From: an uncultured Candidatus Saccharibacteria bacterium
Lineage (GTDB): Bacteria > Patescibacteriota > JABMPQ01 > JAQVVF01
NCBI GenBank assembly: GCA_964574655.1
Contig: CAZNOH010000003.1
Location: 58,149 to 122,148 of the forward strand
Direction: 5' to 3'
Length of the DNA stretch: 64,000 bases
Made by a program: the position numbers and the translations under genes. Under the pieces are notes generated by a model. The model ran no database searches, was not told where the DNA came from, and saw only the letters and a program-made list of their open reading frames with translations. Shown here one piece after another: positions 1-64,000 of this stretch (within the stretch, counting starts at the first letter, position 1; every line of letters starts with the position of its first letter).

Positions 1-174
1 AACCCCAATTGAAATTAGCTTTTATCACTTTTGCCAGTTCAACTTTTAATGCTTCTTTTCTTCTTGCAGATAATCCAGAAGCATCAATATATTGTCCCAA
101 CTGCTGTTCCCTTTCGCTTCTTTCTATTGCCCTCCTTTTCTCTGGACTGATATTTTCTGCCATATTTTTAAAAA

Positions 175-1920
175 TTATTTTAATCCAATCGCAAAATAAA
201 TATTTTCCGCCCACAAATTAGAAGTTGTATAAACTAGAGTATTCTTCTTCTCAAATAAATTGGCCTTCAGAATCTTCCATTCATCATCATTATAAAAATA
301 CTTTAATCTTAAATTCTTTTCTTTAGCAAATCTGTTTCTCTTTTTTAAATTTTTAAACTCTTTTTGGGTATACTTAAAAGTCAATTTTAATTTATAAATT
401 TTTCCTGAATACTTATCTAAACTATTATTCAGTTTAATATATCTTTTTAAGAAATCAGTTGTTAACTGGCTAGCATTAAAATATTTTTTATACTTCTTTA
501 CTTGTAAATAATATTTAGTCTTTTTTAATTCTTTCGGATATTTGGTAAATTTTAAAGTTAAATTATTTCCATAAAGTTTTCTGTTCTCTTTTATCAAAAC
601 CTCTTTAGACTTAGCTTTTTTTGTAACAAATTTATTAGCATAAATACTTTTTCCGCTCAAGCTAATTATTGTTGTCGCATGATCTGGATCGTTAGAAGTA
701 ATTGTCAAACTTGCTGTTTTTGATCCTGAAGTTTGCGGTTCAAAAACAACACCAACAGTACAATTTCCTTGCGGCAAAACTGCTTGATTAGAACAATTAT
801 CATCTTCCAAAATAAATTCATCGCTATCAGACTCTATTTGGCTTAAATTCAAATTTACTGTTCCTTGATTAGTAATAGTTAAGATTTTTTCTTTTTTCTC
901 GCTCGCCAAAGTTCTGGCAAAATAAAACGAAGAATTTGAAACAGAAATTATTGACTGTTGTTCAACAAAATTACCAGCTACATAAGGCTGATTACCAACA
1001 CTAATTGTATCAATTACTGTATTTGTTAAAGTGTCAATAACTAAAACATTATTTGTATCCAAATTTGCAACGTAAACTTTTGTTCCTAAATAATTAGATG
1101 CAATTCCCCATGGACCATCCCCAACTGGAATTGATGCTACTTCCAAATTATTAGCAGTATTGATTACCATGACTTCATCAATAGTATCATTAGCAACATA
1201 AAGTAAACTGCCAGAAGGATTTAATGCCACGCCAATCGGACCGCTCAAGACGCCTGTGCTAATAGTTGACAACAACAAATCACTGCTAGTATCAATTACT
1301 GAAATATAGTTGCTGCCTGTTGCCGCCACATATAATCTAGTGCCTGAAGAATTGATCACTGCATCATGGAGAAAATTTCCTGCTCCGCTTATTGTTTTTA
1401 TTACTGAATTTGTACTTAAATCAACAACAGAAACATCTCCGCCATTAAAATTAGCCGCATATAATTTTGTTCCTTGTAGATTGATTGCTAATCCTGTCGG
1501 CGTATTTCCAACAGTTATTGTTGCTTCTTGCGTGTCATTCGCTACATCAATCACTGCTAAATAGCCTGGCAACATTCCCATAGAAACATATGCTTTAGTG
1601 CCAGCTGGATTAAAAACAACTCCATAAGGCGAATCGCTTAAACTGATTGTCTTGGTCACAGATTTTGTCACTGTACTTATCACCGAAACACTTTTTGAAT
1701 TTACATTAGCAATATATACTTTTGTTCTGTCTGGACTGATTCCAACGCCAAACGGAAAATCTCCAACAGAAACTGTTTTTACTACATCATTTGTTGCTGT
1801 ATCAATTATTGAAACATCATCTGAAACTGAATTTGTTACATATGCATATGGACTTGCCCAAACCATTGCTGGCAAAAAAAACGCTCCCAAAATCGCCAAT
1901 AACAAATACCTTTTTTTCAT
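175..1920 (-). CDS. Secreted YVTN-type beta-propeller repeat protein with lysine-rich C-terminal domain
   Basis: N-terminal signal peptide (MKKRYLLLAILGAFFLPAMVWA). About 9 tandem ~40-aa repeats of the YVTN/YAxN form (YVTNSVSDDVSIIDTAT, LYVANDTIDEVMVINT...). C-terminal ~150 aa K-rich domain shared with the 37491..39332 protein. Confidence 0.6.
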   Translation of the reverse strand: MKKRYLLLAILGAFFLPAMVWASPYAYVTNSVSDDVSIIDTATNDVVKTVSVGDFPFGVGISPDRTKVYIANVNSKSVSVISTVTKSVTKTISLSDSPYGVVFNPAGTKAYVSMGMLPGYLAVIDVANDTQEATITVGNTPTGLAINLQGTKLYAANFNGGDVSVVDLSTNSVIKTISGAGNFLHDAVINSSGTRLYVAATGSNYISVIDTSSDLLLSTISTGVLSGPIGVALNPSGSLLYVANDTIDEVMVINTANNLEVASIPVGDGPWGIASNYLGTKVYVANLDTNNVLVIDTLTNTVIDTISVGNQPYVAGNFVEQQSIISVSNSSFYFARTLASEKKEKILTITNQGTVNLNLSQIESDSDEFILEDDNCSNQAVLPQGNCTVGVVFEPQTSGSKTASLTITSNDPDHATTIISLSGKSIYANKFVTKKAKSKEVLIKENRKLYGNNLTLKFTKYPKELKKTKYYLQVKKYKKYFNASQLTTDFLKRYIKLNNSLDKYSGKIYKLKLTFKYTQKEFKNLKKRNRFAKEKNLRLKYFYNDDEWKILKANLFEKKNTLVYTTSNLWAENIYFAIGLK

Positions 1921-1980
1921 TTTTATTTTTTTATTTATAAATAAATCTTATTTATTATAACACAATTATTTAAAACAAAA

Positions 1981-2010
1981 AAACCACTTTTCAGTGGCTT
2001 TTTTTCTAAA
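1981..2010. terminator. Bidirectional rho-independent terminator hairpin (ccacttttcagtgg flanked by A/T runs)
   Basis: Perfect stem-loop with T-runs on both strands, immediately downstream of the DsbA-like gene. Confidence 0.5.
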
Positions 2011-2023
2011 AATCAATATAATC

Positions 2024-2707
2024 TTATTTCTTTAATTCTTCTTCAATAATCTTCTCAAAAGCTTCATAAGGCTGTGCACCGACTATTTTTCTACCGTTAA
2101 TAAAGAATGCCGGTGTTCCGTCTACCCCAGCTGCTTCTCCATCAGCTAAATCTTTTTTAACTTCATCAGCAAATTTATTGCTATCCAGACATTCATTAAA
2201 TTTTGTTGCGTCTAATTTTAAATCAACAGCATATTTCTTTAAATCAGCAATTGTTAAAGCCTTTTGGTTAGCATAAAGCAAACCATGATAATCCCAAAAT
2301 TTTCCTTGCTCATCAGCGCATTGTGATGCTTCAGCTGCTTTTTGAGCATTCTTATGAATTGCTAATGGAAAATCTCTGTATACCAACTTCACCTTGCCTG
2401 CATATTTATCCATAATCTTTTTTAAAGTCGGCTCAACTTTTTGACAAAATGGACACTCAAAATCAGAAAATTCAATAATTGTTATTTTTGCATTGGAATC
2501 GCCTTTTACAGGATCATCATCAGCGCTCACGTTAACAACTGCCTCTTCATTAGCATTGACTGCTTGTTTTGGCTCGCCTTTTACATCATTGCCCACATCA
2601 CTACCCTTATTGCTAAAAATTATTGCACCTGCAATTATTGCCCCAGCAATAACAATTGCCAAAGGCATAAACATTGCACTAGACTTTCCTGATCTCTCTT
2701 CTGTCAT
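2024..2707 (-). CDS. Membrane-anchored DsbA-family thiol:disulfide oxidoreductase (thioredoxin fold)
   Basis: N-terminal TM helix followed by thioredoxin-like domain with CPFC active site (FSDFECPFCQK). Confidence 0.75.
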   Translation of the reverse strand: MTEERSGKSSAMFMPLAIVIAGAIIAGAIIFSNKGSDVGNDVKGEPKQAVNANEEAVVNVSADDDPVKGDSNAKITIIEFSDFECPFCQKVEPTLKKIMDKYAGKVKLVYRDFPLAIHKNAQKAAEASQCADEQGKFWDYHGLLYANQKALTIADLKKYAVDLKLDATKFNECLDSNKFADEVKKDLADGEAAGVDGTPAFFINGRKIVGAQPYEAFEKIIEEELKK

Positions 2708-2720
2708 AAAATTATTGTTA

Positions 2721-3467
2721 TTATTTTTTAGTTTTTAATTTGAATATAATAATCAACCCAACAACACCGATTAGAATAGACAACCATTGCGAAATTGTTA
2801 GGTTATAGTATCTTACATCAAAGCTTCTAAACATGTCAATAATTAAAAATCTAAATAAAGAATACCAGACTAAAAAACTAGCAAATATTATTCCATCAGT
2901 TTTAATCTTTTTTCTTAAGAACCAAAATATAATAAAAAATAATAAACATAATAATGATTCATACATCGCTGTTTCATGTCTAATAACACCATTTTCCATA
3001 TTAAGACCAAAAAACCAAGCTCTTTGCATTACAATGCCCAAATGGTCATGAATCATAAAACAACCGATTCTCCCAACAAACAACCCAAAAGATAAAGCAA
3101 TCACCAAAATATCAGCGATCTTCCAAAAATCTATTCTTTTTTTCCAGATATAAATAAAATCTAAAATAAAAGCTAAAAATAATCCGCCATAAAAAACCAT
3201 TCCGCCTTCCCAAACCTTAAAAATATCCCAAATATTTTTATATTCAGAAAAGTATTGTATTGCATAAAAAATTCTTCCTCCAACAAATCCGCCAATAAGA
3301 CTTAACAAAACTAAATTTAAGATATGGCCAGTATTTATTTTTCTTTCTTTTGCTAAATAATTAGCAACAAACCAAGCCAATACAAAAGCAAGAGCTTGAA
3401 ACAAGCCCCATACAAATATTTTAACAGGCCCTAAATTTATATACTCAAAAGTAAAATATGGAATCAT
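2721..3467 (-). CDS. lgt: Prolipoprotein diacylglyceryl transferase
   Basis: Polytopic membrane protein with Lgt-like motifs (GGRIFY; HETAMYES resembling the H-x-x-x-Y-E signature). VKOR was considered and rejected because there is no CXXC. Confidence 0.65.
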   Translation of the reverse strand: MIPYFTFEYINLGPVKIFVWGLFQALAFVLAWFVANYLAKERKINTGHILNLVLLSLIGGFVGGRIFYAIQYFSEYKNIWDIFKVWEGGMVFYGGLFLAFILDFIYIWKKRIDFWKIADILVIALSFGLFVGRIGCFMIHDHLGIVMQRAWFFGLNMENGVIRHETAMYESLLCLLFFIIFWFLRKKIKTDGIIFASFLVWYSLFRFLIIDMFRSFDVRYYNLTISQWLSILIGVVGLIIIFKLKTKK

Positions 3468-3550
3468 GCAAATGAATTATGAATCAAGAATAATGAATTA
3501 TGAATCTTTTTCGACTTTACAAACTTTATAACTTTAAAAACTTTATAAAC

Positions 3551-4429
3551 TCACAACAATACCAAAATTATTCCCATTATAACTAAAGCAATTCCCATAA
3601 TCAATTTTAATGTCTTGAGTTTTGATTCTTGCCACTCTTTCAACACTGCAATCTTTTTTCCAGCTAAAACCAAAATCCAAATTGTTATTAATGGCAAAAC
3701 AAATAATAAGTTATAAAGCAAAAGGTAAAAAATAATTCGCGCAATTCCTAAATTATCATGCATTATCTGAACAGATCCAACATACAAAGGCAAAGAACAA
3801 GGCATTTCAAATAACGTTACTAAAATTCCCAAAATAATCGTTGACGGAATGCTCGCCTTTTCCACAAATTTAGTCAACATCCATCTTCTTTTTTGCGAAA
3901 CTTCCAAAGAAAAACCCTTTCCATGCCACCAAAAATCTTTAATATTAATCAAGCCTGCAACAACAATAAAAAATGCCAAAACATATTTCAGATACAAAGA
4001 AACATCGCCAAAATAAGGCATTGTCACCAAAACATCGATAAATTTATAAAAAAACACACCAACTAAAAAATATGTTGAAAAGACAGTGATAATATAGATT
4101 CCTCCAATTTTCAAAATCTCTTTAAATTTTTTGCCATTATCCTCTTCTTCAGGATGTACAAAAATAATTAAATAACCTAACAACAAAATAATTAATCCAA
4201 TTGCGCATGGATTGATTCCATCAATCAAACCAGCGACTATTACTATTGACAAGGTTAATTGTTCTGCATTCAAATGCAACATTTGCCCAACATCACAACC
4301 AAAAATAACAATTTTTTGCGCCTTACAAGTTGCTTCTGCAGCCAAAGCAAAATTAGAAAAACTAGCAAATAGCAAGCAAGAAGCAATAACTAACAAAATT
4401 ATAAAATTTGTTTTTCTAAAATATTTCAT
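3551..4429 (-). CDS. CcdA/DsbD-family transmembrane thiol-disulfide electron transporter
   Basis: Multi-TM protein with one Cys in each of two half-repeats in a proline context (GINPCAIG and EMPCSLP), as in CcdA. Adjacent to the DsbA-like gene. Confidence 0.55.
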   Translation of the reverse strand: MKYFRKTNFIILLVIASCLLFASFSNFALAAEATCKAQKIVIFGCDVGQMLHLNAEQLTLSIVIVAGLIDGINPCAIGLIILLLGYLIIFVHPEEEDNGKKFKEILKIGGIYIITVFSTYFLVGVFFYKFIDVLVTMPYFGDVSLYLKYVLAFFIVVAGLINIKDFWWHGKGFSLEVSQKRRWMLTKFVEKASIPSTIILGILVTLFEMPCSLPLYVGSVQIMHDNLGIARIIFYLLLYNLLFVLPLITIWILVLAGKKIAVLKEWQESKLKTLKLIMGIALVIMGIILVLL

Positions 4430-4525
4430 AAACTAAAGATATCATAACAATATTAGATATTCAAGAAGCATATTTTTTACTTTTGCCTTGTAACTTTTTA
4501 CTTTTTCTTTTTTAATTTTGCCTTT

Positions 4526-6166
4526 TTATAAAATTTCTTCTCGCTTCTCTTTGATATACACAATCCAGTCTTCTATTATTTCAATCATTAATTGAAATGG
4601 GGCTTCAATCAAAAAATCCATTACAAAAATAAAAATATTAACTCTGGAAAAAGTATTTGAAATCCATCTGCCAAACCTTAAAATTGGCAAAGTAAATATA
4701 TCAAACAAAAAAGTAATAACATTCTCTTTTTCAGTTTGCAAGATTAATTCTCTAACAGATTGCCTCAATGACACTCCAAAGAAACAGACAATGCTAAATA
4801 ATACGATGAAAATAGCGCCTGAAACATAATTAAAATCTAATCTATGCAATGCCCAAATTATAAAACCAAAAGTCATTGAAAAAACAAGCAAATATAAAAA
4901 GGAAAAAATAAAATTAAAAATAAATTTTCTTTTTCTTAATAAAACTCTTTCCCTAACAAATATTTTTCTTTTTACATCATCATAAACAATTTCTTTTATG
5001 CCAGAAACTATTTTATCAGAATTCTTTTCTCCTGGCACTCGCACCAACAAAGCAACTAAAAATATCAAAAACGGCGGAATCAAAATATTTACTGTAAATG
5101 CCGAATAATTTATCAACGAAAGAAAAATCAATTCATAAGGCACTTCAATAATCAATGCCAACAAAATTTTTGTAAGCAAAATATAAATAACAGCCCGAAC
5201 AGCCTTGCGTCTTAATTTTATCTTAAATTCAGCATATTTTTCTAAACACACAGAACGCAATTTATCTTCCAAAGACAGAATATCAGGTGGCTGAAAAGGA
5301 TCAAATTCAATTGATGGTTCTGGCGGATTCAAAAATAATTCCTTTGCATTTTCCGGACTTTGATCAATAAAGCTTTTTAAAATTACAAATGGCGCAACGT
5401 ATTTTCTGACTAGCTGATATAATCTGTTCGACATTTTATGATTCAACTGTCGATCAATTCCCTCTTTTATTAAATCAATATCATTAGCAATTTTTTCAAT
5501 TGTCAAATATGACGGCTTATCAAACCAATTCGGAAAATGCAATCTAAACAGATGATAAGACAATATATCATCGTCTGACTTAATCAACGCGCGATGTATT
5601 GCTATATAAACTTGAATATCTTTTTCTCCTTCTCTAATTCCTTGCTGTTCCAAAGAAATCTTTTTCGCCAACATGTCATACATGCAATTCACCAAGGCTG
5701 ATTCCACTATTTTTGGTTTTAACAAATTATCAATTTCACAAGCTGCAATTGCCAACAACCACTCAATTTTTTTCGATGATCCAGGAACTTCTCTCTTTGC
5801 CAATTGATTGTTTAAGAAAATATATTTATTCAAGATACCGCCGATTTCATAAACAGTTTCTTCAGTCACGCTCATGTTTTCAAGATGCCTTGATCTGATT
5901 AGCTCTCTAACTAATGAATCTGCAATATTCCAAGCCTTGTTTTTATGGACAAATCTTCTTTTTATAATTCTCAAAATAGCGCTTTTTCTCAACAAATGTT
6001 CCTCCCGATAATCAACAGCTGTCCTAATTTTTTCATAGAAAAAAGACAGTGTTCCAATCACCTCATTGACTTTTATCAACGTTCCTTTTTTTTTCTTAGC
6101 CAAAGATGAAGCTTCTAAAAAAGCATCAAACAAATCATCGGCCCTTTTGGATAACCTTTTTTGCAT
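4526..6166 (-). CDS. Hypothetical protein with soluble N-terminal region and C-terminal polytopic membrane domain
   Basis: Long ORF, uniform AT-rich coding composition. About 300 aa hydrophilic then about 5 predicted TM helices. No recognisable motif. Confidence 0.5.
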   Translation of the reverse strand: MQKRLSKRADDLFDAFLEASSLAKKKKGTLIKVNEVIGTLSFFYEKIRTAVDYREEHLLRKSAILRIIKRRFVHKNKAWNIADSLVRELIRSRHLENMSVTEETVYEIGGILNKYIFLNNQLAKREVPGSSKKIEWLLAIAACEIDNLLKPKIVESALVNCMYDMLAKKISLEQQGIREGEKDIQVYIAIHRALIKSDDDILSYHLFRLHFPNWFDKPSYLTIEKIANDIDLIKEGIDRQLNHKMSNRLYQLVRKYVAPFVILKSFIDQSPENAKELFLNPPEPSIEFDPFQPPDILSLEDKLRSVCLEKYAEFKIKLRRKAVRAVIYILLTKILLALIIEVPYELIFLSLINYSAFTVNILIPPFLIFLVALLVRVPGEKNSDKIVSGIKEIVYDDVKRKIFVRERVLLRKRKFIFNFIFSFLYLLVFSMTFGFIIWALHRLDFNYVSGAIFIVLFSIVCFFGVSLRQSVRELILQTEKENVITFLFDIFTLPILRFGRWISNTFSRVNIFIFVMDFLIEAPFQLMIEIIEDWIVYIKEKREEIL

Positions 6167-6264
6167 ATCAAACTATTTTAATTAAAAATACTTATTTAGT
6201 CAACAAAAAAGACAGACTTTTCAAATCCATCTTTGACTTTATAAACTTTATAACTTTATGAACT

Positions 6265-7509
6265 TTAAACTTCGATATATCCCTTCTCCCAATTATCAAC
6301 AATCATTTTTTCCATCATTGTCTTACCACCCACATATTCATAAAAAATCTTATTCCATAAAGACTCTTGATGATGATAAAGATATTTGATCATTTCTTTC
6401 TGCTTTGCCAATCCCATCTCATTATCAATTAAATTAAAACCGATCAACTCATCCTCTAAATCTCCCTTGAAAAAACCTCCTACATAATTTAATCCTTCCC
6501 AAAAAGTGAACTCCAGTCCTTTATATTTAGCATCTAACTTTACCAATGATTCTTCAGCCTTAGACCAATGTATTGTTTCAGGATTGACATGTGGCTCAAA
6601 TAATCTAAAATCATTCTCATCGTCTTTTGCTAAATATCGCTGTACTATTCTAAAAAAACCGAATGGCAGTTTCTCGCTCAAAACATCTCCTCTTATTAAA
6701 GAAACTAAAGTCTCGCCAAAAACACTGTTTTCTTTGTGTTTTTCCAATAATTTAGTATAAAAAGGAATTTCGTTTAAATAATGCAAAATTAAAGAAAACA
6801 TTCTCAAAGTCTCGCCGCAAATTCCAGAAGAAATTGGAATAATAAAAATTAATCCTAATTCTTTCAAATGGCTGAGATTGTGATATTTTTTCTTAACAAA
6901 TTTCTGAGCAACTTTTAACCATTTTACATCTAGTACCATAATCTCAATATCACGGTATTCAAAATCAGAAGGTTTCAATTTTAAATAAGCCTTGCTAAAA
7001 ACATTATTCATCCAATCCCTTGATTCTACAAATCTTAATGCAGCGTAAACTTCTCTCCAATCTTCTTTTTCCAATAATTCTCGGGTGTTTTTATATTTTA
7101 AAGCCGACAAAATATTAGGTGGCGGATTTGTCAACAAAATTTCTTTTGCTTTATCTTTTTTAATAAAAAAACCATTCTTTTTATCAGTTATTTCTAAAGC
7201 CAAAGCTATTGCCTGATGACAACTTTCCTTTTTCTCACAATTAGGCTCGCCTAGTATTTCAAACAAATCCTTGTCATCTTTTTTCAATTTAGTAATAATT
7301 GCTTTATGGACATCAATCGCTTTGCTATTTTTAGGTACTTTTAAAATTCCCAATAGCTCTTTTATTCTAAAATTATTTTCAGCAATAATTTTATCCAAAA
7401 CCAAAGTTTTATTAAACTTCTTTTCCATCAATTCAACAGTTTTTAGAACAGTAATCTTGTCGGTCCTCAGAATTCTTGCAATTTTTTCAGCTGATATATG
7501 ATTAGCCAT
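6265..7509 (-). CDS. Hypothetical protein (414 aa, start trimmed to ATG outside the palindromic repeat)
   Basis: Long ORF. The track start at 7551 lies inside repeat element A. The internal ATG at 7507-7509 (MANHISAEK...) is more plausible. No recognised domain. Confidence 0.45.
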   Translation of the reverse strand: MANHISAEKIARILRTDKITVLKTVELMEKKFNKTLVLDKIIAENNFRIKELLGILKVPKNSKAIDVHKAIITKLKKDDKDLFEILGEPNCEKKESCHQAIALALEITDKKNGFFIKKDKAKEILLTNPPPNILSALKYKNTRELLEKEDWREVYAALRFVESRDWMNNVFSKAYLKLKPSDFEYRDIEIMVLDVKWLKVAQKFVKKKYHNLSHLKELGLIFIIPISSGICGETLRMFSLILHYLNEIPFYTKLLEKHKENSVFGETLVSLIRGDVLSEKLPFGFFRIVQRYLAKDDENDFRLFEPHVNPETIHWSKAEESLVKLDAKYKGLEFTFWEGLNYVGGFFKGDLEDELIGFNLIDNEMGLAKQKEMIKYLYHHQESLWNKIFYEYVGGKTMMEKMIVDNWEKGYIEV

Positions 7510-7526
7510 ATCTTTTTTATTACCAA

Positions 7527-7647
7527 TCACCAAGAAACAAGATACAAACAAATTTCAATACTCAATAACCAAAAAGCAAACTCGTCACTGTTTGGTTATT
7601 TTAATTTGGTTTTTGAATATTGTTTGTTTCTTGTATTTTGGTTATTT
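7527..7647. repeat. Palindromic MITE-like repeat element, copy A
   Basis: Imperfect inverted repeat with ~50-bp arms (caagaaacaagatacaaacaa ... ttgtttgtttcttgtattttgg). Shares sequence with 11561..11685 and 49563..49686. Confidence 0.6.
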
Positions 7648-7653
7648 TAATTA

Positions 7654-8601
7654 TTATAGTAGATAATCTTCAACATTTACTTTTTCAAATTTACTTAATC
7701 CGCTCTTTGTCATTAATCCATTTTTTGCTCCAATTTTTGTCACAACAGATGAAGCATTCGCCGTCGCCAACTGGATTGCATAATCAACATCATTTTTTAA
7801 AATTAATCCTGAAACAAATCCAGATCCAAAAGCATCACCAGCTCCTGTGCTTTCAACTGCTTTTCCGCCTAAAGCCTTAGCTTTATAACAAGTTTTCCCG
7901 CTACAAACCTCAACGCCTTCCATGCCATTAGTAATTACTACGATTCCGTCTGTCAAACTATCCAATTTTTCAAAAATTTCTTTCTTTTTATCAAGACCAG
8001 TTAATTCTTTTGCTTCCTCTAAATTCAAAAATAAAACTCCGACCTTAGCAAGAAAAGGTTTTAACTGATTTATTCCTTGTTTTATTTCACCACTTCCAGG
8101 ATTCCAGGCAATTCTTATTTTCTTATCAAGAGCGCAGTCAAAAATAGTTTTTAAAACCTTTAGATTAGAAGAAAGCGAAGTAACATAAAACCACTTTGCA
8201 TTAATTCTGCTGCAAGGAATATCAGACTGCTTGAAATTTTCACTAGTTCCACGATGCACCAAAGCTACTCTGCCATTTTCTGTTGAAATAATAATAGAAT
8301 AAGCAGTATAAAGATCAGAGGTTTTAACAATAAATTGCTGACTAATTCCAAATTTTTTTAAATCTTCCAACACCGCCTTGCCACCAGGATCATTGCCGAT
8401 CCTACTGATACAAGCAGTGCTTAATCCTAAATTAGAAAAAGTTGCTGCTGCATTCGTTGCTCCTCCGCCAGTAAAAAAGAAAATTTCATCAACATCATTT
8501 TTCGATCCCAAATCAAAAGACAAAATATCTTTTGTAATTGGAAATTTGCCCTTCAAAAAAACATCACGAGTCGCCGAACCAATTGTAATTACATCAAACA
8601 T
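7654..8601 (-). CDS. PfkB-family carbohydrate kinase (ribokinase/fructokinase-like)
   Basis: GGGATNAAATFSNLG (PfkB signature 1 region) and TGAGDAFGSGFVSG (signature 2). Confidence 0.8.
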   Translation of the reverse strand: MFDVITIGSATRDVFLKGKFPITKDILSFDLGSKNDVDEIFFFTGGGATNAAATFSNLGLSTACISRIGNDPGGKAVLEDLKKFGISQQFIVKTSDLYTAYSIIISTENGRVALVHRGTSENFKQSDIPCSRINAKWFYVTSLSSNLKVLKTIFDCALDKKIRIAWNPGSGEIKQGINQLKPFLAKVGVLFLNLEEAKELTGLDKKKEIFEKLDSLTDGIVVITNGMEGVEVCSGKTCYKAKALGGKAVESTGAGDAFGSGFVSGLILKNDVDYAIQLATANASSVVTKIGAKNGLMTKSGLSKFEKVNVEDYLL

Positions 8602-8738
8602 AAGTTAAAAAATTAAATTGCTAAATTGCTCAATTGTTTCATTGTTAAATTATTAAGACATTAACATTGCTAACAATTTAGCATTTAAAAATTTTGGATT
8701 GCAAAATTTTTAAACAATTTAACATTTTTATAATTTTG

Positions 8739-9749
8739 TTATTTTATTAACGCTCCAGACTTAATTACATGTTCTACCAAAGTCACCGCGTATCCCCACT
8801 CGTTATCATACCATGCCATAACCTTGACCAAATTTCCTCCAACAACTTTTGTAAGCTCTGCATCAACAATGCCAGCATGTACATTACCAATTACATCATG
8901 CGAAACAATTGGATCATTTGAAATCTCTAATAAATCTTTCCATCTGTCTTCTCTGCTTGCCTCTTCCAAAATATTGTTAACTTCTTCAACTGTTGTATCT
9001 CTTTTAGAAATAAAAGTCACATCTGCAATAGAACCGCAAACAACTGGTACGCGAACAGCAATACCATCAAAATTTCCCTCTAAATCTGTTATTGCTTCAG
9101 TCGTTGCTTTTGCCGCACCTGTTGTTGAAGGAACTAAATTTTGCGCTGCTGCTCTTCCTCTTCTCATGTCTTTCAAATCAGCCGGGCCATCAACAATGCT
9201 TTGTGTCGCAGTATAAGCATGAGTCGTATTTAGTAAAGCTTTTTCAATTCCCAATTTATCATTCAAAATTGCCACGACTGATGCAATTGCATTCGTTGTG
9301 CAAGATGCATTGGAAGTAATCACATCATCTTTCATTCTTTCCTCGTTTACTCCTAACAAAACAATCGGCACCCCATTTTTGGAAGGAGCAGAAATTACCA
9401 CTCTTTTTGCGCCAGCATCAATATGCATTTTTGCTTTTTCCTTTTCAGTAAATACGCCAGTACACTCAACAACCACATCAACATTCAATTGCTTCCATGG
9501 CAATAATTTAGGATCTTTTTCTTGGGTAAATTTTACTTTCTTTCCTTCTACAACTAAATTACCATCAGCGACTTCAACCTTCTTGTCATATTTTCCATAA
9601 ACAGTGTCGTTCTTTAAAAGATAAGCTAAATTTTCTAGATCGCCTAAATCATTAATTCCTACAATCTCTATTTCATCCTGGCGTTCAAACGCAATTTGAA
9701 AAAACTGTCGGCCGATTCGACCGAAACCATTGATTGCGACTTTTGTCAT
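8739..9749 (-). CDS. gap: Glyceraldehyde-3-phosphate dehydrogenase
   Basis: NGFGRIGR NAD-binding motif, active-site SNASCTTNA, full-length 336 aa. Confidence 0.9.
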   Translation of the reverse strand: MTKVAINGFGRIGRQFFQIAFERQDEIEIVGINDLGDLENLAYLLKNDTVYGKYDKKVEVADGNLVVEGKKVKFTQEKDPKLLPWKQLNVDVVVECTGVFTEKEKAKMHIDAGAKRVVISAPSKNGVPIVLLGVNEERMKDDVITSNASCTTNAIASVVAILNDKLGIEKALLNTTHAYTATQSIVDGPADLKDMRRGRAAAQNLVPSTTGAAKATTEAITDLEGNFDGIAVRVPVVCGSIADVTFISKRDTTVEEVNNILEEASREDRWKDLLEISNDPIVSHDVIGNVHAGIVDAELTKVVGGNLVKVMAWYDNEWGYAVTLVEHVIKSGALIK

Positions 9750-9866
9750 ATTTTTATTTTAATAAATCAATAACTTAAATAAGTATAGCACAAAATATTT
9801 ATAGCTAAAAATATTTAGCATAAATTTATTATATCAAAAAAATCTACCTTTAAAAGTAGATCTCTT

Positions 9867-9941
9867 TGGTACCGCCACGGAGAATCGAACTCCGGTTGTC
9901 AGGATGAAAACCTGATGTCCTAGCCACTAGACGATGACGGC
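9867..9941 (-). tRNA. tRNA-Glu (anticodon UUC), CCA encoded
   Basis: Manual fold of reverse complement: acceptor GCCGTCA/TGGCGGT, D-arm GTCT..GGAC, anticodon stem TCAGG/CCTGA with loop TTTTCAT (anticodon TTC), T-arm CGGAG-TTCGATT-CTCCG, 3' ACCA. Confidence 0.8.
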
Positions 9942-10042
9942 ATAATAATTCTATATACACAGAATAATACTAAATTTGCTTAAAGTCAATACCCAAACTA
10001 CATATTATTTGATATAATAAAATAAATATATATAAAAATTTC

Positions 10043-11560
10043 ATGAAAATAAAAACAACAATTATAATCTTGTTATGTTTTCTTTTTTCTCCTTTATTAA
10101 CATTAGCTTCAGAAGCTTCAGAAAATTTATTATCAGCTAAAGCATATAACTTCACTTGGCCACTTGATAAATGGTCTTTTGATATGGAAGGTCAAAAATT
10201 TGGGACTATCAGAGGTAACGGAATTTACCATCTCGGAGACGACATCGGCATTTCTGCTGGATCACCAGTTTATTCTGTTGCAACTGGAACTGTTAAAAAT
10301 ATTGGCGTTTACACTGATTTTGGCACTGTTATTTTAATTGAGCATACTCTTTCAACTTCAGAAAAAATTGTTTCTTTATATGGACACTTAGGAAGAGATG
10401 TCAAAGTTAAAGAGGGACAATTCGTTAACAAAAATCAAGTAATCGGATATATCGGCACAACCGATGTCAATGGAGGCTGGTCTGAACATCTCCATTTCGG
10501 AATTAGAAAAGGAGCTTTTGTTAATGTTGAAACTAATTGGGTCTACTGGGGATTGGGTTCCAAAAATAAATTAAACGACTGGTATAATCCAACCGAATTT
10601 TTATGGTATAAAATCAACAATCCAGACATTATCACAGGAAAAATAATTACTGCACCAAATTATCCAGGTCGATCGCACATCAGAATTTTTAACGAAAAAG
10701 GTTACGCAATTCCATCTTTTGACTTCTTTGCCTATCCTCCAAAAAATAAAAAAGGATCTCAAATTTCTTTAGGCGATATTAATAATGACAAACAGCAAGA
10801 ATTGATTATCAGCTCAAATAGTTACAAACCTCAAATAAAAATTTTTAGTAAAAATTCTCAAGACTTTATAACAAAATTCAAACCATTCTCAAAAAAATAC
10901 AATGGACAAATAAATCTAATAACAACAGATCTAAATTCAGACGGTCAAGATGAGATCATTGCCACAACTGGTCCAAGCCAATATCCAAAAATAAAAATAT
11001 TCTCTTACAACACAACAACAAATCTCTTTGAAGAAAGTATCAAGATTCCAAGTCCATTCAGCCGAAAAATAAAATGCGGGATTAACTTAACCGTCATTGA
11101 TTTAAATAATGATAACAAAAAAGAAATTCTTGCCACTCCAGCCAACAACAAAAAATCAGTTTTAAAATATTGGAATGGATCAACTTGGAAAAAATTAAAA
11201 TCAAAAATCTTCAAAAAAAATAATGCAAAATTAACAACTGGAGATATCGATGGAGATGGTATTGAAGAAATAATTGCCGGTTCTCAATCTGGCAAAAGAT
11301 CAGAAATAAAAATTATTAATAAAGATGGACATATCAGAAAAAAAACCATTAAACCATTCAAATATAATTACAAAAACGGCATAAATATTACCACAACTGA
11401 CTATAACAATGATGGAATTTTGGATATCGTCGCTTCCGTTGCAAAATCAGGCTTACCAAAAATTAAAGTCATTCAATACAAACAAAGACTTGTTTTAGCT
11501 TCTTTTTTAGCTTATAATGAAAATTTCATGGGTGGAGTAAATATCATCGGAATTAAATAA
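10043..11560 (+). CDS. Secreted M23-family metallopeptidase fused to FG-GAP/VCBS-like repeats
   Basis: Signal peptide. M23 motifs YHLGDDIG and HLHFGIRKG. C-terminal repeats of the form D(L/I)N(N/S)DGxxEIIA(T/G). Confidence 0.75.
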   Translation: MKIKTTIIILLCFLFSPLLTLASEASENLLSAKAYNFTWPLDKWSFDMEGQKFGTIRGNGIYHLGDDIGISAGSPVYSVATGTVKNIGVYTDFGTVILIEHTLSTSEKIVSLYGHLGRDVKVKEGQFVNKNQVIGYIGTTDVNGGWSEHLHFGIRKGAFVNVETNWVYWGLGSKNKLNDWYNPTEFLWYKINNPDIITGKIITAPNYPGRSHIRIFNEKGYAIPSFDFFAYPPKNKKGSQISLGDINNDKQQELIISSNSYKPQIKIFSKNSQDFITKFKPFSKKYNGQINLITTDLNSDGQDEIIATTGPSQYPKIKIFSYNTTTNLFEESIKIPSPFSRKIKCGINLTVIDLNNDNKKEILATPANNKKSVLKYWNGSTWKKLKSKIFKKNNAKLTTGDIDGDGIEEIIAGSQSGKRSEIKIINKDGHIRKKTIKPFKYNYKNGINITTTDYNNDGILDIVASVAKSGLPKIKVIQYKQRLVLASFLAYNENFMGGVNIIGIK

Positions 11561-11685
11561 CCAAGATACAAGAAACAAACAATAACCAATAACCAAACTC
11601 CAATAACCAAACTCGTCGCATTGTCCGTCGGTTTGGTTATTGGTTATTTTAATTTGAATATTGTTTGTTTCTTGTATCTTGGTTA
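11561..11685. repeat. Palindromic MITE-like repeat element, copy B
   Basis: Near-perfect inverted repeat with ~58-bp arms (ccaagatacaagaaacaaacaataaccaataaccaaac ... RC). Between the M23 gene and tsaD. May double as a terminator. Confidence 0.65.
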
Positions 11686-11700
11686 TTAGCAATTTATCAA

Positions 11701-12744
11701 ATGCTAATTCTCGGAATCGACACATCCTGTGATGACACTTCGGCCGCCATCGTAAAAGACGGTTCTTTTGTTTTATCAAATATTGTTTCTTCGCAAACAG
11801 AAATCCACAAAGAATTCGGCGGCGTTGTCCCAGAAGTTGCCGCCCGAAAACATATTGAATTAATAATTCCAGTCATCAAACAAGCAATTTCAGAAGCAAA
11901 AATAACAAAAGAACAATTAGATTTAATCGCCGTAACAAATGGTCCAGGCTTAATAACTTCTTTGATGGTTGGAATTGATACTGCGAAATCATTAGCCTAT
12001 TCTTTAAATAAAAAAATAATTGCCATTAATCATCTTGAAGGCCATATCTATGCAAATTGGCTTTATCCGCCTAATATCCGAATTTCCGAATTTCCGAATT
12101 TCCAGTTTCCCATTTTATGTTTAATAGTCAGCGGCGGTCACACAGAACTTGTTTTTATGCCTAACCATCTTAAATACAACGTCATTGGTCAAACCAGAGA
12201 TGATGCTAGCGGAGAAGCATTTGATAAAGTTGCCAAATTATTAAATATTGGCTATCCTGGCGGACCAATTGTTTCCAAATTAGCAAAATCAGGCAATGAC
12301 AAAGCCTACAATTTTCCACGTCCGATGATTAATTCAAAAGATTATGATTTCAGTTTTTCAGGACTCAAAACAGAAATTTTTAGGCTAACTCAGAAATATA
12401 AAAAATTTAACCAGCAACAAATCAATGATATCTGCTCTTCTTTTCAAAAAGCAGTTGTTGATACCTTAGTTTTCAAAACAATCAAAGCTGCAAAAGAATA
12501 CAAGATTAAAACAATTATGCTTGGAGGCGGAGTTTCCGCAAATAAACTATTGCGTCAAGAACTCAAAAACAAAATTGAAAAAGAAATTCCCAATTCTCAA
12601 TTCTCTCTTCTCAATTCTCAATTCACGTCTGACAATGGTGCGATGATCGCTGCTGCCGCTTATCAACATGCCATCGTAAGGAACAAAAATTTTTGTTCCT
12701 TACCGTACAAAAAAATAATTCCAGAAACAAATTTAAACCTATAA
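11701..12744 (+). CDS. tsaD: tRNA N6-adenosine threonylcarbamoyltransferase TsaD (Kae1/Gcp family)
   Basis: LGIDTSCDDTSAAIV N-terminus, HLEGHIYAN, SGGHTEL, GGGVSAN. Start moved to ATG 11701 outside the repeat element. Contains in-frame 8-mer x3 repeat at 12078-12103. Confidence 0.85.
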   Translation: MLILGIDTSCDDTSAAIVKDGSFVLSNIVSSQTEIHKEFGGVVPEVAARKHIELIIPVIKQAISEAKITKEQLDLIAVTNGPGLITSLMVGIDTAKSLAYSLNKKIIAINHLEGHIYANWLYPPNIRISEFPNFQFPILCLIVSGGHTELVFMPNHLKYNVIGQTRDDASGEAFDKVAKLLNIGYPGGPIVSKLAKSGNDKAYNFPRPMINSKDYDFSFSGLKTEIFRLTQKYKKFNQQQINDICSSFQKAVVDTLVFKTIKAAKEYKIKTIMLGGGVSANKLLRQELKNKIEKEIPNSQFSLLNSQFTSDNGAMIAAAAYQHAIVRNKNFCSLPYKKIIPETNLNL

Positions 12745-12790
12745 AAAAATCGCCCAAATATTTAAGCGGTTTTTAGTTTATACATCATTT

Positions 12791-13318
12791 TTATTTCGTC
12801 ATGCTTCCCATACTTTGTTTTATAACAAATTCCGCTTTGCATTTTTTATGTTTTGCTTTTGTTGCTATTCCATTGTTAAGATAAAGCGCGCTATTTTTAA
12901 ATTTCAAAGTTGCTTTGCCTGGAGCTTTTGCCAAAAAAGTAACTGTAAATAACCTCCCTTTCTTTCCAGAAAATCCTGGATAAAAAATTACTCCAGTAAA
13001 TCGCATTTTGCCATTTACGATTTTATAGCCTTCCAAATTTCTCAGCCAATAAGTCAAAACATTTCTGTCTGGAGAAGTTCTTTTTACTTCCAGCAAATTC
13101 TTTGAAAAAATAATTTCTCCGTCTATCGCATTTATCGCCTTTTCCACATCAGCGCTATTTACAACATAATTTTTAACAAAAACTTCTACCGAAAATTCTT
13201 GCCCAACCAAAATATTAGCTTTTTTAGGCGAAAAACACAACTTTTTATTTGCTGCAAAACTATAAAAGGGCGCCAACAAAAAGCAGGCTGACAAACAAAA
13301 TATTATTATTTTTTTCAT
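12791..13318 (-). CDS. Secreted cohesin-like domain protein
   Basis: Signal peptide. Beta-sandwich-like segment resembling a cohesin module (ILVGQEFSVEVFVKN...INAIDGEIIF...LLEV...GKKGRLFTVTFLAKAPGKATLKF). Confidence 0.4.
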   Translation of the reverse strand: MKKIIIFCLSACFLLAPFYSFAANKKLCFSPKKANILVGQEFSVEVFVKNYVVNSADVEKAINAIDGEIIFSKNLLEVKRTSPDRNVLTYWLRNLEGYKIVNGKMRFTGVIFYPGFSGKKGRLFTVTFLAKAPGKATLKFKNSALYLNNGIATKAKHKKCKAEFVIKQSMGSMTK

Positions 13319-13319
13319 T

Positions 13320-14207
13320 TTATTTTAATGACTTTTTACGCGCAACCAAATAAAAACTAATTATTATTAATAATAACACAAAAAATATAATTATATAAAT
13401 CAGAGAATTATTTTCTTCTTTTATTTTATCGAAATTTACTTTTTCAATTCTTTCATTTCCAGCTTTGTCAATTACTTTCACTTGTATTTCTTGATTCAAT
13501 CTTTGATTTTTCAATACATAAGGGCTTTCTGTTATTACAAAACTGCTATCTCCTTCTTTTACTTCATAATGATCAATTCCAGAATTCTTGTCAGAAGTCG
13601 CAAAACTTAAAAAATATTTTCCATTAAACAATCCATCTTTTTTGCTCATTTCAGGCTTGAAAGATTCAGGCAAAATAGTATCGCTCTTAATATCCGTCTC
13701 AATTCCATTTGAAGTTCTGCTGATTAAAAAATCTAAATTAGAAAAAACAATATTTGCCAGCTCGCCATTCTCGTTATTTTTTGCAATTTGCGAATTATCT
13801 TCAAAAAAAATATTTGCTGTTCCATCTTTAATCGCTTCAAAAGTCAAACTGCCAAGCAAGCCATTTTTTCCTTCATAACCATTAGCAATAATTCCTGCCA
13901 AATTTATTTTAGTATCATTGCTTTGAGGCCTAACAATCCAAAAATTTATTAAAGAATTTCCATCGCTAAAATCTTTATATTTCAATGTTTCAGAAGAAAA
14001 ACCAACATTTAAATCAACAGCATTTATTGCTTCAAATCCTGTATCCAAAAAAACTTTAGCAGAAAAAAAATCTGTAATTCCAATTTCTTTTTTATCCAAT
14101 TCAAAATACAATCTTGCTGCCTTCACGCCATTGCCAAAAAACAAGCATAAAAACATGCTTATTAAAACTAATACGAAAAAAGATTTTTTTTTACTTTTTA
14201 CTTGCAA
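13320..14207 (-). CDS. Membrane-anchored cohesin-like domain protein (signal peptide, C-terminal TM anchor)
   Basis: FSAKVFLDTGFEAINAVDLNVGFS...LLGSLTFEAIKDGTANIFF cohesin-like segment. C-terminal hydrophobic helix followed by RKKSLK. Apparent TTG start overlaps a dispersed repeat motif. Confidence 0.4.
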   Translation of the reverse strand: MQVKSKKKSFFVLVLISMFLCLFFGNGVKAARLYFELDKKEIGITDFFSAKVFLDTGFEAINAVDLNVGFSSETLKYKDFSDGNSLINFWIVRPQSNDTKINLAGIIANGYEGKNGLLGSLTFEAIKDGTANIFFEDNSQIAKNNENGELANIVFSNLDFLISRTSNGIETDIKSDTILPESFKPEMSKKDGLFNGKYFLSFATSDKNSGIDHYEVKEGDSSFVITESPYVLKNQRLNQEIQVKVIDKAGNERIEKVNFDKIKEENNSLIYIIIFFVLLLIIISFYLVARKKSLK

Positions 14208-14241
14208 CTTTTTACTTTTTAATTTTTAATTTTGACTTTTC

Positions 14242-15156
14242 TTAGCCTGTCCAATAATACGCCATTACGCTCAAATCTCTAATGTCAATAATTCCGTCCT
14301 TTTTAAGTCTTTCATCAACATTCTTTTTTGCCAGATCAGTTAAACCGCGCCCCCACCAATAAGCCAAAATAGACATATCAACAATATTAACCTTGCAATC
14401 AGTATTCAAATCAGCTCTTCCCGGACAAGCCCTTTCTTTTTTCTTTTTAGAAACTTCTTTGACTTCAAAGTCCACTTTTGGCGACAAATCAGAAATACTT
14501 CCGCCATTGCCAACGCTTGCCCTTGCCTTGGCTCCATAATCACCATACTCCATTGAAGAAGTATCTAAATTATAAAGCCACAAACCACTATCATCAGCAA
14601 CCGTCAAGCCAGATGTTGGCGTATTCCAAATTGAATCAAAATACACTGAAACATTAACTAACGGCTTGCTCTTTCCAAAAACACTGACAATATCTCCTCT
14701 TGCCACCTCATCTTTATCAACATCAATTGTCGGCGACAAAAAGATACCGCTGATCTGCGTTGTCACGCCAGAAGTCACTGATATTGCAAAAGCTAACGAA
14801 TTTGTCCTTCTGCCGTCTATATCATCGCCATACAAAGTAAACATATAAACTCCAGCTGACAAGCCAGTTAAAGTAATTTCAAAATTAGCATCTGGTCCAG
14901 CTTGAGTGCTTGCCGAAATCGCCCCATCTTTCAAAAGCGTTACAAAGCTTGAAGGCGCTGCCATGCCTTTGAATACTACGCTTGTTTCTGCTGGCGGAGT
15001 AATCGGCAAAATTTCAATGCGAAAATTGGAAGTATCCGAAGCTCTGCATGGAACACGTAACATAGAACATAAAACAAACGACAAAATTGCCATTAGAAAA
15101 AATTTATTCCGCATGTTCCATATTATATGTTTCATGTTATGTATTATATATTTCAC
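14242..15156 (-). CDS. Secreted protein with C-terminal dockerin-like domain
   Basis: Two Ca-binding-loop-like repeats ADLNTDCKVNIVDMSILAYWWG and KKDGIIDIRDLSVMAYYW at the C-terminus. N-terminal beta-rich domain. True start may be an internal Met (MRNKFFLMAILSF). Confidence 0.5.
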   Translation of the reverse strand: MKYIIHNMKHIIWNMRNKFFLMAILSFVLCSMLRVPCRASDTSNFRIEILPITPPAETSVVFKGMAAPSSFVTLLKDGAISASTQAGPDANFEITLTGLSAGVYMFTLYGDDIDGRRTNSLAFAISVTSGVTTQISGIFLSPTIDVDKDEVARGDIVSVFGKSKPLVNVSVYFDSIWNTPTSGLTVADDSGLWLYNLDTSSMEYGDYGAKARASVGNGGSISDLSPKVDFEVKEVSKKKKERACPGRADLNTDCKVNIVDMSILAYWWGRGLTDLAKKNVDERLKKDGIIDIRDLSVMAYYWTG

Positions 15157-15158
15157 AC

Positions 15159-17588
15159 CTAATTCGCCACAACATCAACTGTCATAGTAATCGTATATGA
15201 TCCAACTGCTTGTTCCGCTGGAATCATCTGCGAAACAGCAACTCCAGTCAAATCCCAATAACAACTTGTGCCAGCAGTAGCACCTGCAATCAATAATGTC
15301 GCGCTATTTGTAGTCCCTTCAACAAAAGAAGTTGAGCCACCTAAAGTTATACCAGTATTAGTACAACCTACTTGTGGCGTGCTAGTCGCAACAGAAGCAT
15401 TCTGCGTCATTTGTCCACCATACAAATCAGCATCAACAACGCTATCCGCGCACCCACTACTCCCATTATCATTAAAATCAAAATTAGGCGATCCTGCTGA
15501 CCATAAAGCTGTTGTTACCGAAGCAGCCGCACTTAATGTCCAAAGAGAATTGCCAGTTCCATTATTCACTCTAATTCTTTGAGAATCTATCCCAAAAGTC
15601 CCCGTTGATGTCTGGCAAGCAAAATCAAGATTCTTTGAAGACATATTTACATTTGGACTAATAACTTCTGCTCCGCCAGAATCAACAATCAACACGCTCA
15701 ATGTTCCACTTAGTTTAGTTATTGTAATCTTGCTTGAATCTTCTGCATTGCTGTCAATTGAAGTATTCATATAACTAGTTGAACTAGTCGCCGAATCGCT
15801 TCCAGTTGTAATTAAATACATAAACCCCTCTGTCGCCCCAACCTTAATATTAACATTACCGCTAGCATGAGTATTAGTAATTCTAACATTATTCGTCGTA
15901 TCCCAAGCTGCAGAGCATGTTGTGGTCCCATTATCACTGCCCGCATCATAAAAACCGCAAGTGCCAAGTGTTGTTCCAGTCGAACCAGCCCATCCCGCTT
16001 TAACATTAACATGATCAACATAATCTGAAGCTGTCCGCATTTTCGCTGTTGTCCCGCCATTATTTTTTAATAAAGCATCCACTCGATACTGCGTTGAGGG
16101 ACTAATATCAGTACCGCTAGTGCAACTGATTGTATTTGCATTTGTATCTGTCAAAGTCCCCTCGCAAGCCAAAGTACCAGCGCCCCAAGTCAAACTAGCC
16201 GACTGATAAATTTTGAAATTAACCGCGCCTGTTATCCAAGTAAAATCCAGAGCTGAAATATCCGCTACTGTATTGCCAAAATCATCATCAGGTGTTGGCG
16301 CTGACCACATTGCATACATCCGCTCATTAGACGAAGCATTAATTGAAACACCCTGAAAATCACTTGTCGTCGAACTCAATATCGTATCTGCTGTCCAAGT
16401 TGAACCGCCATTATAAGAAACAGCTGAATAAACACTTCTAGTACCAACCACTGAAGGCGCTCTGGCATAAGAGACATAAAGATCAGCGCTATTGCTATCA
16501 ATACCGATTGAAACATCAAAAATAAAAGAGGCGGCATCAGTTGTGTCCGGCCACGGATCAGTCAATTGACTCCATGTAGAACTACTATATTTCCAGGCTC
16601 TAATCTCGCTCGTATTCGCTGTTCCTGGATTAACCACATAAGAAATATAAAGATCATTAGTTGCCAAATCTACTGTTCCAGAAATAGAGCCAGGATAAGT
16701 TATGCTATCCGCCGCGCTAATATCAATATCAGTAAAATCAGTTACCCAAGTATTCGTGGCATCAGTATAAATTTTATATTCAATATCATCAGTGGCAATA
16801 TCTCGATGCACTAACATCATATTTCCACTTGCCATTGGCAACAATAATACCTCGTGGTTGTCATTAGTATCATCTCCAACATTATCCCAAGGATTAGGTG
16901 TTTGCGTTCCTCCTGTCCACGAAGCCGCCAAAGTACAATCACTAGCGCTAGGACAACTTTCTACAAAATTTGCTGGCGCTGTTGGCGCTGTAATATCACA
17001 AGTTACAACATAAAGATCTCCATTTGTTCCTTTAGCGATATTAAGATCATTAGCAGTCGTAATTGACCCTTCCGCTCCGCCTGATACATCTCTCGCTGTA
17101 CTAGCCGTATCAGTAGCAGTATTAAAACGGCTATACCAAAGTCTATCTGTGCCTATCTCAAAGAAAACCAAATGAATATAAGTACCAGTCGTATCTCCTG
17201 GCGTCCAGCGATCATACCATGCTCCCACGCCAATAAAAGTTCCTGCTGCTGCCACGCCACTCGCTGCCGCCCAGCTTGTCCCGCTATTAGTTGACTTATT
17301 CCAAAAAACATCGTCCGCGTTAGTCGCGTCAATATAAAAAGAATAGCAAACCGTATCCGAAATACAGACAATTTGACTTGTTGACCTTTGATGAACAGCT
17401 GTTATTGCAACCGTATTATCAATTGTTACCTGCGCTGCCAAAGCCTCTGGAACTTCTTGGGGAATTAAAAAAGACTTGTTTTGTTCAGCTAAATCCTTAT
17501 AAAAATCTGGCGGATAACTAAAAAACCAGCTGGCTATCATCACGAAAATTAGTAAAAATCTAGTTGTCTTTTTAATAATTTTCATCAT
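15159..17588 (-). CDS. Large secreted Ser/Thr-rich BNR(Asp-box) repeat protein with C-terminal WxL-type domain
   Basis: Asp-box motifs (KSTNSGTSW, VSYNGGSTW). The C-terminal ~210 aa are homologous to the whole 20108..20821 protein, including W-T-L and W-D-L motifs (NSLWTLSAA ... SCYWDLTGVAVSQMIPAEQ). Confidence 0.55.
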   Translation of the reverse strand: MMKIIKKTTRFLLIFVMIASWFFSYPPDFYKDLAEQNKSFLIPQEVPEALAAQVTIDNTVAITAVHQRSTSQIVCISDTVCYSFYIDATNADDVFWNKSTNSGTSWAAASGVAAAGTFIGVGAWYDRWTPGDTTGTYIHLVFFEIGTDRLWYSRFNTATDTASTARDVSGGAEGSITTANDLNIAKGTNGDLYVVTCDITAPTAPANFVESCPSASDCTLAASWTGGTQTPNPWDNVGDDTNDNHEVLLLPMASGNMMLVHRDIATDDIEYKIYTDATNTWVTDFTDIDISAADSITYPGSISGTVDLATNDLYISYVVNPGTANTSEIRAWKYSSSTWSQLTDPWPDTTDAASFIFDVSIGIDSNSADLYVSYARAPSVVGTRSVYSAVSYNGGSTWTADTILSSTTSDFQGVSINASSNERMYAMWSAPTPDDDFGNTVADISALDFTWITGAVNFKIYQSASLTWGAGTLACEGTLTDTNANTISCTSGTDISPSTQYRVDALLKNNGGTTAKMRTASDYVDHVNVKAGWAGSTGTTLGTCGFYDAGSDNGTTTCSAAWDTTNNVRITNTHASGNVNIKVGATEGFMYLITTGSDSATSSTSYMNTSIDSNAEDSSKITITKLSGTLSVLIVDSGGAEVISPNVNMSSKNLDFACQTSTGTFGIDSQRIRVNNGTGNSLWTLSAAASVTTALWSAGSPNFDFNDNGSSGCADSVVDADLYGGQMTQNASVATSTPQVGCTNTGITLGGSTSFVEGTTNSATLLIAGATAGTSCYWDLTGVAVSQMIPAEQAVGSYTITMTVDVVAN

Positions 17589-17775
17589 TATTATGAACTC
17601 ATTGTAAGTTATTCTATATTTTGACTTAAATAAAAATATAATTCATCAAAACCTAGACATAAGCTTTACCAATATTCTCAAAACATCTTCTGCATTTTCT
17701 GCGTTAGCTTCTGCGTTATTCTGCGTTAAAGATTGATTAAAAATTGCTAGATTTTATTTAAGAATATGCCAAAAT

Positions 17776-18766
17776 TTAAAATAACTCGCTATTAGTTCTA
17801 TTAATAAAAAAATCTGAAACGCCTTTTGAAATTTCACGAATCACTTCTTTCTTGCCATCAGCAATATCACCTTCTACTGACACGCATAATAAATATCGAT
17901 ATTGCTTTAAATAAACTATGCCATAATCAGTTAGAATTTTCTCGCTTTCTGCTATTCCAATTTTATGCGCTATTTTAGTTCCAGAAGGAAGACCAGATAC
18001 AATCAAATCTTTGCCTTCAGAATCAACAAGAAATGAAAGAATTAAATTGGAATTTTCTTGATTAAGAAAAGAGGCATTATAAAGCGTCCGAAAAAATAAT
18101 CGCAAACTTCTTCAATGAAAGATGAGCTTCTTCTCCCTCTGGAGCAGAAAGAGTCAAATATTCAAAAGTATCTTTATATTCCTCAGCGCTAATATAGCGA
18201 AGTAAAATATTTCTAGCAGTATTATCAGAACGATTAAGCATTGCTTGCAACACCTCACGAAAATTAACAGTATCGCCTGCTTTCTTTTCCTTGCACCAAT
18301 TTCCATAACCGCAATCTAGATCTTCTTTCTTTATTATCGGCGTCTGATCTAAAGTATAAGCCTTTTCCTCCACTTTTTTCAAAAAAGCCATTGCCAAAGG
18401 AATTTTAAGCAAGCTAGCTGGATAAAATTCTTCTTTCTCGCGCAACCCCACCCATCCGCCTCTCCGGAAAGATTCAAAATAAACTCTTGTTGTAAATTGC
18501 GGGTATTTCTTTATTATATCTTCCAGAATTTTTTTCAAAGGATCAGAAGCAATCAACAAATCCTTATATCGGCCCGCATCAGGACTAAGCAATTCAAATT
18601 CAGAATTTATTCCTGATCCTGAATCTTGTTCCTTCTGCAAAAAACCTTGAGAAGTTTTAAAAAAATTCTGTTGGCCAATAAAAAAACCGCCTAAAAATAT
18701 AACAAAAAATCCCACTGCAACTAAAACAATAATTATTTTTTTATTTTTAATTAAGCTTAATTTCAT
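17776..18766 (-). pseudogene. Class A beta-lactamase-like serine hydrolase split by a frameshift (two overlapping ORFs 18077..18766 and 17776..18105)
   Basis: Upstream ORF has S-x-x-K (SLLK) and SDN (RSDNTARN) motifs. Downstream ORF in another frame has a KTG-like KIG motif in the expected context. The ORFs overlap by 29 nt. Confidence 0.5.
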
Positions 18767-18847
18767 ATTTTATTTCCAAAAACAGCTAAACAAAACTAAA
18801 ACAAAGAGATTCTACTCTTTGTAACAGCTTTAAAAATTATATCTTTT

Positions 18848-20098
18848 TTATTTTTCTTTGCTTTTTTCATCTTTTTTCTCCTTTGGCGGAACTTTTATTT
18901 TATCGCCTAAGCCTAAAACATAAGGCGCTTTCAATTTATTCACTCCTGCTAGAATTTTCCAAGACACATCAAATTTTTTCGCCAAATTTTTTATATCATC
19001 GCCTTGTTTAATCTCATAATCAATCCAAGATTTTGCAATCCATTTTTTCCTTTCTTGGTAAAACCAATACAAAAATCCCGCAAATAATATAAAAAACGCA
19101 ATCAAACCTTGGACGATCAAACCATTTGTTTTTGGCATCACAAAAAACCAGATTGCCGGTCTTTCTAATTTAGTCAGCTCTTTGCCGCTTTCTATACCAA
19201 CTGAAGCCTCCTTATTAGCATCGTAGGAAACTTCCAAAACAGCCTTGTACCAACCTCCCCAAAACGGCTTTTTTGCTTCAAAATTCCAATCTGATGTCTC
19301 GCCTCGCAAAACCGGATGCTGCCCGCCATTTTCTGTGATTGTTACTCCAAAAATGTTTTTTAATTTAGCCTTAATATCGGCATCTATTGACACATTGCCC
19401 AAATTTTTCACCAATGGATGCAAATTATAAACGTTTAGATTGTTCTTAACTGGCAATTTCTCAAACCCAGCAATTTCTAATTTTCTCACAATCTCTCCTG
19501 GAACTGTAATAGCCATTCTCATACCAGTCCGAACTAACAAATTTACTCCGCTTTGATTTTTTGGCGCTTCTTTTTTTTCCTGAACCATAATACAACCATT
19601 GCTTTCCCCAACAGGAGCATTTTTGGGCACATTTACGACAAAAGATACTGCTTCTGTTTTAGTTGGCTCCAATGTAACTTCCTTTTTTGCCAATTTAACC
19701 CAAGTTCCTACTTCTTTTTGTTGATCCAAAAATTGACTGCAAGCAAAACCACCGCCAGACGAATGCTCCGAATCAACAGCATAAACCAACAAAGTTTTTG
19801 TTTCTTTAGTATTATTAACTACTAAAACTGCATCGTCTTTTTTATCACCAAGATTAAGATTATATATAAAAATTGATTCTGTTCTGGGATTAGAAGAATC
19901 AGGATTTGCCGGCCGCCCACCGAAACCCCCATATTCAATTGCAAAAGATGGAAATGATATCAACAAGCCAAAAATCAAAAAAACAGCTATCCAAATCCAA
20001 GAACATCTGTTTTTACACCTCACAAAAAACAAGTTCTTTACAACTATAACAAATCGCCTCAACCATTTATTGGCGTTAACATTTTTCATATTATTCAA
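18848..20098 (-). CDS. Secreted/membrane protein with DUF916-like N-terminal domain (tentative), C-proximal TM helix and C-terminal LysM domain
   Basis: Signal-anchor, then segment resembling CscA/DUF916 proteins of WxL loci (GGFGGRPANPDSSNPRTESIFIYNLNLGDKK...VLVVNNTKETKTLLVYAVDS). TM helix. LysM (YEIKQGDDIKNLAKKFDVSWKILAGVN). Confidence 0.45.
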   Translation of the reverse strand: MNNMKNVNANKWLRRFVIVVKNLFFVRCKNRCSWIWIAVFLIFGLLISFPSFAIEYGGFGGRPANPDSSNPRTESIFIYNLNLGDKKDDAVLVVNNTKETKTLLVYAVDSEHSSGGGFACSQFLDQQKEVGTWVKLAKKEVTLEPTKTEAVSFVVNVPKNAPVGESNGCIMVQEKKEAPKNQSGVNLLVRTGMRMAITVPGEIVRKLEIAGFEKLPVKNNLNVYNLHPLVKNLGNVSIDADIKAKLKNIFGVTITENGGQHPVLRGETSDWNFEAKKPFWGGWYKAVLEVSYDANKEASVGIESGKELTKLERPAIWFFVMPKTNGLIVQGLIAFFILFAGFLYWFYQERKKWIAKSWIDYEIKQGDDIKNLAKKFDVSWKILAGVNKLKAPYVLGLGDKIKVPPKEKKDEKSKEK

Positions 20099-20107
20099 AA
20101 CTCAATA

Positions 20108-20821
20108 CTAACTAGCAGCAACCGTAATTACCATAGTCAAAGCATAATCAGCTACCGTAGGTTGCTCAGCAGGGATAGTCTGCGAAACAGTTGCACCTGT
20201 TAAATACCAATCACCAATATCATCAGACAAAGCAGCTGCATTCATTATTGTTACACTATTCGTCACACCTTCTGAAAGACCAGTGGAAGCACCTTTAGTA
20301 ATATTTGCTGTTGTACAAACTGCGCATTGGCCTTTAGTGATCGTACCTACACTTGCATCGATTGTCATTTGTCCCGCTTTAACGTCAACATCAGCTCCAT
20401 CTGTACAACCAGGCGTAGCACCAGTTGAATCATTAAAATCAAAATAATTCGGTCCAGTTCCTGTCCACAAAGCTGTTGTAGCTGATCCAGCAACTGATAA
20501 AGTCCAACCAGCATTGGCAGCACTAGGATTAGAAACATACAGCCTCTGAGTATTTGTTCCAAAAGTGCCAGTAGAAGCTGAAGCGCCAGACAAACAAGTC
20601 CAACTAAAAACTTTTGAACTCATAACAACAGAAGGGGCACCAACATCTACATAAGTGGCATCAACAATTGATGTTGATAAAGAACCAGCGCTTATCACTT
20701 GAGTAAAGCTTGAAGTATCAGTCAAAGCCGCCCATGCCACCAAAGAACTGCCACTTGTAAAAGCAATAGCTACAAAAATCACCAATAGAACATTAAATCT
20801 TCTAAAAAATTTTCCAGACAT
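20108..20821 (-). CDS. Secreted WxL-domain protein
   Basis: Signal peptide, two W-x-L motifs (AGWTLSVAG and IGDWYLTGATVSQTIPAEQ). Homologous to the C-terminus of the 809-aa BNR protein. Confidence 0.55.
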   Translation of the reverse strand: MSGKFFRRFNVLLVIFVAIAFTSGSSLVAWAALTDTSSFTQVISAGSLSTSIVDATYVDVGAPSVVMSSKVFSWTCLSGASASTGTFGTNTQRLYVSNPSAANAGWTLSVAGSATTALWTGTGPNYFDFNDSTGATPGCTDGADVDVKAGQMTIDASVGTITKGQCAVCTTANITKGASTGLSEGVTNSVTIMNAAALSDDIGDWYLTGATVSQTIPAEQPTVADYALTMVITVAAS

Positions 20822-20983
20822 ATTTTTATTTTTAATAAGAATTTTTTGAAATATAATCTTTGTCGACCAAGTCCCTTAATCGGCACTTCAAAGATTACAA
20901 ATATACTTCATTATAGCCTATAACAAACAAAAAACAATACCACACTATGAAAAATGTGGATAACTTAATAAATAAAAAACCAG

Positions 20984-21364
20984 CTATTTATTTAGCTGGG
21001 AAACACAAGGAACATCATCATCAACAAATTGTTCAAGATCAAAACTAAGTTGTCCAAATTTGAAACGCAGTGACACAAAGTAACCAGTCTCTGCATCTTC
21101 ATAGGCTGTCATTGCCCAAAAAATTCGCCGATATCGACCATAATCATCATAAAAATAGACATCTGGACCATATTCCATTGCTTCTGCAAGCGACACTTCT
21201 TTCAACTCATCTATTTGAACCCATCCGCCAGGAGAATCATCATTAGCTACAAAAGAATACTTTTTCATTTCAACAACAAGATATCTTGCTTTGACAACTT
21301 TGTTATTTTTGATCCAACAAGGCTTGATAATCAAAGCTTTTACTGTTTGCTCGATTATCATCAC
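20984..21364 (-). CDS. Hypothetical protein (strong GGAGG RBS)
   Basis: ORF preceded by AGGAGGAAGTG-ATG. Followed by terminator hairpin at 20958-20990 (minus strand). Confidence 0.45.
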   Translation of the reverse strand: MMIIEQTVKALIIKPCWIKNNKVVKARYLVVEMKKYSFVANDDSPGGWVQIDELKEVSLAEAMEYGPDVYFYDDYGRYRRIFWAMTAYEDAETGYFVSLRFKFGQLSFDLEQFVDDDVPCVSQLNK

Positions 21365-21558
21365 TTCCTCCTCTTTCCTCTCAAAGAACTAACATTAAAA
21401 GGCATTCGATAAACAATTATAAACTTAAAAAAACATTTTGTCAAGTCAAATTCATCTTGTAAAAACTCTCTCCTATGTTAAAATATCAGCATATTAAAAA
21501 TTTTAAATCAGCGTAGATCAGCGTTAGAAATCAGCGTCAAATCAGCGCTTGTTATCAT

Positions 21559-24051
21559 ATGTTAAAAAAATACAACATTTTAGAACAGGAACAAAAATGG
21601 CAGAATTTTTGGGATCAAAACAATATTTACAAATATGATCCCTTTTCAAAAAAGCCAATTTTCTCAGTTGATACTCCTCCACCATACGCATCTGCCGCCC
21701 ATCTTCATGTTGGCCATGCCATGTCTTATACTCAAGCCGAATTCATCATCCGTTTCAAACGCATGCAAGGCTATAATGTTTTTTATCCAATGGGTTTTGA
21801 TGACAATGGCTTGCCAACTGAAAGATACGTTGAACAAAAATACAAAATTGCTGACAAAACCAAAATTTCCCGCGAAGAATTTATCAAATTATGTTTGCAA
21901 GAAACCAAAGAAGTTGCCAAAACTTATACTTCTCTTTGGAAATCATTAGGCCTTTCAGTTGATTGGTCATTGCTATATTCGACAATTAGTTCAATGTCTC
22001 GCCGTATTTCTCAAAAATCTTTTTTAGATTTATACAAAAAAGACTTGTTAGAACATCGCCAAGAACCAACAATCTGGTGTCCTTCCTGCCAAACAGCATT
22101 GGCCCAAGCTGATCTTGAAGATTCAGAAGAAAAATCCACACTAAATTATATAACGTTCAAACTTAAACACAGAAACACAGAAACACAGAAACATTCTGAC
22201 GCTCCGACGCTCCAAAGCTCCGAAGCTCTCATTGTTGCCACTTCCAGACCAGAATTACTACCAGCTTGTGTCGCCTTATATATCAATCCAGACGACAAAC
22301 GCTACCAAAGATTAATAAATCAAACTGCCATTGTTCCATTATTTAATTATGAAATCGAAATCAAATCTGACCCTTCTGTTGATCCAAAATTTGGCACTGG
22401 CTTAATGATGGTTTGTACTTGGGGCGATTCTGAAGATGTTGCCAAATGGAAAAAAGATCAACTTTCAACCAGACTGATCTTTGATAAATCAGGACACTTA
22501 AATGAAAAAGCAAAACCTTATCAAGGCTTAGCTATTAAAATCGCTCGTATTAAAATTTTAGAAGATTTAAAAAATAAAAATTTATTAATTAAGCAAGAAG
22601 ACATTACTCATGTTTTAAACATCCACGAACGCTGCAAAACTCCAGTTGAATTTTATTTAACAAAACAATGGTTTATTAAAATTCTTGATAATATAGAAGA
22701 TTTCAAAAAACAAGGAGACAAAATAAACTGGTATCCGGTATCAATGAAAAAGAAATATGATACTTGGCTAGATGGATTAAAATGGGATTGGAATATTTCA
22801 AGAGAAAGATATTATGGCGTTCCGTTTCCAGTTTGGTATTGTAGCAAATGTCATGAAACAATTTTGCCAGATGAAAAAGATCTGCCAGTTGATCCAATCG
22901 AAAATGAACCAAAAAATCCTTGCCCAAAATGCCAATCAAATAAATTTATTCCAGAAAAAGATGTCATGGATACTTGGATGACATCATCTTTAACACCTCA
23001 AATCAATTCGCATTGGCAAGAACAAGATGAAAACAAAAAACTTTATCCAATGTCTTTGCGTATTCAAGCTTTTGAAATTATCAGAACTTGGCTTTTTTAT
23101 ACAGTTGTAAAATCTTGGTATCATAAAAAATCTTTACCATGGCAGGATGTCATGATTTCAGGACACGGACTAGACGAACAAGGACGCAAGATTTCCAAAT
23201 CATTAGGAAATTATGAACCAGTTAATAACATCATAAAGCGTTATGGTTCTGATGCACTTAGATATTGGTCTGCAGGATCAAATCTTGGCAATAATTTAAG
23301 ATATAAGGAAGAAGAAGTTAAAGACGGCAAAAAATTAATTACCAAACTTTTCAACGCCAGCAAATTCGGCTTGATGTTCTTAAATAAGAATTCAGAATTG
23401 AGAATTGAGAATAGAGAATTTTCACCTATCGACATTTGGATTTTATCAAAACTACAAGATACAATTAAAAAAGTTACGCAATATTTCAATGATTACGAAT
23501 ACTCGAAAGCAAAGAAGGAAGTCTACAATTTCTTTTGGAAAAATTTTGCTGATAACTATATTGAGCTTGCCAAATCAAGACTCTATAATGATGAAAATAA
23601 GGAAGCTAAACAATCAGCTCAAGCAACACTTTATATTTGCTTAATAAATATTTTAAAAATGTTTGCACCAATCCTTCCACATATTACTGAAGAAATCTGG
23701 CAAGCGATAAAACAATTAAACAATGAAACAAAAAAACAATTTAACAATTTAACAATTGAACAATCAATCCACATCAGTTCTTGGCCAAAACAAGAAAACA
23801 AATTTATCAACAAAAAAATGGAATTACTTGGTGATTCTATTGTAGAAATTTTAAGTTTAGTTCGAAAAACAAAATCAAATGCCAATCTGGCAATGAATAA
23901 AGATATTAAAGAAATAATTATTGACTCTAAAGAAAAAGATTTAGAAAAATTCTTTCCAGATCTAGCCTCAGCCACTCATGCAGAGCAAATTTCTTTCGGA
24001 ACTGGTGATCAAAATATTGATGATAATCTGAAAATAAAAATTATTTTATAA
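21559..24051 (+). CDS. valS: Valyl-tRNA synthetase (class I aaRS)
   Basis: PPPYASAAHLHVGHA (HIGH-type), RFKRMQGYNV, VDPKFGTG, WCPSCQTAL, DWNISRERYYGVPFPVWYC, KISKSLGN (KMSKS). Best match to the ValRS pattern but IleRS/LeuRS not fully excluded. Carries two in-frame tandem-repeat insertions. Confidence 0.7.
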   Translation: MLKKYNILEQEQKWQNFWDQNNIYKYDPFSKKPIFSVDTPPPYASAAHLHVGHAMSYTQAEFIIRFKRMQGYNVFYPMGFDDNGLPTERYVEQKYKIADKTKISREEFIKLCLQETKEVAKTYTSLWKSLGLSVDWSLLYSTISSMSRRISQKSFLDLYKKDLLEHRQEPTIWCPSCQTALAQADLEDSEEKSTLNYITFKLKHRNTETQKHSDAPTLQSSEALIVATSRPELLPACVALYINPDDKRYQRLINQTAIVPLFNYEIEIKSDPSVDPKFGTGLMMVCTWGDSEDVAKWKKDQLSTRLIFDKSGHLNEKAKPYQGLAIKIARIKILEDLKNKNLLIKQEDITHVLNIHERCKTPVEFYLTKQWFIKILDNIEDFKKQGDKINWYPVSMKKKYDTWLDGLKWDWNISRERYYGVPFPVWYCSKCHETILPDEKDLPVDPIENEPKNPCPKCQSNKFIPEKDVMDTWMTSSLTPQINSHWQEQDENKKLYPMSLRIQAFEIIRTWLFYTVVKSWYHKKSLPWQDVMISGHGLDEQGRKISKSLGNYEPVNNIIKRYGSDALRYWSAGSNLGNNLRYKEEEVKDGKKLITKLFNASKFGLMFLNKNSELRIENREFSPIDIWILSKLQDTIKKVTQYFNDYEYSKAKKEVYNFFWKNFADNYIELAKSRLYNDENKEAKQSAQATLYICLINILKMFAPILPHITEEIWQAIKQLNNETKKQFNNLTIEQSIHISSWPKQENKFINKKMELLGDSIVEILSLVRKTKSNANLAMNKDIKEIIIDSKEKDLEKFFPDLASATHAEQISFGTGDQNIDDNLKIKIIL

Positions 24052-24087
24052 AAATAAATCACGTAGGGGTGGAGTCTCTGAATTATT

Positions 24088-24120
24088 AATAACAAAAAGA
24101 CCGCTCATCGCGGTCTTTTT
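24088..24120. terminator. Bidirectional rho-independent terminator (aaaaagaccgctcatcgcggtcttttt)
   Basis: GC-rich hairpin flanked by A-run and T-run, directly after the valS stop. Confidence 0.7.
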
Positions 24121-24192
24121 AAATCAATATTTTGAGGTTTAAAATTTCAAGCGTTCAAGAACTTAAGAATCAAGGATTCGAATTGTCCGCAA

Positions 24193-25011
24193 CTAGCGGG
24201 AAACGGAAACGCCCACAATGCCATAGGCACTCTCAGGCTCCCACCCATCCACATGCGCACCCCGAGAATCACAACCGCCAGCATGGACCAACCCCCCATC
24301 AGACGAGCGCTTCGTAGTCCACGCATAAGCAATTATTAAAGCGCTTTTTTGTGTTGCATGGATAAGAACAACTTCAAGAGGGTTAATTCGGTATTTTTGA
24401 TTAATCTTTAGTTCAGATAATTGCTTGCCTGCTTCTTTCCAGTCTGTTGCCATTAGTTGAGCTAATTCTGCTAATTTCGCATCACTGCATTCACTTAATT
24501 CATCAGCAGTTGCCAAGTTGTTTTGTCTTAAATATTCTCTGAAAAATCTTGTTCCTTCAATGTAATTTTTGTTATTTGATCCTTCAATATTGCCTTTGCT
24601 TAATAGTTTCCATGATAATGGATTAGAATCAGAAGTAAAAAAATCTTCATTTTGATGCCATCTTGTATTAAACAGTAATTTGCCTGAACCTCGTCTTTCC
24701 ATTTCTGGCTGAAATCTGTCATTCAAGCTTTTCATTGTCACAGGCGTGCCATCTTTGAATTTATCAGGAAAAAGAAACAGCTGGAATCTTTTTTGTAATT
24801 CTTCTCTTGATGTTCTTTTTATTAAATCTCTGATTTGCGGATCAGCTAGTTTTTCTCGAAGCATCTGGCTAATTCTTTGTTTTTCTTCTTCAGTATATTC
24901 AAATAGCTTTTCACCATTTCCTAAAGTAAAATGTTTTTCAATTTCATCTGGTCCCATATATCCTTCGCCAAACAGTCTTTTTGCTTCTAGTCTTGGATCT
25001 GATTCGATCAT
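24193..25011 (-). CDS. Hypothetical protein; N-terminus possibly disrupted (coding-like sequence continues upstream to an in-frame TAA at 25186-25188) and 3' end runs into a GC-rich patch
   Basis: ORF. About 58 upstream in-frame codons without a start codon. The last ~45 codons lie in the GC-rich segment 24190-24335. Confidence 0.35.
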   Translation of the reverse strand: MIESDPRLEAKRLFGEGYMGPDEIEKHFTLGNGEKLFEYTEEEKQRISQMLREKLADPQIRDLIKRTSREELQKRFQLFLFPDKFKDGTPVTMKSLNDRFQPEMERRGSGKLLFNTRWHQNEDFFTSDSNPLSWKLLSKGNIEGSNNKNYIEGTRFFREYLRQNNLATADELSECSDAKLAELAQLMATDWKEAGKQLSELKINQKYRINPLEVVLIHATQKSALIIAYAWTTKRSSDGGLVHAGGCDSRGAHVDGWEPESAYGIVGVSVSR

Positions 25012-25310
25012 CCTATCTAATGCTTTTTCTAAATCTAAAACTTGGTCTGCTGTAACATTTTCATCTCGCTCTATTTGTTCTGCCAGATTATTTGCTTCAG
25101 CGACAAACTGCTTTGATTCAGGAGTTATTGCAATTTCAAAGCCTGGAGCTTGATTTGCTTCTTCAGATTCTTTGATATCGGCTAATTATGGCTGTTGTTC
25201 TGGTGATGAGAGCATAATATTCTAATTACTTTATTTTTTTAATTTCTCATTATATTTTTAAAATAATTAGAGATAGCATTCGAAGTATTAGAGCTTTTAT
25301 TAGAGAAAAA

Positions 25311-26963
25311 TTATACAACTCTTTCTACTTCCTCAACAGTAGTTACACCTTCAACCGCCTTCAAAATTCCGTCTTGCTCCATTGTCATCATTCCTTGTGC
25401 AATTGCCGCTTTTTCAATCTCCAAATTTGAAACTCTATATCCAATCGCTTCTTCAATTTTATTATCAACCTCAAACATTTCATAAATTCCAACTCTGCCT
25501 TTATAACCAATGTTGTCACAAGCTTTACAACCTTTTGCTTTAAACATTTTTTCAATTCCCTTTTCTGGATAAAATTTTCCTAATTTTTCTTTTAATGTTT
25601 TTAATTCTTCAGCGCTTAATTCATAAGCTTCTTTGCATTTTTCACAGATTTTTCTTACTAATCTTTGCGCAATAATTAACTTTAAAGCCGGCGCCAATTC
25701 TTCAGGACGAAGACCCATGCTGATTAAACGCGGAATTGCGCCTGCTGCATCGTTAGTATGCAAAGTCGATAATACCAGATGTCCTGTTAAAGAAGCCTGC
25801 GCTGAGATTTCTGCTGTATCATTATCCCTTATTTCACCAACCATGACTACATCTGGATCTTGTCTCAAGACCGATTTCAAAGCATTGGCAAAATCAAACC
25901 CTTTGCTTGAATCAATTTCAGTCTGCGAAATTCCTTTTATTTTATATTCAATTGGATTCTCTAAAGTAATAATATTTTTTTCTGGAGAATTAACTTCATT
26001 GATGCAAGCATACAAAGTTGTTGTTTTTCCAGAACCAGTCGGTCCAGTTGTCAAAACCATGCCAGTCGTTGCCTTTATTGCCTTGCTTAATAATTTATGT
26101 TCCCGCTCTCTCATTCCTAATTTTTCCAAAGTCAAACCTGTCGCCCCAGTTCCCAACAATCTCATTACTAAAGTCTCGCCATAAGCAGTTGGCAGTGTTG
26201 AAACTCTTAAATCAACTTCCTTCCCATCAGAATCAATTGAAAACCTGCCATCTTGAGGATTATCAACAACATTAATTTTTAATTTTGCAACAAGCTTCAC
26301 TCTTGATAAAATTTTCAAAGCTACGTCATTTGGCAACTCCATAATATCCTGTAAAACTCCATCTATTCTATAACGAAGCTTTGCTTTTTCTTTTTCAGGC
26401 TCTATATGAACATCCGAAGCATCAACACTCAAAGCTCCAGCCAAAATATAATCAATCATTTCCGTAACTTTCACTTTTTTAATTGTTGCTTTAAGATCTG
26501 TTAAATTTTGTATCTGCTCTTTTGCATTTGATAATTCTTCTTTTCCAACTTTTATCTCATCTTTTTCTGGAACGACAATTTTAATTTTTTTGTAAATTTC
26601 TAAAGCGCTATTCAAACCATCTAAAGAAATTACATAAAATTGGAAGCTGTACCCCATATTAGATAACTTTTTCTCTACTAGACTTAAATTTGGATTATCT
26701 TTATTTACAATTCCAATTCTAACCTCGCTATCTTTAATCAAAAAACATACTGCTTCTGCTTTTTTAGATAAATCCTCTGGAATCAAAGTAACTGCTTCTT
26801 TATCAATCGGAAAAACTCTCAAATCAATATAAGGCAACTTAGTAACATAAGAATAAACCATTGCCTTTTTTTCTTTTATCTTTTTTTCTTCACCAGTTAA
26901 TTTTTCTTTTAATTTTCTTTCCCGTTCTTGCTCTAAAATTTTATCAGCATCATTTTTCGCCAT
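25311..26963 (-). CDS. pilB: Type II secretion / type IV pilus assembly ATPase (GspE/PilB family)
   Basis: Walker A GPTGSGKTTTLYA, VMVGEIRD, tetracysteine CEKC...CKAC. Start trimmed to MAKNDADK. Confidence 0.85.
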   Translation of the reverse strand: MAKNDADKILEQERERKLKEKLTGEEKKIKEKKAMVYSYVTKLPYIDLRVFPIDKEAVTLIPEDLSKKAEAVCFLIKDSEVRIGIVNKDNPNLSLVEKKLSNMGYSFQFYVISLDGLNSALEIYKKIKIVVPEKDEIKVGKEELSNAKEQIQNLTDLKATIKKVKVTEMIDYILAGALSVDASDVHIEPEKEKAKLRYRIDGVLQDIMELPNDVALKILSRVKLVAKLKINVVDNPQDGRFSIDSDGKEVDLRVSTLPTAYGETLVMRLLGTGATGLTLEKLGMREREHKLLSKAIKATTGMVLTTGPTGSGKTTTLYACINEVNSPEKNIITLENPIEYKIKGISQTEIDSSKGFDFANALKSVLRQDPDVVMVGEIRDNDTAEISAQASLTGHLVLSTLHTNDAAGAIPRLISMGLRPEELAPALKLIIAQRLVRKICEKCKEAYELSAEELKTLKEKLGKFYPEKGIEKMFKAKGCKACDNIGYKGRVGIYEMFEVDNKIEEAIGYRVSNLEIEKAAIAQGMMTMEQDGILKAVEGVTTVEEVERVV

Positions 26964-27138
26964 ATTTTTTAAAAATAAAAAACTATTCCTATAAATTAAG
27001 AATAGCAAATTTTAAATATTTACACCAGATTCAAATGCATTCGAAAAAGATATTCGTGTAATTCGAAAAGGTATTCGTGTGAAAACTAAAAAGGGCAACG
27101 CGCCCTTTTCTGAATATTAGCAAATTATTAGCATAAAT

Positions 27139-27164
27139 TCGCACCTGCCTGCCGGCAGGCAGGA
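27139..27164. repeat. GC-rich perfect palindrome CACCTGCCTGCCGGCAGGCAGG, copy 1
   Basis: Same palindrome recurs at 46951-46976. Directly downstream of gdh, so it may act as a terminator. Confidence 0.5.
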
Positions 27165-27177
27165 ATGATTAGTGATT

Positions 27178-28455
27178 TTATTTCTTTATCTTTTTTATTA
27201 TTCTTTCTACTGCCAACGCATCCGCTCCCATCCTCAAATCAACCTTATATTTCTCACTCATCTTCCAAACATCGGCAAAAGATTTTTTCATTGTCTTTTC
27301 TAGCTTTTTATTTACATCAACAAGACTCCAATATTTTCCATCCATATTTTGTAACCATTCAAAATAAGAAACGGTCACGCCTCCAGCATTTGCCAAAATA
27401 TCAGGAATTACCACTTTTTTCTTTTTAAACAAAATTCTGTCAGCATCAGGAGTTGTTGGACCATTTGCCATTTCCAAAATAATATTAGCTTTTATTCTAT
27501 TGGCGTTATCTTTCGTAATTTGATTTTCAATAGCTGCTGGCACTAGAACATCAACATCTAATTCTAACAATTCCGCATTTGTAATCTTCTGTGTATCAAC
27601 TAGACCACTAACACTACCTGTCTTCTCTTTTTGTTTCATTACCTTCTCAAGATCAATACCATCTTTTTTATACACTCCACTTCTTGAATCAGAAACCGCG
27701 ACAACAACGAACCTTTTGTCTTTAGAAATAATTTCCGCAATATTATATCCTACATTTCCAACACCTTGCACTGCAACAGTTATTTTTTCATTTGCTTTAA
27801 TCTTTTTCAACGCCTCGTTTAATGTAAAATATCCGCCTAAAGCAGTTGCTTCCGTTCTCCCCAAAGATCCGCCCTTAGATATTGGCTTTCCAGTAAAAGT
27901 TGGTAGCCACTCATTATCAGCGATTTTTGAATTTTTACTTGTAGCTTTTACCTTTTTACTTTTAACTTTTAACTTTTTAAATTCATCGCTCATCCATGCC
28001 ATTATTTCCGGAGTTGTATTTACATCAGGTGCTGGAATATCCTTATTTGGTCCGATACAATCAAAAATTGCCTTAACATAACCTCTTGATAAATTTTCCA
28101 ATTCTTTTTTTGATAATTTTTTTGGATCAACAATTACTCCGCCTTTTCCACCGCCCAAAGGAATGTTTGCAACTGCGCATTTCATTGCCATCCAAAAAGA
28201 CAAAGCTTTTACTTCAAAATCAGAAACTTCCTGATGAAATCTAATACCGCCTTTATACGGGCCTCTTGCAGAATTATATTGCATTCTAAATCCTTGAAAC
28301 ATCCTAATCTTTCCATCATCCATTTTCACTGGGAAATTAACATAAACTGCTCTTTCTGGTTTTGATAAAATTTCCAAATAGGTTTTATCCAACTTCATCA
28401 AATCAGCTACTCTCCCAAGCTGAACTAATGCATTCTCAAAAACATTTTCAGACAT
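27178..28455 (-). CDS. gdhA: NAD(P)-specific glutamate dehydrogenase
   Basis: KGGIRFH, GGGKGG, GVGNVG Rossmann motif. Contains an in-frame insertion (KKLKVKSKKVKATSKNSKIADNE) encoded by a copy of the dispersed TTTTTACTTTT-type motif. Confidence 0.9.
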   Translation of the reverse strand: MSENVFENALVQLGRVADLMKLDKTYLEILSKPERAVYVNFPVKMDDGKIRMFQGFRMQYNSARGPYKGGIRFHQEVSDFEVKALSFWMAMKCAVANIPLGGGKGGVIVDPKKLSKKELENLSRGYVKAIFDCIGPNKDIPAPDVNTTPEIMAWMSDEFKKLKVKSKKVKATSKNSKIADNEWLPTFTGKPISKGGSLGRTEATALGGYFTLNEALKKIKANEKITVAVQGVGNVGYNIAEIISKDKRFVVVAVSDSRSGVYKKDGIDLEKVMKQKEKTGSVSGLVDTQKITNAELLELDVDVLVPAAIENQITKDNANRIKANIILEMANGPTTPDADRILFKKKKVVIPDILANAGGVTVSYFEWLQNMDGKYWSLVDVNKKLEKTMKKSFADVWKMSEKYKVDLRMGADALAVERIIKKIKK

Positions 28456-28528
28456 ATTGCTTTAGTTAATTAGTTAATTAGTTAATTAGTTTATTAGTAA
28501 TTAGGTAACAATGGAACAATTTAACAAT

Positions 28529-28723
28529 TTATTTCTTGTTGATCTCATCAATTATAGCCTGGATCTTTTTTTCATCAAGTCCATGTGCTAAAGAACCCTG
28601 TTCGATTGTTTCTCCATGAGCCATCAAACAACCAACGCAATGCATTCCATGCTTAACTAAAATATCAACCGTTTCTGGTTTTTCTTCAACTGCCTTGCTG
28701 ATTAAAGTATCTTTTGTAATCAT
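28529..28723 (-). CDS. DUF1858-type small redox-disulfide protein (hybrid-cluster-protein-associated domain)
   Basis: 64 aa with MHCVGC motif in the DUF1858 context (KHGMHCVGCLMAHGETIEQG). Confidence 0.55.
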   Translation of the reverse strand: MITKDTLISKAVEEKPETVDILVKHGMHCVGCLMAHGETIEQGSLAHGLDEKKIQAIIDEINKK

Positions 28724-28830
28724 AATTTTTTGTAAGAAACAAAAATTTCTTGCCCTGTCGAATGACAGGGTTGTTCCCTATTTTTTTATTATTATAATTT
28801 AGCCTGCCCGCCGTAGCTAAAACTTTAGTT

Positions 28831-29034
28831 TTAGCGAAGGCGGGTTATCTTAATGCATTGCACAGGACAAGCATCTGAAGCTTCCTGACTGCATCCTATT
28901 TGATCTAATTCTGATTTTTTTACAAAAGATTTATTATCTGCGCCTTTTAGTTCATAATTATCAGGACAAATTGTTGTACAAGCTCCGCAACTAATACACT
29001 TTTCTTGATCAATTTCGATTTTAAATTTCGCCAT
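28831..29034 (-). CDS. 4Fe-4S ferredoxin
   Basis: CISCGACTTICP and CPVQC cluster-binding motifs in 67 aa. Confidence 0.8.
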   Translation of the reverse strand: MAKFKIEIDQEKCISCGACTTICPDNYELKGADNKSFVKKSELDQIGCSQEASDACPVQCIKITRLR

Positions 29035-29039
29035 AGCTT

Positions 29040-29160
29040 TTTGTTTTACTTAATTATAATACGAATGAGATACGAATAATGCAAATGATACGAATTGCAA
29101 ATCGTCGTATTCGTAATTCGCAACATTCGCATTATTCGTACTTTCATTCGTATTATATAT
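29040..29160. promoter_or_regulatory. Iteron-like array: three ATACGAAT repeats followed by four inverted ATTCGTA repeats
   Basis: Seen directly: atacgaatgagatacgaataatgcaaatgatacgaatt...cgtattcgtaattcgcaacattcgcattattcgtactttcattcgtatt. Confidence 0.35.
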
Positions 29161-30302
29161 CAAAAACTAAACTGCCTCAACTTCTCCAACACCACTTTTT
29201 CCACATCAAGCAAACTTATATTATCAAAATCAACTAAAATTAACCCATTGACTTTCTTGCCCATAAAAATATCCCTGATTTTTTCTTTTACAGAATCTTT
29301 ATTAGTTTTAAAAATTGCCTTAACTCTTCCTTGCTGAAATTCATAAAAAATTATCACAATTTCAGCCAAATTGACCGACATCGCGATTTCCTCTTCAACG
29401 CCCAAAATATCATTTTCATTTTTTGATCCAGTCTTCTCAAAATCTTGATAATTCACTAAAGTCCAAGCAATCTTTTTATTGTCATCGAATTTTACTCTCG
29501 CCAATGCTCTTCCCCAAAGTTTCAAAGTTGATAAAGACTTATTCTTAAAAATAGATTTAATAATTTTTTGCTGATCAGCGCCAAGCGCAATTAATTGCGC
29601 TGCAATTGTAAAAGACCTTGGAGTTGTCGTTGATGTTTGAAAACTTTTTGTTGAAGATATAATGCCCGTCAACAAACAATTTGCAATATCCTCATCAATC
29701 ATTTTTTCACCAAAAGATTCTAGCAAAGTATAAACAACTTCTGCAGTTGAAGAAGCTGTTACGTCGACTAAATTAACCTCGCCATATTGCTCATTAGATG
29801 AACTGCTATCAACATTGATAATCGGAGTTTCATAAAATAATTCTGTATTTTCTTCATAAATTTTGCCAAGCTTTTCTAAATCGCAAACATCAACACAAAT
29901 TATCAAATCATATTTAAATCCTGAAGGCCTAGTCAAAACATTGCTTGCATCATAATTGCCTTTTTCTGGAGTAATATAAATATTCAATTTATTTCCATCT
30001 TCATCAAAATCATAAGAAAATTGAGCTACTTTGGCTTTTGAAGTATCCAAAGTAATAACAAAATTCTTAGAACCATCAACAGTATTTCCTAGCTTGGAAA
30101 TATTAGGTAAAAAAAACAATGTCGAAGAAATCGAAGCTGAACAAACCATGTCAACTTCATGTCCGCCAATTTTTTCTAAAGTTAAACCCAAAGCTAACAT
30201 GCTGCCAATCGAATCATCATTAAAATCAGCCCGCGTAACGAGCAGAATATTTTTACTTTTCTTTATTAATTCAAAAATCTGTTGCTTAGAAGATAATTCC
30301 AT
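29160..30302 (-). CDS. DHH-family phosphoesterase (NrnA-like)
   Basis: N-terminal motif TRADFNDDSIGSMLAL resembling H-x-x-P-D-x-D-x-x-GS of DHH proteins. Size and layout fit DHH-DHHA1, but motifs are degenerate. Confidence 0.45.
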   Translation of the reverse strand: MELSSKQQIFELIKKSKNILLVTRADFNDDSIGSMLALGLTLEKIGGHEVDMVCSASISSTLFFLPNISKLGNTVDGSKNFVITLDTSKAKVAQFSYDFDEDGNKLNIYITPEKGNYDASNVLTRPSGFKYDLIICVDVCDLEKLGKIYEENTELFYETPIINVDSSSSNEQYGEVNLVDVTASSTAEVVYTLLESFGEKMIDEDIANCLLTGIISSTKSFQTSTTTPRSFTIAAQLIALGADQQKIIKSIFKNKSLSTLKLWGRALARVKFDDNKKIAWTLVNYQDFEKTGSKNENDILGVEEEIAMSVNLAEIVIIFYEFQQGRVKAIFKTNKDSVKEKIRDIFMGKKVNGLILVDFDNISLLDVEKVVLEKLRQFSF

Positions 30303-30469
30303 ATTTTTTTATAATTCTAAAATATTAAGGATTAAATCATATTATAACTCCAAAAAAAATCTGTCAAATGTGCATAAAATTACTTAATAATATTCGCGAT
30401 AACATTCTCAAACATTCGAAAAAAAATTAGAATGAGGCAATAAAAAAACTGCCTAAACTTTATAGACAG

Positions 30470-32857
30470 TTATACTGATTCACAAAGTGCATTTAAACCT
30501 CTTACTAAATCAACATAGCGTGCATATTCTTTAATTGCCCTATACTGGCTCTCTCCATCCAATCCTGCTTCTTTCAAAACCATTGCTGCCTGCCCACTGC
30601 CCAAATAATGCCCCTTTTTAAAAGGATGCAAGGTAACCAATCTACCCGATATTGACATTATCCATCTATCCATTGTTGGCTTTGTAAACCCAGTAACACC
30701 CATTGCAAAAGAAGCAACTCTTTCTGGAAAAATCTGTTCCTGAACTTCCAAATCAAGCCTGGCAAAAAGTTCTGCTGAAGCAACATAATAAACATTCGGA
30801 TCAATACCATCTGCCAAAAGCCTTGGCAAAGTGTCAACCACAAAAGCATATGTCACTCCGCTTTCCTGCAAAATGATATTAACATCTGGCTTATTATTTG
30901 TTGCCTTCCGCAATAAATAAACGCCATTAATTGACTCTTCAAATCCTGACAATCCAAGTGCTTTTCGATCCAGCACTTTCTTTGGCGGACGAGTTACAAA
31001 GATTGCAATAATTGCCGGCCAAAGCGATAAAGCTTTTGCCAGCAATGGCCAAATTTCCTGAGGCTCCCAAGGAGTCAAGGTGATCATCGTATCACCAGGG
31101 AAATTCTCTTGCAACAATTGCAAGGCCTGAACATCAGCATGAGTTGGACCATCTTCTCCGGTTTCCAATCCAGCATGTCCACAAACCAAAATAAAAGGAT
31201 TATATGACTGACCTGTTACTACCTTTTTCGCCTGCTGACCAATTGCATGCAACCTTGCTGCAATATGTCCAAGCGGTGCCATAAAAGCAGCATATGACCC
31301 GCCAACACCAATATGATGGCCATTGGCTGACAGTCCTGCTAGAATTGCAGACATTGCATCTTCACAAATCCCACCTGTCGAAAGCTTCCTTGAATCAGGA
31401 TTCCTTTCAGCATGGAAAAATCCATCAGGAAATCCATTTCCAATATTTCCAACACTGACTGAATCCAAGAGATCAGCAGCTGCACAAAGAATTGCTCCAT
31501 AACTTCCTCTATTCAGGAAGTTCAAAGCATCCCCTAAAACACCTCGCAAAGTTACATCATTGCCCGGCGTCAAAATCAAAGATTCTGGAGTATCGCCTTC
31601 TAACAAATCAATTGCTCCGTAGACATTACCAATTTCTGGAGCAAAAATTTTCTTTTCTCTACCATCTTCATTCAAACACGTCTGCGCAATTACCAAATCA
31701 TTCGACAATCTTTTTATTATTTCATAATTACTAATTTCCATCGCCGAACGAATACTTAACAATGCTTGTGCATAACACACTTCAATCCTTTCCTGATCAC
31801 TACCACTTTGGCACAAATTTTCACCAAAGCAGTTTGGCAAAGAAATAACACCTAATTCACGAAGCTCTTCTGTCGCTTCATAAAATCCCGAAGTGCAAAG
31901 CTTGTGGCCTGCACCATGAGATTTTTTGCCAGTAATTCCATATTTGTAACCTTTTTCAGTTCGATAGACAATCATTGTCGGTTGACCATTCTCCCTGTCT
32001 CCCAAAATAGCAAAAGCAGCATTAACTTGTGTAAAGCTCATGCCATCAGGTACATAGATTACGTTCCAATCATGAAGCTGTCCTAACTCCATTGGAGTCC
32101 ATTGGACATAATCGCCAAATTGATCATCTTCTGCACAAACTCGATCCGAATCAATTGATGACTGATTCCAATCAACATGCAAAACAATATTGCTAAGACC
32201 CATTGCTGACGCAGCTGCCATAGCTTCAGAAACACGACCAGGAGTAAGTCCTCCCTCGCCTTCCAAAATATGGACTTTTGGTGCTTTTTCTTTTCCATAG
32301 TAATCGATTCTACCCAAAGCCAAACCAACAGCTGTAGCCAATCCCACTCCCGAAGCACCAGTCGCAATCCTTACAAACGGTGTTGCTGGCGTTGAATGTC
32401 CATCAAGCGCTCTTGCCCTGTATTGCTTAAACAATGGCAAATCAGTTTCAGGATTTCGCCTGAATCCCAACAAATCTTCTAATCGCAATCTGTCCTTCAT
32501 ATCCTCTGGCAATAAATGACTTGCCCCAATTCGAACAACCTCATCCATCAAAGCTAAGGCTGTATAGAGTCCCAAAGCCTTATGACCTGCAGCTTCTACC
32601 CAAACATCAGCATCTTCTCGATTTGGATTTGAAATATCAAAATACAAACCATGATACAACAGATAATTACGAATTACGCCAGAAGAAATTGATCCTCCAG
32701 GATGACCCGAAGTTGGCACAAAGTTGTACAAAATTGCACACAAGCTTCTATACAACTTGAACAGAAATTCCAGATCAGAAAAAGTTGAAGGACCTAAGAG
32801 CTGTCCGTTTTTCACTAGCTTTCCAACATCATGATAACTGCTTCTTCGCTGACTCAT
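30470..32857 (-). CDS. tkt: Transketolase-family thiamine-diphosphate enzyme (long form)
   Basis: GHPGGSISSG, AAGHKALGLYTALAL, EGEGGLTPGRVSEA, GEDGPTHADVQALQ. Strong GGAGGG RBS and higher GC than neighbours. Confidence 0.65.
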   Translation of the reverse strand: MSQRRSSYHDVGKLVKNGQLLGPSTFSDLEFLFKLYRSLCAILYNFVPTSGHPGGSISSGVIRNYLLYHGLYFDISNPNREDADVWVEAAGHKALGLYTALALMDEVVRIGASHLLPEDMKDRLRLEDLLGFRRNPETDLPLFKQYRARALDGHSTPATPFVRIATGASGVGLATAVGLALGRIDYYGKEKAPKVHILEGEGGLTPGRVSEAMAAASAMGLSNIVLHVDWNQSSIDSDRVCAEDDQFGDYVQWTPMELGQLHDWNVIYVPDGMSFTQVNAAFAILGDRENGQPTMIVYRTEKGYKYGITGKKSHGAGHKLCTSGFYEATEELRELGVISLPNCFGENLCQSGSDQERIEVCYAQALLSIRSAMEISNYEIIKRLSNDLVIAQTCLNEDGREKKIFAPEIGNVYGAIDLLEGDTPESLILTPGNDVTLRGVLGDALNFLNRGSYGAILCAAADLLDSVSVGNIGNGFPDGFFHAERNPDSRKLSTGGICEDAMSAILAGLSANGHHIGVGGSYAAFMAPLGHIAARLHAIGQQAKKVVTGQSYNPFILVCGHAGLETGEDGPTHADVQALQLLQENFPGDTMITLTPWEPQEIWPLLAKALSLWPAIIAIFVTRPPKKVLDRKALGLSGFEESINGVYLLRKATNNKPDVNIILQESGVTYAFVVDTLPRLLADGIDPNVYYVASAELFARLDLEVQEQIFPERVASFAMGVTGFTKPTMDRWIMSISGRLVTLHPFKKGHYLGSGQAAMVLKEAGLDGESQYRAIKEYARYVDLVRGLNALCESV

Positions 32858-32899
32858 CTGTCTTCCCTCCTTTTTTGTGGGGATCTAATCAATAAATTT

Positions 32900-34201
32900 C
32901 TAGTACAACCGACCGCCACTTGCAACATAATCAGAAAAACCATTTACATCAAAAGCAGCTCTTCTTATTCTTTCCACTGCCAACTTCAACTCGTCCATGC
33001 TAGTTGCAAAAGAAATCCGCAAGAAATGCGAGTCTTCAACGCCAATGCTTCCAAATGATTTTCGATCCATTGTTGCTACTCCATAACAATACAGCAAGAA
33101 CATTTGTAACAAAGTTGAAGGACTGGTTTTGCACCTCTCAACTTCCGGCAATCCATTATAGATCTTGATGATACCAAGATGATGACAAAGACTTTCCACA
33201 GCCGGAAAAACATAAAACGCTCCACCAGGATTTTGACAAGCAATTCCAGAAATTCGATTCAAAGCAGGAACAATAAAATCTCTCCGCCTTTGGAATTCCG
33301 CAACCATTCTTGCCAATTCAAGTTTGCTTCTTCTATCTTCCAAAGCAACTTGCGCTCCCATTTGCGTAAAAGCTGGCACGCAAGAAAAGAAATTAATATT
33401 GAACATCTTAAACATTCGCGCCTCTTCAACTGTTGGAAATATTGCCCATCCAACTCTGCCTCCAGTCCAAGCATATGACTTGGAAACTCCTGAAACAATA
33501 ATTGTCAATTTTTCCATTCCAGGAACCGAAGCGATTGAAAAATGATGCCTACCATCAAACAGAATATCTTCATAAACTTCATCAGAATAAACTCTGATAT
33601 CATTTCGCCCTAGACCCAATATAGCTTCCGCTATGTGTGTCAATTGTTCCTGAGTCGCTACTCCGCCAGTCGGATTGGAAGGAAAATTCAGAATAACCAA
33701 CTTTGTTTTTGCATTCATCTGCAAAGACAATTGCTGACCAGAAAAAGTAAATTCATCCCTCGGATTCAAATACAATGCTCGAGGAATTGCTCCGACAAAT
33801 CTTATAAAAGATTCATAAATCGGAAATCCAGGACTTGGATAGACAACTTCTTCACCAGAATTGCAATAAACCATCTCACAAAAACCAATCGGCGGTTTTG
33901 CACCAGGAAAAACAACCACTTGATCAGGACTGATTTTTAAACCGCGCCTTAAACCCATTGTTCTTGCAATTGCTTGACGCAAAGACAAAATCCCTTGCGG
34001 ATCACAATAATGAGTCATTCCCTTATCAATCGCATCCTTCACTGCATTTCGAATATACTCAGGAACTTCGAAATCCGGCTCGCCCAAATTGCATCTGATA
34101 ACTCTCATTCCTAATTTTGTTTCTGCTTCTGCAATATATGGTCCAACTTTGAAAGCATTCTCAGTACCCAAGTCATAACATCTTTGTGCAAACAGTTTCA
34201 T
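32900..34201 (-). CDS. Class I/II pyridoxal-phosphate aminotransferase (aspartate/aromatic type)
   Basis: SKSYAWTGGRVGW PLP-lysine motif, NPTGG. Start trimmed to ATG 34199-34201 preceded by AAAGGGAGGGG. Confidence 0.8.
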   Translation of the reverse strand: MKLFAQRCYDLGTENAFKVGPYIAEAETKLGMRVIRCNLGEPDFEVPEYIRNAVKDAIDKGMTHYCDPQGILSLRQAIARTMGLRRGLKISPDQVVVFPGAKPPIGFCEMVYCNSGEEVVYPSPGFPIYESFIRFVGAIPRALYLNPRDEFTFSGQQLSLQMNAKTKLVILNFPSNPTGGVATQEQLTHIAEAILGLGRNDIRVYSDEVYEDILFDGRHHFSIASVPGMEKLTIIVSGVSKSYAWTGGRVGWAIFPTVEEARMFKMFNINFFSCVPAFTQMGAQVALEDRRSKLELARMVAEFQRRRDFIVPALNRISGIACQNPGGAFYVFPAVESLCHHLGIIKIYNGLPEVERCKTSPSTLLQMFLLYCYGVATMDRKSFGSIGVEDSHFLRISFATSMDELKLAVERIRRAAFDVNGFSDYVASGGRLY

Positions 34202-34395
34202 CTCTCCCCTCCCTTTTTGTCTCGGGTTTTTTAAACCCTTGGCTGCTTCGTCTCTTTTAGATACCACAAATTTTAAAAGAACCTGCCTAATCATACATCA
34301 TTAGATTCTAATATATTACACCATCATAAGTCAATTAATCTGTGGATTATTCTCAAAAATCTTGCTATCATAAATTTAGTTTTAATAATGTAGCA

Positions 34396-34425
34396 ATTAA
34401 AAATTTTGGAATGCAAAATTTTTAG
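34396..34425. promoter_or_regulatory. Palindromic motif TTAAAAATTTTGGAATGCAAAATTTTTA (second copy at 8685-8714)
   Basis: Inverted repeat arms ttaaaaatttt/aaaatttttaa around a 7-nt core ggaWtgc. Both copies lie in intergenic promoter regions. Confidence 0.4.
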
Positions 34426-34448
34426 TAATTTTGTTGTTTAGTTATTTA

Positions 34449-34480
34449 TCACCCCGCAGGGTGATCACCCTGCGGGGTGA
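34449..34480. promoter_or_regulatory. Perfect 32-bp palindrome TCACCCCGCAGGGTGATCACCCTGCGGGGTGA in a divergent promoter region
   Basis: Two 16-bp half sites with no spacer, between the aminotransferase start (34201, minus) and the uppP start (34500, plus). Confidence 0.5.
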
Positions 34481-34499
34481 TAATTTAGTTATTAATTTA

Positions 34500-35282
34500 G
34501 TGGACATCTTTCAAGCCATAATTTTAGGCATAATTCAAGGCATTACTGAGTTCGTTCCTGTCTCATCAGACGGCCATCTTATTATTGCCAGAGAAATATT
34601 AGGTTTCAAAGATCAAGGACTTTTTTTTGATATCTTCTTGCATCTAGCAACACTTCTTGCTGTTATTATATATTTCTGGAAAGATATAATTGAAATAATC
34701 AAAAAAATCAATCAAAAAAACAGTTTATTTTGGAAAATAGTTGTCGGTACAATTCCAGCTGTCATCTTCGGATATTATGGCGAAAAATTAGTTGAAGGAT
34801 ATTTTAGAAGCATCAATTGGACAGCTTTATTCTTAATTATTAATGGCCTATTTTTTATTCTTGCTGAAAAAATTTCTCATCCCCAAAAAGAAGTTAAAGA
34901 AATTACTTTCAAAGATTCAATTTGGATTGGCCTAGCTCAAGCAGCAGCAATCCTGCCTGGAATTTCCAGATCAGGTTCAACAGTTGCAACAGGTTTGCTC
35001 CGAGGAATTAAACGTGATTCAGCAGCCAAATTTTCATTTATTCTTTCCATTATTGCAATTCTAGGAGCCGGAACATTATCAGCAATAAAGGTTTTTGTTG
35101 ACAAAGAAAAAGTTAATGGCAGTCTTCCGGAACTTATTTTTGGCGCCATCTTTGCATTTCTAGCTGGCTATCTGGCCATCAAATTCTTAATGAACTTTTT
35201 CAAAAAACATGGCTTAATTCCCTTTGCAATTTATATTATTTCTTTAGGATCAATAATTTTGATTTATAATTTTGTTAAATAA
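34500..35282 (+). CDS. uppP: Undecaprenyl-diphosphatase
   Basis: GITEFVPVSSDGHL and PGISRSGSTVATGL motifs, 8 TM. GTG start at 34500 chosen so that the ORF does not cover the palindrome. Confidence 0.75.
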   Translation: MDIFQAIILGIIQGITEFVPVSSDGHLIIAREILGFKDQGLFFDIFLHLATLLAVIIYFWKDIIEIIKKINQKNSLFWKIVVGTIPAVIFGYYGEKLVEGYFRSINWTALFLIINGLFFILAEKISHPQKEVKEITFKDSIWIGLAQAAAILPGISRSGSTVATGLLRGIKRDSAAKFSFILSIIAILGAGTLSAIKVFVDKEKVNGSLPELIFGAIFAFLAGYLAIKFLMNFFKKHGLIPFAIYIISLGSIILIYNFVK

Positions 35283-35701
35283 TGGAAATAATTTCAAAGT
35301 CTTCAGAACAAACTCAAAAAATAGCACAAGAATTAGCCTCTAATCTTCAAGGCGGAGAAATTTTATGTTTTTCTGGTGAATTAGGAGCTGGCAAGACAAC
35401 TTTTATTCAAGGATTAGCAAAAGGATTAGAAATAAAAGAAAATCTAACCAGCCCAACATTTGTCATTTTCAAAAAATATCAAGCTAAAAATAATCTAGAG
35501 TTTTATCATTTTGATCTTTATAGGATTCAAGATCCTCAAGAAATTTTGGATTTGGGTTTTACTGAAATTATCAATAACAAAAAAAATATTACGGCTATCG
35601 AGTGGTCAGAAAAAATTAAGGATCAAATTCCGCTTAAAAATGTTATTTATATTAAATTAGAGTACTTAGATAAAGATCAAAGAAAGATAACTATAAAATA
35701 A
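35282..35701 (+). CDS. tsaE: tRNA threonylcarbamoyladenosine biosynthesis ATPase TsaE
   Basis: GELGAGKTTFIQGLAKGL P-loop in a 139-aa protein. Start overlaps the uppP stop. Confidence 0.8.
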   Translation: MEIISKSSEQTQKIAQELASNLQGGEILCFSGELGAGKTTFIQGLAKGLEIKENLTSPTFVIFKKYQAKNNLEFYHFDLYRIQDPQEILDLGFTEIINNKKNITAIEWSEKIKDQIPLKNVIYIKLEYLDKDQRKITIK

Positions 35702-36075
35702 TGAACATTGTTTCTCAACAACAAGCATTGAATATCACCAAACCTTCGGGAATAAAAGTTTTGTATTATCTTTTTAACGAATACGAACTTCATTATAACG
35801 AACAGCCTGCAAATACAAAACAAGATTGGCATCATCACGAAAAAATTTCCGAAACTATTTACATTATTGATAACGAATTAACTTTGAAATGGAAAGAAAA
35901 TGATAAAATAAAATCAATAATTGTTAGGCAAGGAGATTTAATTGAAACACAAAAGAATCCACATTGTTTTAGCAACAACACAAATAGAATCACAAAATTC
36001 ATTGTTTTTAAACAAGTTTTTTCTGGACAAAATAAAAAAGAAATATTAAAAAACGATAAAATATTGGATGAATAA
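35701..36075 (+). CDS. Small cupin-fold protein
   Basis: WHHHEKISETIYII and PHCF motifs that fit a two-motif cupin. Confidence 0.4.
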   Translation: MNIVSQQQALNITKPSGIKVLYYLFNEYELHYNEQPANTKQDWHHHEKISETIYIIDNELTLKWKENDKIKSIIVRQGDLIETQKNPHCFSNNTNRITKFIVFKQVFSGQNKKEILKNDKILDE

Positions 36076-36135
36076 AAATTTTTATTTTTTACTTGCAACT
36101 TTTTACTTTTTAATTTTGACTTTTAATTTTTTCAA

Positions 36136-36621
36136 ATGAAAATAACCATTTGCGGCAGTATTGCATTTTATGATCAAATGCAAGAAATAAAAAATAAATT
36201 AGAAAAAATTGGGCATGAAGTAAAAATTCCGCCAAATCAAATTTTAAATAACCAAAAAAAATTTATTCCGGTTTCAAAGTATTATCAACTTAGAAAAACT
36301 AAAAATGAAAATTGGATTTGGAAAGAATTAGGAATCTGTATGAAAAATCATTATCAGAAAATTAAAAATTCTGATGCTGTTCTAATTTTAAATTATGATA
36401 AAAATAAAATAAAAAATTATATTGGCGGAAATACTTTAATAGAAATTGCCACAGCTTTTAATCTAAATAAAAAAATCTTTTTTATTTATCCAATACCAAA
36501 ATTATCTTATACCGAAGAAATCAAAGCCATGCAGCCAATTATTATAAATAACAACTTATCAAAAATATTAGACTATTCAATTAATTCTACAAAACAAAAA
36601 ATGCAATTGTTTAAAAATTAA
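36136..36621 (+). CDS. Hypothetical protein (possibly nucleoside 2-deoxyribosyltransferase-like Rossmann fold)
   Basis: MKITICGSIAFYDQM N-terminus typical of that fold. Weak. Confidence 0.3.
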   Translation: MKITICGSIAFYDQMQEIKNKLEKIGHEVKIPPNQILNNQKKFIPVSKYYQLRKTKNENWIWKELGICMKNHYQKIKNSDAVLILNYDKNKIKNYIGGNTLIEIATAFNLNKKIFFIYPIPKLSYTEEIKAMQPIIINNNLSKILDYSINSTKQKMQLFKN

Positions 36622-36708
36622 TTATTAAGAATTTAATAGAGTTAAAAGCGCCCTTAGAAGCTTTTAACGGGTAGCAACCCTTTAAAATTAGAAATTAGAA
36701 ATTATTTT

Positions 36709-37404
36709 ATGATTTACTTATGGTACATCTTTGTCGCCTTGCTTCCCGGCCTTTTCTGGCTCTGGTTTTATCGTCGCAAAGATAGCAAAAATCCAGAACC
36801 ATTAAAAGCAATTTTTAAAATATTTGTTTGGGGAATGGCTGCAACGATTCCAGCAATTGCCTTAGAATTCGCAGTTGAATTTTTTATTCCATATGCTTCC
36901 TCAACAAAATATATCGCAATGGTTCTAAGCTCCTTTTTGATTGTTGCGCCGATAGAAGAATACATGAAATACTTAGTCTTGAAATATAAAGCTTCCACAA
37001 GCAAAGAGTTCAACGAACCGATTGACGGAATTATTTATGGCGTTGTCGCAGGATTAGGATTCGCAACTTTAGAAAATTTCTTAGTCACTTTAAGCGATGG
37101 TGGCACAATTATAATTTTACGTTTCGCTACTGCGACTCTAATGCATGCAATCTGTTCTGGTATTGTCGGATATTATCTTGCTCGTCAAAAATTCCATCCT
37201 CAAGGAAATGGCTCAAGCGTTACTAGAGGCTTATTGCTAGCAATTTTCTTGCATGGTCTTTACAATTCTGTAGCATCTTACAACTCTTCATATTCTATAA
37301 TTTTACTCGCAATATTGATCGTTGTTATGTATCTCATGTTTTCCCAAGACATTAAAAAAATAAAAAGATTAAAAATTACAACTCAACAAAATAATCAATC
37401 TTAA
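36709..37404 (+). CDS. PrsW-family intramembrane protease
   Basis: EEYMKY (E-E-x-x-K), LMHAICSG and FLHGLYN (H-x-x-x-N) motifs across multiple TM helices. Confidence 0.6.
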   Translation: MIYLWYIFVALLPGLFWLWFYRRKDSKNPEPLKAIFKIFVWGMAATIPAIALEFAVEFFIPYASSTKYIAMVLSSFLIVAPIEEYMKYLVLKYKASTSKEFNEPIDGIIYGVVAGLGFATLENFLVTLSDGGTIIILRFATATLMHAICSGIVGYYLARQKFHPQGNGSSVTRGLLLAIFLHGLYNSVASYNSSYSIILLAILIVVMYLMFSQDIKKIKRLKITTQQNNQS

Positions 37405-37422
37405 AAAAAATTTTTAAACTAA

Positions 37423-37456
37423 AACTCCAAGAAATTTCCTGGAGTTTTTTTATTTG
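37423..37456. terminator. Rho-independent terminator (ctccaagaaatttcctggag + T-run)
   Basis: Hairpin followed by TTTTTTTATTT after the PrsW gene. Confidence 0.6.
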
Positions 37457-37490
37457 TGAAATTTGTGTTTAATTTGTGCAGATTTGAGAT

Positions 37491-39332
37491 TTACCTACCA
37501 ATTACATAATATCTTTCTGAGAAATTAAACAGAGAATTCAGATAAATAGTGAAAGTATGATCTGTAGTATTCGGCGCAACCTGCAAATCTGCCCACTCCT
37601 TAGATTCAGAATTATAGTATTTCAAATATAAATCTTTCTCTTTCAGGCCTTTAACTTTTTTCTTCAAAACTTTAAATTCAGCCGTTGTATATTCAAAAAC
37701 TAATTTTAATCTAGTTTGTTTGTTTGACTTATATTTATTAAAATCAGTCGTCACTTTCCAATATTTTTTTAACAAATTATTTTTTGCATTCGCATAAAGC
37801 TTTGTATATTTCTTTTGTCTTTCTGCCAAAAAATATCTTTTAGTACTTTTAAATTTAGTTGGATATTTTTTAAAATTTAAATAATAATCCTTGCCATAAT
37901 ATTTTGTATTTTTTGTTTTAACTTTCACTTCATCGGTTTTTGTCGCTTTTTTGGTCACAAATTTTGGATTTCCGACATATTTAATAGCTTGTGAAACAAC
38001 TGCTGTCTCAGCATGCCAAGAATCTCTAAATTTTAGATAAATAGTTTTATTGCCTTTTTCCGAAGACAGTCTAAAAATTTTGTCCGCATTATAAGTCTCC
38101 CAAGACGCACCAACAAAATCGCTTTTCTCTGAAACAATCATTTCTGTTGGACTGCCTGTCAAAGAAGATTCAATACTAATGTTTCTATATGCGGAATAGC
38201 TTCGACCACTATTTATAGAAGTTGAAGAAACAGTTGGACCAGGAGTATAAGTATATTTCAAATCAGTTGGAGTTTTAAAATACGAAACATGTGTTTTATT
38301 ATTTGAATCAAGAAACAATGAAAATTGATTATAATAACCCAAAAGAATAGCCAAAGCAAAATTTCCAGATGTATCTAAAGTAGTATATGTCCATTGCCCG
38401 GAAAAATTAGTTGCATATTTTAATGTTAAACTTGTTAATTCATAATAAACAATTCGCACTGCATTATCACTGTCAACGCCGATAAAAGTATCATAACCTG
38501 ACTGATTAGAGGTATCTAAACTTGTTGCTACCCAAACTCCTGAAGAATTAGTAATGTATTTCAAATCAGCATTTGTTGCGTCAAGATAACTGATATGAAT
38601 TTTATCATTATTTCCAATTGCCAAAGACATAAAAGCGCCAACTGAATTAGAATTGTCTATAGTGCTAACAGACCAAGCACCACTTAAACTATTAGTTGCA
38701 TATTTTAAAGCAGTGTTAGTCACATCATAATAACCAATATGCACATTATTATTGCTATCTAGTGCAAGAGAACTATATTCTCCGACATTTCCATTGCTAT
38801 CTATCGTTATAATCACCCATGATCCAGAAACATTTGTTATATATTTTAAATCAAGATTCGTTGAATCATAATAGCTGATATAGGCCTTATTATTACTATC
38901 TAATCCCAAAGAAGTAATATTCGCCTGAAAAAGACCAACAGAAATAGTTCCAGAATTATCAATCGTCGTTACCACCCAAGATCCAGAAGAATTGGAAGCA
39001 TACTTTAAATTACTACTTGTATAATCAATGTAAGCAATATGAGCTTTATTATTGCTATCCATTTTGATTGATATTCCAAGACCAACATTCCCAACGCTAT
39101 CAATTGTTGTTGCTACCCAAGTGCCGCTTTCATTAGTAATATATTTCAAATCAGCATTAGCAGTATCATAATAAGCAATATGAACATAGCCATTATTATC
39201 AACTGCCACAGCATTCATAACACCAACATTGCCTGTATCCAATGTTGATGTTTGCCAATCCGCAGCCAAAACATTTTGACCAAAAATTAATAAACCAAAA
39301 ATAGCCACCAGAATTAATAATCCTTTTTTCAT
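37491..39332 (-). CDS. Secreted beta-propeller-type repeat protein (about 8 copies of a ~43-aa LKYATN repeat) with lysine-rich C-terminal domain
   Basis: Signal peptide. Repeats of the form NNxVHIAYYDxTNxxLKYATNxSGxWxxTTID. The C-terminal ~150 aa align with the C-terminus of the 175..1920 protein. Confidence 0.6.
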   Translation of the reverse strand: MKKGLLILVAIFGLLIFGQNVLAADWQTSTLDTGNVGVMNAVAVDNNGYVHIAYYDTANADLKYITNESGTWVATTIDSVGNVGLGISIKMDSNNKAHIAYIDYTSSNLKYASNSSGSWVVTTIDNSGTISVGLFQANITSLGLDSNNKAYISYYDSTNLDLKYITNVSGSWVIITIDSNGNVGEYSSLALDSNNNVHIGYYDVTNTALKYATNSLSGAWSVSTIDNSNSVGAFMSLAIGNNDKIHISYLDATNADLKYITNSSGVWVATSLDTSNQSGYDTFIGVDSDNAVRIVYYELTSLTLKYATNFSGQWTYTTLDTSGNFALAILLGYYNQFSLFLDSNNKTHVSYFKTPTDLKYTYTPGPTVSSTSINSGRSYSAYRNISIESSLTGSPTEMIVSEKSDFVGASWETYNADKIFRLSSEKGNKTIYLKFRDSWHAETAVVSQAIKYVGNPKFVTKKATKTDEVKVKTKNTKYYGKDYYLNFKKYPTKFKSTKRYFLAERQKKYTKLYANAKNNLLKKYWKVTTDFNKYKSNKQTRLKLVFEYTTAEFKVLKKKVKGLKEKDLYLKYYNSESKEWADLQVAPNTTDHTFTIYLNSLFNFSERYYVIGR

Positions 39333-39497
39333 AATTTTTAAATTTGTTTTTAAAACTTTTTAATTACTAATAATATAACACATTTCAAAGATTTTAACAA
39401 AAGCTATCCACTCCCAAAATTTACATTTATCTTAAAATAATGTATAATAAGATAAAGAAAAAGTTTTTATTAAAAACAAAAGTAAAGTTTATCCAAT

Positions 39498-40031
39498 ATG
39501 ACAAAAAAATCTTTTTTCGCGAGATTTTTACAATCCAAACAGGTCTCAGACAATCCAACGCCACCGAAGCCACCAGTCTCTCATTTACCAACTCCGCAAA
39601 CATCAAAACCAGAAGCCCAGCCAATTCAAGTTCAACAACAACAACCAGCAGAGCCTCAGACCCAAAATAATCAAGAAAGTGAAAATTATGAAGGCCAGCT
39701 GGCTATTGACGTTTTTCAAACTCCTCAAGAAATTGTTATTAAATCAACCATTGCTGGCGTCAATCCAGAAAATATTGACATCAATATTGATAACGACATG
39801 GTTACAATAAAAGGCGAAAGAAAAAACATCAACGAAGCAAAAGAAAATGATTATTATTACCAAGAATGCTACTGGGGCGCTTTTGCCAGATCTATAATTT
39901 TGCCAGAAGAGGTTGATGCTGATTCCTCAACGGCTGAATTAAAAAATGGCATCTTAACAATTCGCCTGCCAAAATTAAGCGCCATCAAAACCAAAAAAAT
40001 AGAAGTTAAAATGGCCAACGATCAAATTTAA
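39498..40031 (+). CDS. Hsp20/alpha-crystallin small heat-shock protein with Q/P-rich N-terminal extension
   Basis: GQLAIDVFQTPQEIVIKSTIAGVNPENIDINIDNDMVTIKGER ... GILTIRLPK is a typical ACD. Confidence 0.85.
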   Translation: MTKKSFFARFLQSKQVSDNPTPPKPPVSHLPTPQTSKPEAQPIQVQQQQPAEPQTQNNQESENYEGQLAIDVFQTPQEIVIKSTIAGVNPENIDINIDNDMVTIKGERKNINEAKENDYYYQECYWGAFARSIILPEEVDADSSTAELKNGILTIRLPKLSAIKTKKIEVKMANDQI

Positions 40032-40046
40032 AACAATAATATCTTG

Positions 40047-40079
40047 TAGGGGCACAAAATCTTGTGCCCCTGCTTTATT
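40047..40079. terminator. Rho-independent terminator (ggggcacaaaatcttgtgcccc + T-rich tail)
   Basis: Seen directly after the Hsp20 stop. Confidence 0.65.
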
Positions 40080-40158
40080 TATTTGCCAAAACAAGAATTC
40101 ATTGCTACAATAATTAATCCAAAAACACCCGCACCTTCCCAAAAAAAGGAGGAATTAA

Positions 40159-41250
40159 ATGCCACAAAGAAGCTATGAAAATAGTCAACCTATTGATACT
40201 TATACTTGGCAAGAATGCAAGGACTTAATTGATAGAGTAGCAAGAGATATCAAAAATAGTGGTTTCTCTCCCAATCAAGGATTTTGCATTGCCCGAGGCA
40301 GTGTAATTTTCGGTTATGGATTAGCAATCAAACTCGATATTCCTATGGCAATTCTAGCTGCTGAAAGTTACAGAGCCAAAGATCCTTCAGCCACGATAGA
40401 AAGTCCTTCTGCTGAAATTACATTCAGCCGAGAAATAGCTATCACTCAACAATTTATCGGCAATCGCGCTCTCTTGCTTGACGACTTGACAGAAAGAGGA
40501 TTAACGCTAGACCTTGGAAAAGATTTTATTCAATGCCGTTATCCCAATGAACCAGATGAAACAAATAGGATTGAAAAAATAAGAACTGCAACTATCTGGC
40601 ACAAAAATCTCTGCCAAGCACCAGATTTTTTTGCAAAGTCAGTCCAACCTGATGAACAAACCGGTCTTCTACCATACATTGTCCAACCGCACGAATTATT
40701 TGGCCCGCATGATCTAGAGAGAACGATCGAAATCTGTCCCATCCTCCCCAACGCAGATATTTTTAGAACCTGGGAACCTTACACAAATGATATTGTCAAA
40801 ATGGTACAGCTTGCAATTCAGTTAACTCACAAAAAAGGTATCAAAATCAATCAAATTATTGCCCTTACCTCCGGTGGAGTCATTCCAGGCATTCTTGCAA
40901 CAAGAATCTTGGATGCTTATTATGCAATTCTTGCTGCCAAAGATCTTTCAAGCTTGGGCATTCCAGATCATGTTCCATTTGCAAGAGACCTAGTCAAAAC
41001 CTCCAGAGTTCTAGGAAATCATGTTCTCGTTGTTGATGATCGCACTTGGACGCCAACCACTTTGCAACACAGCCTCAAATGGCTCAATAAACAATATGGC
41101 TGGGCCATCAAATCTTTGCATACCGCTGTTATCTATCAAGGCCCAAATGGTTTTCCTGTTGATATCGCAGTTCACAAAGTCCAACCACTCGCCAATGGCA
41201 AAATGCCAAATCTCACTCAACCAATGAAGTCCGAATTCCAGCCCCTCTAG
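40159..41250 (+). CDS. Protein with two tandem type-I phosphoribosyltransferase-like domains
   Basis: Two PRPP-binding-like motifs (ALLLDDLTERGLTLD and HVLVVDDRTWTPTTL). Strong AAGGAGG RBS and higher GC. Confidence 0.5.
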   Translation: MPQRSYENSQPIDTYTWQECKDLIDRVARDIKNSGFSPNQGFCIARGSVIFGYGLAIKLDIPMAILAAESYRAKDPSATIESPSAEITFSREIAITQQFIGNRALLLDDLTERGLTLDLGKDFIQCRYPNEPDETNRIEKIRTATIWHKNLCQAPDFFAKSVQPDEQTGLLPYIVQPHELFGPHDLERTIEICPILPNADIFRTWEPYTNDIVKMVQLAIQLTHKKGIKINQIIALTSGGVIPGILATRILDAYYAILAAKDLSSLGIPDHVPFARDLVKTSRVLGNHVLVVDDRTWTPTTLQHSLKWLNKQYGWAIKSLHTAVIYQGPNGFPVDIAVHKVQPLANGKMPNLTQPMKSEFQPL

Positions 41251-41271
41251 CAAGGAAGGAGAGAGAAAAGA

Positions 41272-42090
41272 ATGAAAAGAGCGCCAAAGCCTGAAGTATT
41301 GTTTCATCTCGCAGTAGACATCAATCAACCTTTCCCAAAAGACGTTTTGATCTGTGGCGATCCCAATCGAGTCAATTTAATGCTTGAAAAATTCTCTACC
41401 GGAACAATTGTCACTGATCCCAAAAAAGATCGAGGCCTAAGGATTGCTACTGGCACAATTGCCTGTCCTGAATTTCCAAAACATCCATTAGAAATTGCTG
41501 CCGTTGGTTGTGGCATGGGTGGACCGACAACTGCTATTGTTGTCGAAGAATTAATTCACCTTGATATTGAGCGTTGTATTAGAGTCGGAACTTGTGGGCT
41601 CTTGGACAAAAGACTGCAACTTCATGACCTTATTTTATCTCAAGCAGCCTATCGTGGCGATGCCACTGGCGATGACTATACTGGCTGTCTAGGCAAAGCT
41701 TTTCCTGCTGTTTCAAGTTATGAACTTCTAAAATACGCCGAACAAGCTGCCTGCCAGCTTCAATATCACTTTGCCATCGGTGTTACTGCTCAGATTGCTG
41801 GTTTTTATCCATTCAATTTTCCTGCTTATGCACTTGATGATACCAACACCAAGAAAAAACAAGCCTTGATTGACATGGATTGTCTGGCATTGTCTATGGA
41901 AGAAGACACAATTGATCTTCTTGCTCAATTGAGAAGAATCCTAGTATTGTCAATTCTTGCTGCGACTGACGTTGCTTATGAATGCCAAGAAAAACATATT
42001 GACGGACCAGGTGTTAACAATGCAATCGATACCGCAATTCAAACGCTCCTTAACATGCACATTTATAGACTAAGAAAAAAATTAGCCTAA
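41272..42090 (+). CDS. PNP/UDP-family nucleoside phosphorylase-like protein
   Basis: ILICGDPNRVNLM and RVGTCGLL motifs of the PNP_UDP_1 fold. GGAAGGAGAG RBS. Confidence 0.65.
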   Translation: MKRAPKPEVLFHLAVDINQPFPKDVLICGDPNRVNLMLEKFSTGTIVTDPKKDRGLRIATGTIACPEFPKHPLEIAAVGCGMGGPTTAIVVEELIHLDIERCIRVGTCGLLDKRLQLHDLILSQAAYRGDATGDDYTGCLGKAFPAVSSYELLKYAEQAACQLQYHFAIGVTAQIAGFYPFNFPAYALDDTNTKKKQALIDMDCLALSMEEDTIDLLAQLRRILVLSILAATDVAYECQEKHIDGPGVNNAIDTAIQTLLNMHIYRLRKKLA

Positions 42091-42116
42091 CAGAGTTTTA
42101 CTCTGTTTTTTATTCT
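42091..42116. terminator. Rho-independent terminator (cagagttttactctg + TTTTTT)
   Basis: Seen directly after the stop. Confidence 0.65.
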
Positions 42117-42225
42117 TTACAAATCAAAAAAATCTTGTTATATTATCACATTAAGATTTCAGTAATTTTTTTTAATTTTTACTTGGAACTTTTTACTTTT
42201 TAATTTTTACTTTTACCTTTTAATA

Positions 42226-42501
42226 ATGCAGACTATTAAAGTTATTTTAGACCGATTTTTTGACGATTCAGTTATTCTAATCACTGAATCTGGCAAACAA
42301 ATTTTATGGCCAAAAGAAAAGCTTCCAGAAGAAGCTGAACTCGGCCAGACTTTGCATTTAACTTTAAATTCTAACCAGCCAGCAAAAAATATTTCGGAAA
42401 ATAAATTAATTACTGCAGAATCAAAACAAGACCATATCAAAATCGCCAAAGCAATATTAGAAGAAATATTAAATGGCAGCGAACAAGAAAAAATAGAATA
42501 A
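42226..42501 (+). CDS. Hypothetical small protein
   Basis: ORF preceded by a dispersed TTTTTACTTTT motif copy. No motifs. Confidence 0.35.
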   Translation: MQTIKVILDRFFDDSVILITESGKQILWPKEKLPEEAELGQTLHLTLNSNQPAKNISENKLITAESKQDHIKIAKAILEEILNGSEQEKIE

Positions 42502-42523
42502 GATCAAGACAGGAGGAGAAAAA

Positions 42524-42895
42524 GTGGAACCGCAAGATGGAATTGAAATGTTTGATTTTTCTATAGATCCATCTCAAAGAAGAAAATGGGCAACCGGATT
42601 TTTTCTTGATCCAAAATCACCCCTTTTTTCTAAACATACAGAAATTTGCATTGGCACTCGTGATTCAAAATCACAACCAGAGCCTCTCCATTTTCATCAC
42701 GAAACTCAAGAATTCTATCTTGTTTTTTCTGGACAATTAACTCTCCAGATCCAAAATCAAAAGATAGATCTCTTGCCAATGCAATTGCTTGCTGTCTCGC
42801 CCACAATTCCTCACGCAATAATAGAAGCCACTGATAACACAAAATTTGTCGCCATCAAATCCCCTTCCAAACTCAATGACAAAGTCGTTCTTTAA
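42524..42895 (+). CDS. Cupin-domain protein (GTG start with GGAGGAG RBS)
   Basis: HFHHETQEFYLVFSG and PTIPHAI cupin motifs. Confidence 0.5.
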   Translation: MEPQDGIEMFDFSIDPSQRRKWATGFFLDPKSPLFSKHTEICIGTRDSKSQPEPLHFHHETQEFYLVFSGQLTLQIQNQKIDLLPMQLLAVSPTIPHAIIEATDNTKFVAIKSPSKLNDKVVL

Positions 42896-42911
42896 TTCTA
42901 TATTCATAGAA

Positions 42912-42938
42912 TTAAATCCTACATCCGTAGGATTTTTT
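42912..42938. terminator. Rho-independent terminator (atcctacatccgtaggat + T-run)
   Basis: Seen directly. Confidence 0.6.
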
Positions 42939-43010
42939 TTACCTGCCTGTCAATAGGCAGTTTCTCTATTCACAATTCTCTATTCACAATTCTCATGTTA
43001 AAATATATTA

Positions 43011-44759
43011 ATGCCCAAAAAAATAATCAAAACATTTTTAATTCTATTAATCATTTTCTTAACGACATTAAGTGTCTATTTAATTATTCTAAATTTTTAT
43101 TACAAAGATAAATTTTATCCAGGAACAACAATTGCAAATTTCAACGTTTCTGGAAAAACAAAAGAACAAACCATAAAATTTTTAAATAAAAAACTAGAAA
43201 AATTTAATAATGGCATTATTTTTCAGTCAAAAAATTACAACAAAAAAATCCAACCAGAACTTTTTGGCGTAGAAATTGATTTGGAAAAAACAATTAATCA
43301 AGCTTTCAATAAAACAAATTCTGGTCAAAAACATAGTCGCACTAAAAATATTGTCAGAACTTTAATCTTTAAAAATAATAATGATTTAATTTACTCAATT
43401 CTGCCAGTTAAATTAAGTAATTTTTATGATCAAGAACTTGTCCAGCTTAATCAAAAAAAGCAGGAAACAAATATCGCCTATCAAGATAATGATTTTAAAA
43501 TAGTTTTGGGCAAATCAGGCTATTCTCTAAATAAAGAATTCTTGACAAGTTTAATTAATAAACGCGTCAAAAATTTATCAACAACAGAAATCAAAATTCC
43601 ATTCCAAAAAATTAATCCTGTCAAAAATAAAAAAGAAATTTTCAAAGCCAAATTAGAAGCAAAAAATATAACCTCGCAAAATATACTTTTAGAATTAGAA
43701 AATAATCAATGGGAAATCAATCCAGAAATTCTAACATCTTGGGCTAATTTTGCCATGCAAAAAAGTCTTCAAAATAATCGTTTAAATTTAGAAAATAATT
43801 TAAGGTTGCAAGAAATTATTTTAAACGCTTTAGCCACAAAACAAAAGTCTTATCAATATAATCTCATTGCCTATTTTGACCGCCAAAAAATTGGCAATTA
43901 TTTATCAAAAAATATCGCGCCAACAATTAATCAAGCTCCTTTAAATATCCGCTTGCAAATGCAAAATAATAAACTAGTTGTCCTGTCGCCTGCCAAAAAA
44001 GGACGCGAATTATTAATCGAAGGCAATTTGAAAAACATTATTAGTAATATAAAAAAAGAAAACACAACAATAAAATTGATAACCAAATCATTAGGCGCTG
44101 AAATTAATGAAAAAAATATAGAATCTCTAGGCATTAAAGAATTGCTAGGCAAAGGCGAATCAAATTTTTCTGGAAGTCCAAAAAATAGAATCCAAAACAT
44201 TACTATCGCCTCCCAAAAATTAAATGGCATTTTAGTAAAACCAGACGAAGAATATTCATTAGTAGATAATTTAGGCGAGGTCAATGCTGAAGCTGGCTAT
44301 TTGCCAGAACTAGTCATCAAAGAAAACAAAACAATTCCAGAATACGGCGGAGGATTATGCCAAATTGCTACAACAAATTTTAGAACTGCTATAAACTCAG
44401 CTCTGCCAATTACAGAACGCCAATCACATTCCTATGCTGTCCAATATTACGATCCTCAAGGAACAGATGCCGCAATCTACATTCCACATCCTGATTTAAA
44501 ATTTCACAACAATACAAAAAATTACATCTTAATTCAAACTTCTATTTTTAACGATATCTTAACTTTTGAATTTTATGGAACCAAAGATGGCCGTTCTGTA
44601 AAATTTGAAGGCCCAGAATATTGGGATCAAAAACCTGACAAATCTTTTAAAGCAAAATATACACAAATAATTACCTATTCTGACAAATCAGAAAAAAAGT
44701 CAATCTTTTATAGCTTTTACGACAATCCAGACAAATACAAACACGAAAATCAACCATAA
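43011..44759 (+). CDS. VanW-family protein with N-terminal membrane anchor
   Basis: VanW core EYGGGLCQIATTNFRTAINSALPITERQSHSY. N-terminal TM. Confidence 0.75.
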   Translation: MPKKIIKTFLILLIIFLTTLSVYLIILNFYYKDKFYPGTTIANFNVSGKTKEQTIKFLNKKLEKFNNGIIFQSKNYNKKIQPELFGVEIDLEKTINQAFNKTNSGQKHSRTKNIVRTLIFKNNNDLIYSILPVKLSNFYDQELVQLNQKKQETNIAYQDNDFKIVLGKSGYSLNKEFLTSLINKRVKNLSTTEIKIPFQKINPVKNKKEIFKAKLEAKNITSQNILLELENNQWEINPEILTSWANFAMQKSLQNNRLNLENNLRLQEIILNALATKQKSYQYNLIAYFDRQKIGNYLSKNIAPTINQAPLNIRLQMQNNKLVVLSPAKKGRELLIEGNLKNIISNIKKENTTIKLITKSLGAEINEKNIESLGIKELLGKGESNFSGSPKNRIQNITIASQKLNGILVKPDEEYSLVDNLGEVNAEAGYLPELVIKENKTIPEYGGGLCQIATTNFRTAINSALPITERQSHSYAVQYYDPQGTDAAIYIPHPDLKFHNNTKNYILIQTSIFNDILTFEFYGTKDGRSVKFEGPEYWDQKPDKSFKAKYTQIITYSDKSEKKSIFYSFYDNPDKYKHENQP

Positions 44760-44777
44760 TTTTTGCCAAATAAAAAA

Positions 44778-44940
44778 CTGTAGGCTAAATGTCCAGCACC
44801 TTCTTCCTTGAATAAAACATTCTTTCAAATGCTTCAGGGAAAAAGGTGCTGGACGAAGTAACAATCCCAAGTGATTCAGTAGTAAAACACCACCGAATCC
44901 TTTCTGATTGTTCCTTATAAAAACTGCCTACAGATTTTTA
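44778..44940 (+). ncRNA. Candidate structured RNA (three-way junction closed by ctgtaggc/gcctacag helix, then T-run); identity unknown
   Basis: Long-range 8-bp closing helix. Internal hairpins tccagcacc...ggtgctgga and aacaatc...gattgtt. Ends in ATTTTT. Located between the VanW gene and ruvB. Confidence 0.25.
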
Positions 44941-45054
44941 TTCACGAATATTATTCATGAACAGTAAAACTTAACATAAGATATTCTCATTGTCAATACT
45001 TTTTGTTATAATGTCATAAATTGACCAAAATAATAAGCAACCAAAACTTTTTTC

Positions 45055-46080
45055 ATGATAAAAAATACATCTCCAAAAATCATTGCGCCAGAAGAAAAAC
45101 AAGAAGATAAAGCTCTTGATTTTACTTTACGTCCCAAAAAATTAGATGAATTTATCGGCCAAAACAAGCTAAAAGAAAACCTTAAAATTTTAATTCAAGC
45201 TGCAAAACAACGAAAAGAACAAATTGATCATTTGCTACTTTATGGCCCGCCAGGGACAGGAAAAACAACCCTTGCTAATATTATTGCCTGCGAAACTAAT
45301 GTCAACATTAGAATTACATCCGGCCCAGCTTTAGAAAAAACTGGCGATCTCGCTGCAATACTCACAAATTTACAAGATAATGATATTTTATTCATTGATG
45401 AAATTCATCGCATGAATAAAAACATTGAAGAAGTTTTATATCCTGCCATGGAAGACTATGCCTTAGACATTATTTTAGGCAAAGGTCCTTCTGCAAAAAC
45501 AGTCCGCCTAGATTTACCAAAATTTACATTAATTGGCGCGACTACAAGAATTGGCCTTTTATCCTCGCCTCTTCGTGATCGTTTTGGCGCAATTTATCAT
45601 TTAGATTTTTACGAAGACCATGAACTAGAAAAGATTGTTACTAGATCAGCAAATATTTTAAACATAAAAATTGAAAAATCTGGCTCGCAAGAAATAGCAA
45701 AAAGATCCAGAAAAACTCCACGCATTGCTAATAGATTGCTAAAACGTGTCCGCGATTTTTCACAAGTAAAATCAGATGGTACGATTACGATGGAAACAGC
45801 CAAACAAGCCTTAGCTTTATTAGAAATAGATAGTCTAGGATTAGATGCAGTTGACCGCAAAATTCTAAAAACTATAATCCAAAAATTCAACGGCGGGCCA
45901 GTAGGTGTTAAAACAATTTCTCAAGCAACTGCTGAAGAACAAGATACATTAGAAGAAGTTGTTGAACCATTCTTATTGCAACTTGGCTTTATAAATCGCA
46001 CTGCCAAAGGTCGAGAAACAACCAGTCTCGCTTATCAGCATCTTGGCCTAACTAATCTAAAAGATTGGAGTGAAAAATAA
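45055..46080 (+). CDS. ruvB: Holliday junction branch-migration ATPase RuvB
   Basis: [18 protein letters not shown] Walker A, DEIHRM Walker [16 protein letters not shown], full RuvB length. Confidence 0.9.
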
Positions 46081-46112
46081 TATTTTTACTTTTTAATTTT
46101 TACTTTTTTAAC

Positions 46113-46337
46113 ATGCCAATTTATATTATCTACATAATTTTCTACATTCTTCTCGCAATTTATATTATTGCTAGTTTTTTAGTTATTAACTATATTTATA
46201 AATACAAACATTTAGGTCCAGCTGTAAAATATATTATCCCAATGTATATTATTACCTCATTAATCATCGTAATAGTCGCAAATTTCTATATCATCAAAAC
46301 AGGCTTTTCAGAAATAATAACGCTAAACATTTTTTAA
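46113..46337 (+). CDS. Small hydrophobic membrane protein
   Basis: 74 aa, two predicted TM helices. Preceded by a dispersed motif copy. Confidence 0.35.
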   Translation: MPIYIIYIIFYILLAIYIIASFLVINYIYKYKHLGPAVKYIIPMYIITSLIIVIVANFYIIKTGFSEIITLNIF

Positions 46338-46342
46338 TTATC

Positions 46343-46861
46343 ATGCTAACTTTTACTCTCCATCCTGAAGAAAAATTAGTAATGCTTATTAGAAAGCACA
46401 AAATTTATTATCTAAAACATCTTCTTGTTTTAATATTTCTTTTCAGCTTACCAATCTTAGGCTACATTGCCCTAGCCTCTTTTTTTGAAAATTTATTTAA
46501 TCCTACTATCAGTACTTTATATATAATTTTGGGTTCAATATATTATCTTACTGCCCTCTTTTTTTCACTCCTCAGTTGGATGAATTATTATCTTGATGTC
46601 TGGCTCATAACAAATGAAAGAATAATCGAATACGAACAAAAAAGCCCTTTTCATCGAGAGACTTCCGAATTAATGTTAGAATCAATCGAAGATGTTTCTG
46701 TCAGAATAGAAGGCATATTTCCTTCATTAATCAAATCCGGAAATGTCTATGTTCAAACAGCTGGCCAAGCAGAAAGATTCATTTTTGTTGATGCGCCAAA
46801 TCCAGAGGTAATAAAAGAAACAATAATCAAACTCACTCATCAATCAATTCATCAAAAATAA
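46343..46861 (+). CDS. Membrane-anchored bacterial PH-domain protein (bPH_2/YdbS-like)
   Basis: Two N-terminal TM helices followed by YYLDVWLITNERIIEYEQKS...GNVYVQTAG, typical of DUF304/bPH_2. Confidence 0.5.
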   Translation: MLTFTLHPEEKLVMLIRKHKIYYLKHLLVLIFLFSLPILGYIALASFFENLFNPTISTLYIILGSIYYLTALFFSLLSWMNYYLDVWLITNERIIEYEQKSPFHRETSELMLESIEDVSVRIEGIFPSLIKSGNVYVQTAGQAERFIFVDAPNPEVIKETIIKLTHQSIHQK

Positions 46862-46950
46862 TTTACGCATAAATAAAATAAGCCTTGAAAATATTCAAGG
46901 CTTTTGTTATATTTATATGCAAAATTGACATTGTCATTCCGAAGCCTCAA

Positions 46951-46976
46951 CCGCCTGCCTACCGGCAGGCAGGTGT
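46951..46976. repeat. GC-rich palindrome CGCCTGCCTACCGGCAGGCAGGTG, copy 2
   Basis: Near-identical to 27139-27164. Lies ~125 bp left of the GC-rich island. Confidence 0.5.
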
Positions 46977-47099
46977 CTAATCAATTTCAAATTATAAATT
47001 ATAAAATTAGTTATTAAAAATTGATTAGTAATTAGATATTAGTAATTTTTAGCCATAAAAAAAGACTCCGGTCAACACGACACGAAGTCTAAAACAAAG

Positions 47100-48055
47100 A
47101 ACAAATTTATTTGGGAATTTTAAGAATTGGAGGTAGGCAGAATTGCAGATTGCAGGTAGGTCTTCTAGAAGACGACCGGCACGAACCCATTGGGGTTGTG
47201 CCACTCCGGTCGTTCGCCGATCGCGAACCCGAACGGGTCCTCGAATCGACGATTCTCTTCGTCCTCGATCTCGGGTGCCTTCATAACACAACTGGCCTCA
47301 CGCTTCCCGTTGATGAGCCTGGACCATCCGGACTTGCTCACGGAGCATCGCCGACCCACGCAGTGCTTGCCGCCCTTCACCTCGATCCCCATCTCCAGCA
47401 TGAACTGGATCTGAGTCTCGAAGGTGCTACAACCGTTGTTGTTCCCGTCCTCTCTGTCGCTCTCGCCACCACAGTCCTCCAGCCCCTCTGTCTCCACCTC
47501 ATCTCCCTCCTCTCCCTCGTCGTCCCAGCCACCGATCCAGCAGAACTGCTTGACCGGCTCGTTCTCACGCGACTTCTGGAGCTCGTCCTCCGCCGCCATC
47601 CAACGATCGATCTCCTCCTCCCACTTCTCGAACGTGGAGTCATCGACATCCGAGACCGCACCACGCAACTGCACCTCACGCTCGAGCTCCTTCCGTCGAT
47701 CCTGCTTGATCTGCCACGACGCCTGATAGTTCCGGCTTTTTCCATGTCCACCGATCAGCCGACCCCCACACTTGAGCCTCAAGCTCGAGTACGGAGTACC
47801 GTCGCCATTGTCGAAGCGATGCTTCCCTGTCCCCTCGATCGGCTCACCCCGCACCGGATCCTTCCTCCACTGCGCCACTGCCTTCTTCTTCTCCCTCTCC
47901 TGCTTCTCCCGCTGTTGCCGATAAGAGTCTTCGGTGCTATATTCACTGTCTGCGGACATCTCTCTTTCCCTCCGACCCATCAAAGCTCTGTGCTTGTGGG
48001 CATTTCTCGCCTTTTCCCTAGCGAGTCCCAAGGTTTTCGTACCCAAATATAGATA
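47100..48055. other. Sharply bounded GC-rich island of foreign composition
   Basis: Base composition switches abruptly from AT-rich to strongly GC-rich and back. Long ORFs on both strands, as expected for high-GC DNA. Confidence 0.7.
47165..48046 (-). CDS. High-GC, charged hypothetical protein of foreign (eukaryote- or high-GC-organism-like) origin; function unknown
   Basis: Only frame with protein-like composition (E/D/K/R-rich, G/C at third codon positions). The other island ORFs look like antisense artefacts. No recognisable domain. Confidence 0.35.
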   Translation of the reverse strand: MGTKTLGLAREKARNAHKHRALMGRREREMSADSEYSTEDSYRQQREKQEREKKKAVAQWRKDPVRGEPIEGTGKHRFDNGDGTPYSSLRLKCGGRLIGGHGKSRNYQASWQIKQDRRKELEREVQLRGAVSDVDDSTFEKWEEEIDRWMAAEDELQKSRENEPVKQFCWIGGWDDEGEEGDEVETEGLEDCGGESDREDGNNNGCSTFETQIQFMLEMGIEVKGGKHCVGRRCSVSKSGWSRLINGKREASCVMKAPEIEDEENRRFEDPFGFAIGERPEWHNPNGFVPVVF

Positions 48056-48322
48056 GAACTATCACAAAATATAGCATATTATTGTAGCATTACTAACTAA
48101 TAATGTCAAGACAAAAAACAAACCATCGTTTTTACCTTATTCAAGCCAAAAATATTAGTAATTAAGATATGGAAGATGTCTTGTTCTTCAATCTTGCAAA
48201 CCACTCACTAATTTAGTAAATTTATTATTTTACAAAAATTTAAAAAATTGCTATTATGACTTAATCTATTTTTACCTGCTCCTTGAAAACAAGGAGAGAT
48301 TGTCAAGACAGGAGGGAGAGAA

Positions 48323-49348
48323 ATGCAACTGCCGTTAAACCAAATCGATTTACTTAATACTTTTTCTCCTGAAGAACAACAATTTTTCCAACGTTTTTTT
48401 GTTCGCGATGGACATAGCATACACTTTGCTCCGAATGCATCGATCATTCAAAAAGGTGAAGAACACAATACCCACCTCTATGTTATTGTCTCTGGAACTG
48501 TTCTTGTCAATGTCGCTCGCCGGCGCATCACTCTGGAAACTGGCCGCTGTTTTGGCGAAATCAACTTCTTTGCAAAAAGCGGAAGAACTGCTACTATCAA
48601 TGCCGGACCTTCCGGAGCAATTGTTCTGGTCATCCCGAGAAAACTGTTCGATATCTACATGCTCAATCGTCCTGCTACCGCTCAAGTCGTCATCGAAAAT
48701 CTCGACAGCTTGATTGCAGAAAGACTTGCTCAGATCACCCAATTCTTGAGAAACGAACAAGAAAAACTCAATCAACTCCTCCCAGCAGATGAAGCTAATC
48801 TCCAAAGCAAGGCTTTTATTGGCCAGCTTTCTCAATCACTGCTCAAAGAAACTGTCACATTGTTGGCTGGACTCACTTCTGAAGAAATTGAACAGTTGAA
48901 TCTAGCCTTCAAAATCAAGAGATTCAAACCAAACCAACAATTCATTTTTGAAGGCGAAAGATCCAAAGAACTTTTGCATATTGTTTCCGGAACAGCAATC
49001 GTTCAAGATGTTGTCCGTTTGAATGTCGGCCAAAGTCTTGGCGATATTGCCTTTATTACCGATCTTCCCCGTACTGCCAATGTCTTTGCCGGACCTGTTG
49101 AACTAGAAGTTCGAGTTTTCACTCCTGAAACATTCAAAGAATTTGCCAGTTTCCTGCCATCAACAGCTGGAAAGATCAGACTCAACCTTGCTGAAATTCT
49201 AGCCACCCGCCTCCGTGCCACCCTCGAAATTATTGAAGGCTATCAAGAAAGAATCCATGAAACTGAAGAACAAGAAGAAGAAGAACCTCGCACTTTCACC
49301 GGTCGCCTCTTGCGCACCCTCACCAAGCCAATCAAATTTAATCGTTAG
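48323..49348 (+). CDS. Protein with two tandem cyclic-nucleotide-binding (CAP/PKA-R-type) domains and no obvious effector domain
   Basis: Two CNB cores (RCFGEINFFAKSGRTATINAGPSGAIVLVI and GQSLGDIAFITDLPRTANVFAGPVELEV). GGAGGGAGAG RBS. Confidence 0.7.
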   Translation: MQLPLNQIDLLNTFSPEEQQFFQRFFVRDGHSIHFAPNASIIQKGEEHNTHLYVIVSGTVLVNVARRRITLETGRCFGEINFFAKSGRTATINAGPSGAIVLVIPRKLFDIYMLNRPATAQVVIENLDSLIAERLAQITQFLRNEQEKLNQLLPADEANLQSKAFIGQLSQSLLKETVTLLAGLTSEEIEQLNLAFKIKRFKPNQQFIFEGERSKELLHIVSGTAIVQDVVRLNVGQSLGDIAFITDLPRTANVFAGPVELEVRVFTPETFKEFASFLPSTAGKIRLNLAEILATRLRATLEIIEGYQERIHETEEQEEEEPRTFTGRLLRTLTKPIKFNR

Positions 49349-49354
49349 CACCTA

Positions 49355-49378
49355 CTCGCATCTTGCGAGTTTTTTTGT
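49355..49378. terminator. Rho-independent terminator (ctcgcatcttgcgag + TTTTTTT)
   Basis: Seen directly. Confidence 0.65.
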
Positions 49379-49428
49379 ACAAAAAAATCGCCAGACAGCG
49401 ATACTTTTTACTTTTGCCTTTTTACTTT

Positions 49429-50835
<1,407 letters not shown>

Positions 50836-50863
50836 AATATTTAATATTTAATATCCGCAATAT

Positions 50864-52747
50864 TTACTTCTCAGGAATATGAAATACTAATATCGATCCT
50901 CCAATATTTTCAACAGGAACATACTTATCAATCCAAGAATAATCCTTTTCGAAATTTACTCGCGCATAATATTTCGAATTTTGATAATAAGTTGCTGAAA
51001 CTGCCAACCAACCAGTTGTTTCTCCAAAGCTAGATCTCCATGTTTCTTGCTTGTCACCCAAATAATATGCTGGCACAGATCCACCAAAATAATCAACCTT
51101 AATTTTTTCAATATTATTATCATCAACAAATTTTGCCAGTCTTTTTAAATCCTGACCCCAATCAGTATTAGAATCAACAGAATATTTATAGCCATTTTTA
51201 TATCCTCCGACCATTTCATTATAATAAGATAAATAATACGGCCAAATTTGAATTTGCACTATGATGCACCACAAAACCAAGACAACGCCAAAAATAATTC
51301 TAGGAATTTTAAACTTTTTCGAAATGAAACATTGATCATTGCCCTTATCCTCTCGCATTAGAGATTCCTTAGAAAAGGGAATTAAGCAAATTTTCGAAAA
51401 TCCCCACCCGCACAACATTATCATAAAAGGCCATAAACCCAAAATATGCCTTAAGCCAATATTTAAGTTCCCTAAAACTCCAACCATCATAAACATTAAC
51501 ATGCAAGTGATTGCAATAAAGAAAAACAAATAATCATTCGCTATCTTCACAAATCCAGTCCAAACTCTATTCCATCTGCCTTGTACATCAAGTTGTTCTC
51601 GATCTTTTTTTGCTCGCTTAAAAATACAAAAAGCTAAAATAATTAATGACAGCCACATCAAAATCTGCAAGACTAGCGTTGTTTTGATTAAAAATGAAAC
51701 TGGGTAAAAATACCACCAAGACTGATTAGATGTTTGACCCAAAAAATATGTCGTATTTCCGCCAGAAACTCTTGCAAAAACCATCCGAAGCCCTAAACCA
51801 TAATAAGCATAAGGCCGTAAAATATTATTGTCTGACATTTTATGCAAAACATTTTTTACCTGAATGGACAAATTATCATCTTGCTGCAACGATCCATCAA
51901 TTGTCTGATGAATTTTTGCAACCGGCATATTACTTGTGAATACTGCATACACCGCTCCAACAAGAGAAAATCCAATCGCGCAAATCAAAATAAAAGAAAT
52001 TGAAAACATCCATAATCTGCCAAGCCAAGCTCTTTTAAATTTATTATATCCCAAAAAAGTTATTGGGCTAGTTGGCCTCCACACAAATAACAAAACAAAA
52101 ATCAACAACATCATATAAACAACCAACAAAATATTAGAAAATTTTGCCAATTGCGCTATTCCAAAAAATATCCCGCTCGCCCACAAATACCAGCCTTGCG
52201 GTTTTTTAATGAATTTATAAAAATAATAAATTGCAAAGAAGAAAGTTGCCATGGCACCCAAATCAGTTGTTACTAATCTAGAATGGGCTAAAATATTTGG
52301 CGATAAACAATAGAAGAATAAACAAATAAGTCCGACTTTCCAACCCCAAAGCTCTCTTGCAAATCGATAAATAAACAATCCTAATATTAATGCCAAAATC
52401 AAAACCGGAATTCTTGTTAATAACAAAATTTGATCAGCATTATTGCCCAACCTATAAATAAATTCCCATCCGCATTCCCACTGGCCATTTGTATCTATTG
52501 TCCAGCAAATTTTATCCAATGGGAACTTTAAATCTTTAACAAACAAAAGTGGCAAGGCATCCCAAGCTTTAATCAACGGCGGATGTTCTGGATTCAATCT
52601 ATAATCAAAATACTTAATGTAAGAATAACCAGCTGGAATATGCGCCACTTCATCAGTTGTGCCAGAATCATTCATCAAAGAAAAAAGGCCCAAAACAAAC
52701 ATTGCGCCTAACATTAGTAAAACGAATAACCATTGAAATTTTTTCAT
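50864..52747 (-). CDS. GT-C fold glycosyltransferase of the PMT/ArnT family (polyprenyl-phosphate-sugar dependent)
   Basis: Polytopic N-terminal domain with a DE motif in the first loop (TTDEVAHIPAGYSY). Large C-terminal soluble domain. Confidence 0.55.
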   Translation of the reverse strand: MKKFQWLFVLLMLGAMFVLGLFSLMNDSGTTDEVAHIPAGYSYIKYFDYRLNPEHPPLIKAWDALPLLFVKDLKFPLDKICWTIDTNGQWECGWEFIYRLGNNADQILLLTRIPVLILALILGLFIYRFARELWGWKVGLICLFFYCLSPNILAHSRLVTTDLGAMATFFFAIYYFYKFIKKPQGWYLWASGIFFGIAQLAKFSNILLVVYMMLLIFVLLFVWRPTSPITFLGYNKFKRAWLGRLWMFSISFILICAIGFSLVGAVYAVFTSNMPVAKIHQTIDGSLQQDDNLSIQVKNVLHKMSDNNILRPYAYYGLGLRMVFARVSGGNTTYFLGQTSNQSWWYFYPVSFLIKTTLVLQILMWLSLIILAFCIFKRAKKDREQLDVQGRWNRVWTGFVKIANDYLFFFIAITCMLMFMMVGVLGNLNIGLRHILGLWPFMIMLCGWGFSKICLIPFSKESLMREDKGNDQCFISKKFKIPRIIFGVVLVLWCIIVQIQIWPYYLSYYNEMVGGYKNGYKYSVDSNTDWGQDLKRLAKFVDDNNIEKIKVDYFGGSVPAYYLGDKQETWRSSFGETTGWLAVSATYYQNSKYYARVNFEKDYSWIDKYVPVENIGGSILVFHIPEK

Positions 52748-52756
52748 CTTTTTGTT

Positions 52757-53368
52757 TTATTTTTTTATCTCTTCTTTCTCCACAACTTTAAACAATTGTT
52801 TCTTCAAAAACATCACGATAAAAACAATTATTAGTCCAATTACAAAAATCAATGTCATAAACAACACGCCATTCTGAACATACTGCCTTAATACTTGCCA
52901 AGACTCTCCGAAAAAATAACCTAATAAAGTCATTACAGTTGCCCAAACAAAACTGCCGATTGCATTTAACAATAAAAATTTTCCAAAATTCATTTTCAAT
53001 GCTCCAGCCAAAATCAAAACCATCGCTCTAACTCCATACACAAATCTAACTAACAAAATTGTTTTGCTCGCATTTTCTTTTAAAAGTTGATCAAGGCCAA
53101 TTGCTTTTTCTTTTTTTCCAATCAATACTTTTTGCAATCTTGCAACTAACGCTTTTTCACCAAATCTGCCAAGAAAATACCATACAATATCAACTAACAA
53201 TACTGCAACAGTCGCCAGAAGAATAACTAAAAAAACATTAAAATAACCTTGAGCAGCTAAAAATCCAGCTGCCAAAAGTAAAATTTCTCCACCAACAACA
53301 ACGCCGGCAAAAACACCGATATAGCCATATTGTATTAAAAGCGCCGAAAGCGCAGGTAATTCTAACAT
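52757..53368 (-). CDS. DedA/TVP38-family membrane protein
   Basis: FVYGVRAMVLILAGALKMNFGKFLLLNAIGSFVWA core. Confidence 0.7.
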   Translation of the reverse strand: MLELPALSALLIQYGYIGVFAGVVVGGEILLLAAGFLAAQGYFNVFLVILLATVAVLLVDIVWYFLGRFGEKALVARLQKVLIGKKEKAIGLDQLLKENASKTILLVRFVYGVRAMVLILAGALKMNFGKFLLLNAIGSFVWATVMTLLGYFFGESWQVLRQYVQNGVLFMTLIFVIGLIIVFIVMFLKKQLFKVVEKEEIKK

Positions 53369-53374
53369 AAGTAA

Positions 53375-54895
53375 TTAATTATTTTGTTTTTTTAATGCTA
53401 AACTCTGTCCAGCAATTATTAGACCTATCAAAAACCAAATATGAATAATATATAAAGATGAAAATGTCATATATTGAATTAGGATGCCAGCAAAAGCAAT
53501 TGTCATGCCGATAACTAAAGTTTTAACAATAAAATCATTGCTTTTCATCCAAACTTTGATTGTTCTAAAAAATATAAAAAATATCATTCCTAAAAAAATC
53601 AACAAACCAAAAATCCCATTCTCTGCCCAAATTTCCAAATATTCATTATTAACAATTGCCCAACCATTTTTAGGAACTGACATCGCACCTTGTGCCACTT
53701 CTGGTCCAAAGCCTCCGACAGAAACTCCAAGCAAAGGATTTCTTTGAATTATAAACCAAGCTTGCTTATATGTTGAATATCTTTCTTCTATCGATGCGCC
53801 TTCTTCAAACTCTGTTGCTTGCTCTGTGAAATTTTTAAGATTAACATCTTTCCTAGTAAATTTTAATAAATAGATTGTCGAAACAATCGCAATGATCGCA
53901 ATCGTTGCAATTATAATAATTCTTTTAGGCGAAAAAAATGATTTAAAATAAAATATTGCGAACAAAACAAGCATGCCTGCAAATCCCAAATATGCGCCTC
54001 TAGAAACGGTTAGAACTAAATTCAATGTCGTCAAACCCAAAATAATAAATAGCACTGCCGAACCACCAAGTTCAAAAATTATTTTTTGCGTTTTCGTTAA
54101 CTTCTTTTTTCCTTCTTCTGCAATAGATATATTATCTTTAACATCGCCTTTTTTTCTAGCTAATATCAAAGCCAAACAAATTCCAATTGGTATCAGCAAA
54201 AAGTTAGCAAAATACAATGGCTCGCTAGATGTTCCTTGAATTCTTGGAAAACCAAAGACTTCAGATGTGTAGATATTTCTAAGTCCGGTAATTTCTTTCG
54301 GAATGCCAATCATATCCCCCACAAATTGAAAAAGACCATAGATTGCAACAACTAGACTAGACAATAATATTACCCAAACCATTTTTTTAAATAATTCTTT
54401 TGAATTAATTAAGCTCGGAATAATCAACGCCACTAACATTACAAAAAAATTAAAACCAAGAATAGTCAAACTTCTAGTAATATTTTGCGCATTCACTAAT
54501 GACAAAACTGAAACACCAGTAAACAAAAAAACAAAAATTACTAATGGATTTTTAACATAATTATTTTTTTTAAAAGCTAATGAAACCATTGCAAAAACAA
54601 GCAAAGTAATCATTGCAAAAACTTGCGAAATTCTAACTGTCATACTGCCAACTTCAAACGATCCTAATCTCTCAAATGGCAAAAAAAATGCTACCAAAAA
54701 TAATCCAAAATATGGCTTTTTAAATATTATTAAAGACAATCCGATAAAAATCATTGCCCCGATCAAAAAAACAAAAACAGACTTGTACTGATTATTAACT
54801 AAAACGCCAGTTATCGCGCACACAACCAAAACAACGATAGTTTTTACTATGTTTTCTTTGCTAAAAATATTCAGTTTTTCAATTGCTAGAGCCAT
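53375..54895 (-). CDS. O-antigen ligase/polymerase-family membrane protein (second copy)
   Basis: NEYLEIWAENGIFGLL motif. About 12 TM. Confidence 0.5.
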   Translation of the reverse strand: MALAIEKLNIFSKENIVKTIVVLVVCAITGVLVNNQYKSVFVFLIGAMIFIGLSLIIFKKPYFGLFLVAFFLPFERLGSFEVGSMTVRISQVFAMITLLVFAMVSLAFKKNNYVKNPLVIFVFLFTGVSVLSLVNAQNITRSLTILGFNFFVMLVALIIPSLINSKELFKKMVWVILLSSLVVAIYGLFQFVGDMIGIPKEITGLRNIYTSEVFGFPRIQGTSSEPLYFANFLLIPIGICLALILARKKGDVKDNISIAEEGKKKLTKTQKIIFELGGSAVLFIILGLTTLNLVLTVSRGAYLGFAGMLVLFAIFYFKSFFSPKRIIIIATIAIIAIVSTIYLLKFTRKDVNLKNFTEQATEFEEGASIEERYSTYKQAWFIIQRNPLLGVSVGGFGPEVAQGAMSVPKNGWAIVNNEYLEIWAENGIFGLLIFLGMIFFIFFRTIKVWMKSNDFIVKTLVIGMTIAFAGILIQYMTFSSLYIIHIWFLIGLIIAGQSLALKKQNN

Positions 54896-55036
54896 AACAA
54901 AAATAGTTTAGGCTTCAAAAAACTTAGCTTTATTTTACCTTATTTTTAACAATTTAACAATTGGGCAATTCAACAATTCAAGATATTAAAAAAGAGCATA
55001 AATTGCTCTTACTTTTTACTTTATAACTTTAAAACC

Positions 55037-56125
55037 TTATAAACTTTCGTACACGCTCAACGTCTCTCTCGCACATTTTTCCCACGAAAAGTTACTAGCT
55101 TGTTTTAATCCATCAGCCTTCATCATTATTTGCTTCTCGCCATTATTTAAAACATCAATAATATTTTTTATCCATAATTCTTTATTTTCCGGATCCAACA
55201 AGATTCCGGCATTACTAACAACTTCCGGCAACGATGAAGAATTTGAAGAAATAACTGGCACACCGCATTTCATTGCTTCCAAAATCGGCAAACCAAAACC
55301 TTCATAAATTGATGGAAACGCAAACAATTTAGCGCCATTATATAAATATGGCAGATCCAAATCATCAACGTAATTCGTAAAAATCACTTTATCTTTAATC
55401 CCTAAATTTTCAATTTCACGAAACAAATTTTCATATCTCCAACCTTTTTTTCCAGCAACAACAAGTTTCAAATCACCAATACCCGAATTTCCAAATTTCC
55501 GAATATCTTTTACCACATCAGCGAAAACTTTAACGAAAAATTCCAAATTCTTTCTCGGCTCCAAAGTTCCAACATTCAAAATATAATCTCCGCTAATTTT
55601 ATATCTTTTCTTCACTTGTTCAATTTTATTTAAGTCAGTTATCACTTTAAATTCATCGCCAGCTGCTTCATAAATTACTTTTATTTTATTAGAATCTAAT
55701 CCCAATTTTTCAACCAAATCTTTTTTTGCACTTTCTGAAATCGTAATATAATAATCAGCAAATTTATACGACCAAGGCATTAATTTTGTAAAATAAAATC
55801 TTGAAGCTCTGGAAAAATTTTCCGGATAAATTAATGGAATAATGTCATGAATTGTCACAACCTTTTTAAATTTTCCAAATCTTGGCACCGAAAAACAAGT
55901 TTTATGAATAATATCAGCCTTAACTTTTTTTGCTTTTTTAACAAAACCAACTTGATCCCACCAAATTCTTTCATAAGTTCTCAAGTCTTTTTCTTTTCCT
56001 GAATCAATTAAAAAATATTCATTTTGAGTATCAATTTTTTTCAAATTTTCAACCAAATTTTTAACGTAAAAACCAAAACCGCTCTTCTTCCCTAACATTG
56101 TTTGTGTATCAATTACGATCTTCAT
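55037..56125 (-). CDS. GT4-family glycosyltransferase (GT-B, group 1)
   Basis: EGFGLPILEAMKCGVPVISSNSSSLPEV. Confidence 0.8.
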   Translation of the reverse strand: MKIVIDTQTMLGKKSGFGFYVKNLVENLKKIDTQNEYFLIDSGKEKDLRTYERIWWDQVGFVKKAKKVKADIIHKTCFSVPRFGKFKKVVTIHDIIPLIYPENFSRASRFYFTKLMPWSYKFADYYITISESAKKDLVEKLGLDSNKIKVIYEAAGDEFKVITDLNKIEQVKKRYKISGDYILNVGTLEPRKNLEFFVKVFADVVKDIRKFGNSGIGDLKLVVAGKKGWRYENLFREIENLGIKDKVIFTNYVDDLDLPYLYNGAKLFAFPSIYEGFGLPILEAMKCGVPVISSNSSSLPEVVSNAGILLDPENKELWIKNIIDVLNNGEKQIMMKADGLKQASNFSWEKCARETLSVYESL

Positions 56126-57592
56126 TTATAAATCATTATTTTTAATAACAACACCTTCTTTTGATAATTCATCTTTGCGCATAGAAATAATTTCTTTTAC
56201 CTCGCCAATCAAAATCGCTTTGATCAAGAATGCTATTCCAAAATAAACTGCCATTGCAATTAATCCTCTAATGGCAAAATTCCAAGAATCAGGCATTAGA
56301 AATAAAACTATTACCATAAAAATTCCAGCAAATAAAGACTTACCAGCAATTTTATAATTCAAGCCAACTTTTTCTAACCGCCAAATAATCAAGGCTGTAA
56401 GTATCGCCACAGACACTTCAGAAACAACAGTTGCGATTGCCGCGCCATAATATGAATATTTTGGAATCAGCCATAAACATAAAACAACTGCTAAAATTGC
56501 TGTAAAAATATAAACCCACATTGTCTTATGCTGTCTGTTAGCTGCGACTGCTGCATTGCCAAAAAGATGAGAGAAAAAAATCGCGCCAGTAGCAATAATT
56601 AATAATTTCAAAACATTCCCAGAATCTGCAAAATCAACGCCTCCAAAAAATGCCATTATCGGTTCAGCTAAAAAGAGTGTTCCAATAATTAACGGCACAA
56701 CAAAAATTATCAAAACATCAAACCCTTTTTTGTAAATTTCAGCAAACTTTTTTCTATCTTCTTCAAAAAACTTTGACATTACCGGCAATAGCAATCCAGC
56801 AAATATTGCTGCAAAAGTAATCAAGACTTCCAGAACTTTATAAGCAGCGCCATAAACACCGACATCGCTTTCTGATTTCATAATTGATAAAAACAAAGTA
56901 TCAACTTTAAAATAAATCAAATTAAAAACAACAGAAAAAGCTAAAGGCGCAGTCATTATTAATATTTTTTTCCATAATGAAAAATCAAAAGCTAGCTTTA
57001 CTTTCACATATTTTCTAGAATAAAAAAATAAAACTAAAAAATTAACTAAATTAGACAATGCAATTCCAAAAATCATGTACAAAATTGAAGACTGCGTATA
57101 GATAACTAATACTACTGCTATCAACCAAACTATTCTGCCTGCAACTTCTGCAACAGCAACCTTATACATTGAAAAATATTTTTGAAAAACGCCAATCAAA
57201 GTCTGATTCAATAAAATAAATAAATAAGAAGAAGCTCCAACCACAACGCCCCATTTTACAATTGGATCATAAGGAAAAAGCCAAATTACTAAAGAACCAA
57301 TTGTCAATATTACTAAACCAGACAACCCCTTTATTGTCATCGCATTGCTGACAAACTTATCTTGATCAATATTCTTCTTAGATATTTCACGAGTCACAAC
57401 CAAATACAAACCCAAATCAGCCATAATCGAAAAAACAGACAAATAAGCCATAATTGTCGTGTATTGTCCAAATCCTGATCGGCCTAGATACCTCAACATT
57501 AATGAAACAGTCACTAATGCCAAAACCATGCCGATCCCTTTTCCCACAAATTGTATTAAAGTATTATGCGCTACTTTTTGAGCTAAAGACAT
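56126..57592 (-). CDS. Polysaccharide biosynthesis flippase (Wzx/MOP family)
   Basis: 488 aa, about 14 TM, typical Wzx architecture. Start overlaps the GT4 stop. Confidence 0.65.
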   Translation of the reverse strand: MSLAQKVAHNTLIQFVGKGIGMVLALVTVSLMLRYLGRSGFGQYTTIMAYLSVFSIMADLGLYLVVTREISKKNIDQDKFVSNAMTIKGLSGLVILTIGSLVIWLFPYDPIVKWGVVVGASSYLFILLNQTLIGVFQKYFSMYKVAVAEVAGRIVWLIAVVLVIYTQSSILYMIFGIALSNLVNFLVLFFYSRKYVKVKLAFDFSLWKKILIMTAPLAFSVVFNLIYFKVDTLFLSIMKSESDVGVYGAAYKVLEVLITFAAIFAGLLLPVMSKFFEEDRKKFAEIYKKGFDVLIIFVVPLIIGTLFLAEPIMAFFGGVDFADSGNVLKLLIIATGAIFFSHLFGNAAVAANRQHKTMWVYIFTAILAVVLCLWLIPKYSYYGAAIATVVSEVSVAILTALIIWRLEKVGLNYKIAGKSLFAGIFMVIVLFLMPDSWNFAIRGLIAMAVYFGIAFLIKAILIGEVKEIISMRKDELSKEGVVIKNNDL

Positions 57593-57728
57593 TCCTAAAA
57601 AGTTAAATCTAAAAAATCAAAATTAAAAAATATTTCTTTCTTTAAAATTTTACCATTTTTTCAAATTACCTTCAATAAAAAACAGATTTAAAAAAATCTG
57701 CATATTTAATATCCAAGTATCAGATTTT

Positions 57729-58292
57729 CTACTCTGTATCTTTCATTACCACGTCCGACACCATTTCTTTATGTTCAATTTTGGCAACTTCCGGCATCAA
57801 AATTTTATCTTTAACAAAATCATCTTTTACAACTATTGCGCTTTTACTTATTGAAACAATTTTGTCAAAAGAAATAATTAACCTTCCCTTGAACAAATCT
57901 CGCAAAAAATTAGTTTTTACGTACAACTTATCAATCTTATAAGAAATATTATCAAGGAAAAAATTAAAAACAATCCCTAATTCCTTATTGCTTTCTGTTA
58001 CCACATTATTGCCTTTTATTTTAATATCTTTTTTCAAAAGCTCTTCGAATAAACTAAAATTTCTTAAAGGCTTCACTGCAACATCACTTGCAACAAAAAT
58101 GCCATCATCTTTAAATTCTTTAATTTCTTCCAACCTCAAAATTCTTTGCTCCTTCAAAAGACCTTCTGAAAGTTGCAGTCCTAATAATTTGCCAGTCTCA
58201 AAATTAATAATCAATTCTTTCACTCTGCCAACTTCATTACTGCCTCCAAAAATCATAATTGGCAACCCGATTGTCTTGTTATAATTAATCAT
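57729..58292 (-). CDS. PRC-barrel domain protein
   Basis: GLPIMIFGGSNEVGRVKELIINFETGKLLGLQL resembles YlmC/YmxH-type PRC barrels. Confidence 0.4.
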   Translation of the reverse strand: MINYNKTIGLPIMIFGGSNEVGRVKELIINFETGKLLGLQLSEGLLKEQRILRLEEIKEFKDDGIFVASDVAVKPLRNFSLFEELLKKDIKIKGNNVVTESNKELGIVFNFFLDNISYKIDKLYVKTNFLRDLFKGRLIISFDKIVSISKSAIVVKDDFVKDKILMPEVAKIEHKEMVSDVVMKDTE

Positions 58293-58338
58293 AACATTTT
58301 AAAAACATAAAAATAAAATTTTTTATATTTTTAGTTTT

Positions 58339-58842
58339 TTAGATTTTTAAGTCTCTTGGCTTTACAATTATTTTTCTATTTGGATCTTCTCCAATACTTT
58401 CTGTACAAACTCTTTCGTCATTGGCAAGAAACATATGAACTACCCTTCTTTCATACGCTGTCATTGGTCTTAAAACAATTTGCTTGTTCATCATCACCAC
58501 TCTCTCAGAAACATCAAATGCTAATTTTCTTAAATACTCTTCTTTTTCCTGCCTATAATTATTTACATCAATATAAAATGGAATTTCAGAAACATTTTTT
58601 CTTTTTAAAAATACTTTTGCCAAATACTGAATTGCAAATAAATTGCAACCCCTTTGACCAATTAAATAATTTGCGTCATCTGCTTCAATATTAAAACAAA
58701 CAATTTCCTTTCCTTCTTTTTCATCAATCTTAGTATTAATTTTTGCAGAAATTCCCATTTTAATTACTAAATCGTCAACTACTCCTTTTACCTCCTCAAT
58801 ACTTGTTGCATTGATCTCGTTCATAAATTTGACAGTTAACAA
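58339..58842 (-). CDS. jag: Jag/KhpB-like RNA-binding protein (KH + R3H)
   Basis: C-terminal R3H motif YERRVVHMFLANDERVCTESIGEDPNRKIIVKP. Position next to yidC. Confidence 0.7.
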   Translation of the reverse strand: MLTVKFMNEINATSIEEVKGVVDDLVIKMGISAKINTKIDEKEGKEIVCFNIEADDANYLIGQRGCNLFAIQYLAKVFLKRKNVSEIPFYIDVNNYRQEKEEYLRKLAFDVSERVVMMNKQIVLRPMTAYERRVVHMFLANDERVCTESIGEDPNRKIIVKPRDLKI

Positions 58843-58898
58843 TTAACTCTTAACAACTAACAAACATTAATTGCCAAATTGTTAAATGTTAACCAAAT

Positions 58899-59204
58899 TT
58901 ATTTTTTCAATAATTTTTGTTCTTCCTCAATAATTTTTAAAATGAGTTCTTCAATATTTATACCTCGCTGATAAGCTAACATAACTAATTGCATCAATGA
59001 ATCACCAATTGCATTATCAAGTTTCTGTTCGCTAAATTTTTCTTTACGAGATTCTTGATTCACATATTCTCGCGCTAATTCACCAATTTCTTCAACAACA
59101 TGATTAAAAATAAGTTGTTCATTTGATTTAATTTTTCTTTTTTTATCCCAAGCTAAAACAAATTCTACTATTTTATTCTGAAAATCATTAACTTTCATCG
59201 ACAT
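58899..59204 (-). CDS. MazG-like nucleotide pyrophosphohydrolase domain protein
   Basis: EEIGELAREY...DSLMQLVMLAY pattern of the MazG all-alpha NTP-PPase. Confidence 0.55.
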   Translation of the reverse strand: MSMKVNDFQNKIVEFVLAWDKKRKIKSNEQLIFNHVVEEIGELAREYVNQESRKEKFSEQKLDNAIGDSLMQLVMLAYQRGINIEELILKIIEEEQKLLKK

Positions 59205-59234
59205 AAATTTAATTATTGGTTATTGATTATTATT

Positions 59235-59963
59235 CTAAGCCGTTATTCCTGTCACGCCAGTCTTTTTTGTCATAATATACTGTTGTACAATTGCAAATAA
59301 AGTCGTTGTAATCCAATAAACTGCCAACCCAGCAGGCAAACTCATCGCAATAAACACTGTCATAAAAGGCATAAAATATGTCATCTGCTTGCCCAACATT
59401 CCAGCCATTTTATCTTTAGTTTTTTTCTGTTTTGAAAAGACCATCCATGATTGTACAAATTGCAAAAATCCAGCAATTATTGCCAAAATTAGATTTGGGG
59501 CAAGCATGCTCACTAATCCGAGAAACATCGGATTAATACTTGCTGGATGACTGACAAAAGAATAAAGCATATCCATATTAGAATTCATCAGACCCTTCTG
59601 AAATACTCCATATAATGCAAAAATAATTGGCAATTGAACTAACAAAGGAAGACAAGATGACATTGGATTTATTTTATTATCCTTGTAGAACTTCATCAAT
59701 TCTGCGCTTTGTTTTTGTTTATCATCTTTATATTTGCTTTTGATCTCCTCCATCTTCGGCTGTAAACCTTGCAAAGATTGTTGAGACTTCATCGACTTTA
59801 AAGATAATGGCAACAAAAGAAAACGAATCAAAATCGTTACAATAATAATTGCCACGCCAATATCGCCTATCAGATTATAAAGCCATACTAATAAATTCAG
59901 TAATGGTTGGAATAAAATAATATTATATAGTTGAATCATAATTTTGTTAAAAATTCTAAACAC
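59235..59963 (-). CDS. yidC: Membrane protein insertase YidC (short form)
   Basis: PMSSCLPLLVQLPIIFALYGVF and surrounding 5-TM core. In rnpA-yidD-yidC synteny. Confidence 0.85.
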   Translation of the reverse strand: MFRIFNKIMIQLYNIILFQPLLNLLVWLYNLIGDIGVAIIIVTILIRFLLLPLSLKSMKSQQSLQGLQPKMEEIKSKYKDDKQKQSAELMKFYKDNKINPMSSCLPLLVQLPIIFALYGVFQKGLMNSNMDMLYSFVSHPASINPMFLGLVSMLAPNLILAIIAGFLQFVQSWMVFSKQKKTKDKMAGMLGKQMTYFMPFMTVFIAMSLPAGLAVYWITTTLFAIVQQYIMTKKTGVTGITA

Positions 59964-60072
59964 TAAATCCTAAATTCTAAATAAATTCAAAACTCAAATT
60001 CCAAATTTTCAAAAACGCTTTAGAATTTTTAATTTTGTCCTTTGAATTTATTTAGGATTTTGTGCTTAGAAT

Positions 60073-60327
60073 TTAGAATTTTTCAGGAATATTATCAATT
60101 CCTCCCTTGCTCCATGGATTACACCTTAATACTCGCCAGCCAGCCAATAACACGCCTTTACAAATTCCATGTTTTTCAATTACCTGATATCCATATTCTG
60201 AACAAGTCGGATGATATTTGCAAACTCCATATGGAATATAATGAGAAATAAATCCATGGTCAGGAGAAATAGTTTTCTGATAAACTCGAATTAAAAATAA
60301 AAATGGAATTCTTAAATAATACAACAT
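60073..60327 (-). CDS. yidD: Membrane protein insertion efficiency factor YidD
   Basis: YQKTISPDHG...CKYHPTCSEYGYQVIEKHG...CNPWSKGG. Confidence 0.85.
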   Translation of the reverse strand: MLYYLRIPFLFLIRVYQKTISPDHGFISHYIPYGVCKYHPTCSEYGYQVIEKHGICKGVLLAGWRVLRCNPWSKGGIDNIPEKF

Positions 60328-60348
60328 CGAAATTTAATATTTAATATT

Positions 60349-60696
60349 TCAAATAACCAATCCAGCTTCAATCAAAACTCTGTCTATCGCTTCTGCAATT
60401 TCAGAATATTTTTTATCCACAATTTCAGGTTTCACAAGCACAATAATCTCAAATCCCTTTTTTAAATTACAATTTTTTATTTTTAATCTAAAAATTTCTC
60501 TCAAAATTCTTTTTATCTTATTCCTCACAACTGCCTTTTTCGAAATTTTCAGTCCAACCAAAAAACCAACACGCGTTATTTCTAATTTGCTTGGTACAAC
60601 TTTGATTGCTAGATACTTGTCCTTAAAAAATCTGCCTTTCTGATGAATGCGCGAAAAATTATCTTTTTTAGTTAATCTATTCTCTTTTGAAAGCAT
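60349..60696 (-). CDS. rnpA: RNase P protein component
   Basis: RNR motif region KAVVRNKIKRILREIFR. 115 aa. Between rpmH and yidD. Confidence 0.8.
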   Translation of the reverse strand: MLSKENRLTKKDNFSRIHQKGRFFKDKYLAIKVVPSKLEITRVGFLVGLKISKKAVVRNKIKRILREIFRLKIKNCNLKKGFEIIVLVKPEIVDKKYSEIAEAIDRVLIEAGLVI

Positions 60697-60734
60697 AATT
60701 AAAAATTAATGCAAAAGAATTTTTCGCAAGATTG

Positions 60735-60875
60735 CTAAACAGTCAGTCTTTTTCGACCTTTGGCTCTTCTTCTTTTCAATACATTCCTTCCGCCCTTTGT
60801 GCTCATCTTTTTCAAGAAGCCATGAGTTCTAGCTCTTTTTCTCTTTTTCGGTTGATATGTTCTTTTTGTTGCCAT
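60735..60875 (-). CDS. rpmH: 50S ribosomal protein L34 (not in ORF track, <60 aa)
   Basis: Manual translation: [46 protein letters not shown], canonical L34. Confidence 0.85.
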
Positions 60876-60982
60876 ATGTTTTAATTTACCAGAAAAAAAC
60901 TCTTCCGTCAATCCAATTCCGTTGTTGAAGAATCATCAAAATTTTGTTAATATTAGTAAAAGTTTATTTATATCAAAACAAA

Positions 60983-62065
60983 ATGCCACAAACAACAATA
61001 CCTCCAATAAAACCTCAACAAAACAGAGATGCGAAAAAAAATAAAAAACTAATCATCGCCTGCTGTTCAATTTTCGGTGCATTTTTTGTTATTCTTGTTG
61101 CCTCATTCATTATCCTCTGGATTGTCAGCTTTTCTAAAGATTTAAAACCAAACACAAATCTTCCTAATATTTCGCAAAATATTGCTCAAGTTGAACCAAT
61201 AAAATCACAATCTCAAATTTACAACATTACTGAAAACATAAATTTGCAAAACACTGGCCTTGAAGATTCTTATATGCAAACAGTTTATATTGCTAAATTT
61301 CACGACTTAGCTCCATATCAAGATGTCTTAGAAGAAACAATCTCTCCAACAAATTATGAATTGCTTAAAGATGAAAATAATAATGAATATCTAAAATACA
61401 CTTTTTATAATTTATCGCCTAATAGCTCAAGGACTTTTGATCTTCAATATAAAATAAAATTAAATAATGTTAATTATGATTTAAAAGATTGCCAAGGCGA
61501 ATCTATTAATCAGTTCTTACTTCCTGAAAAATCAGTTGAATCAAATAGTCCAGAAATTATAAACTTAGCGCAAAATATAACTAAAAATTCCAAGAATCAA
61601 TGCCAAGCATCAAAAGATATTTACAATTGGATTGGCAATAATATCAGCTATCCAGGCTACATTCCTGATGCCAAAGGCGCTTTTTGGGCATTACAAAACA
61701 AACAAGGAGACTGCACTGAATTTGCTGATTTAAATATTGCTTTAAATCGCGCTGACAATATTCCAGCCCGTTTTATCGAAGGCCTTGTTTACCAATCAGA
61801 TCAAGAAACAGATCCATCCCAAATGAAACATGACTGGACAGAAGTCTATCTGCCAAATACTGGTTGGGTACCTATTGATCCAACTTTTGGCAGGATAAAA
61901 TCAAAACGAAATGATTATTTTGCTAAACTTCCAGATACTCATGCGACTTTAACAGTCGGCCAAAATCTAGATATGTTGCATGGATATTATTTTTATTATT
62001 ATGAGTATAATGGCTCAACGATTGAAACCATTTCTGAACAATGGAGAATGCAAAAAGTAAAATAA
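60983..62065 (+). CDS. Membrane-anchored transglutaminase-like cysteine protease domain protein
   Basis: Cys-His-Asp triad context QGDCTEFADL ... KHDWTEVYLPNTGWVPIDPT. N-terminal TM. Start trimmed to MPQTTIPP. Confidence 0.65.
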   Translation: MPQTTIPPIKPQQNRDAKKNKKLIIACCSIFGAFFVILVASFIILWIVSFSKDLKPNTNLPNISQNIAQVEPIKSQSQIYNITENINLQNTGLEDSYMQTVYIAKFHDLAPYQDVLEETISPTNYELLKDENNNEYLKYTFYNLSPNSSRTFDLQYKIKLNNVNYDLKDCQGESINQFLLPEKSVESNSPEIINLAQNITKNSKNQCQASKDIYNWIGNNISYPGYIPDAKGAFWALQNKQGDCTEFADLNIALNRADNIPARFIEGLVYQSDQETDPSQMKHDWTEVYLPNTGWVPIDPTFGRIKSKRNDYFAKLPDTHATLTVGQNLDMLHGYYFYYYEYNGSTIETISEQWRMQKVK

Positions 62066-62082
62066 ATAATCTTAAAAATACC

Positions 62083-62110
62083 TTAACTAGGTATTTTTTG
62101 ATATAAAAAA
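62083..62110. terminator. Pair of facing terminator hairpins (taccttaactaggta+T-run for plus; aactagattatatctagtt+T-run for minus)
   Basis: Seen directly between convergent genes. Confidence 0.6.
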
Positions 62111-62127
62111 ACTAGATATAATCTAGT

Positions 62128-62427
62128 TCAAGGAACTTTTATTTCTTGTTTCGCCAAAGCAATATTTACTAACACCGAAATCCCTTGTTCAGTAATCCGA
62201 TAATAATTTCTCAAAACCTTAGCATATCTTCCATTGCTCGGTTTTAAATTAATTTGAATATCGCAATGCAGAACCATTTTCATTAACCATTTTCTAATCG
62301 AATATGCGTCTAATCTATTGCCAGAACAAGCTACAATATCATCACAACACATTTCCTCGCCATTTTCATGTAAAACTTCCAAGATCGCTCTTTCTTGCCA
62401 AGAATAATCGCTAGCGTTTTCGCTCAT
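62128..62427 (-). CDS. Hypothetical small protein (possible winged-helix fold), strong RBS
   Basis: GAGGAGGGAAAG upstream of ATG. No motif. Confidence 0.4.
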   Translation of the reverse strand: MSENASDYSWQERAILEVLHENGEEMCCDDIVACSGNRLDAYSIRKWLMKMVLHCDIQINLKPSNGRYAKVLRNYYRITEQGISVLVNIALAKQEIKVP

Positions 62428-62453
62428 CTCAGCTTTCCCTCCTCTTTCTAATT

Positions 62454-62927
62454 TCAGGAAATCGCAGAATTAATTCTGTGATAGAGATACCTAAAACGCA
62501 GAGGCAGATGACTTCTTTTTTGATCTTCCACAAACTGCTTTTTTGCTTCCAAAATAAATCCAGCCCAGCATATAATACTTGGCACATTCAAAAGCCTAAT
62601 CCAATCCATAAGTTCGCTAACAGAAATTCCTACCTTTCGTCTGTCACAAGAAATGTTACGCAAGCCATACCCAATTCCTCTAGCATTATCATTCACACCA
62701 GCAAAATAAACATTTTTCAAATTTTGCGTATCTCGTATAATGCCAAAGCCAATCATTCCGCATGACGAATCCACAGCCTCTGTCCATTCAACAACCAAGA
62801 TAGTTCCAGAGCTTACAATTTCAGTAACCACATCATCTACCAACAATCTCTCCAAAAATTCACGAATTGTCATGTTATACAGACAATTCCTCACCTGTTT
62901 TTCGTTACCGGAAAACATCGTTGCCAT
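62454..62927 (-). CDS. Hypothetical protein (start trimmed to ATG preceded by AAAAGGAGGAGAG)
   Basis: ORF with strong SD before internal MATMFSGNE. No motif. Confidence 0.4.
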   Translation of the reverse strand: MATMFSGNEKQVRNCLYNMTIREFLERLLVDDVVTEIVSSGTILVVEWTEAVDSSCGMIGFGIIRDTQNLKNVYFAGVNDNARGIGYGLRNISCDRRKVGISVSELMDWIRLLNVPSIICWAGFILEAKKQFVEDQKRSHLPLRFRYLYHRINSAIS

Positions 62928-63063
62928 CGTCTCTCCTCCTTTTTTCTGCAGCAAAAATTTTTCAAAGAACATTGTCATAGATTAACTAATTTTTACCAAA
63001 AAGTCAACAATCATTTTCAAAAAAGAATTAAAATAAAAAAAACTAGATCAAATTCAATCTAGT

Positions 63064-63420
63064 TTACGAAATAATTCTGAGGTAAAGATCAGCTACCTCC
63101 TTCAAACGCCTGACAACTTCATCATGAGTGATGCTATTTAATGCCATCTCTCTTGCAACTGTCTCCTCGCTCACAATGTCTCCATCGCTGTCAACTTCAT
63201 CTTGAGGATCCTTAATATGGCAAGTGAAAACCAATCTTGTCCCATTTCTCTTTATCCGATAGTTGCGATCACTTTTGCGAAAAATGACTATCGAACCATT
63301 CCTCGTGATCGAAAAAACAAGATCATCGTTCAACACATTTCTCAAAAACTCCAAGTTGCCATAAGCAAAATTCGCTCTTGCAATTTTGTCTCTCATTTCT
63401 TCAAGGTACGAGTTTGCCAT
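63064..63420 (-). CDS. Hypothetical protein (start trimmed to MANSYLEE preceded by AAAGGAGGAAATA)
   Basis: ORF, strong SD, followed by terminator aaactagat...atctagttt. Weak similarity to the next ORF. Confidence 0.4.
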   Translation of the reverse strand: MANSYLEEMRDKIARANFAYGNLEFLRNVLNDDLVFSITRNGSIVIFRKSDRNYRIKRNGTRLVFTCHIKDPQDEVDSDGDIVSEETVAREMALNSITHDEVVRRLKEVADLYLRIIS

Positions 63421-63526
63421 TATTTCCTCCTTTTGCAACCAGTCTAACTATATTCTAGCTGACCAAAAAAGCTAAAACAATAGCTTTCAACAAAAAAAAC
63501 AAGGCCAAAACCTTGTAAAAAGAACT

Positions 63527-63889
63527 TTACTTTGAAAGATGCTCAAAAATAACTTCAACTGCCTTCAAAATATTTGCTTCACATTTTTCTGTCCACCTTA
63601 CCACATCAGCGATGCTAACCTTTTGTTTACCTCGCTGCTGATCATCATTGTCCTGAACAAACAAGTCAAAGTAAATTTTTCCCTTCTCCTCATAGCAAAC
63701 TACAATTAATCTTTTCAACCCATAAAAAAAGCTATCAATATCAACCGAACAATCAACAATGTATGGAGCCCCCTTGAATCTTGCGATCAGAATTTCATCT
63801 TCCTGAACAAGCCTCAAAAATGCCTGCCAAGACATATCCTTCACAAATTCAAGGACTTCTTCTTTCGTGTTTGAAAACAAAATCGACAT
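63527..63889 (-). CDS. Hypothetical protein, possible paralog of 63064..63420
   Basis: AAAGGAGGCAGCG-ATG. Similar size and pattern (GxRLVFTCHIKD vs GKIYFDLFVQD; VVRRLKEVADLYL vs VVRWTEKCEANILKAVEVIFEHL). Terminator caaggccaaaaccttg downstream. Confidence 0.4.
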   Translation of the reverse strand: MSILFSNTKEEVLEFVKDMSWQAFLRLVQEDEILIARFKGAPYIVDCSVDIDSFFYGLKRLIVVCYEEKGKIYFDLFVQDNDDQQRGKQKVSIADVVRWTEKCEANILKAVEVIFEHLSK

Positions 63890-64000
63890 CGCTGCCTCCT
63901 TTATCTGCTACACTCCTCGTGTAGCAAAAAATGATTTAAAGAGCATACTTCAAGATACCTCAATTTGAATAAAAAAGCAAGGCCAATACCTTGTTTTATA

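Follow-up and report, generated by a model that had tools for sequence, protein, structure and literature searches.

Why do two exported proteins with unrelated N-terminal parts, encoded more than 35 kb apart on the same DNA, end in the same strongly basic domain? The question is raised by a stretch of 64,000 nucleotides from an uncultured Candidatus Saccharibacteria bacterium (GCA_964574655.1 CAZNOH010000003.1:58149-122148), hereafter called the window, in which positions are counted from the first letter. Patescibacteria (CPR) represent a large share of bacterial diversity; they are ultra-small and live attached to other microbes. To our knowledge, little is known about the way in which they display proteins on their surface. 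The two proteins, named here p1 (175..1920, minus strand, 581 aa) and p2 (37491..39332, minus strand, 613 aa), were described in an earlier note as secreted beta-propeller proteins sharing a lysine-rich C-terminal module of about 150 aa, for which a role in envelope anchoring or sorting was suggested.

The sharing of this module is confirmed by direct comparison. A BLASTP alignment of p1 with p2 gives a single significant segment (aa 399-552 of p1 versus aa 427-584 of p2, 42% identity, 58% positives, E=4e-18), all the remaining segments having E>2, which indicates that the N-terminal parts of the two proteins are unrelated. The conserved block starts at the motif KFVTKKA, found at aa 430 in p1 and aa 457 in p2. 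The Smith-Waterman score of the pair is 236, versus 64 +/- 10 (maximum 106) for 1000 composition-preserving shuffles. With a z of 17 over these shuffles, the match corresponds to a real homology and is not due to lysine richness. Both C-termini are indeed strongly basic (21-23% K, about 10% Y, net charge of +26 to +29); the N-terminal parts contain about 4% K and have a net charge of -13 to -16. No third copy of the domain, besides those of p1 and p2, was detected in the window by tblastn.

The protein p1 begins with a predicted Sec signal peptide (MKKRYLLLAILGAFFLPAMVWA|SP; 1855..1920, minus strand), proposed from the sequence and a hydropathy heuristic, with a cleavage site placed by eye. 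It is followed by a seven-bladed YVTN/YncE-like beta-propeller (aa 23-313; 982..1854, minus strand). The NCBIfam scan makes p1 a member of the YVTN repeat family (TIGR02276, 210.4 bits, seven stretches), and the Pfam scan matches aa 20-313 to PF21783 YNCE with 57.3 bits for a cutoff of 27.1. Next comes an Ig-like spacer, a choice-of-anchor D domain (aa 314-413; 682..981, minus strand), recognized by NF012200 with 52.9 bits, above the curated NCBIfam cutoff of 45; the Ig-like Pfam models Cep192_D4 and HYDIN_VesB match aa 324-423. The basic C-terminal domain (aa 430-581 plus the stop codon; 175..633, minus strand), delimited by its homology to p2, the family HMM and an AlphaFold2 (AF2) model, contains 23% K, has a net charge of +29 and ends in ...IYFAIGLK; positions 8-166 of the family HMM cover aa 427-579. 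Close orthologues of p1 (P0060 and P0061) are annotated as 'choice-of-anchor D domain-containing protein [Patescibacteria group bacterium]'. Homologues of its passenger, that is the part that precedes the basic domain, carry in other phyla a C-terminal T9SS CTD (PF18962, on P0115 and P0120) or a PGF-CTERM (P0079).

In the window, p1 is the final gene of a same-strand run (2024-4429, minus strand) that forms an envelope protein-maturation cluster. Its members encode a multi-pass membrane protein that resembles CcdA/SfLAP and has paired Cys motifs (3551-4429), Lgt (2721-3467) and a DsbA-like thioredoxin anchored in the membrane (2024-2707), all on the minus strand. As for p2, it is flanked by PrsW and HSP20. 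The gene neighbourhoods of p1 and p2 are given no functional weight here.

The organization of p2 is comparable but its passenger is different. After a predicted Sec signal peptide (MKKGLLILVAIFGLLIFGQNVLA|AD; 39264..39332, minus strand), proposed in the same way and with the cleavage site again placed by eye, p2 carries seven repeats of the pattern '...DSNNKxHIxYYDxTNxxLKYATNxSGxW...' (aa 24-361; 38250..39263, minus strand), located by repeat position. The difference between these 'LKYATN' repeats and the seven YVTN repeats of p1 agrees with the earlier description. The repeat unit of 43 aa given there does not, since the measured period is 47-54 aa. Pfam and NCBIfam scans of the repeats returned no match. 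Relatives of the p2 passenger are likewise unannotated (P0002, P0004, P0006 and P0012), only P0018 having a marginal BNR_4 match. The LKYATN repeats look like an undescribed repeat family in its own right, possibly a propeller, a beta-propeller fold being plausible for the passenger from its seven repeats. The next segment of about 95 aa (aa 362-456, 'YTPGP...INSGRSYS...KTIYLKFRD...'; 37965..38249, minus strand) matches no model in the Pfam and NCBIfam scans; it is presumed to be an Ig-like beta-sandwich spacer from its sequence pattern and from a position equivalent to that of CHB_HEX_C_1 in paralogous carriers. The basic domain of p2 (aa 457-613 plus the stop codon; 37491..37964, minus strand), identified by homology to p1 and by the family HMM (positions 4-169), contains 21% K, has a net charge of +26 and ends in ...RYYVIGR.

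The p2 gene is tandemly duplicated in a JGI contig (L001), with the domain on both copies. One of them, the p2 orthologue, contains an in-frame TAA (L001:9992-9994), also found in L002-L004, so that the stop is seen in four JGI samples. It splits the orthologue into a part of 425 aa and a part of 189 aa, the latter comprising the basic domain and the last portion of the Ig-like spacer, and the intact tandem paralogue (L001:6843-8687) adjoins it. Recoding or an alternative genetic code was considered and rejected as the codon is TAA, not TGA, and UGA recoding is therefore not its cause; the TAA looks like a nonsense mutation that has reached fixation in this population.

Does the basic domain belong to a known family? 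Pfam was scanned with whole proteins (E<=1), with isolated domains (E<=10) and with the 56 family members described below, and NCBIfam was also scanned. No match to SLH, CW_binding, LysM, SH3b/GW or T9SS CTD models was found in Pfam or NCBIfam for the basic domain, even at E<=10. Thus, neither the two proteins, nor their isolated domains, nor the 56 members match the SLH domain (PF00395), whose repeats of about 55 aa usually come in threes, and no choline-binding, CWB2, LysM, SH3b-GW or PG_binding profile matches the domain. Three sub-threshold matches, to FapA (E=0.1), CBM_3 (E=0.24) and YliH (E=0.53), are spurious. The T9SS CTD models (PF18962/TIGR04183) do not match the domain in the two proteins or the 56 members; as PF18962 is found on P0115 and P0120, homologues from unrelated lineages, this model does belong to the precomputed set. 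Signals of the LPXTG, PEP-CTERM or PGF-CTERM type, in which a short motif precedes a hydrophobic transmembrane helix and a basic C-terminal tail, are not seen either: the 56 domains have no transmembrane-like segment, and p1 and p2 match no such profile. Furthermore, a search of all PDB chain sequences with the profiles A1 and A3 (see below; hmmsearch, E<=10) gave no match to the domain and returned no ZU5, GAIN or FIIND chain, and PF00791 is not among the Pfam matches of the whole proteins or isolated domains. The domain family is missing from Pfam (2025 copy), NCBIfam (June 2026) and PDB, its close orthologues are annotated solely as 'hypothetical protein' or after their passenger domain, and the literature searches brought up no relevant description of such a lysine-rich C-terminal domain from Patescibacteria. 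Judged from these sequence comparisons, the basic C-terminal domain is an undescribed family; it was not recognized in the earlier note either.

This family extends far beyond the window. The profile A1, built from p1, p2 and a single relative from metagenomes, retrieved 56 clusters (50% identity) at E<=1e-3 among 1.84 billion representative proteins, including 39 at E<=1e-10 and 10 at E<=1e-30; 43 family sequences were then aligned (A3). A word-index protein search gave one relative with a single-domain query and none with the 43-sequence alignment. The lysine-rich words probably swamped its candidate list, and it was the exhaustive search of representatives that exposed the family.

The domain lies 0-5 residues from the protein end in 53 of the 56 clusters and usually terminates in [YF]F[AVTG]IG[LVIK]K. 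In the three others (P0035, P0036 and P0041), it is internal and followed by about 360-400 aa more of propeller repeats (DUF5122/NHL). These could be gene fusions, or the module could be truly used internally; in any case, they indicate that the terminal position is not obligatory, which is compatible with a binding module. Signal-peptide-like N-termini were recognized by a hydropathy heuristic in 45 of the 56 clusters. The 11 others look like N-terminal fragments, as they begin in the middle of a repeat, have non-ATG starts or are very short. The highest Kyte-Doolittle hydropathy over 18 aa among the 56 C-terminal domains is only 1.47, from which we conclude that they contain no transmembrane-like segment.

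The passengers are very diverse. They include the YVTN propeller, with choice-of-anchor D (5-6 members), Reg_prop (five), FG-GAP (four), DUF5122 (three) and BNR_4 (three), as well as a GH18 chitinase-like enzyme (P0050), a metallophosphatase (Metallophos, P0022) and a CBM_4_9 protein (P0025), each found once. In 18 members, an Ig-like spacer of the CHB_HEX_C_1/Fn3_assoc type directly precedes the basic domain, and five of the 56 members match NF012200. The carriers share the same plan: a signal peptide, a variable acidic passenger, an Ig-like spacer and the basic domain. Over the family, the median net charge is +32 for the domain, with 22% K, versus -14 for the passengers, with 4% K; the charge is therefore selected and position-specific, and does not result from an AT bias.

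The alignment A3 contains 24 columns with at least 60% Lys/Arg and only five with at least 40% acidic residues. Its best-conserved positions belong mostly to the aromatic and aliphatic core (F33, P37, Y45, Y55, W70, F90, Y92, L100, L112, L114, W123, F151, I153 and G154) and are accompanied by conserved lysines (K44, K54, K67, K101 and K102). The predicted strands alternate basic with hydrophobic positions, for example K85-L-K87-L or L112-x-L114-K115. Taken with the DSSP string of the predicted structure, this alternation suggests that the Lys side chains would point outward, on the solvent faces of the sheets. The AF2 model obtained with the 43 sequences of A3 is a confident beta-sandwich (pLDDT 94, pTM 0.88) with about 12 strands and one helix; the fold is read from this model only, the one made with three sequences having a pLDDT of 55. 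Foldseek searches of the model against PDB and BFVD gave nothing at E<=1e-3. Comparison with ZU5, GAIN subdomain B, FIIND and DNAI7/Casc1 gave 4-18% identity, with Foldseek matches that are not significant, and the predicted fold can be called at best a ZU5-like sandwich. As modelled, it resembles none of the established wall-binding modules of bacteria.

Carriers were also sought in genomes with a degenerate DNA pattern for LK[KR]YWxxxT[ND][LF]xxY, which covers about 40% of the family and matches the window once. Scanning one genome per GTDB species yielded 15 loci. The HMM check retained 10 of them as true members, all located in three 'Patescibacteria group bacterium' MAGs, and dismissed as chance the five matches from Firmicutes and Bacteroidota. 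These related MAGs have at least three carriers (three loci in MAG122 and three in STF1_73) or at least six (CSMAG_2461, four loci with six genes, three of them in tandem). The domain is thus repeated within genomes. Neither of the two findings named in the earlier note as contrary to its reading, a match to a known family such as SLH or CW_binding and a lack of further carriers, is seen here. A scan of metagenomes added eight true loci, including six from one sample and one with three tandem carriers; one match on a viral contig was false according to the HMM. As every cluster member with a source name comes from a 'Patescibacteria group bacterium', the family appears, so far, to be restricted to Patescibacteria. 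Tandem arrays of carriers (three at L007:794-4294, three at L024:702-5971 and two at L001:6843-10570) suggest local expansion of the gene family or diversification of the passengers. The window is syntenic with a contig of STF1_73 (L009) and with the JGI contig L001 (74-85% nucleotide identity), and beyond such plain synteny, no recurrent neighbour gene, such as a dedicated sorting enzyme, was found around 12 carrier loci.

What could such a domain do? Taken together, a Sec-type signal, a terminal module on acidic passengers that are unrelated to one another, spacers of the Ig-like type, multiple copies in a genome, a conserved polycationic and aromatic surface and the lack of a transmembrane or sortase signal are the signature of non-covalent retention. 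We would thus give about an even chance to the proposal that the domain, seen as an autonomous, folded, polycationic beta-sandwich, is a non-covalent module that retains, or anchors, the Sec-exported proteins of a Patescibacteria lineage at the cell surface. According to this proposal, the carrier would be exported via Sec and its signal peptide cleaved. The conserved Lys/Arg-rich and Tyr/Trp-rich faces of the C-terminal sandwich would then bind to the producer's envelope through one of its polyanionic components. The candidate ligands are an anionic polymer of the wall, teichoic-acid-like or of another type, and the anionic head groups of lipids. The acidic passenger, whether a propeller, a glycosidase, a phosphatase or similar, would be held outward on the Ig-like spacer. 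We infer the ligand, the localization and the choice of the producer's own envelope as target from these features, and the binding to anionic wall polymers, put forward in the earlier note, would be one conceivable form of such retention. 'Choice-of-anchor' designates surface proteins that end in alternative anchors, namely LPXTG, PEP-CTERM or T9SS (bioRxiv 10.1101/2023.03.06.531300). The anchor reading fits with this scheme, as the spacer of p1 is a choice-of-anchor D domain and as homologous YVTN passengers elsewhere end in T9SS CTDs or PGF-CTERM. The predicted fold, which differs from those of established wall-binding modules, and the three internal copies speak against anchoring.

The chemistry of the domain would apply just as well to a ligand that does not belong to the producer. 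The high content of Lys and Tyr could equally suit the binding of DNA, host-cell walls or an acidic polysaccharide substrate, and carriers that are enzymes do exist. The module could thus be adhesin-like or lectin-like, comparable to a CBM borne by enzymes and propellers, and bind an external polyanion: the teichoic acids or capsule of the host, in the course of episymbiotic attachment, the matrix of a biofilm, extracellular DNA, or an acidic polysaccharide that serves as substrate. We consider this unlikely, while still taking it seriously. The same conserved module accompanies passengers that differ widely and are for the most part non-enzymatic propellers, as expected of an address tag common to them all rather than of a substrate-specific CBM; its location after choice-of-anchor-type spacers points to an anchor, and no CBM family matches it, apart from the spurious CBM_3. 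A third reading is that of a C-terminal secretion or sorting signal similar to the T9SS CTD, recognized by a dedicated machine and then cleaved or covalently attached. The nearly constant C-terminal position with its conserved last strand, the beta-sandwich found on many cargo types in several copies per genome and the T9SS CTDs of homologous passengers would all suit it. However, the PF18962/TIGR04183 and other sorting-domain models do not match, and the three members with internal domains, added to the lack of a recurrent partner gene, make a sorting signal less likely than a binding module. Furthermore, a recognition tag would need neither the size of the domain (about 155 aa) nor anything near the charge of its 24 conserved basic columns, and Patescibacteria are commonly considered to have neither an outer membrane nor a T9SS. 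A sorting signal therefore seems improbable to us: from the alternative of anchoring or sorting proposed in the earlier note, it is anchoring that gains from the terminal position, the signal peptides, the diverse acidic passengers, the conserved basic positions and the Ig-like spacers.

By analogy with ZU5, GAIN and FIIND, the domain could be a bacterial autoproteolytic or tethered-ligand domain that cleaves itself near its last strands, the fragments staying associated. Such self-cleavage is very improbable; the His-Ser/Thr motif (HFS, HL|T or SF|S) has no conserved counterpart in A3, where the columns conserved at 75% or more contain only F, P, K, Y, L, W, N, I and G; a semi-conserved 'HN' of the family is missing from both p1 and p2. 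Finally, in an AT-rich genome (33% GC), a region with 22% Lys could owe its similarity to composition alone, or could be a low-complexity tail rich in lysine, duplicated or recombined not long ago and devoid of any specific function. This is effectively refuted by the shuffling result, by the 56 diverged clusters that keep the core residues and the position-specific basic columns, by the confident AF2 fold and by the low lysine content of the passengers of the same proteins.

A non-covalent surface anchor, if this is what the domain is, would join a well-known functional kind. Like SLH, CWB2, GW/SH3b (Listeria InlB/Ami), choline-binding repeats and LysM, it is a terminal module found on many Sec-exported passengers and in several copies per genome, and the inferred model is also one of surface retention by binding to a wall polymer. 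GW modules are basic too, and their ligand is lipoteichoic acid. However, these Gram-positive modules are made of short tandem repeats, whereas a single beta-sandwich of about 155 aa, without any sequence match to them, is present here. Their folds also differ (three-helix for SLH, toprim-like for CWB2, SH3 fold, beta-alpha-alpha-beta for LysM) from the predicted ZU5-like sandwich, and the present domain is so far confined to Patescibacteria. In the same way, the T9SS CTD (Por_Secre_tail) of Bacteroidota is a C-terminal beta-sandwich of diverse secreted cargo, often located behind Ig-like or choice-of-anchor spacers; the present domain is about twice as long, polycationic, matches no such model and has no machinery found nearby. 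The ZU5, GAIN and FIIND beta-sandwiches are eukaryotic; like the C-terminal domain of DNAI7/Casc1, they have no sequence-profile link with the present domain, in which no autoproteolytic motif is conserved and whose biological context, that of exported bacterial proteins, is different. Another comparison is with the choice-of-anchor D proteins (NF012200) bearing YVTN propellers, to which p1 corresponds with a score above cutoff. This name designates the spacer domain, and the unannotated C-terminal module of p1 would be a further, unlisted 'choice' of anchor.

The family is therefore new, and its fold is new for the proposed anchoring role, which is of an already known functional kind. It is possible, although we lean slightly against it, that the domain represents a way of displaying proteins on the surface that is specific to this lineage of Patescibacteria and was not recognized before. 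The polycationic ZU5-like sandwich would then be a non-covalent anchor of a new structural class and would mark their 'surfaceome'. If true, this would add one choice of anchor to LPXTG, PEP-CTERM, PGF-CTERM and the T9SS CTD and a new fold to the envelope-binding modules, and the presence of the domain would mark candidate host-interaction proteins of uncultivated episymbionts. With such a surface-protein tag, for which the 43-sequence profile is a starting point, the exposed proteome, candidate adhesins and host-acting enzymes could be read straight from metagenomes. It would also provide an experimental handle, for example a domain-GFP fusion as a cell-surface probe. Should the domain turn out to bind polyanions in a generic way only, it will be a useful domain-family annotation without conceptual advance.

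Besides p1 and p2, the window contains several ORFs that have no Pfam match. Two of them are located on the minus strand: an ORF of 546 aa with a multi-TM C-terminal half (4526-6166) and an ORF of 428 aa (6265-7551). A third one, of 161 aa (36136-36621, plus strand), lies between a Cupin-like gene and PrsW. No gene is listed at this place in the syntenic JGI loci (L001-L003), so that the ORF may have been inserted in the present genome. The window also carries a single tRNA gene (9870-9941, minus strand), which is its sole Rfam match (RF00005, 59 bits).

Follow-up and report, generated by a model that had tools for sequence, protein, structure and literature searches.

TsaD is a core housekeeping enzyme of the t6A pathway, and the tsaD gene is essential. 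A tsaD gene that carries three tandem copies of an 8-nucleotide unit within its reading frame raises the question of how such a repeat arose and whether it does anything for the protein, the mRNA or the cell. The gene lies in a 64,000-nucleotide stretch of DNA, called the window here, from an uncultured Candidatus Saccharibacteria bacterium.

11701 to 12744, plus strand: tsaD, 347 amino acids, ATG at 11701, intact, identified by profile matches, invariant residues and an AF2 model.

The identity of the gene, proposed in an initial annotation that was made from the letters alone, is borne out by all the family resources consulted. The ORF matches PF00814 (the Pfam TsaD family) at 6e-94 and 315 bits (cut-off 24.8) and TIGR03723 at 416 bits (cut-off 296), and its PDB match is the TsaD of T. 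maritima (6nak_B, 5e-85). All of the family-invariant residues are kept: C10, D11, H111, H115, S144, G146-T148, D167, D168, E172, D311 and N312. The metal-binding HxxxH motif (H111, H115), the SGGHT loop (S144-T148) and the Asp of DNxAMIA (D311-N312) fall in invariant alignment columns. The AF2 model, built on an alignment of 73 relatives, has a pLDDT of 94.7 and an ASKHA fold, with a TM score of 0.90-0.93 to solved TsaD structures (3zet_B/4ydu_A). On the strength of the ORF, the family scores, the invariant residues and the confident model, the gene is intact and its repeat is translated. In a one-genome-per-species scan, the nearest relatives of this TsaD are encoded by Patescibacteria (CPR) MAGs; its own 90% cluster is a singleton.

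12078 to 12103, plus strand: octamer array, three copies of CCGAATTT followed by CC, found by direct reading, TRF and a perfect-run scan.

The letters of the array are CCGAATTT CCGAATTT CCGAATTT CC. In the register of the relatives, the same DNA reads AATATCCG AATTTCCG AATTTCCG AATTTCCA, then GTTTCCC. TRF extends it to 12073-12103 (period 8, 3.9 copies, 95% matches), and the perfect-run scan gives 12077-12103 with 3.4 copies. The array is in frame in tsaD, where the translation runs ...NWLYPPNIRISEFPNFQFPILCL... and the array itself codes for IRISEFPNF; the in-frame reading ISEFPNFQ of the initial annotation agrees with the ORF translation. The triple 8-base repeat in tsaD is therefore confirmed as real. 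It consists of head-to-tail copies of a short unit above chance, both by TRF and by the four perfect period-8 repeats of the window, of which 30 shuffles gave none. With at most two mismatches allowed, the 16-mer CCGAATTTCCGAATTT matches the window five times where 0.11 matches were expected, and five matches were never reached in 100 shuffles. A mobile element of the RPE or MITE-like type was rejected as the source of the 8-mer: the window holds no dispersed copies of the 16-mer with common flanks or element ends, the matches elsewhere being only two overlapping imperfect ones at 55483-55506, and the flanks of the array are native tsaD codons.

12061 to 12111, plus strand: codons of the variable loop, residues 121-137, YPPNIRISEFPNFQFP, delimited by AF2 secondary structure and the loop-length spectrum.

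The AF2 model shows residues 121-137 as coil that links the HxxxH helix (111-120) to the strand at 138-143. Residues 121-130 have a pLDDT of 86, and among the lower-confidence blocks only the C-terminal tail is lower. The HMMER alignment of the window TsaD with that of T. maritima (6nak_B) has an exact 8-residue gap at the octamer site. Among the 73 relatives, the segment from H115 to L141 measures 15-59 aa with a mode of 19-20; in the window it measures 27. The net gain is +7 aa (21 nt) over the nearest array-free relatives and +8 aa (24 nt) over the modal length and T. maritima. The array is confirmed to code for part of a coil loop whose length exceeds the usual one by 7-8 residues. That canonical TsaD has a shorter loop was already stated in the initial annotation, and the structural check that it proposed gave coil of lowered pLDDT in an otherwise confident, superposable model. 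Judged by secondary structure and pLDDT, this appears to be a mutation-tolerant, harmless-looking surface loop. Other parts of that annotation fared less well. Because the net gain is 21 or 24 nt according to the reference chosen, the account by which three 8-mers add exactly 24 nt is approximate at best. The proposed selection for frame-preserving copy number amounts to no more than the trivial point that an essential gene is not seen with out-of-frame alleles. Equally long, repeat-free loops in unrelated orthologs, which had been named as grounds against the proposal, are not the rule either: many orthologs have long loops, and most of these bear repeats.

Comparison of the loop DNA of 64 orthologs places the octamers in a wider context. 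Different 7-mer arrays occupy the loop in many lineages:

Ortholog loop: (AAATCCG)x4 then (AAATTCC)x4.
Ortholog loop: (AAATCCC)x3.
Ortholog loop: (AATTTCC)x3.
Ortholog loop: (AAAATCC)x4.
Ortholog loop: (AAATCTC)x3.
Ortholog loop: (AAAATCA)x4.

Within the closest TsaD family, taken as 60-80% identity, the loops are as follows:

L072 and L073: (AATTTCC)x5 and x4, respectively.
L074: (AATTCCC)x2 (AATTTCC)x2.
L065: AATTTCCG AATTTCCG AATTTCCC, a nested 39-nt GC-rich insert, then AATTTCCA ATTTCCA.
L068: (TAATATC)x3 in place of the octamers.
L066 and L069: short canonical loops without an array.

The AATTTCC unit holds the native Phe-Pro codons TTTCC. Since (AATTTCC)n is found in the family and AATTTCCG in the window and L065, the 8-nt unit derives from the family-wide 7-nt unit: the parent array at the family level is (AATTTCC)n, and the window and L065 hold the derived AATTTCCG. 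L065 comes from an independent JGI metagenome assembly, and its TsaD and that of the window are about 77-81% identical. The octamer array is inherited, being common to the window and L065, and can be lost cleanly. Presence and copy number thus differ among relatives at one site, and the loop that follows the HxxxH helix of TsaD has repeatedly been a hot spot for arrays and palindromes.

12585 to 12624, plus strand: heptamer-periodic stretch AATTCCC AATTCTC AATTCTC TCTTCTC AATTCTC AATTCAC, coding for EIPNSQFSLLNSQF, found by TRF.

The initial annotation also listed a second low-complexity insert (IPNSQFSLLNSQF). Its heptamer repeats are real, with a TRF consensus of AATTCTC at 12585-12624 (period 7, 5.7 copies, 84% matches) and a period-7 match fraction of 0.71. 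The five subclade members all have a fraction of 0.51-0.73, and in L072-L074 no such periodicity is visible at this site. The claim of an insertion fell. The stretch directly precedes DNGAMIA, and each of its residues has a counterpart in the canonical LPxTxFHFPDLKF(C)xDN segment found in more distant relatives; there is no gap here in any of the 15 aligned relatives, and the segment is only 2 aa longer than in T. maritima. Its product is well modelled, a strand/turn region with a strand at 300-302 in the AF2 model. An insertion at 12585-12624 is ruled out by the gap-free relatives and the canonical correspondence.

Palindromes and hairpins form the other class of repeat in and around the gene.

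12676 to 12703, plus strand: perfect 28-nt palindrome with halves GTAAGGAACAAAAA and TTTTTGTTCCTTAC, coding for VRNKNFCSLP, in the C-terminal tail of tsaD.
11555 to 11690, no strand assigned: intergenic hairpin of about 130 nt with arms of heptamers CAATAAC / TTGGTTA, found by RNA fold.

Where the 28-nt palindrome lies, the protein differs from those of L065/L066 by a symmetric +2/+2 aa, and L068 has a degenerate copy of the palindrome (11/14); the pLDDT in this tail is 73-84. The intergenic hairpin (-64.5 kcal/mol, z = -15 by RNA fold) fills the spacer between an M23 peptidase gene and tsaD. In L065 and L068 other heptamer-armed hairpins occupy this spacer, and in L066 the peptidase gene abuts tsaD without one. 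Perfect stems of 8 bp or more, collected from 65 tsaD genes, concentrate at two positions of the alignment, the first of which is the variable loop. In the loop hairpins, the 5' arm consists of conserved codons, such as GCTAATTGGC for Ala-Asn-Trp, and the 3' arm is their reverse complement. Exactly at the Leu-x codon boundary, 9 or more of 12 mirrored positions form Watson-Crick pairs in 13 of 55 CPR tsaD genes; at other codon boundaries this is so in 0.12%. The arms co-vary between lineages (GCT..AGC, GCC..GGC, GTT..AAC, GTC..GAC, TGG..CCA, TTT..AAA), so that where the native Ala, Val and Asn codons change synonymously, the inserted arm changes its amino acids to match. In these relatives a 7-mer array usually follows directly after the loop hairpin. 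The loop of the window (12040-12125) has no significant fold (-7.4 kcal/mol, z = +0.89 by RNA fold), and its 5 of 12 mirrored pairs compare with a null of 3.1 +/- 1.6. These values rule out a hairpin in the window's own loop, and a hairpin remnant (GCCTAATAT in place of the expected GCCAATTTGC) is too weak to claim. Either the window lost the loop hairpin or it never had one.

The loop array is not an isolated repeat. When perfect tandem repeats of at least 2.6 copies were counted, the window had seven at period 7 (0.03 expected) in addition to the four at period 8, and none at period 6 or at periods 9-15. Across 60 Patescibacteria loci (393 kb), period 7 accounted for 51 repeats where 0.2 were expected and period 8 for 4 where none was expected, while periods 9-12 gave none. 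A small control of eight non-CPR loci (48 kb) had 0 arrays. All of the loci compared, CPR and non-CPR, were centred on tsaD. There is thus a strong, period-specific excess of 7-nt arrays, and less so of 8-nt arrays, in this genome and in Patescibacteria loci generally. TRF reports 26 arrays of period 7/8 in the window. Sixteen of them fall in non-coding DNA, which makes up 11% of the sequence, a skew consistent with selective removal from genes; the other 10 are in frame: 2 in tsaD, 4 in a class-I aminoacyl-tRNA synthetase (aaRS), 1 in glutamate dehydrogenase (GDH) and 3 in a Wzy_C-like membrane protein. Near-identical units are also seen at three loci of the window, 12078, 50178 and 55483.

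The same repeats account for length change between relatives. L066 and L069 are 93% identical at the nucleotide level over 19.5 kb, and their indels of at least 5 nt consist almost entirely of 7/8-mer arrays or hairpins. One of them, 42 nt long, is a clean presence or absence: the aaRS gene has a double 8-mer array in the window, L065 and L069 and lacks it in L066. Arrays and perfect palindromes are therefore the source of most indels between orthologs. Contigs from three independent samples are 100% identical to L069, arrays included, so the arrays are reproducibly assembled and not hypervariable on that time scale. The tsaD repeat is one case of a lineage habit of 7- and 8-base repeats and perfect hairpins in genes and spacers.

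The units themselves are non-random in sequence. Those of the type A-run/T-run/C-run(/G) make up 39% of 75 arrays against 3% expected, and they are free of stop codons in all six frames. Stop-codon avoidance was rejected as the sole cause of this likeness: because roughly one random unit in two already lacks stops on one strand, it accounts for only part of the bias.

The reading that best fits these observations is that the octamer triple is a long SSR that arose by replication slippage in a tolerant surface loop and was inherited within a Patescibacteria subclade, to which a probability of roughly 70% is given. Slipped-strand mispairing with a preferred slip of about 7-8 nt would make the arrays. 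The preferred length has been hypothesised to reflect the DNA stretch that contacts the polymerase active site, heptamer SSRs being over-represented in bacteria (PMC4692102). Intramolecular template switching would make the palindromes and keep their arms identical; PMC13100816 describes template switching that homogenises and expands inverted-repeat arms, and PMC11724301 describes foldback inverted duplications. Purifying selection would then pass net lengths that are a multiple of three, in loops or tails, and only units that lack stop codons in all three frames. The peptide IRISEFPN would be a by-product rather than a designed function. Since the slip of a single 8-mer unit shifts the frame of an essential gene, multi-unit events or compensating changes are required. 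The non-random units and their recurrence at three loci are not predicted by purely local slippage and count against it. In E. coli, single-strand exonucleases hold down slippage and template-switch errors. The loss of single-strand exonucleases in a reduced genome is a candidate for the unifying cause.

Four other origins were weighed against slippage in a tolerant loop. That the repeat is an assembly or sequencing artefact is hardly credible. Short tandem repeats can mis-assemble and the window protein is known from one contig only, but L065, assembled independently, has the octamer array at the identical codon position, comparable arrays are identical over three independent samples, and a 26-nt repeat is far below the length of a sequencing read; the intact ORF and high-confidence fold also argue for a real sequence. 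A gapped flank pattern, run against metagenome contigs for copy-number variants in the window species, gave 0 matches. A phase-variable contingency locus, in which the gain or loss of one 8-nt unit toggles tsaD off and on, is very improbable. As in the contingency loci of Haemophilus, Neisseria and Campylobacter, the unit lies inside an ORF and is not a multiple of three, so a one-unit change shifts the frame, and this genome has similar arrays in surface-polysaccharide genes (Wzy_C-like and GT4), which are classic targets. Unlike those loci, tsaD is a housekeeping gene for t6A rather than a dispensable or surface gene, it has just three perfect copies, and its copy number is about equal in a lineage whose TsaD is only about 77-81% identical. 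The arrays of a sister species of the clade do not vary over the three samples, and the ValRS/IleRS-type aaRS and GDH genes hold equally many arrays, which also speak against switching.

Two further explanations assign a function to the insert. It could be an adaptive protein insertion with a lineage-specific role, for example as a contact site for TsaB, TsaE or tRNA within the reduced t6A machinery of CPR, given that the site directly follows the metal-binding HxxxH helix and that loop insertions are very common in the TsaD of Patescibacteria. The peptide, however, is set by the nucleotide repeat. Close relatives have IRISEFPN, QYLISN or nothing at this position, the insert is absent in relatives of 80% identity, and the loops vary from 15 to 59 aa without a conserved motif. 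A functional protein loop is unlikely because the peptide tracks the DNA repeat and differs or is absent in such close relatives, and we rate this explanation as improbable. Somewhat less remote, and still unlikely, is that the array is the remnant of a nucleic-acid module of hairpin and heptamer array, kept for DNA or mRNA structure within tsaD. The mirrored pairs at an identical codon boundary in 13 of 55 Patescibacteria genes, the co-variation of synonymous native changes with amino-acid changes in the inserted arm, and the array that mostly follows directly after the hairpin all point that way. Against it, the window lacks significant structure (5/12 pairs, z = +0.9), the hairpin is missing in many lineages, and there is no U-tract or other recognisable signal. 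Template-switch homogenisation, moreover, explains the perfect stems equally well with no function needed. A functional nucleic-acid element is possible in the hairpin-bearing relatives, not in the window sequence itself.

The array itself falls within a known class. In a survey by Mrazek et al. in 2007, as summarised in PMC4692102, long SSRs of 5-11 nt, and heptamers above all, are over-represented in bacterial genomes. Like the heptamer SSRs of Xanthomonas (GGGAATC) and Nostoc (GGGGA(T/C)T) and the cyanobacterial STRR, the arrays described here have a dominant period of 7 with neighbouring periods normal, run from a few to about 8 units, vary in length and sequence between close relatives at a given site, and are in some cases inverted pairs able to form hairpins. 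The units read on the other strand are likewise G-run/A-run/T-run, GGAAATT here compared with GGGAATC and GGGGATT, a likeness that serves as a lead and not as a test. In Xanthomonas and Nostoc the arrays are G-rich and are reported from intergenic DNA, whereas those in Patescibacteria are AT-rich with varied units, 10 of the 26 in the window are in frame in genes, some of them essential, and the tsaD unit is 8 nt long. The tsaD array belongs to the known heptamer-type class of long SSRs; what is unusual is its 8-nt unit and its place, in frame within an essential gene of a CPR genome.

Other systems share some of these features. The Rickettsia palindromic elements (RPEs), which Ogata et al. 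reportedly described in 2000, are said to be in-frame selfish DNA in conserved genes. As with RPEs, a reduced genome here has in-frame DNA of non-coding type placed where conserved proteins, essential ones among them, have tolerant surface regions. In RPEs, a single element of 100-150 bp is dispersed in copies, whereas the tsaD array is local and has no dispersed full-length copies; the T5AC element in GDH (27925-27979) is a closer analogue within the window. In Borgs, the repeat units in ORFs have lengths divisible by three, unlike the units of 7-8 nt here, where translation passes through every frame in turn and gives the peptide the same period as the nucleotides. PMC9879509 describes Borg tandem repeats that create disordered protein regions, and to that extent the two are alike: fast-evolving, independently arisen tandem nucleotide repeats add low-complexity protein loops. 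The palindromes resemble quasipalindrome or short-range template-switch mutations, in which perfect inverted copies of adjacent native sequence are made and their arms stay identical (PMC13100816, PMC7954356 and PMC11724301). This likeness fits the 28-nt palindrome at 12676-12703 and the loop hairpins of the relatives. Those template-switch cases come from yeast, apes and E. coli reporters, and are not known as a recurrent in-frame feature at a single codon boundary of an essential bacterial gene. The full-text literature searched gave no specific description of heptamer repeats or in-frame palindromes in CPR/Patescibacteria, nor of the wider pattern seen here.

A broader proposal, which we put forward tentatively and consider doubtful as a whole, is that Patescibacteria have a lineage-wide period-7(8)/palindrome process that is their main source of indels and writes loops into essential enzymes, that the TsaD loop keeps a co-varying perfect hairpin of 9-14 bp, and that the window array is its decayed, hairpin-less remainder. 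In this proposal the hairpin arms co-vary at the cost of the encoded amino acids, which would imply either a functional nucleic-acid element in an essential ORF or continuous homogenisation of the arms by template switching.

On its own, the repeat is a tolerated loop insertion, and its value lies in the wider pattern. It suggests that indel evolution in these ultra-small, repair-poor bacteria is dominated by non-triplet 7/8-nt slippage and template-switch palindromes, both of which reach core enzymes, namely TsaD, a class-I aminoacyl-tRNA synthetase and glutamate dehydrogenase. The pattern is relevant to how new protein loops originate and to the question why the proteins of CPR are often longer than others and more difficult to align. 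Anyone annotating MAGs, or calling frameshifts and "pseudogenes", should take it as a practical warning. The old question of why bacteria favour heptamers among long SSRs gains a natural study system here. The co-varying tsaD hairpin is a clean test case for telling selection on structure from mutational homogenisation, and the broader pattern merits a dedicated survey.

Short-period arrays recur in several genes of the window, including a class-I aminoacyl-tRNA synthetase gene.

21559-24051, plus strand: class-I aminoacyl-tRNA synthetase gene, with 7/8-mer arrays at 22165-22228, 23387-23420 and 23710-23764

The synthetase gene carries four in-frame 7/8-mer arrays, (AAACACAG)3.6, (GCTCCGAA)3.5, (AGAATTG)4.9 and (AAACAATT)6.9. 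The first array pair forms a 14-amino-acid insert that is found in the window and in its close relatives L065 (an independent JGI metagenome assembly) and L069, and is cleanly absent from a further close relative, L066. L066 and L069 are 93% identical and differ by the presence or absence of this insert. Of 75 perfect period-7/8 arrays from the window and 393 kb of Patescibacteria (CPR) loci, 39% are built from units that combine one run each of A, T and C, G being optional; 3% would be expected. Such units contain no stop codon in any of the six frames, and they are similar to the heptamers in Xanthomonas and Nostoc, which have the form G-run/A-run/T-run.

Arrays are also present in intergenic spacers.

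3514-3551, 6236-6272 and 55018-55047: (ACTTTATA)n arrays in three spacers between minus-strand genes
28462-28531: (TTAGTTAA)6 and (TAACAATT)3, upstream of the glutamate dehydrogenase (GDH) gene

On the gene strand, the (ACTTTATA)n arrays read as TATAAAGT repeats and may be promoter-like. In addition, a dispersed T-rich element of ~50 nt, made of TTTTTAC heptamers (approximately TTTTTACTTGCAACTTTTTACTTTTTAATTTTGACTTTT), occurs in at least seven copies.

4474-4528, 14188-14240, 27925-27979, 36079-36132, 42169-42222, 46083-46108 and 49402-49451, T-rich on the plus strand: copies of the TTTTTAC element

The T-rich strand is the plus strand in every copy, whichever way the neighbouring genes run. 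Short intergenic spacers hold most of the copies; one lies in frame within the GDH gene, between its two Pfam domains, and encodes the peptide KKLKVKSKKVKA. The element is similar to the Rickettsia palindromic element in being of a dispersed, in-frame type.

Inverted repeats are found within and upstream of tsaD.

11555-11690: 130-nt hairpin with arms of heptamer repeats, between the M23 peptidase gene and tsaD (fold -64.5 kcal/mol, z = -15)
12676-12703: perfect 28-nt palindrome within the 3' end of tsaD, encoding VRNKNFCSLP

The upstream hairpin fills the spacer separating these two genes in the window, and the spacer is missing altogether in L066; L065 and another close relative, L068, have long, unrelated hairpins there. 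The 28-nt palindrome coincides with a symmetric +2/+2 amino-acid difference from relatives, has a degenerate copy in L068, and looks like a template-switch product. At the tsaD codon boundary after ANWL/VNFL/SVFL, perfect hairpins of 9-14 bp occur in 13 of 55 genes (loci L001-L057, L072 and L073). Their arms, which co-vary, consist of conserved codons and an inserted reverse complement, and a heptamer array usually follows directly. Hairpins also concentrate at a second place, close to the PxIxxLA segment (alignment columns 360-379). In L068, ~27 nt (ATCTAATATCTAATATyCAATTTCCAAT, peptide LISNIQFPI) are nearly identical at the loop and pre-DNGAMIA repeat sites of tsaD, which suggests intragenic copying between the two.

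Other palindromes and inserts include GC-rich ones, and those of the window contrast with its AT-rich genome.

27144-27163, window: perfect 20-nt palindrome CCTGCCTGCC/GGCAGGCAGG
34446-34483, window: perfect 38-nt palindrome starting TTATCACCCCGCAGGGTGA
9279-9347, 10358-10456 and 14054-14119, L065: inserts absent from the window and L066

The palindrome CCTGCCTGC/GCAGGCAGG is also in frame within tsaD of two unrelated CPR genomes (L033 and L043), at two differing sites. In L065, one family of in-frame, GC-rich hairpin inserts (TCCGCC GAA stem-loop GAA GGCGGA) is represented both in the M23 peptidase gene and, as a nested insert, in the tsaD array. The C-terminus of the L065 synthetase has another insert, CCACCCgaaGGGTGG, which is in neither the window nor L066.

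Units similar to that of tsaD make up arrays in a surface-related gene.

49429-50835, minus strand: Wzy_C-like gene, with arrays at 49563-49685 and 50178-50208

These arrays, (CAATTTC)4.7, (TTTGGAA)3.6, (ATTCGGA)4.4 and shorter ones, are translated throughout as loop peptides (NSEFRIPNSES; KFQIPNKQQITNSKVQ). For phase variation, the Wzy_C-like gene would be the more plausible candidate.

Follow-up and report, generated by a model that had tools for sequence, protein, structure and literature searches.

Does the division of this locus into genes with strong Shine-Dalgarno (SD) sequences and genes with none reflect two modes of translation initiation, and if so, are the SD-led genes a horizontally acquired cohort or a distinct regulatory class, the two possibilities raised in the initial annotation? 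The material is the window, by which we mean the whole 64-kb stretch of DNA that was analysed, holding 59 modelled genes from a single genome, together with short pieces of relatives, and this is a small sample. The closest matches of its RuvB are a Patescibacteria MAG (STF1_73, 93%) and next Parcubacteria and Falkowbacteria MAGs (64-65%), and judged from its sequence the window derives from a Patescibacteria/Parcubacteria-type (CPR) bacterium with a small, AT-rich genome.

For each gene the region from -20 to -3 was scored against ACCUCCUUA as the predicted pairing energy with the 16S tail, an SD-proximal start being picked for four genes. Twelve of the 59 genes score between -8.8 and -12.5 kcal/mol and the other 47 between -3.3 and +2.6 kcal/mol, and since no gene falls into the gap from -8.8 to -3.3 kcal/mol, we can conclude that SD strength is bimodal and not continuous. 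The advised check of SD energy and GC3 for bimodality, here run on the genes of the window, hence bears out two initiation classes as far as SD energy is concerned, with about 80% of the genes SD-less and about 20% carrying a near-perfect SD. Furthermore, start-proximal GGAGG is seen in 11 of the 59 genes against 0.2 expected by chance, and one additional gene has GGAGA. The motifs are flanked 5' by A-rich sequence and their cores lie 5-10 nt from the start (in gene order 5, 8, 6, 6, 9, 7, 9, 7, 10, 7, 5 and 5 nt), and the sites are near-consensus as claimed. The twelve SD-led genes are:

20984-21371 (-): 125-aa gene of no known family; GGAGG at 21367-21371, 5 nt before ATG 21361
30470-32870 (-): transketolase-like gene, 795 aa, cassette gene 2; SD AAAAGGAGGG at 32866-32870, 8 nt before ATG
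32900-34212 (-): class I/II aminotransferase, 433 aa, cassette gene 1; GGAGG at 34208-34212, 6 nt before ATG 34201
40148-41250 (+): tandem phosphoribosyltransferase, 363 aa; SD AAAAGGAGGAA at 40148-40152, 6 nt before ATG
41258-42090 (+): nucleoside phosphorylase PNP_UDP_1, 272 aa; SD AAGGAAGGAGAG, core at 41258-41262, 9 nt before ATG
42512-42895 (+): cupin-domain gene, 123 aa, GTG start; SD CAGGAGGAG at 42512-42516, 7 nt before GTG
47165-47973 (-): GC-rich island ORF, 264 aa; GGAGG at 47969-47973, 9 nt before ATG 47959
48311-49348 (+): protein with two cNMP-binding domains, 341 aa; SD CAGGAGGGAG at 48311-48315, 7 nt before ATG
62128-62442 (-): small gene of no known family, 99 aa; SD GAGGAGGG at 62438-62442, 10 nt before ATG
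62454-62939 (-): small gene, 157 aa, start 62927; SD AAAAGGAGGAG at 62935-62939, 7 nt before ATG
63064-63430 (-): small gene, 118 aa, start 63420; SD AAAAGGAGGAA at 63426-63430, 5 nt before ATG
63527-63899 (-): small gene, 120 aa; SD AAAGGAGGC at 63895-63899, 5 nt before ATG

Six of the twelve have no Pfam family, and most are without recognised function or confined to the lineage. The first ATG of the aminotransferase ORF, 34294, proved to be the wrong start and was corrected to 34201, and the starts of the genes at 62454 and 63064 were moved to 62927 and 63420, which are also the starts of the 157-aa and 118-aa products called independently on public contigs, the 157-aa call recurring on contig L037. 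Within 40159-42895, where all genes had been described as SD-bearing, three are and 42226-42501 is not. An SD-led gene does indeed neighbour the putative foreign island, but the island's own ORF, 47165-47959 (-), is likewise SD-led; this ORF has a GC of 0.60 and a GC3 of 0.77 and comes with a promoter-like TTGACA-17-TACAAT at 48109-48081. Of the small genes, those of 118 and 120 aa follow near-identical terminators at 63493-63516 and 63971-63994, respectively.

The leaders of the remaining 47 genes are as AT-rich and SD-free as had been reported for most genes, with about 90% A+T, G at 3-8% from -13 to -1, and no weak SD in any of the 47 (best score -3.3 kcal/mol). Nearly all genes of the Parcubacteria-related loci L002-L005 and L025 are SD-less too. 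Leaderless mRNAs can be rejected as an explanation, since the TATAAT-like boxes do not peak 6-8 nt before the start codon and are thus not positioned for transcription starting at the AUG; clear boxes of this kind precede ruvB, hsp20 and gene 175-1920 by about 40-55 nt.

SD status is kept in relatives. In all six families for which orthologues were compared, namely the cupin, the cNMP-binding protein and the island ORF (L001/L042), the 125-aa gene (L081), and the phosphoribosyltransferase and phosphorylase (L043/L045), the SD core is invariant, being GGAGG or, in the phosphorylase, GGAG. The 125-aa orthologue is only 53% identical and yet has AGAGGAGGA in place 7 nt upstream of the ATG, and the island ORF keeps its SD in L001/L042 at no more than 34% identity. 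The SD of the cNMP-binding protein is conserved in both L001 and L042. The phosphoribosyltransferase has GAGGAGGAGGAA in L045 and GGGAGGG in L043, the phosphorylase has an SD in L043, L044 and L045, and the cupin gene retains both SD and GTG start in L001. Genes adjoining these conserved SD-led genes stay SD-less in the relatives, and over the 60 nt upstream the window and L001 share 82-85% identity for SD-led genes but 54-75% for SD-less ones, with one exception at 84%. These comparisons speak against SDs decaying as relics and support SD status as a stable, selected and gene-specific property.

A possible reading of this constancy is that the SD-led mRNAs form a translational regulon, served by a ribosome subpopulation or used under particular conditions, whatever the origin of the genes. 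Such a regulon would agree with a gene-specific SD status conserved over long divergence, with the on/off distribution devoid of middle strengths and with the better conservation of SD-led leaders. It also has a precedent in Flavobacterium johnsoniae (PMC9976891, PMC13000453), since in Bacteroidia the anti-SD is sequestered by bS21/bS18/bS6 and rpsU is SD-led (PMC7797042, PMC9976891, PMC13000453, PMC6847099), the anti-SD becomes accessible on ribosomes without bS21, which then translate the SD-led mRNA of rpsU (PMC9976891, PMC13000453), and bS21 is often missing in Parcubacteria (PMC9297842). However, no common element beyond the SD is seen upstream of the SD-led genes, sequestration of the SD by upstream structure is no higher than in shuffled controls, the enzymes, cNMP-binding protein and small proteins encoded share no functional theme, and Bacteroidia have essentially one strong-SD gene as opposed to 20% of the genes here, which together make a regulon unlikely. 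The suggested distinct class is supported in the sense of an SD status that is stable, apparently selected and gene-specific in six of six families.

The SD-led genes are also less AT-rich, as stated at the outset, with a GC of 0.40 versus 0.32 (p=4e-6), a GC3 of 0.31 versus 0.245 (p=2e-5) and a GC1 of 0.515 versus 0.395; across GC, GC1, GC3 and the FYMINK, GARP and Cys fractions the classes differ at p 4e-6 to 0.016, and the differences persist when the GC-rich island ORF is left out. Their first coding nucleotides (+4 to +33) have a GC of 0.38 versus 0.27, and the region from -30 to +30 folds at -7.1 versus -4.5 kcal/mol (p=0.003), although this gap owes partly to the G-rich SD itself. Structure alone might then account for the split, GC-richer and more structured starts keeping their SDs with composition as the cause and foreign origin unneeded. 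That a local lack of structure allows SD-free initiation is an established principle (PMC3121790), and the phosphoribosyltransferase and phosphorylase, which are long-term residents, are still GC-richer and SD-led. Besides the contribution of the SD to its own folding energy, this explanation is however made improbable by SD-less genes of equal GC (0.40-0.41) at 14242-15156, 15159-17588 and 20108-20821, and by locus L006, where the SD-led genes have a lower GC than the genes around them (p about 0.04), so that the link between SD and GC is not universal. In the SD-poor, low-GC loci L050, L054 and L057 the few strong-SD genes are usually GC-richer and mostly unannotated, but the survey of other loci took the best of several candidate starts and is thereby biased toward SDs in GC-richer genes.

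The SD-led genes are not scattered as first described, but form five small clusters with six adjacent SD-led pairs (permutation p=0.006). They also evolve faster, with 34-76% identity to their orthologues as compared to mostly 76-93% for the genes next to them. The close relative L001 lacks the phosphorylase gene, the difference being exactly gene-sized, and five consecutive SD-led genes form a block that is variable relative to L001/L042 and not present in L003, which is syntenic but more distant. Variability is not confined to SD-led DNA, since an SD-less 8-kb block at 12.7-21.0 kb is missing from the close relative L081.

Horizontal acquisition is upheld for two of the twelve genes, the aminotransferase and transketolase-like cassette. 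Its best non-self matches are 58-61% identical and lie, in identical gene order, in non-CPR contigs of 63-70% GC, next to genes for molybdopterin oxidoreductase and cytochrome c; the transketolase-like gene is 58-60% identical to its closest non-self homologues and the aminotransferase 58-61% identical to one preceding a transketolase-like gene in L039-L041. Since the closest homologues are found in such GC-rich non-CPR bacteria, this points to a cassette of foreign affinity. The proposal of an acquired cohort fares less well for the cNMP-binding protein, the phosphorylase and the phosphoribosyltransferase, for which no close homologues are found beyond the lineage: the first has only itself and one 76% relative among 5.8 billion proteins, the second only four non-self homologues, and the third only three full-length representative clusters among 1.84 billion proteins. 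The latter two are furthermore in synteny with a relative in which the adjoining genes reach only 68-74% identity, and are therefore long-term residents. The SD-led genes thus resemble genomic islands in their atypical GC and amino-acid use, clustering, patchy presence and one cassette with non-CPR nearest homologues, but differ from them in that several are long-term syntenic residents with no outside donor detected and in that no mobility hallmarks turned up: the 64-kb window shows neither integrase nor transposase, and neither direct repeats nor a tRNA gene flanking an SD-led cluster, its sole tRNA gene (9867-9941) adjoining none of them. Outside the cassette, indirect support for a foreign origin comes from the unusual composition of the genes, their clustering and their presence or absence relative to close relatives.

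Could the GGAGG motifs then be non-functional relics that came with recently transferred genes into a host whose ribosome lacks an anti-SD? A survey found the anti-SD motif in no more than 48% of the 16S genes of Parcubacteria (Tsurumaki et al. 2022, PMC9297842), and the SD-led genes are atypical in composition with one cassette foreign. Relics are nonetheless very doubtful, since the SD core is invariant in six of six orthologue comparisons while roughly 25-45% divergence has built up upstream of SD-less genes, since the cupin GTG start is retained together with its SD, and since SD-like pentamers are depleted within genes, AGGAG (z=-3.5) and GGAGG (z=-2.8) being the most depleted purine pentamers in coding regions relative to synonymous-codon shuffles. 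In addition, the coding DNA of the cassette has drifted to a GC of 0.40-0.41, compared to 0.62-0.73 for this gene pair in the nearest homologues, and its A-flanked consensus SDs are nearer consensus than the GGGGAGG, CGGAGG or absent SDs of these homologues; the cassette SDs would accordingly not have been inherited unchanged from the donor. An artefact of wrong starts, or of a chimeric assembly joining SD-user DNA to a CPR contig, is hardly credible even though the window is from a metagenome-assembled genome and SD-proximal starts were picked for four genes, because the junctions between SD-led and SD-less genes recur in seven independent public assemblies from different samples (L001, L037, L038, L042, L043, L045 and L081), because the independent caller agrees on the 157-aa and 118-aa starts, and because the SD-less starts of gap, valS and ruvB are confirmed by N-termini that match the start of the family models from residues 1-14 onward.

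The reading we favour, with a probability of roughly 0.55 as a whole, is that of an SD-pairing ribosome serving an SD-free core and an SD-dependent, flexible and partly foreign pool. The 3' tail of its 16S rRNA, for which an end of at least CCUCCUUU is predicted, would still form base pairs with SDs. The window holds no rRNA or ribosomal protein genes and the related loci no 16S, and we infer a present and functional anti-SD from the conserved SDs and from the depletion of AGGAG and GGAGG in coding regions. The core genes would have shifted to SD-independent initiation at leadered, about 90% A+U and weakly structured starts, whereas about 20% of the genes in the window, GC-richer, clustered, fast-evolving and mostly accessory, would rely on strong SDs. 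These are probably foreign genes or a flexible pool, with 5' ends that have not adapted to the SD-free pathway; SD dependence would be due to these less favourable 5' regions, and selection would for that reason keep the SDs and may have brought those of the cassette nearer consensus. The acquired-cohort and distinct-class proposals are thus each partly supported, and each is insufficient on its own.

As in F. johnsoniae, most mRNAs seem to be leadered and SD-less with A-rich, weakly structured starts, and a minority has strong, conserved SDs. However, F. johnsoniae has one strong-SD gene, rpsU, as opposed to 12 of 59 accessory-type genes here with no ribosomal protein gene among them. In a small sample of 36 genes, A occupies -3 in 50% and -6 in 53% against about 45% across the leader, and a Kozak-like preference for A at -3 is not evident at this sample size. 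SD-less starts are less structured than SD-led ones in cyanobacteria, plastids and other bacteria as well (Scharff et al. 2011, PMC3121790), but unlike in these systems the split is all-or-none and tracks composition, clustering and evolutionary rate. The scarcity of SDs is shared with a Parcubacteria subgroup of the same broad lineage reported to have lost the anti-SD; the study concerned, which made no gene-by-gene SD analysis, suggested that no SD helices are formed there (Tsurumaki et al. 2022, PMC9297842). Unlike in that subgroup, a fifth of the genes here carry conserved consensus-strength SDs, which argues for a functioning anti-SD retained in this lineage.

The window (64 kb, 33.4% GC, about 59 genes) carries the housekeeping genes gap, tsaD, tsaE, valS, gdh, pilB, uppP, ruvB, rnpA-yidD-yidC-jag and lgt, of which valS is archaeal-like (PRK13208 type) and gdh of archaeal type, and beyond these it holds many proteins without annotation. 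The top match of its RuvB is that of the Patescibacteria MAG STF1_73 (L001, 93% identity), followed by Parcubacteria and Falkowbacteria MAGs at 64-65% with every non-CPR match lower, and since positions 41.1-53.0 kb are furthermore syntenic with L001 at about 80% DNA identity, the window can on sequence grounds be taken as a segment of a CPR (Patescibacteria, Parcubacteria-like) chromosome.

The initial annotation had proposed two classes of translation initiation differing in the strength of the Shine-Dalgarno (SD) sequence, and scoring the -20 to -3 region of each candidate start for pairing energy against ACCUCCUUA bears this out for the window, since 12 genes lie at -8.8 to -12.5 kcal/mol (SD+) and 47 at -3.3 to +2.6 kcal/mol (SD-less), with the gap empty and none of the 59 genes intermediate. 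The motif is GGAGG in 11 of the 12 SD+ genes and GGAGA in one, has a mostly A-rich 5' flank (AAAGGAGG) and lies 5-10 nt from the start codon; about 0.2 GGAGG placements near starts are expected by chance. The start was shifted to an SD-proximal codon in four ORFs, for two of which an independent gene caller gives equal product lengths on public contigs. The earlier list of SD-bearing genes was right apart from two points, namely that 42226-42501 is without an SD and that the GC-rich island's ORF (47165-47959, minus strand) was omitted despite having one.

SD+ genes of the window
32900-34212, minus strand: class I/II aminotransferase, first gene of the cassette
30470-32870, minus strand: 795-aa distant transketolase relative, second gene of the cassette
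40159-41250: tandem phosphoribosyltransferase
Nucleoside phosphorylase
Cupin
47165-47959, minus strand: island ORF, acidic, low-complexity
48311-49348, plus strand: protein with two cNMP-binding domains
Five small proteins of no family

The leaders of the SD-less genes are about 90% A+T with G nearly absent, and because their -10 boxes sit well upstream of the start these genes are leadered; leaderless transcripts were thus ruled out as an account of this class, there being no -10 box at the required distance. For gap, valS and ruvB the protein matches its family model from the first residues, and the SD-less starts of these genes are therefore correct. The heptamer TTTTTAC recurs in intergenic arrays of about 4-8 copies, often directly upstream of SD-less genes, and other short tandem repeats, two of which are listed below, directly precede start codons. 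Perfect or near-perfect tandem repeats also occur within coding regions (for example ATTCGGA x4.4, CAATTTC x4.7 and AAACAATT x6.9), where their units of 7-8 nt are therefore not a multiple of three in length and where they might represent slippage-prone sites.

Tandem repeats of the window
4474-4528, 14188-14240, 27925-27979, 36079-36132, 42169-42222, 46083-46108, 49402-49451: TTTTTAC arrays
28462-28508: TTAGTTAA x6, before a start codon
21504-21549: AATCAGCG-like unit, before a start codon
22165-22228, 23710-23764: coding repeats in valS
49563-49685, 50178-50208: coding repeats in an O-antigen-ligase-like gene

The aminotransferase and transketolase-like genes are, to judge from their homologues, a transferred two-gene cassette. 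Among more than 4,400 homologues scored, identity to the transketolase-like protein drops directly from 100% (its own copy) to 58-60%, and the organism-named homologues belong to Thermodesulfobacteriota, Pseudomonadota, Thermoleophilia and Methylomirabilota. The same gene order recurs in contigs of 63-70% GC (two contexts examined), where the pair adjoins molybdopterin oxidoreductase and cytochrome c genes and the aminotransferase is 58-61% identical to that of the window. The cNMP-binding protein has a single non-self relative among 5.8 billion proteins, the nucleoside phosphorylase four non-self relatives and the tandem phosphoribosyltransferase three full-length representative clusters among 1.84 billion, and no donor for these three is visible in these protein searches. 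The order PrsW-Hsp20-PRTase-PNP is conserved in a relative (L043), where the neighbours are 68-74% identical to those of the window and the phosphoribosyltransferase and phosphorylase just 52-56%, and these two genes are long-term, fast-evolving residents. In another relative (L045, 440-1519) the phosphoribosyltransferase is 42% identical, as opposed to more than 90% (by eye) for the adjacent Hsp20 C-terminus and 76% for the phosphorylase, a contrast that points to replacement of the allele, or else to very rapid evolution, in that one gene. A phage origin was rejected: the viral contigs contain no relative of the small gene 63527-63889, and no phage genome matches the island ORF.

Gene content at these positions is variable. 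The phosphorylase gene is precisely absent in L001, and L001 and a second relative, L042, have five consecutive SD+ genes as opposed to two at the window's position: between the bPH-domain and cNMP genes (L001 4934-9440, L042 3334-7786, window 46862-48322) they hold queA and three extra SD+ genes (141, 115 and 263 aa), of which four genes the window has none at the corresponding position. The syntenic but more distant L003 has none of these SD+ genes. Variable DNA is, on the other hand, not always SD+, since the close relative L081 lacks a block of 8.2 kb (12745-20980) with seven SD-less genes, among them one for an unknown protein of 809 aa and one that is class A beta-lactamase-like; in L081 tsaD directly adjoins the SD+ 125-aa gene and valS. 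What looks like a frameshifted or split gene lies at 17776-18766, where two ORFs of 109 and 229 aa overlap and match successive parts of class A beta-lactamase models. The GC-rich island (47111-48052) reaches 0.55-0.60 GC in a genome of 0.33, and its ORF, which belongs to no Pfam family, has a GC3 of 0.77, its own SD and its own promoter-like site. With an orthologue in L001 and L042 that is 34% identical between flanking genes at 76-93%, this ORF is hypervariable; its ends are conserved, with GTGKHRFDNGDG near the N-terminus and FEDPxGxxIGERxEWHNPNxFVPV at the C-terminus.

The SD+ genes are, as had been claimed, less AT-rich than the SD-less ones (GC 0.40 vs 0.32, GC1 0.515 vs 0.395, GC3 0.31 vs 0.245), and their proteins are lower in FYMINK and higher in GARP and Cys. 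All differences between the classes persist without the extreme island ORF. The SD+ genes furthermore fall into five clusters (20984; 30470-34201; 40159-42895; 47165-49348; 62128-63889 onwards), with six adjacent SD+ pairs (permutation p=0.006). In the last cluster each of four small genes has its own SD, and near-identical terminator hairpins (AAAAAAACAAGGCCAAAACCTTGT) at 63493-63516 and 63971-63994, 478 nt apart, precede the two rightmost genes, one hairpin to each gene, an arrangement that resembles self-contained gene units set in tandem. Paralogy among the small genes is weak (15-25% identity), their predicted structure is of low confidence (pLDDT 57), and the first gene past the window end is weakly SD-like.

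In related Parcubacteria loci (L002-L005, L025) nearly all genes are SD-less, and low-GC loci found via ValS (L050, L054, L057) show the same picture of a few strong-SD genes, usually of higher GC and for the most part lacking a Pfam family, in a survey that is rough since choosing the best candidate start favours finding SDs. L050, a contig of 0.40 GC that comes from a different metagenome, has three genes of 0.53-0.55 GC without Pfam family on the flanks of valS (9266-13683), two with strong SDs and the third (12633-13010) intermediate at -7.9 kcal/mol; valS and one of the SD+ genes are divergently oriented there, as are valS and the SD+ gene at 20984 in the window. In L006 (48% GC, labelled Saccharibacteria) GC is lower in the SD+ genes than in the genes around them, which argues that "atypical" describes SD+ genes better than "GC-rich". 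L059, whose SD+ genes encode an S-layer and a cold-shock protein, probably derives from an organism of another kind and was left out.

What the evidence supports best is an arrangement of two pathways in which core genes would initiate independently of SDs on AU-rich, weakly structured leaders, while a flexible, partly foreign gene pool would need strong SDs, kept by selection. High expression does not account for the SDs, since gap, gdh and hsp20 are SD-less and the SD+ genes peripheral or unknown. That the SD-led genes constitute a regulon of their own, comparable to the bS21 circuit of Bacteroidia, is unlikely, and any regulatory role is speculative because neither a shared regulatory element nor systematic SD sequestration was found. 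CCUCC-like stretches do occur upstream in several SD+ leaders, but sequestration, riboswitch or thermosensor was rejected, as in 11 of 12 genes the SD is predicted to be no more likely to pair than in shuffled controls, and the window has no Rfam match to a regulatory RNA. A hairpin, CTCCTTG-AAAA-CAAGGAG (48277-48294), lies 16 nt upstream of the SD of the cNMP gene and is conserved in both L001 and L042; its 5' arm is an anti-SD mimic that might, in principle, base-pair instead with the SD proper. In the test of SD pairing probability, shuffled controls were not exceeded.

Pure structure compensation at the starts is an improbable explanation in our estimate; start regions are more stably folded in SD+ genes (-7.1 vs -4.5 kcal/mol) and 5' coding ends GC-richer (0.38 vs 0.27). 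It is more improbable still that the SDs are non-functional relics. The SD core is retained in all available orthologues of six gene families, in lineages whose proteins have diverged by about 5% to over 40%, the SD-less neighbours all remaining SD-less in those relatives, and the 60 nt upstream are 82-85% identical between window and L001 for SD+ genes as opposed to 54-75% for SD-less ones (one exception, 84%). The cassette, now at 0.40-0.41 GC in its coding sequence, has SDs nearer consensus than those of its nearest homologues, and its SDs were therefore maintained or improved in this host. Furthermore AGGAG (z=-3.5) and GGAGG (z=-2.8) are the most depleted purine pentamers in coding regions relative to synonymous shuffles. 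Together these observations favour, albeit indirectly, a working anti-SD with a predicted 16S tail of at least CCUCCUUU. CPR ribosomes are unusual, since several of the ribosomal proteins are missing from them, as are segments of the rRNA, and the anti-SD is reportedly absent in some lineages. A published survey detected the motif in just 48% of Parcubacteria 16S genes (PMC9297842); no 16S gene is found in the window or related loci, the sole rRNA piece being a 23S 5' end in L002. An artefactual origin of the two classes has a close to negligible probability.

The window indicates that at least this lineage keeps SD-dependent initiation, which would be reserved for a compositionally distinct, fast-evolving and partly foreign gene set. 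Mixed SD use and the atypical composition of acquired genes are both known. SD-free initiation through unstructured starts (PMC3121790) and SD-blind Bacteroidia ribosomes (PMC7797042, PMC9976891, PMC13000453) have likewise been described, and for SD usage in CPR/Patescibacteria we found the ribosome survey alone (PMC9297842) and no gene-by-gene description. What is new is the combination of an all-or-none split in a CPR genome with an SD status that is conserved per gene and tied to the flexible pool. It seems quite unlikely that two mechanistically separate pathways divide the genome, with core genes on an SD-blind route, about 20% of genes gated by SD-anti-SD pairing and the accessory set tunable together via 16S-tail availability, for example by bS21-type ribosome heterogeneity; if true, this would widen the Bacteroidia bS21 circuit, which concerns one gene, to a genome-wide regulon. 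Several first-ATG ORF starts in the window are wrong, and gene callers with a single initiation model will misplace the starts of one class or the other. If the split is genome-wide, it would make a concrete prediction for the 16S 3' end, the SD would be a simple sequence marker of flexible or acquired genes in uncultured CPR genomes, and these organisms would offer a natural system for how newcomer genes get translated in a host whose own genes have given up the SD.

Follow-up and report, generated by a model that had tools for sequence, protein, structure and literature searches.

Tandem arrays of 7- and 8-nucleotide units in valS and other genes of a Patescibacteria lineage probably represent an unusual form of long simple sequence repeat

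The stretch of DNA analysed here, which is 64,000 nucleotides long and is referred to below as the window, carries a valS gene whose product matches the Pfam families tRNA-synt_1 (PF00133) and Anticodon_1 (PF08264), and whose homologs are annotated as valine--tRNA ligase (ValRS). The closest solved structure is that of the T. thermophilus enzyme (1GAX, E=4e-92). The class Ia catalytic core, the editing-domain motif and the anticodon-binding domain are all present, and the sequence TSRPE aligns with T(T/V)RPE. Within this gene are four arrays of short units arranged head to tail without spacers, as detected by TRF and by a search for exact runs, and further arrays of the same kind are located in other genes and intergenic regions of the window (Table 1).

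Table 1. Array-bearing features of the window discussed in the text
Feature	Position	Strand	Units	Detection and remarks
tsaD array 1	12073..12103	+	AATTTCCG x3.9	TRF; encodes IRISEFPNF; host gene matches Pfam TsaD
tsaD array 2	12585..12624	+	AATTCTC x5.7	TRF
valS (valine--tRNA ligase, 830 aa)	21559..24051	+		ORF; carries four arrays
valS array 1	22165..22193	+	AAACACAG x3.6	29 nt, perfect; TRF (100% matches) and perfect-run list
valS array 2	22198..22229	+	GACGCTCC/GACGCTCC/AAAGCTCC/GAAGCTCT	Four units; direct reading
valS array 3	23387..23420	+	AGAATTG x4.9	TRF; encodes NSELRIENREF
valS array 4	23710..23764	+	AAACAATT x6.9	TRF (score 68); encodes KQLNNETKKQFNNLTIEQ
Glutamate dehydrogenase (GDH) gene array	27925..27979	-	Heptamer, TTTTWAC on the + strand	TRF; inside the gene
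Intergenic compound arrays	28462..28531		TTAGTTAA x6, then TAACAATT x3.2	TRF and perfect-run detection
Four consecutive 7-mer arrays	49563..49685	-	CAATTTC x4.7, ATTTGTT x3, TTTGGAA x3.6, TTGTATC x3.3	TRF; in the Wzy_C gene
Wzy_C gene array	50178..50208	-	ATTCGGA x4.4	Perfect; same gene as the preceding four; encodes NSEFRIPNSES

Arrays 1 and 2 of valS are separated by only a 4-nt spacer, TTCT (22194-22197). The first of these is translated as KHRNTETQKH and includes three copies of CACAGAAA at 22168-22191, as seen both by direct reading and by TRF. The second is GC-rich and is translated as (S)DAPTLQSSEAL; TRF assigns it the extent 22201-22228 with 85% matches. Across both arrays the peptide reads KHRNTETQKHSDAPTLQSSEAL and is followed by IVATSRPE. 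A preliminary sequence-only reading of the window had already described two adjacent in-frame arrays at this site. These arrays are real, but the reading set their start one base early and counted three units in the second array, where there are four. The peptide it placed just before TSRPE agrees with our translation, and the 7-mer array to which it assigned NSELRIENREF is array 3. It also listed the first tsaD array, but missed the second as well as valS array 4. Neither the units of array 1 nor those of array 2 occur a second time outside valS in the 64-kb window.

To the annotated features can be added several observations on the other arrays of the window. The first tsaD array makes the gene 7 codons longer than its orthologs, while the second is periodic, yet leaves the gene at the same length as its orthologs. 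The GDH array encodes a Lys-rich insert of approximately 14 residues that is absent from the GDH structure 1GTM, and the Wzy_C gene is O-antigen ligase-like by its Pfam match. The units of the in-gene arrays are diverse, and most arrays have distinct units. Only the TTTTTAC family is dispersed, as an element of about 54 nt composed of heptamers (TTTTTAC...CTTGYAAC...) that is present in 6-7 copies, one of which lies within the GDH gene and another of which supplies the C-terminus and stop codon of the Wzy_C gene. The AGAATTG unit is found at three sites in both orientations, including tsaD array 2, whose unit is its reverse complement, and units containing TCCGAA recur in valS, tsaD and the Wzy_C gene. 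Taken with their flanks, the array sequences of valS, tsaD and Wzy_C each have no second copy within the 64 kb. Long arrays between genes include those at 28462-28508 and 59951-60007. Many arrays are positioned directly upstream of gene starts or at gene ends.

The abundance of these arrays was compared with that in 50 dinucleotide shuffles, with perfect arrays defined as those having at least 3 copies and spanning at least 18 nt. Six perfect arrays are present in the window, all with period 7 or 8, compared with about 0.1 in the shuffles, and they comprise 3.4-4.7 copies with partial units at their ends. TRF reports 12 arrays of period 7 and 12 of period 8, versus 1.5 and 1.3 in local shuffles, whereas periods 6 and 9 show no excess over shuffles in the same TRF analysis of the window. 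Periods 7 and 8 together account for 24 of the 34 arrays with at least 2.8 copies, and the autocorrelation of the intergenic sequence is maximal at lags 7, 8, 14-16 and 21.

Array density ranges from 1.8 to 7.5 per 10 kb in the window (3.1) and in the valS loci designated L001, L081-L084 and also L085, whereas it is near 0 in approximately 70 other valS loci, including loci at 27-33% GC. The period-7/8 excess is specific to one Patescibacteria lineage, and it reaches relatives at 68% ValRS identity. Heptamer arrays occur without GC skew in one locus, L012, so a link between the arrays and skew is not favoured. Together, the shuffle excess, the lineage-wide array densities and the intergenic autocorrelation bear out the earlier proposal that the arrays reflect a genome-wide process rather than chance.

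In the ValRS protein, alignment gaps among orthologs coincide with all four arrays. Compared with 1GAX and more distant ValRS sequences, arrays 1 and 2 add an insert of 14-17 residues that is specific to the lineage and matches the insertion of about 16 residues noticed beforehand. This insert lengthens a beta-hairpin loop that directly precedes TSRPE in the editing domain. Array 3 lengthens an interhelical loop ahead of the anticodon-binding domain, and array 4 a loop inside that domain. The structure model predicts coil at residues 204-222, 608-622 and 722-736, with pLDDT <50 at residues 206-220 and 723-732. In genes, the arrays occupy variable, tolerant surface loops.

Comparisons among relatives reveal how these loops have changed. 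The insert formed by arrays 1 and 2 has an identical length in L081, L083 and L084 (84-87% identity) and has been lost in L001, and this distribution indicates that it is not new to this genome but ancestral at about the level of the genus. Ancestry in related ValRS sequences had been named in advance as an outcome that would refute the earlier proposal, and it applies by half. Array 1 is of equal length in four genomes, but its units have been homogenised differently in each lineage: AAACACAG x3 in the window, AAACACTC/TG/CG in L084 and AAACAAGA/AATA/AATA in L081. These differences require parallel changes in several units. Array 2 is kept in relatives with point changes, and the loop that holds array 3 carries other 7-mer arrays in relatives (CAAAATT, CAGCTAT). 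Array 4 is common to the window and L084, and L001, L081 and L083 have 27 nt less in the corresponding region. The first valS loop of L001 differs by a compound deletion plus insertion (52 nt versus 10 nt), and in L085 a perfect GC-rich hairpin is located in an array-bearing valS loop. In the GDH gene of L001, a perfect TCAAAAA x4.9 array was born after the split from L081 and L083, and this 34-nt array represents a net change of only +9 nt. In tsaD array 2 and in arrays 1 and 4 of valS, periodicity or homogenisation came about without a change in length.

Arrays have been gained, replaced or lost between relatives at 92-94% DNA identity, and these comparisons show that they are still active on an evolutionary timescale. 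Even in intergenic arrays, however, relatives at 92-95% DNA identity exhibit few indels of a single unit (7 or 8 nt), which gives a high slippage rate no direct support. At this identity the spectrum contains about 30 indels, too small a number for peaks at 7, 8, 21 or 24 nt to emerge. Two of the relatives, L081 and L082, show no difference over 6 kb, and the ValRS cluster of the window has a single member. A degenerate flank pattern searched against metagenome contigs returned one match, which was unrelated, and no strain-level variants.

Intergenic regions carry arrays at approximately 12 times the density of genes (3.26 versus 0.26 per kb), and within genes non-triplet arrays outnumber triplet arrays (15 versus about 3). 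All ortholog length differences in valS, tsaD and GDH are multiples of three, every frame examined is intact, and the in-gene arrays include no in-frame stop codon. The sequence-only reading had proposed that frame is kept by steps of three units, specifically by a "3 x 8 nt" rule. One clean whole-unit difference in copy number does consist of three units (L083 exceeds L001 by 21 nt, or 3 x 7), but the "3 x 8 nt" rule does not hold. Net differences relative to array-free orthologs are 21 nt for tsaD, 27 nt for valS array 4 and 42 nt for valS arrays 1 and 2, none of which is a multiple of 24. These values for 8-mer arrays, together with the +9 nt of the GDH array, are not whole multiples of the units and indicate that arrays often overwrite sequence rather than simply add to it.

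An anticipated bias of in-gene arrays toward total lengths divisible by three is also not observed, as this property holds for only 3 of 15, although array length modulo 3 is uninformative, since partial or seed units are counted at the ends. In-gene copy numbers show no clustering near 1+3 or 1+6 and no difference from those of intergenic arrays (p=0.61). Stop-free units make up 9 of the 15 in-gene arrays, which is not significantly different from a rough estimate of 55-60% for random units. Arrays whose unit is free of stops in every frame are perfect or nearly so, and the AGAATTG array has just two imperfections, located exactly where a perfect array would yield an in-frame TGA. Given these mismatches and the 12-fold higher intergenic density, the best account of frame preservation is that the arrays are generated without regard to frame and then filtered by selection.

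With these observations in mind, we judge, with a probability of roughly 0.7, that the arrays are long simple sequence repeats (SSRs) of the slippage type that have an optimum at units of 7-8 nt and are filtered by selection. Under this reading, each array would have originated by local tandem duplication when strands slip as DNA is synthesised, and the sharp optimum at 7- and 8-nt units would be specific to the lineage. The slippage would be blind to reading frame and would act everywhere, leaving most arrays intergenic. As the comparisons above show, genes keep only a filtered subset whose net change is a multiple of three, which lacks in-frame stops and which falls in a tolerant surface loop. 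No function needs to be assumed for the repeats themselves, and their effect is to make and remodel short protein loops, including those of essential proteins. A local origin is favoured by the confinement of array 1 and 2 units to valS in the window, and by the resemblance of array units to flanking or ancestral sequence. Some features fit less comfortably, among them the net lengths and the scarcity of single-unit indels described above. Periodicity that arises without a change in length is unpredicted by simple one-step slippage, and needs compound events, cycles of +3 and -3 units, or conversion between units. Moreover, the recurrence of AGAATTG and of TCCGAA-containing units is not predicted by a purely local process that is blind to sequence.

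Periodicity without a change in length lends some credit to a different account, in which a distinct process linked to repair or synthesis writes each array in one event and replaces the sequence being repaired, without classical stepwise slippage. Examples would be a polymerase that 'stutters' at pause sites, or the repair of breaks by repeated rounds of templated filling-in of 7-8 nt. Births or homogenisation with little net change in length (+9 nt in the GDH gene of L001, none in tsaD array 2 or valS array 1) are in keeping with such a process, as are the compound difference in the first valS loop of L001, the sharp size optimum and the 3.4-4.7 copies, with partial end units, of the perfect arrays. 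Nevertheless, the same data, which include about five datable events, are also explained by a series of in-frame steps or by conversion between units that have misaligned, and none of the ten largest unannotated ORFs of the window is a replication or repair gene that could serve as an enzyme candidate for the array bias. We regard single-event writing as unlikely, although it is the most credible of the rivals. It is equally improbable that the clade possesses a dedicated or highly unusual form of DNA synthesis or repair that writes 7-8-nt arrays in single events, overwrites sequence in place and continually remodels loops of ValRS, TsaD and GDH. If true, this would constitute a lineage-specific engine of protein-loop innovation, distinct from microsatellite slippage and possibly tied to the extreme strand asymmetry of the clade.

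There is appreciably less reason to view the in-gene arrays as small mobile or dispersed elements inserted in frame, akin to the palindromic elements of Rickettsia or the small dispersed repeats of cyanobacteria. The TTTTTAC element, counted seven times in the window with its GDH and Wzy_C copies, is of this character, and the three AGAATTG sites and the hairpin of L085 point the same way. Against this, most arrays have units of their own, and orthologous loops of close relatives differ in units that resemble the local flanks. For valS arrays 1 and 2 in particular, a dispersed-element origin was rejected because the window holds no other copies.

More doubtful still is the idea that the arrays are contingency loci whose copy number switches genes on and off (phase variation), or that they are selected as binding sites or RNA signals. 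Five arrays do reside in a surface-polysaccharide gene (Wzy_C), and the many arrays just upstream of gene starts or at gene ends would suit such a role. However, valS, tsaD and GDH are housekeeping genes with arrays in mid-gene, all orthologs examined are in frame with length differences in multiples of three only, and relatives at 92-95% identity show stable arrays. Units are also too diverse for a single binding factor, and an Rfam search of the window returned only a tRNA-Glu, with no array matching any family. Finally, chance low-complexity sequence or an assembly artefact, which might be suspected given a genome of 33% GC and the A/T runs among the weak TRF rows, is ruled out for practical purposes by the near absence of perfect arrays and the approximately 1.4 arrays per period in shuffles, by equally AT-rich control loci without arrays, by the GC-rich array 2, and by arrays that fit within a single sequencing read and are seen again in independent NCBI, JGI, Logan and ENA assemblies.

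The arrays show that a mutational bias can be so strong that it overrides the usual rule by which only repeats with triplet units persist in genes. They are a main source of length differences among orthologs of essential proteins in an uncultured lineage with a reduced genome. They offer a tractable natural experiment on the birth of protein loops, with dated array births, homogenisation in place and avoidance of stop codons, and they bear on the preference for heptamer and octamer units, an issue open since a 2007 survey. On a practical level, arrays inflate apparent divergence and introduce gaps into alignments of the marker genes on which Patescibacteria phylogeny draws, and they could serve as strain markers.

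We regard the finding as a known class of repeat in unusual form, and not as a new system. Rickettsia palindromic elements are dispersed, palindromic sequences of about 100-150 bp that have a common sequence. Like the arrays, they are repetitive DNA that adds lineage-specific peptides to conserved proteins at tolerant surface sites, whereas the arrays in valS are non-palindromic, unique within the 64 kb and derived locally. Contingency loci of Haemophilus, Neisseria and Helicobacter, which change by slipped-strand mispairing, are likewise SSRs inside genes that mutate by strand slippage. In contrast, no out-of-frame alleles were seen among the valS, tsaD and GDH orthologs examined, and the arrays lie in mid-gene loops of housekeeping genes and are stable over 5-8% DNA divergence. 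Contingency loci typically involve surface, restriction-modification or virulence genes, near the 5' end or promoter; the valS and tsaD arrays do not fit this pattern, although the class of the Wzy_C gene would.

The tandem repeats of Borgs (PMC9879509) resemble the arrays in their quick independent origin, their flanking partial units and their confinement to particular genomes, and they also add new, probably disordered protein segments. Units of Borg repeats in ORFs are always divisible by three in length and give amino-acid repeats (PMC9879509). Here, by contrast, units of 7-8 nt are read in three frames in turn, and the net length rather than the unit keeps the frame. Abundant tandem heptamers with a sporadic phylogenetic distribution are also known as the cyanobacterial STRR, the GGGNATC repeats of Xanthomonas and Nostoc, and the TAACTGA repeats of Beggiatoaceae (PMC4692102, PMC4679880), and these too vary in length and sequence between close relatives and are often found next to start codons. 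However, in each genome they are built from a single fixed unit or a small set of such units, and they lie almost wholly between genes. The units described here are diverse, several arrays are translated in essential genes, and the TTTTTAC family alone has a fixed unit.

The nearest relatives of the arrays are long SSRs with units of 5-11 nt, which, in the accounts given in PMC4679880 and PMC4692102, share head-to-tail units, a genome-specific excess with its peak at 7 nt and a mostly intergenic location, and for which slippage tied to the span of DNA that the polymerase grips is the proposed origin. As relayed there, heptamers are the commonest class of long SSR in many bacteria, a preference for which an explanation based on polymerase contact length has been proposed (Mrazek 2007, via PMC4679880, PMC4692102), and units that are multiples of three are the likeliest within coding regions (Mrazek, Guo and Shah 2007, via PMC4679880). 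Relative to that survey as so summarised, three differences are evident. In the present arrays, 8-mers are as common as 7-mers; non-triplet arrays outnumber triplet arrays in genes; and the surveyed hosts belong to groups with large genomes, whereas the present arrays are found in a Patescibacteria lineage with a reduced genome.

The window shows a sharp excess of tandem arrays with 7-8 nt units. A census of exact runs (three or more copies, 18 nt or longer) recovered six, every one with a period of 7 or 8, compared with approximately 0.1 in total for 50 dinucleotide shuffles. With mismatches allowed, TRF delimited 12 arrays of period 7 (1.5 in local shuffles) and 12 of period 8 (1.3), and it gave no excess for periods 6 and 9 (1 versus 0.9 and 0 versus 0.7 in local shuffles). 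The autocorrelation of all intergenic DNA peaks at lags 7, 8, 14-16 and 21. Chance or an assembly artefact is excluded by the shuffle counts, control loci and independent assemblies, and the excess over shuffles in the TRF period spectrum bears out, within this 64-kb window, the proposal of the sequence-only reading that a genome-wide process is at work. At a looser threshold, period-7 and period-8 arrays number 37 and are depleted in genes: the 6.75 kb of non-coding sequence holds 22 and the 57.2 kb of coding sequence 15, so that density differs 12-fold.

The source Patescibacteria genome has 33% GC. When the same census was run on 88 valS-centred loci, the 7/8 excess was restricted to this lineage and was evident in close relatives (L001 and L081-L084, 81-94% DNA identity) and in L085 (68% ValRS identity). 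L012 and L002, which are more distant candidate-phyla genomes, exhibit an excess as fixed-unit heptamers. Approximately 70 other loci carry essentially no arrays, and because these include loci of archaea and bacteria at 27-33% GC, low GC alone does not account for the excess. Around valS, L012 carries a single heptamer in long arrays that run in either orientation (GGTAAGT/ACTTACC, up to 12.6 copies); these look STRR-like, whereas units in the window are diverse. GC skew is strong and uniform across the window (C 13167 versus G 8206, -0.23 on the + strand), is kept in + strand (-0.13) and - strand (-0.29) genes, and ranges from -0.21 to -0.33 in L001, L081, L083, L084 and L085, being far weaker in more distant loci. 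Two gene blocks are missing from the otherwise syntenic L001 and L081. The first (~8 kb, between tsaD and valS) holds seven ORFs, including those for an 808-aa protein without a Pfam match and a LysM/WxL-interacting protein, and the second (~3.8 kb, flanked by the DHH and BacA genes) contains genes for a transketolase-like protein and an aminotransferase.

Three genes hold 11 of the 15 in-gene arrays: an O-antigen-ligase-like (Wzy_C) gene (five), valS (four) and tsaD (two). The 830-aa valS product carries the Pfam domains tRNA-synt_1 and Anticodon_1, its Patescibacteria homologs are named valine--tRNA ligase, and its closest solved relative is Thermus thermophilus ValRS (1GAX, E=4e-92). The valS arrays reported from the sequence alone are real, and the peptide KHRNTETQKHSDAPTLQSSEAL placed directly before IVATSRPE matches the translation. 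However, the second array has four units rather than three and is separated from the first by a 4-nt spacer (TTCT), and a fourth array was overlooked. In the valS leader, four AATCAGCG copies, 10-12 nt apart, fill the stretch from a promoter-like TTGTAA...TAAAAT to the start codon; in their place, relatives carry an ATCGAT-containing sequence, and a TTCTGCGTTA array elsewhere resembles the series. Five heptamer arrays fall in loops of the first of two Wzy_C paralogs, whose neighbourhood is one of polysaccharide synthesis, with PMT_2 and Polysacc_synt genes.

Coordinates of arrays, repeat units and associated features (window positions unless a relative's locus is named)
Feature	Position	Strand	Remark
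valS ORF	21559-24051	+	
valS CACAGAAA x3	22168-22191	+	base-by-base reading
valS array 1, AAACACAG x3.6	22165-22193	+	perfect 8-periodic run; TRF 100% matches
valS array 2, GACGCTCC, GACGCTCC, AAAGCTCC, GAAGCTCT	22198-22229	+	four units
valS array 3, AGAATTG x4.9	23387-23420	+	7-mer
valS array 4, AAACAATT x6.9	23710-23764	+	TRF
AATCAGCG x4, valS leader	21504-21549		
TTCTGCGTTA x4	17687-17728		
tsaD gene	11665-12744		
tsaD array, AATTTCCG x3.9	12073-12103		
tsaD array 2, AATTCTC x5.7	12585-12624		
Wzy_C paralogs	49429-50835, 53375-54895		first has five arrays
TTTTTAC element	4474-4528, 14188-14240, 27925-27979, 36079-36132, 42169-42222, 46083-46108, 49402-49451		seven copies
ACTTTATA(A) family	3514-3551, 6236-6272, 55018-55047		three separate sites
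AGAATTG arrays	12584-12625 (-), 23387-23421 (+), 42966-42993 (-), 60068-60081 (+)		
ATCACCCCGCAGGGTG x2.1	34448-34481		upstream of or at BacA gene start
GTTGGGGGTCTGTCT-C-AGACAGACCCCCAAC hairpin	L085, ~3050-3085		ValRS loop 1
CCACCCGAAGGGTGG	L084, valS 3' region		in 10-codon insert near ValRS C-terminus
L012 heptamer arrays	9794-9881, 14682-14714, 19956-20029, 20161-20214		
Gene blocks missing from L001 and L081	12791-20821, 30470-34294		

The encoded segments are located in protein loops, and an alignment of 17 ValRS sequences has gaps at all four valS arrays. Arrays 1 and 2 place 24 residues between a conserved F and the (I/L)ATS/TRPE motif, compared with 9-10 in L001 and more distant relatives, and 1GAX has no counterpart to the extra residues. 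An AlphaFold2 model, supportive only given its mean pLDDT of 73.8 and shallow alignment, predicts coil at residues 204-222 (between two strands), 608-622 (between two helices) and 722-736 (following a helix), with pLDDT below 50 at 206-220 and 723-732. The tsaD 8-mer array adds seven codons relative to four orthologs, and the heptamer array of the glutamate dehydrogenase (GDH) gene forms a Lys-rich insert of ~14 residues relative to Pyrococcus furiosus GDH (1GTM).

Array-bearing ORFs are intact in all genomes examined, where length differences among orthologs are always multiples of three, and in-frame stops are avoided. When every in-gene array was replaced by its mismatch-free form before translation, arrays whose unit is stop-free in all frames proved already perfect or nearly so (29/29, 33/33, 25/25, 31/31 and 30/31 bases matching). 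The valS AGAATTG array carries exactly two mismatches, AGAATTC and AGAATAG, both at the two of its four junctions where TTGA would give an in-frame TGA; the two out-of-frame junctions are unchanged. Together with the intact ORFs, this indicates that frame preservation is a filter on outcomes, and nothing here marks it as a property of the generating process. The proposed frame-preserving 3 x 8 nt pattern thus captured one real constraint (multiples of three) and one real event (a 3 x 7 step) but fails as a rule. Net length differences of 8-mer arrays are 21, 27 and 42 nt, the expected bias of total in-gene array length toward multiples of three is absent (3 of 15 TRF-delimited lengths), and arrays inside genes (3.0-6.9 copies) and outside them (2.8-8.7) are alike in copy number (p=0.61).

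A codon-level valS alignment of five genomes (the window, L001, L081, L083 and L084) reveals turnover with homogenisation. Arrays 1 and 2 have equal total length in all but L001, and the insert before TSRPE is therefore ancestral to that group rather than new in the window, a result that tells partly against the sequence-only reading. The 42 nt missing from L001, which shares 92-94% DNA identity with L081 and L083, represent a derived loss. Array 2 differs between genomes by scattered point changes only. Array 1 consists of AAACACAG x3 in the window, AAACACTC, AAACACTG and AAACACCG in L084, and AAACAAGA, AAACAATA and AAACAATA in L081, such that, whatever the ancestor, one lineage must have acquired the same change in three or four units; this is concerted evolution with total length unchanged. 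Loop 2 (array 3) is built of AGAATTG in the window, CAAAATT in L001 and L083, CAGCTAT in L081 and a 9-mer in L084, and L083 is longer than L001 by exactly 21 nt (three 7-mers). Array 4 is common to the window and L084; the three remaining genomes have a version 27 nt shorter.

Array units are derived from local sequence. Arrays often overwrite sequence instead of merely adding to it. Array 2 of tsaD is 7-periodic in the window, and distant orthologs have the same length there without periodicity; the L001 GDH gene has a perfect TCAAAAA x4.9 (34 nt) where L081 and L083 are non-repetitive, yet the net lengthening is just 9 nt. We favour, with a probability of roughly 0.7, an SSR-type mutational phenomenon filtered by selection. 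The arrays would originate in tandem duplications of the slippage type, made as DNA is synthesised and with an optimal unit size of about 7-8 nt, and homogenisation at constant length could come from in-frame gains of three units paired with equal losses, several slips within one replication event, or mismatch correction within transiently misaligned units. We place little confidence in any specific enzymology. A process of templated repair or stutter that acts in one step and overwrites sequence accords with the low net length changes, and we consider it rather improbable.

Several units recur. A ~54-nt dispersed element of TTTTTAC heptamers, whose copies share the irregular unit CTTGYAAC, always has its T-rich strand on the + strand regardless of neighbouring gene orientation, and its 21-nt core pattern has 6 matches versus 0.02 expected. 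One copy lies within the GDH gene as the Lys-rich insert, one provides the last residues and stop codon of a Wzy_C gene, and two adjoin start codons. The presence of this heptamer-built element could suggest a mobile-element origin for the valS arrays, but these are unique within the window, making such an origin unlikely. ACTTTATA(A) arrays, with 8-9-nt units, lie at or just beyond the 3' ends of three - strand genes, and small GC-rich hairpin sequences occur as inserts in the window, L084 and L085. AGAATTG arrays lie in both orientations at three or four unrelated sites (13 matches versus 2.6 expected), and TCCGAA-containing units, which encode similar peptides (NSEF/LRI), are shared by tsaD, valS and the Wzy_C gene. 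The recurrence of these last two units is not explained by an origin that is purely local and blind to sequence.

Phase variation is not supported for the housekeeping genes, whose frames are intact in all relatives and whose arrays change little over 5-8% DNA divergence. Identity with contingency loci or with RPE-like insertions was likewise rejected, and the literature searched yielded no description of 7/8-nt arrays in Patescibacteria genes. As relayed in PMC4679880 and PMC4692102, in most genomes no long-SSR category is more abundant than heptamers, unit size is possibly linked to the DNA length held by polymerase, and triplet-multiple units are the likeliest SSRs in genes (Mrazek 2007). 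The window arrays behave like this heptamer class, but octamers are as common as heptamers, non-triplet arrays predominate within genes, and the arrays are translated inside essential proteins. Like the tandem repeats of Borgs, they are quick makers of new protein segments, although they lack the defining Borg feature of units divisible by three in ORFs.
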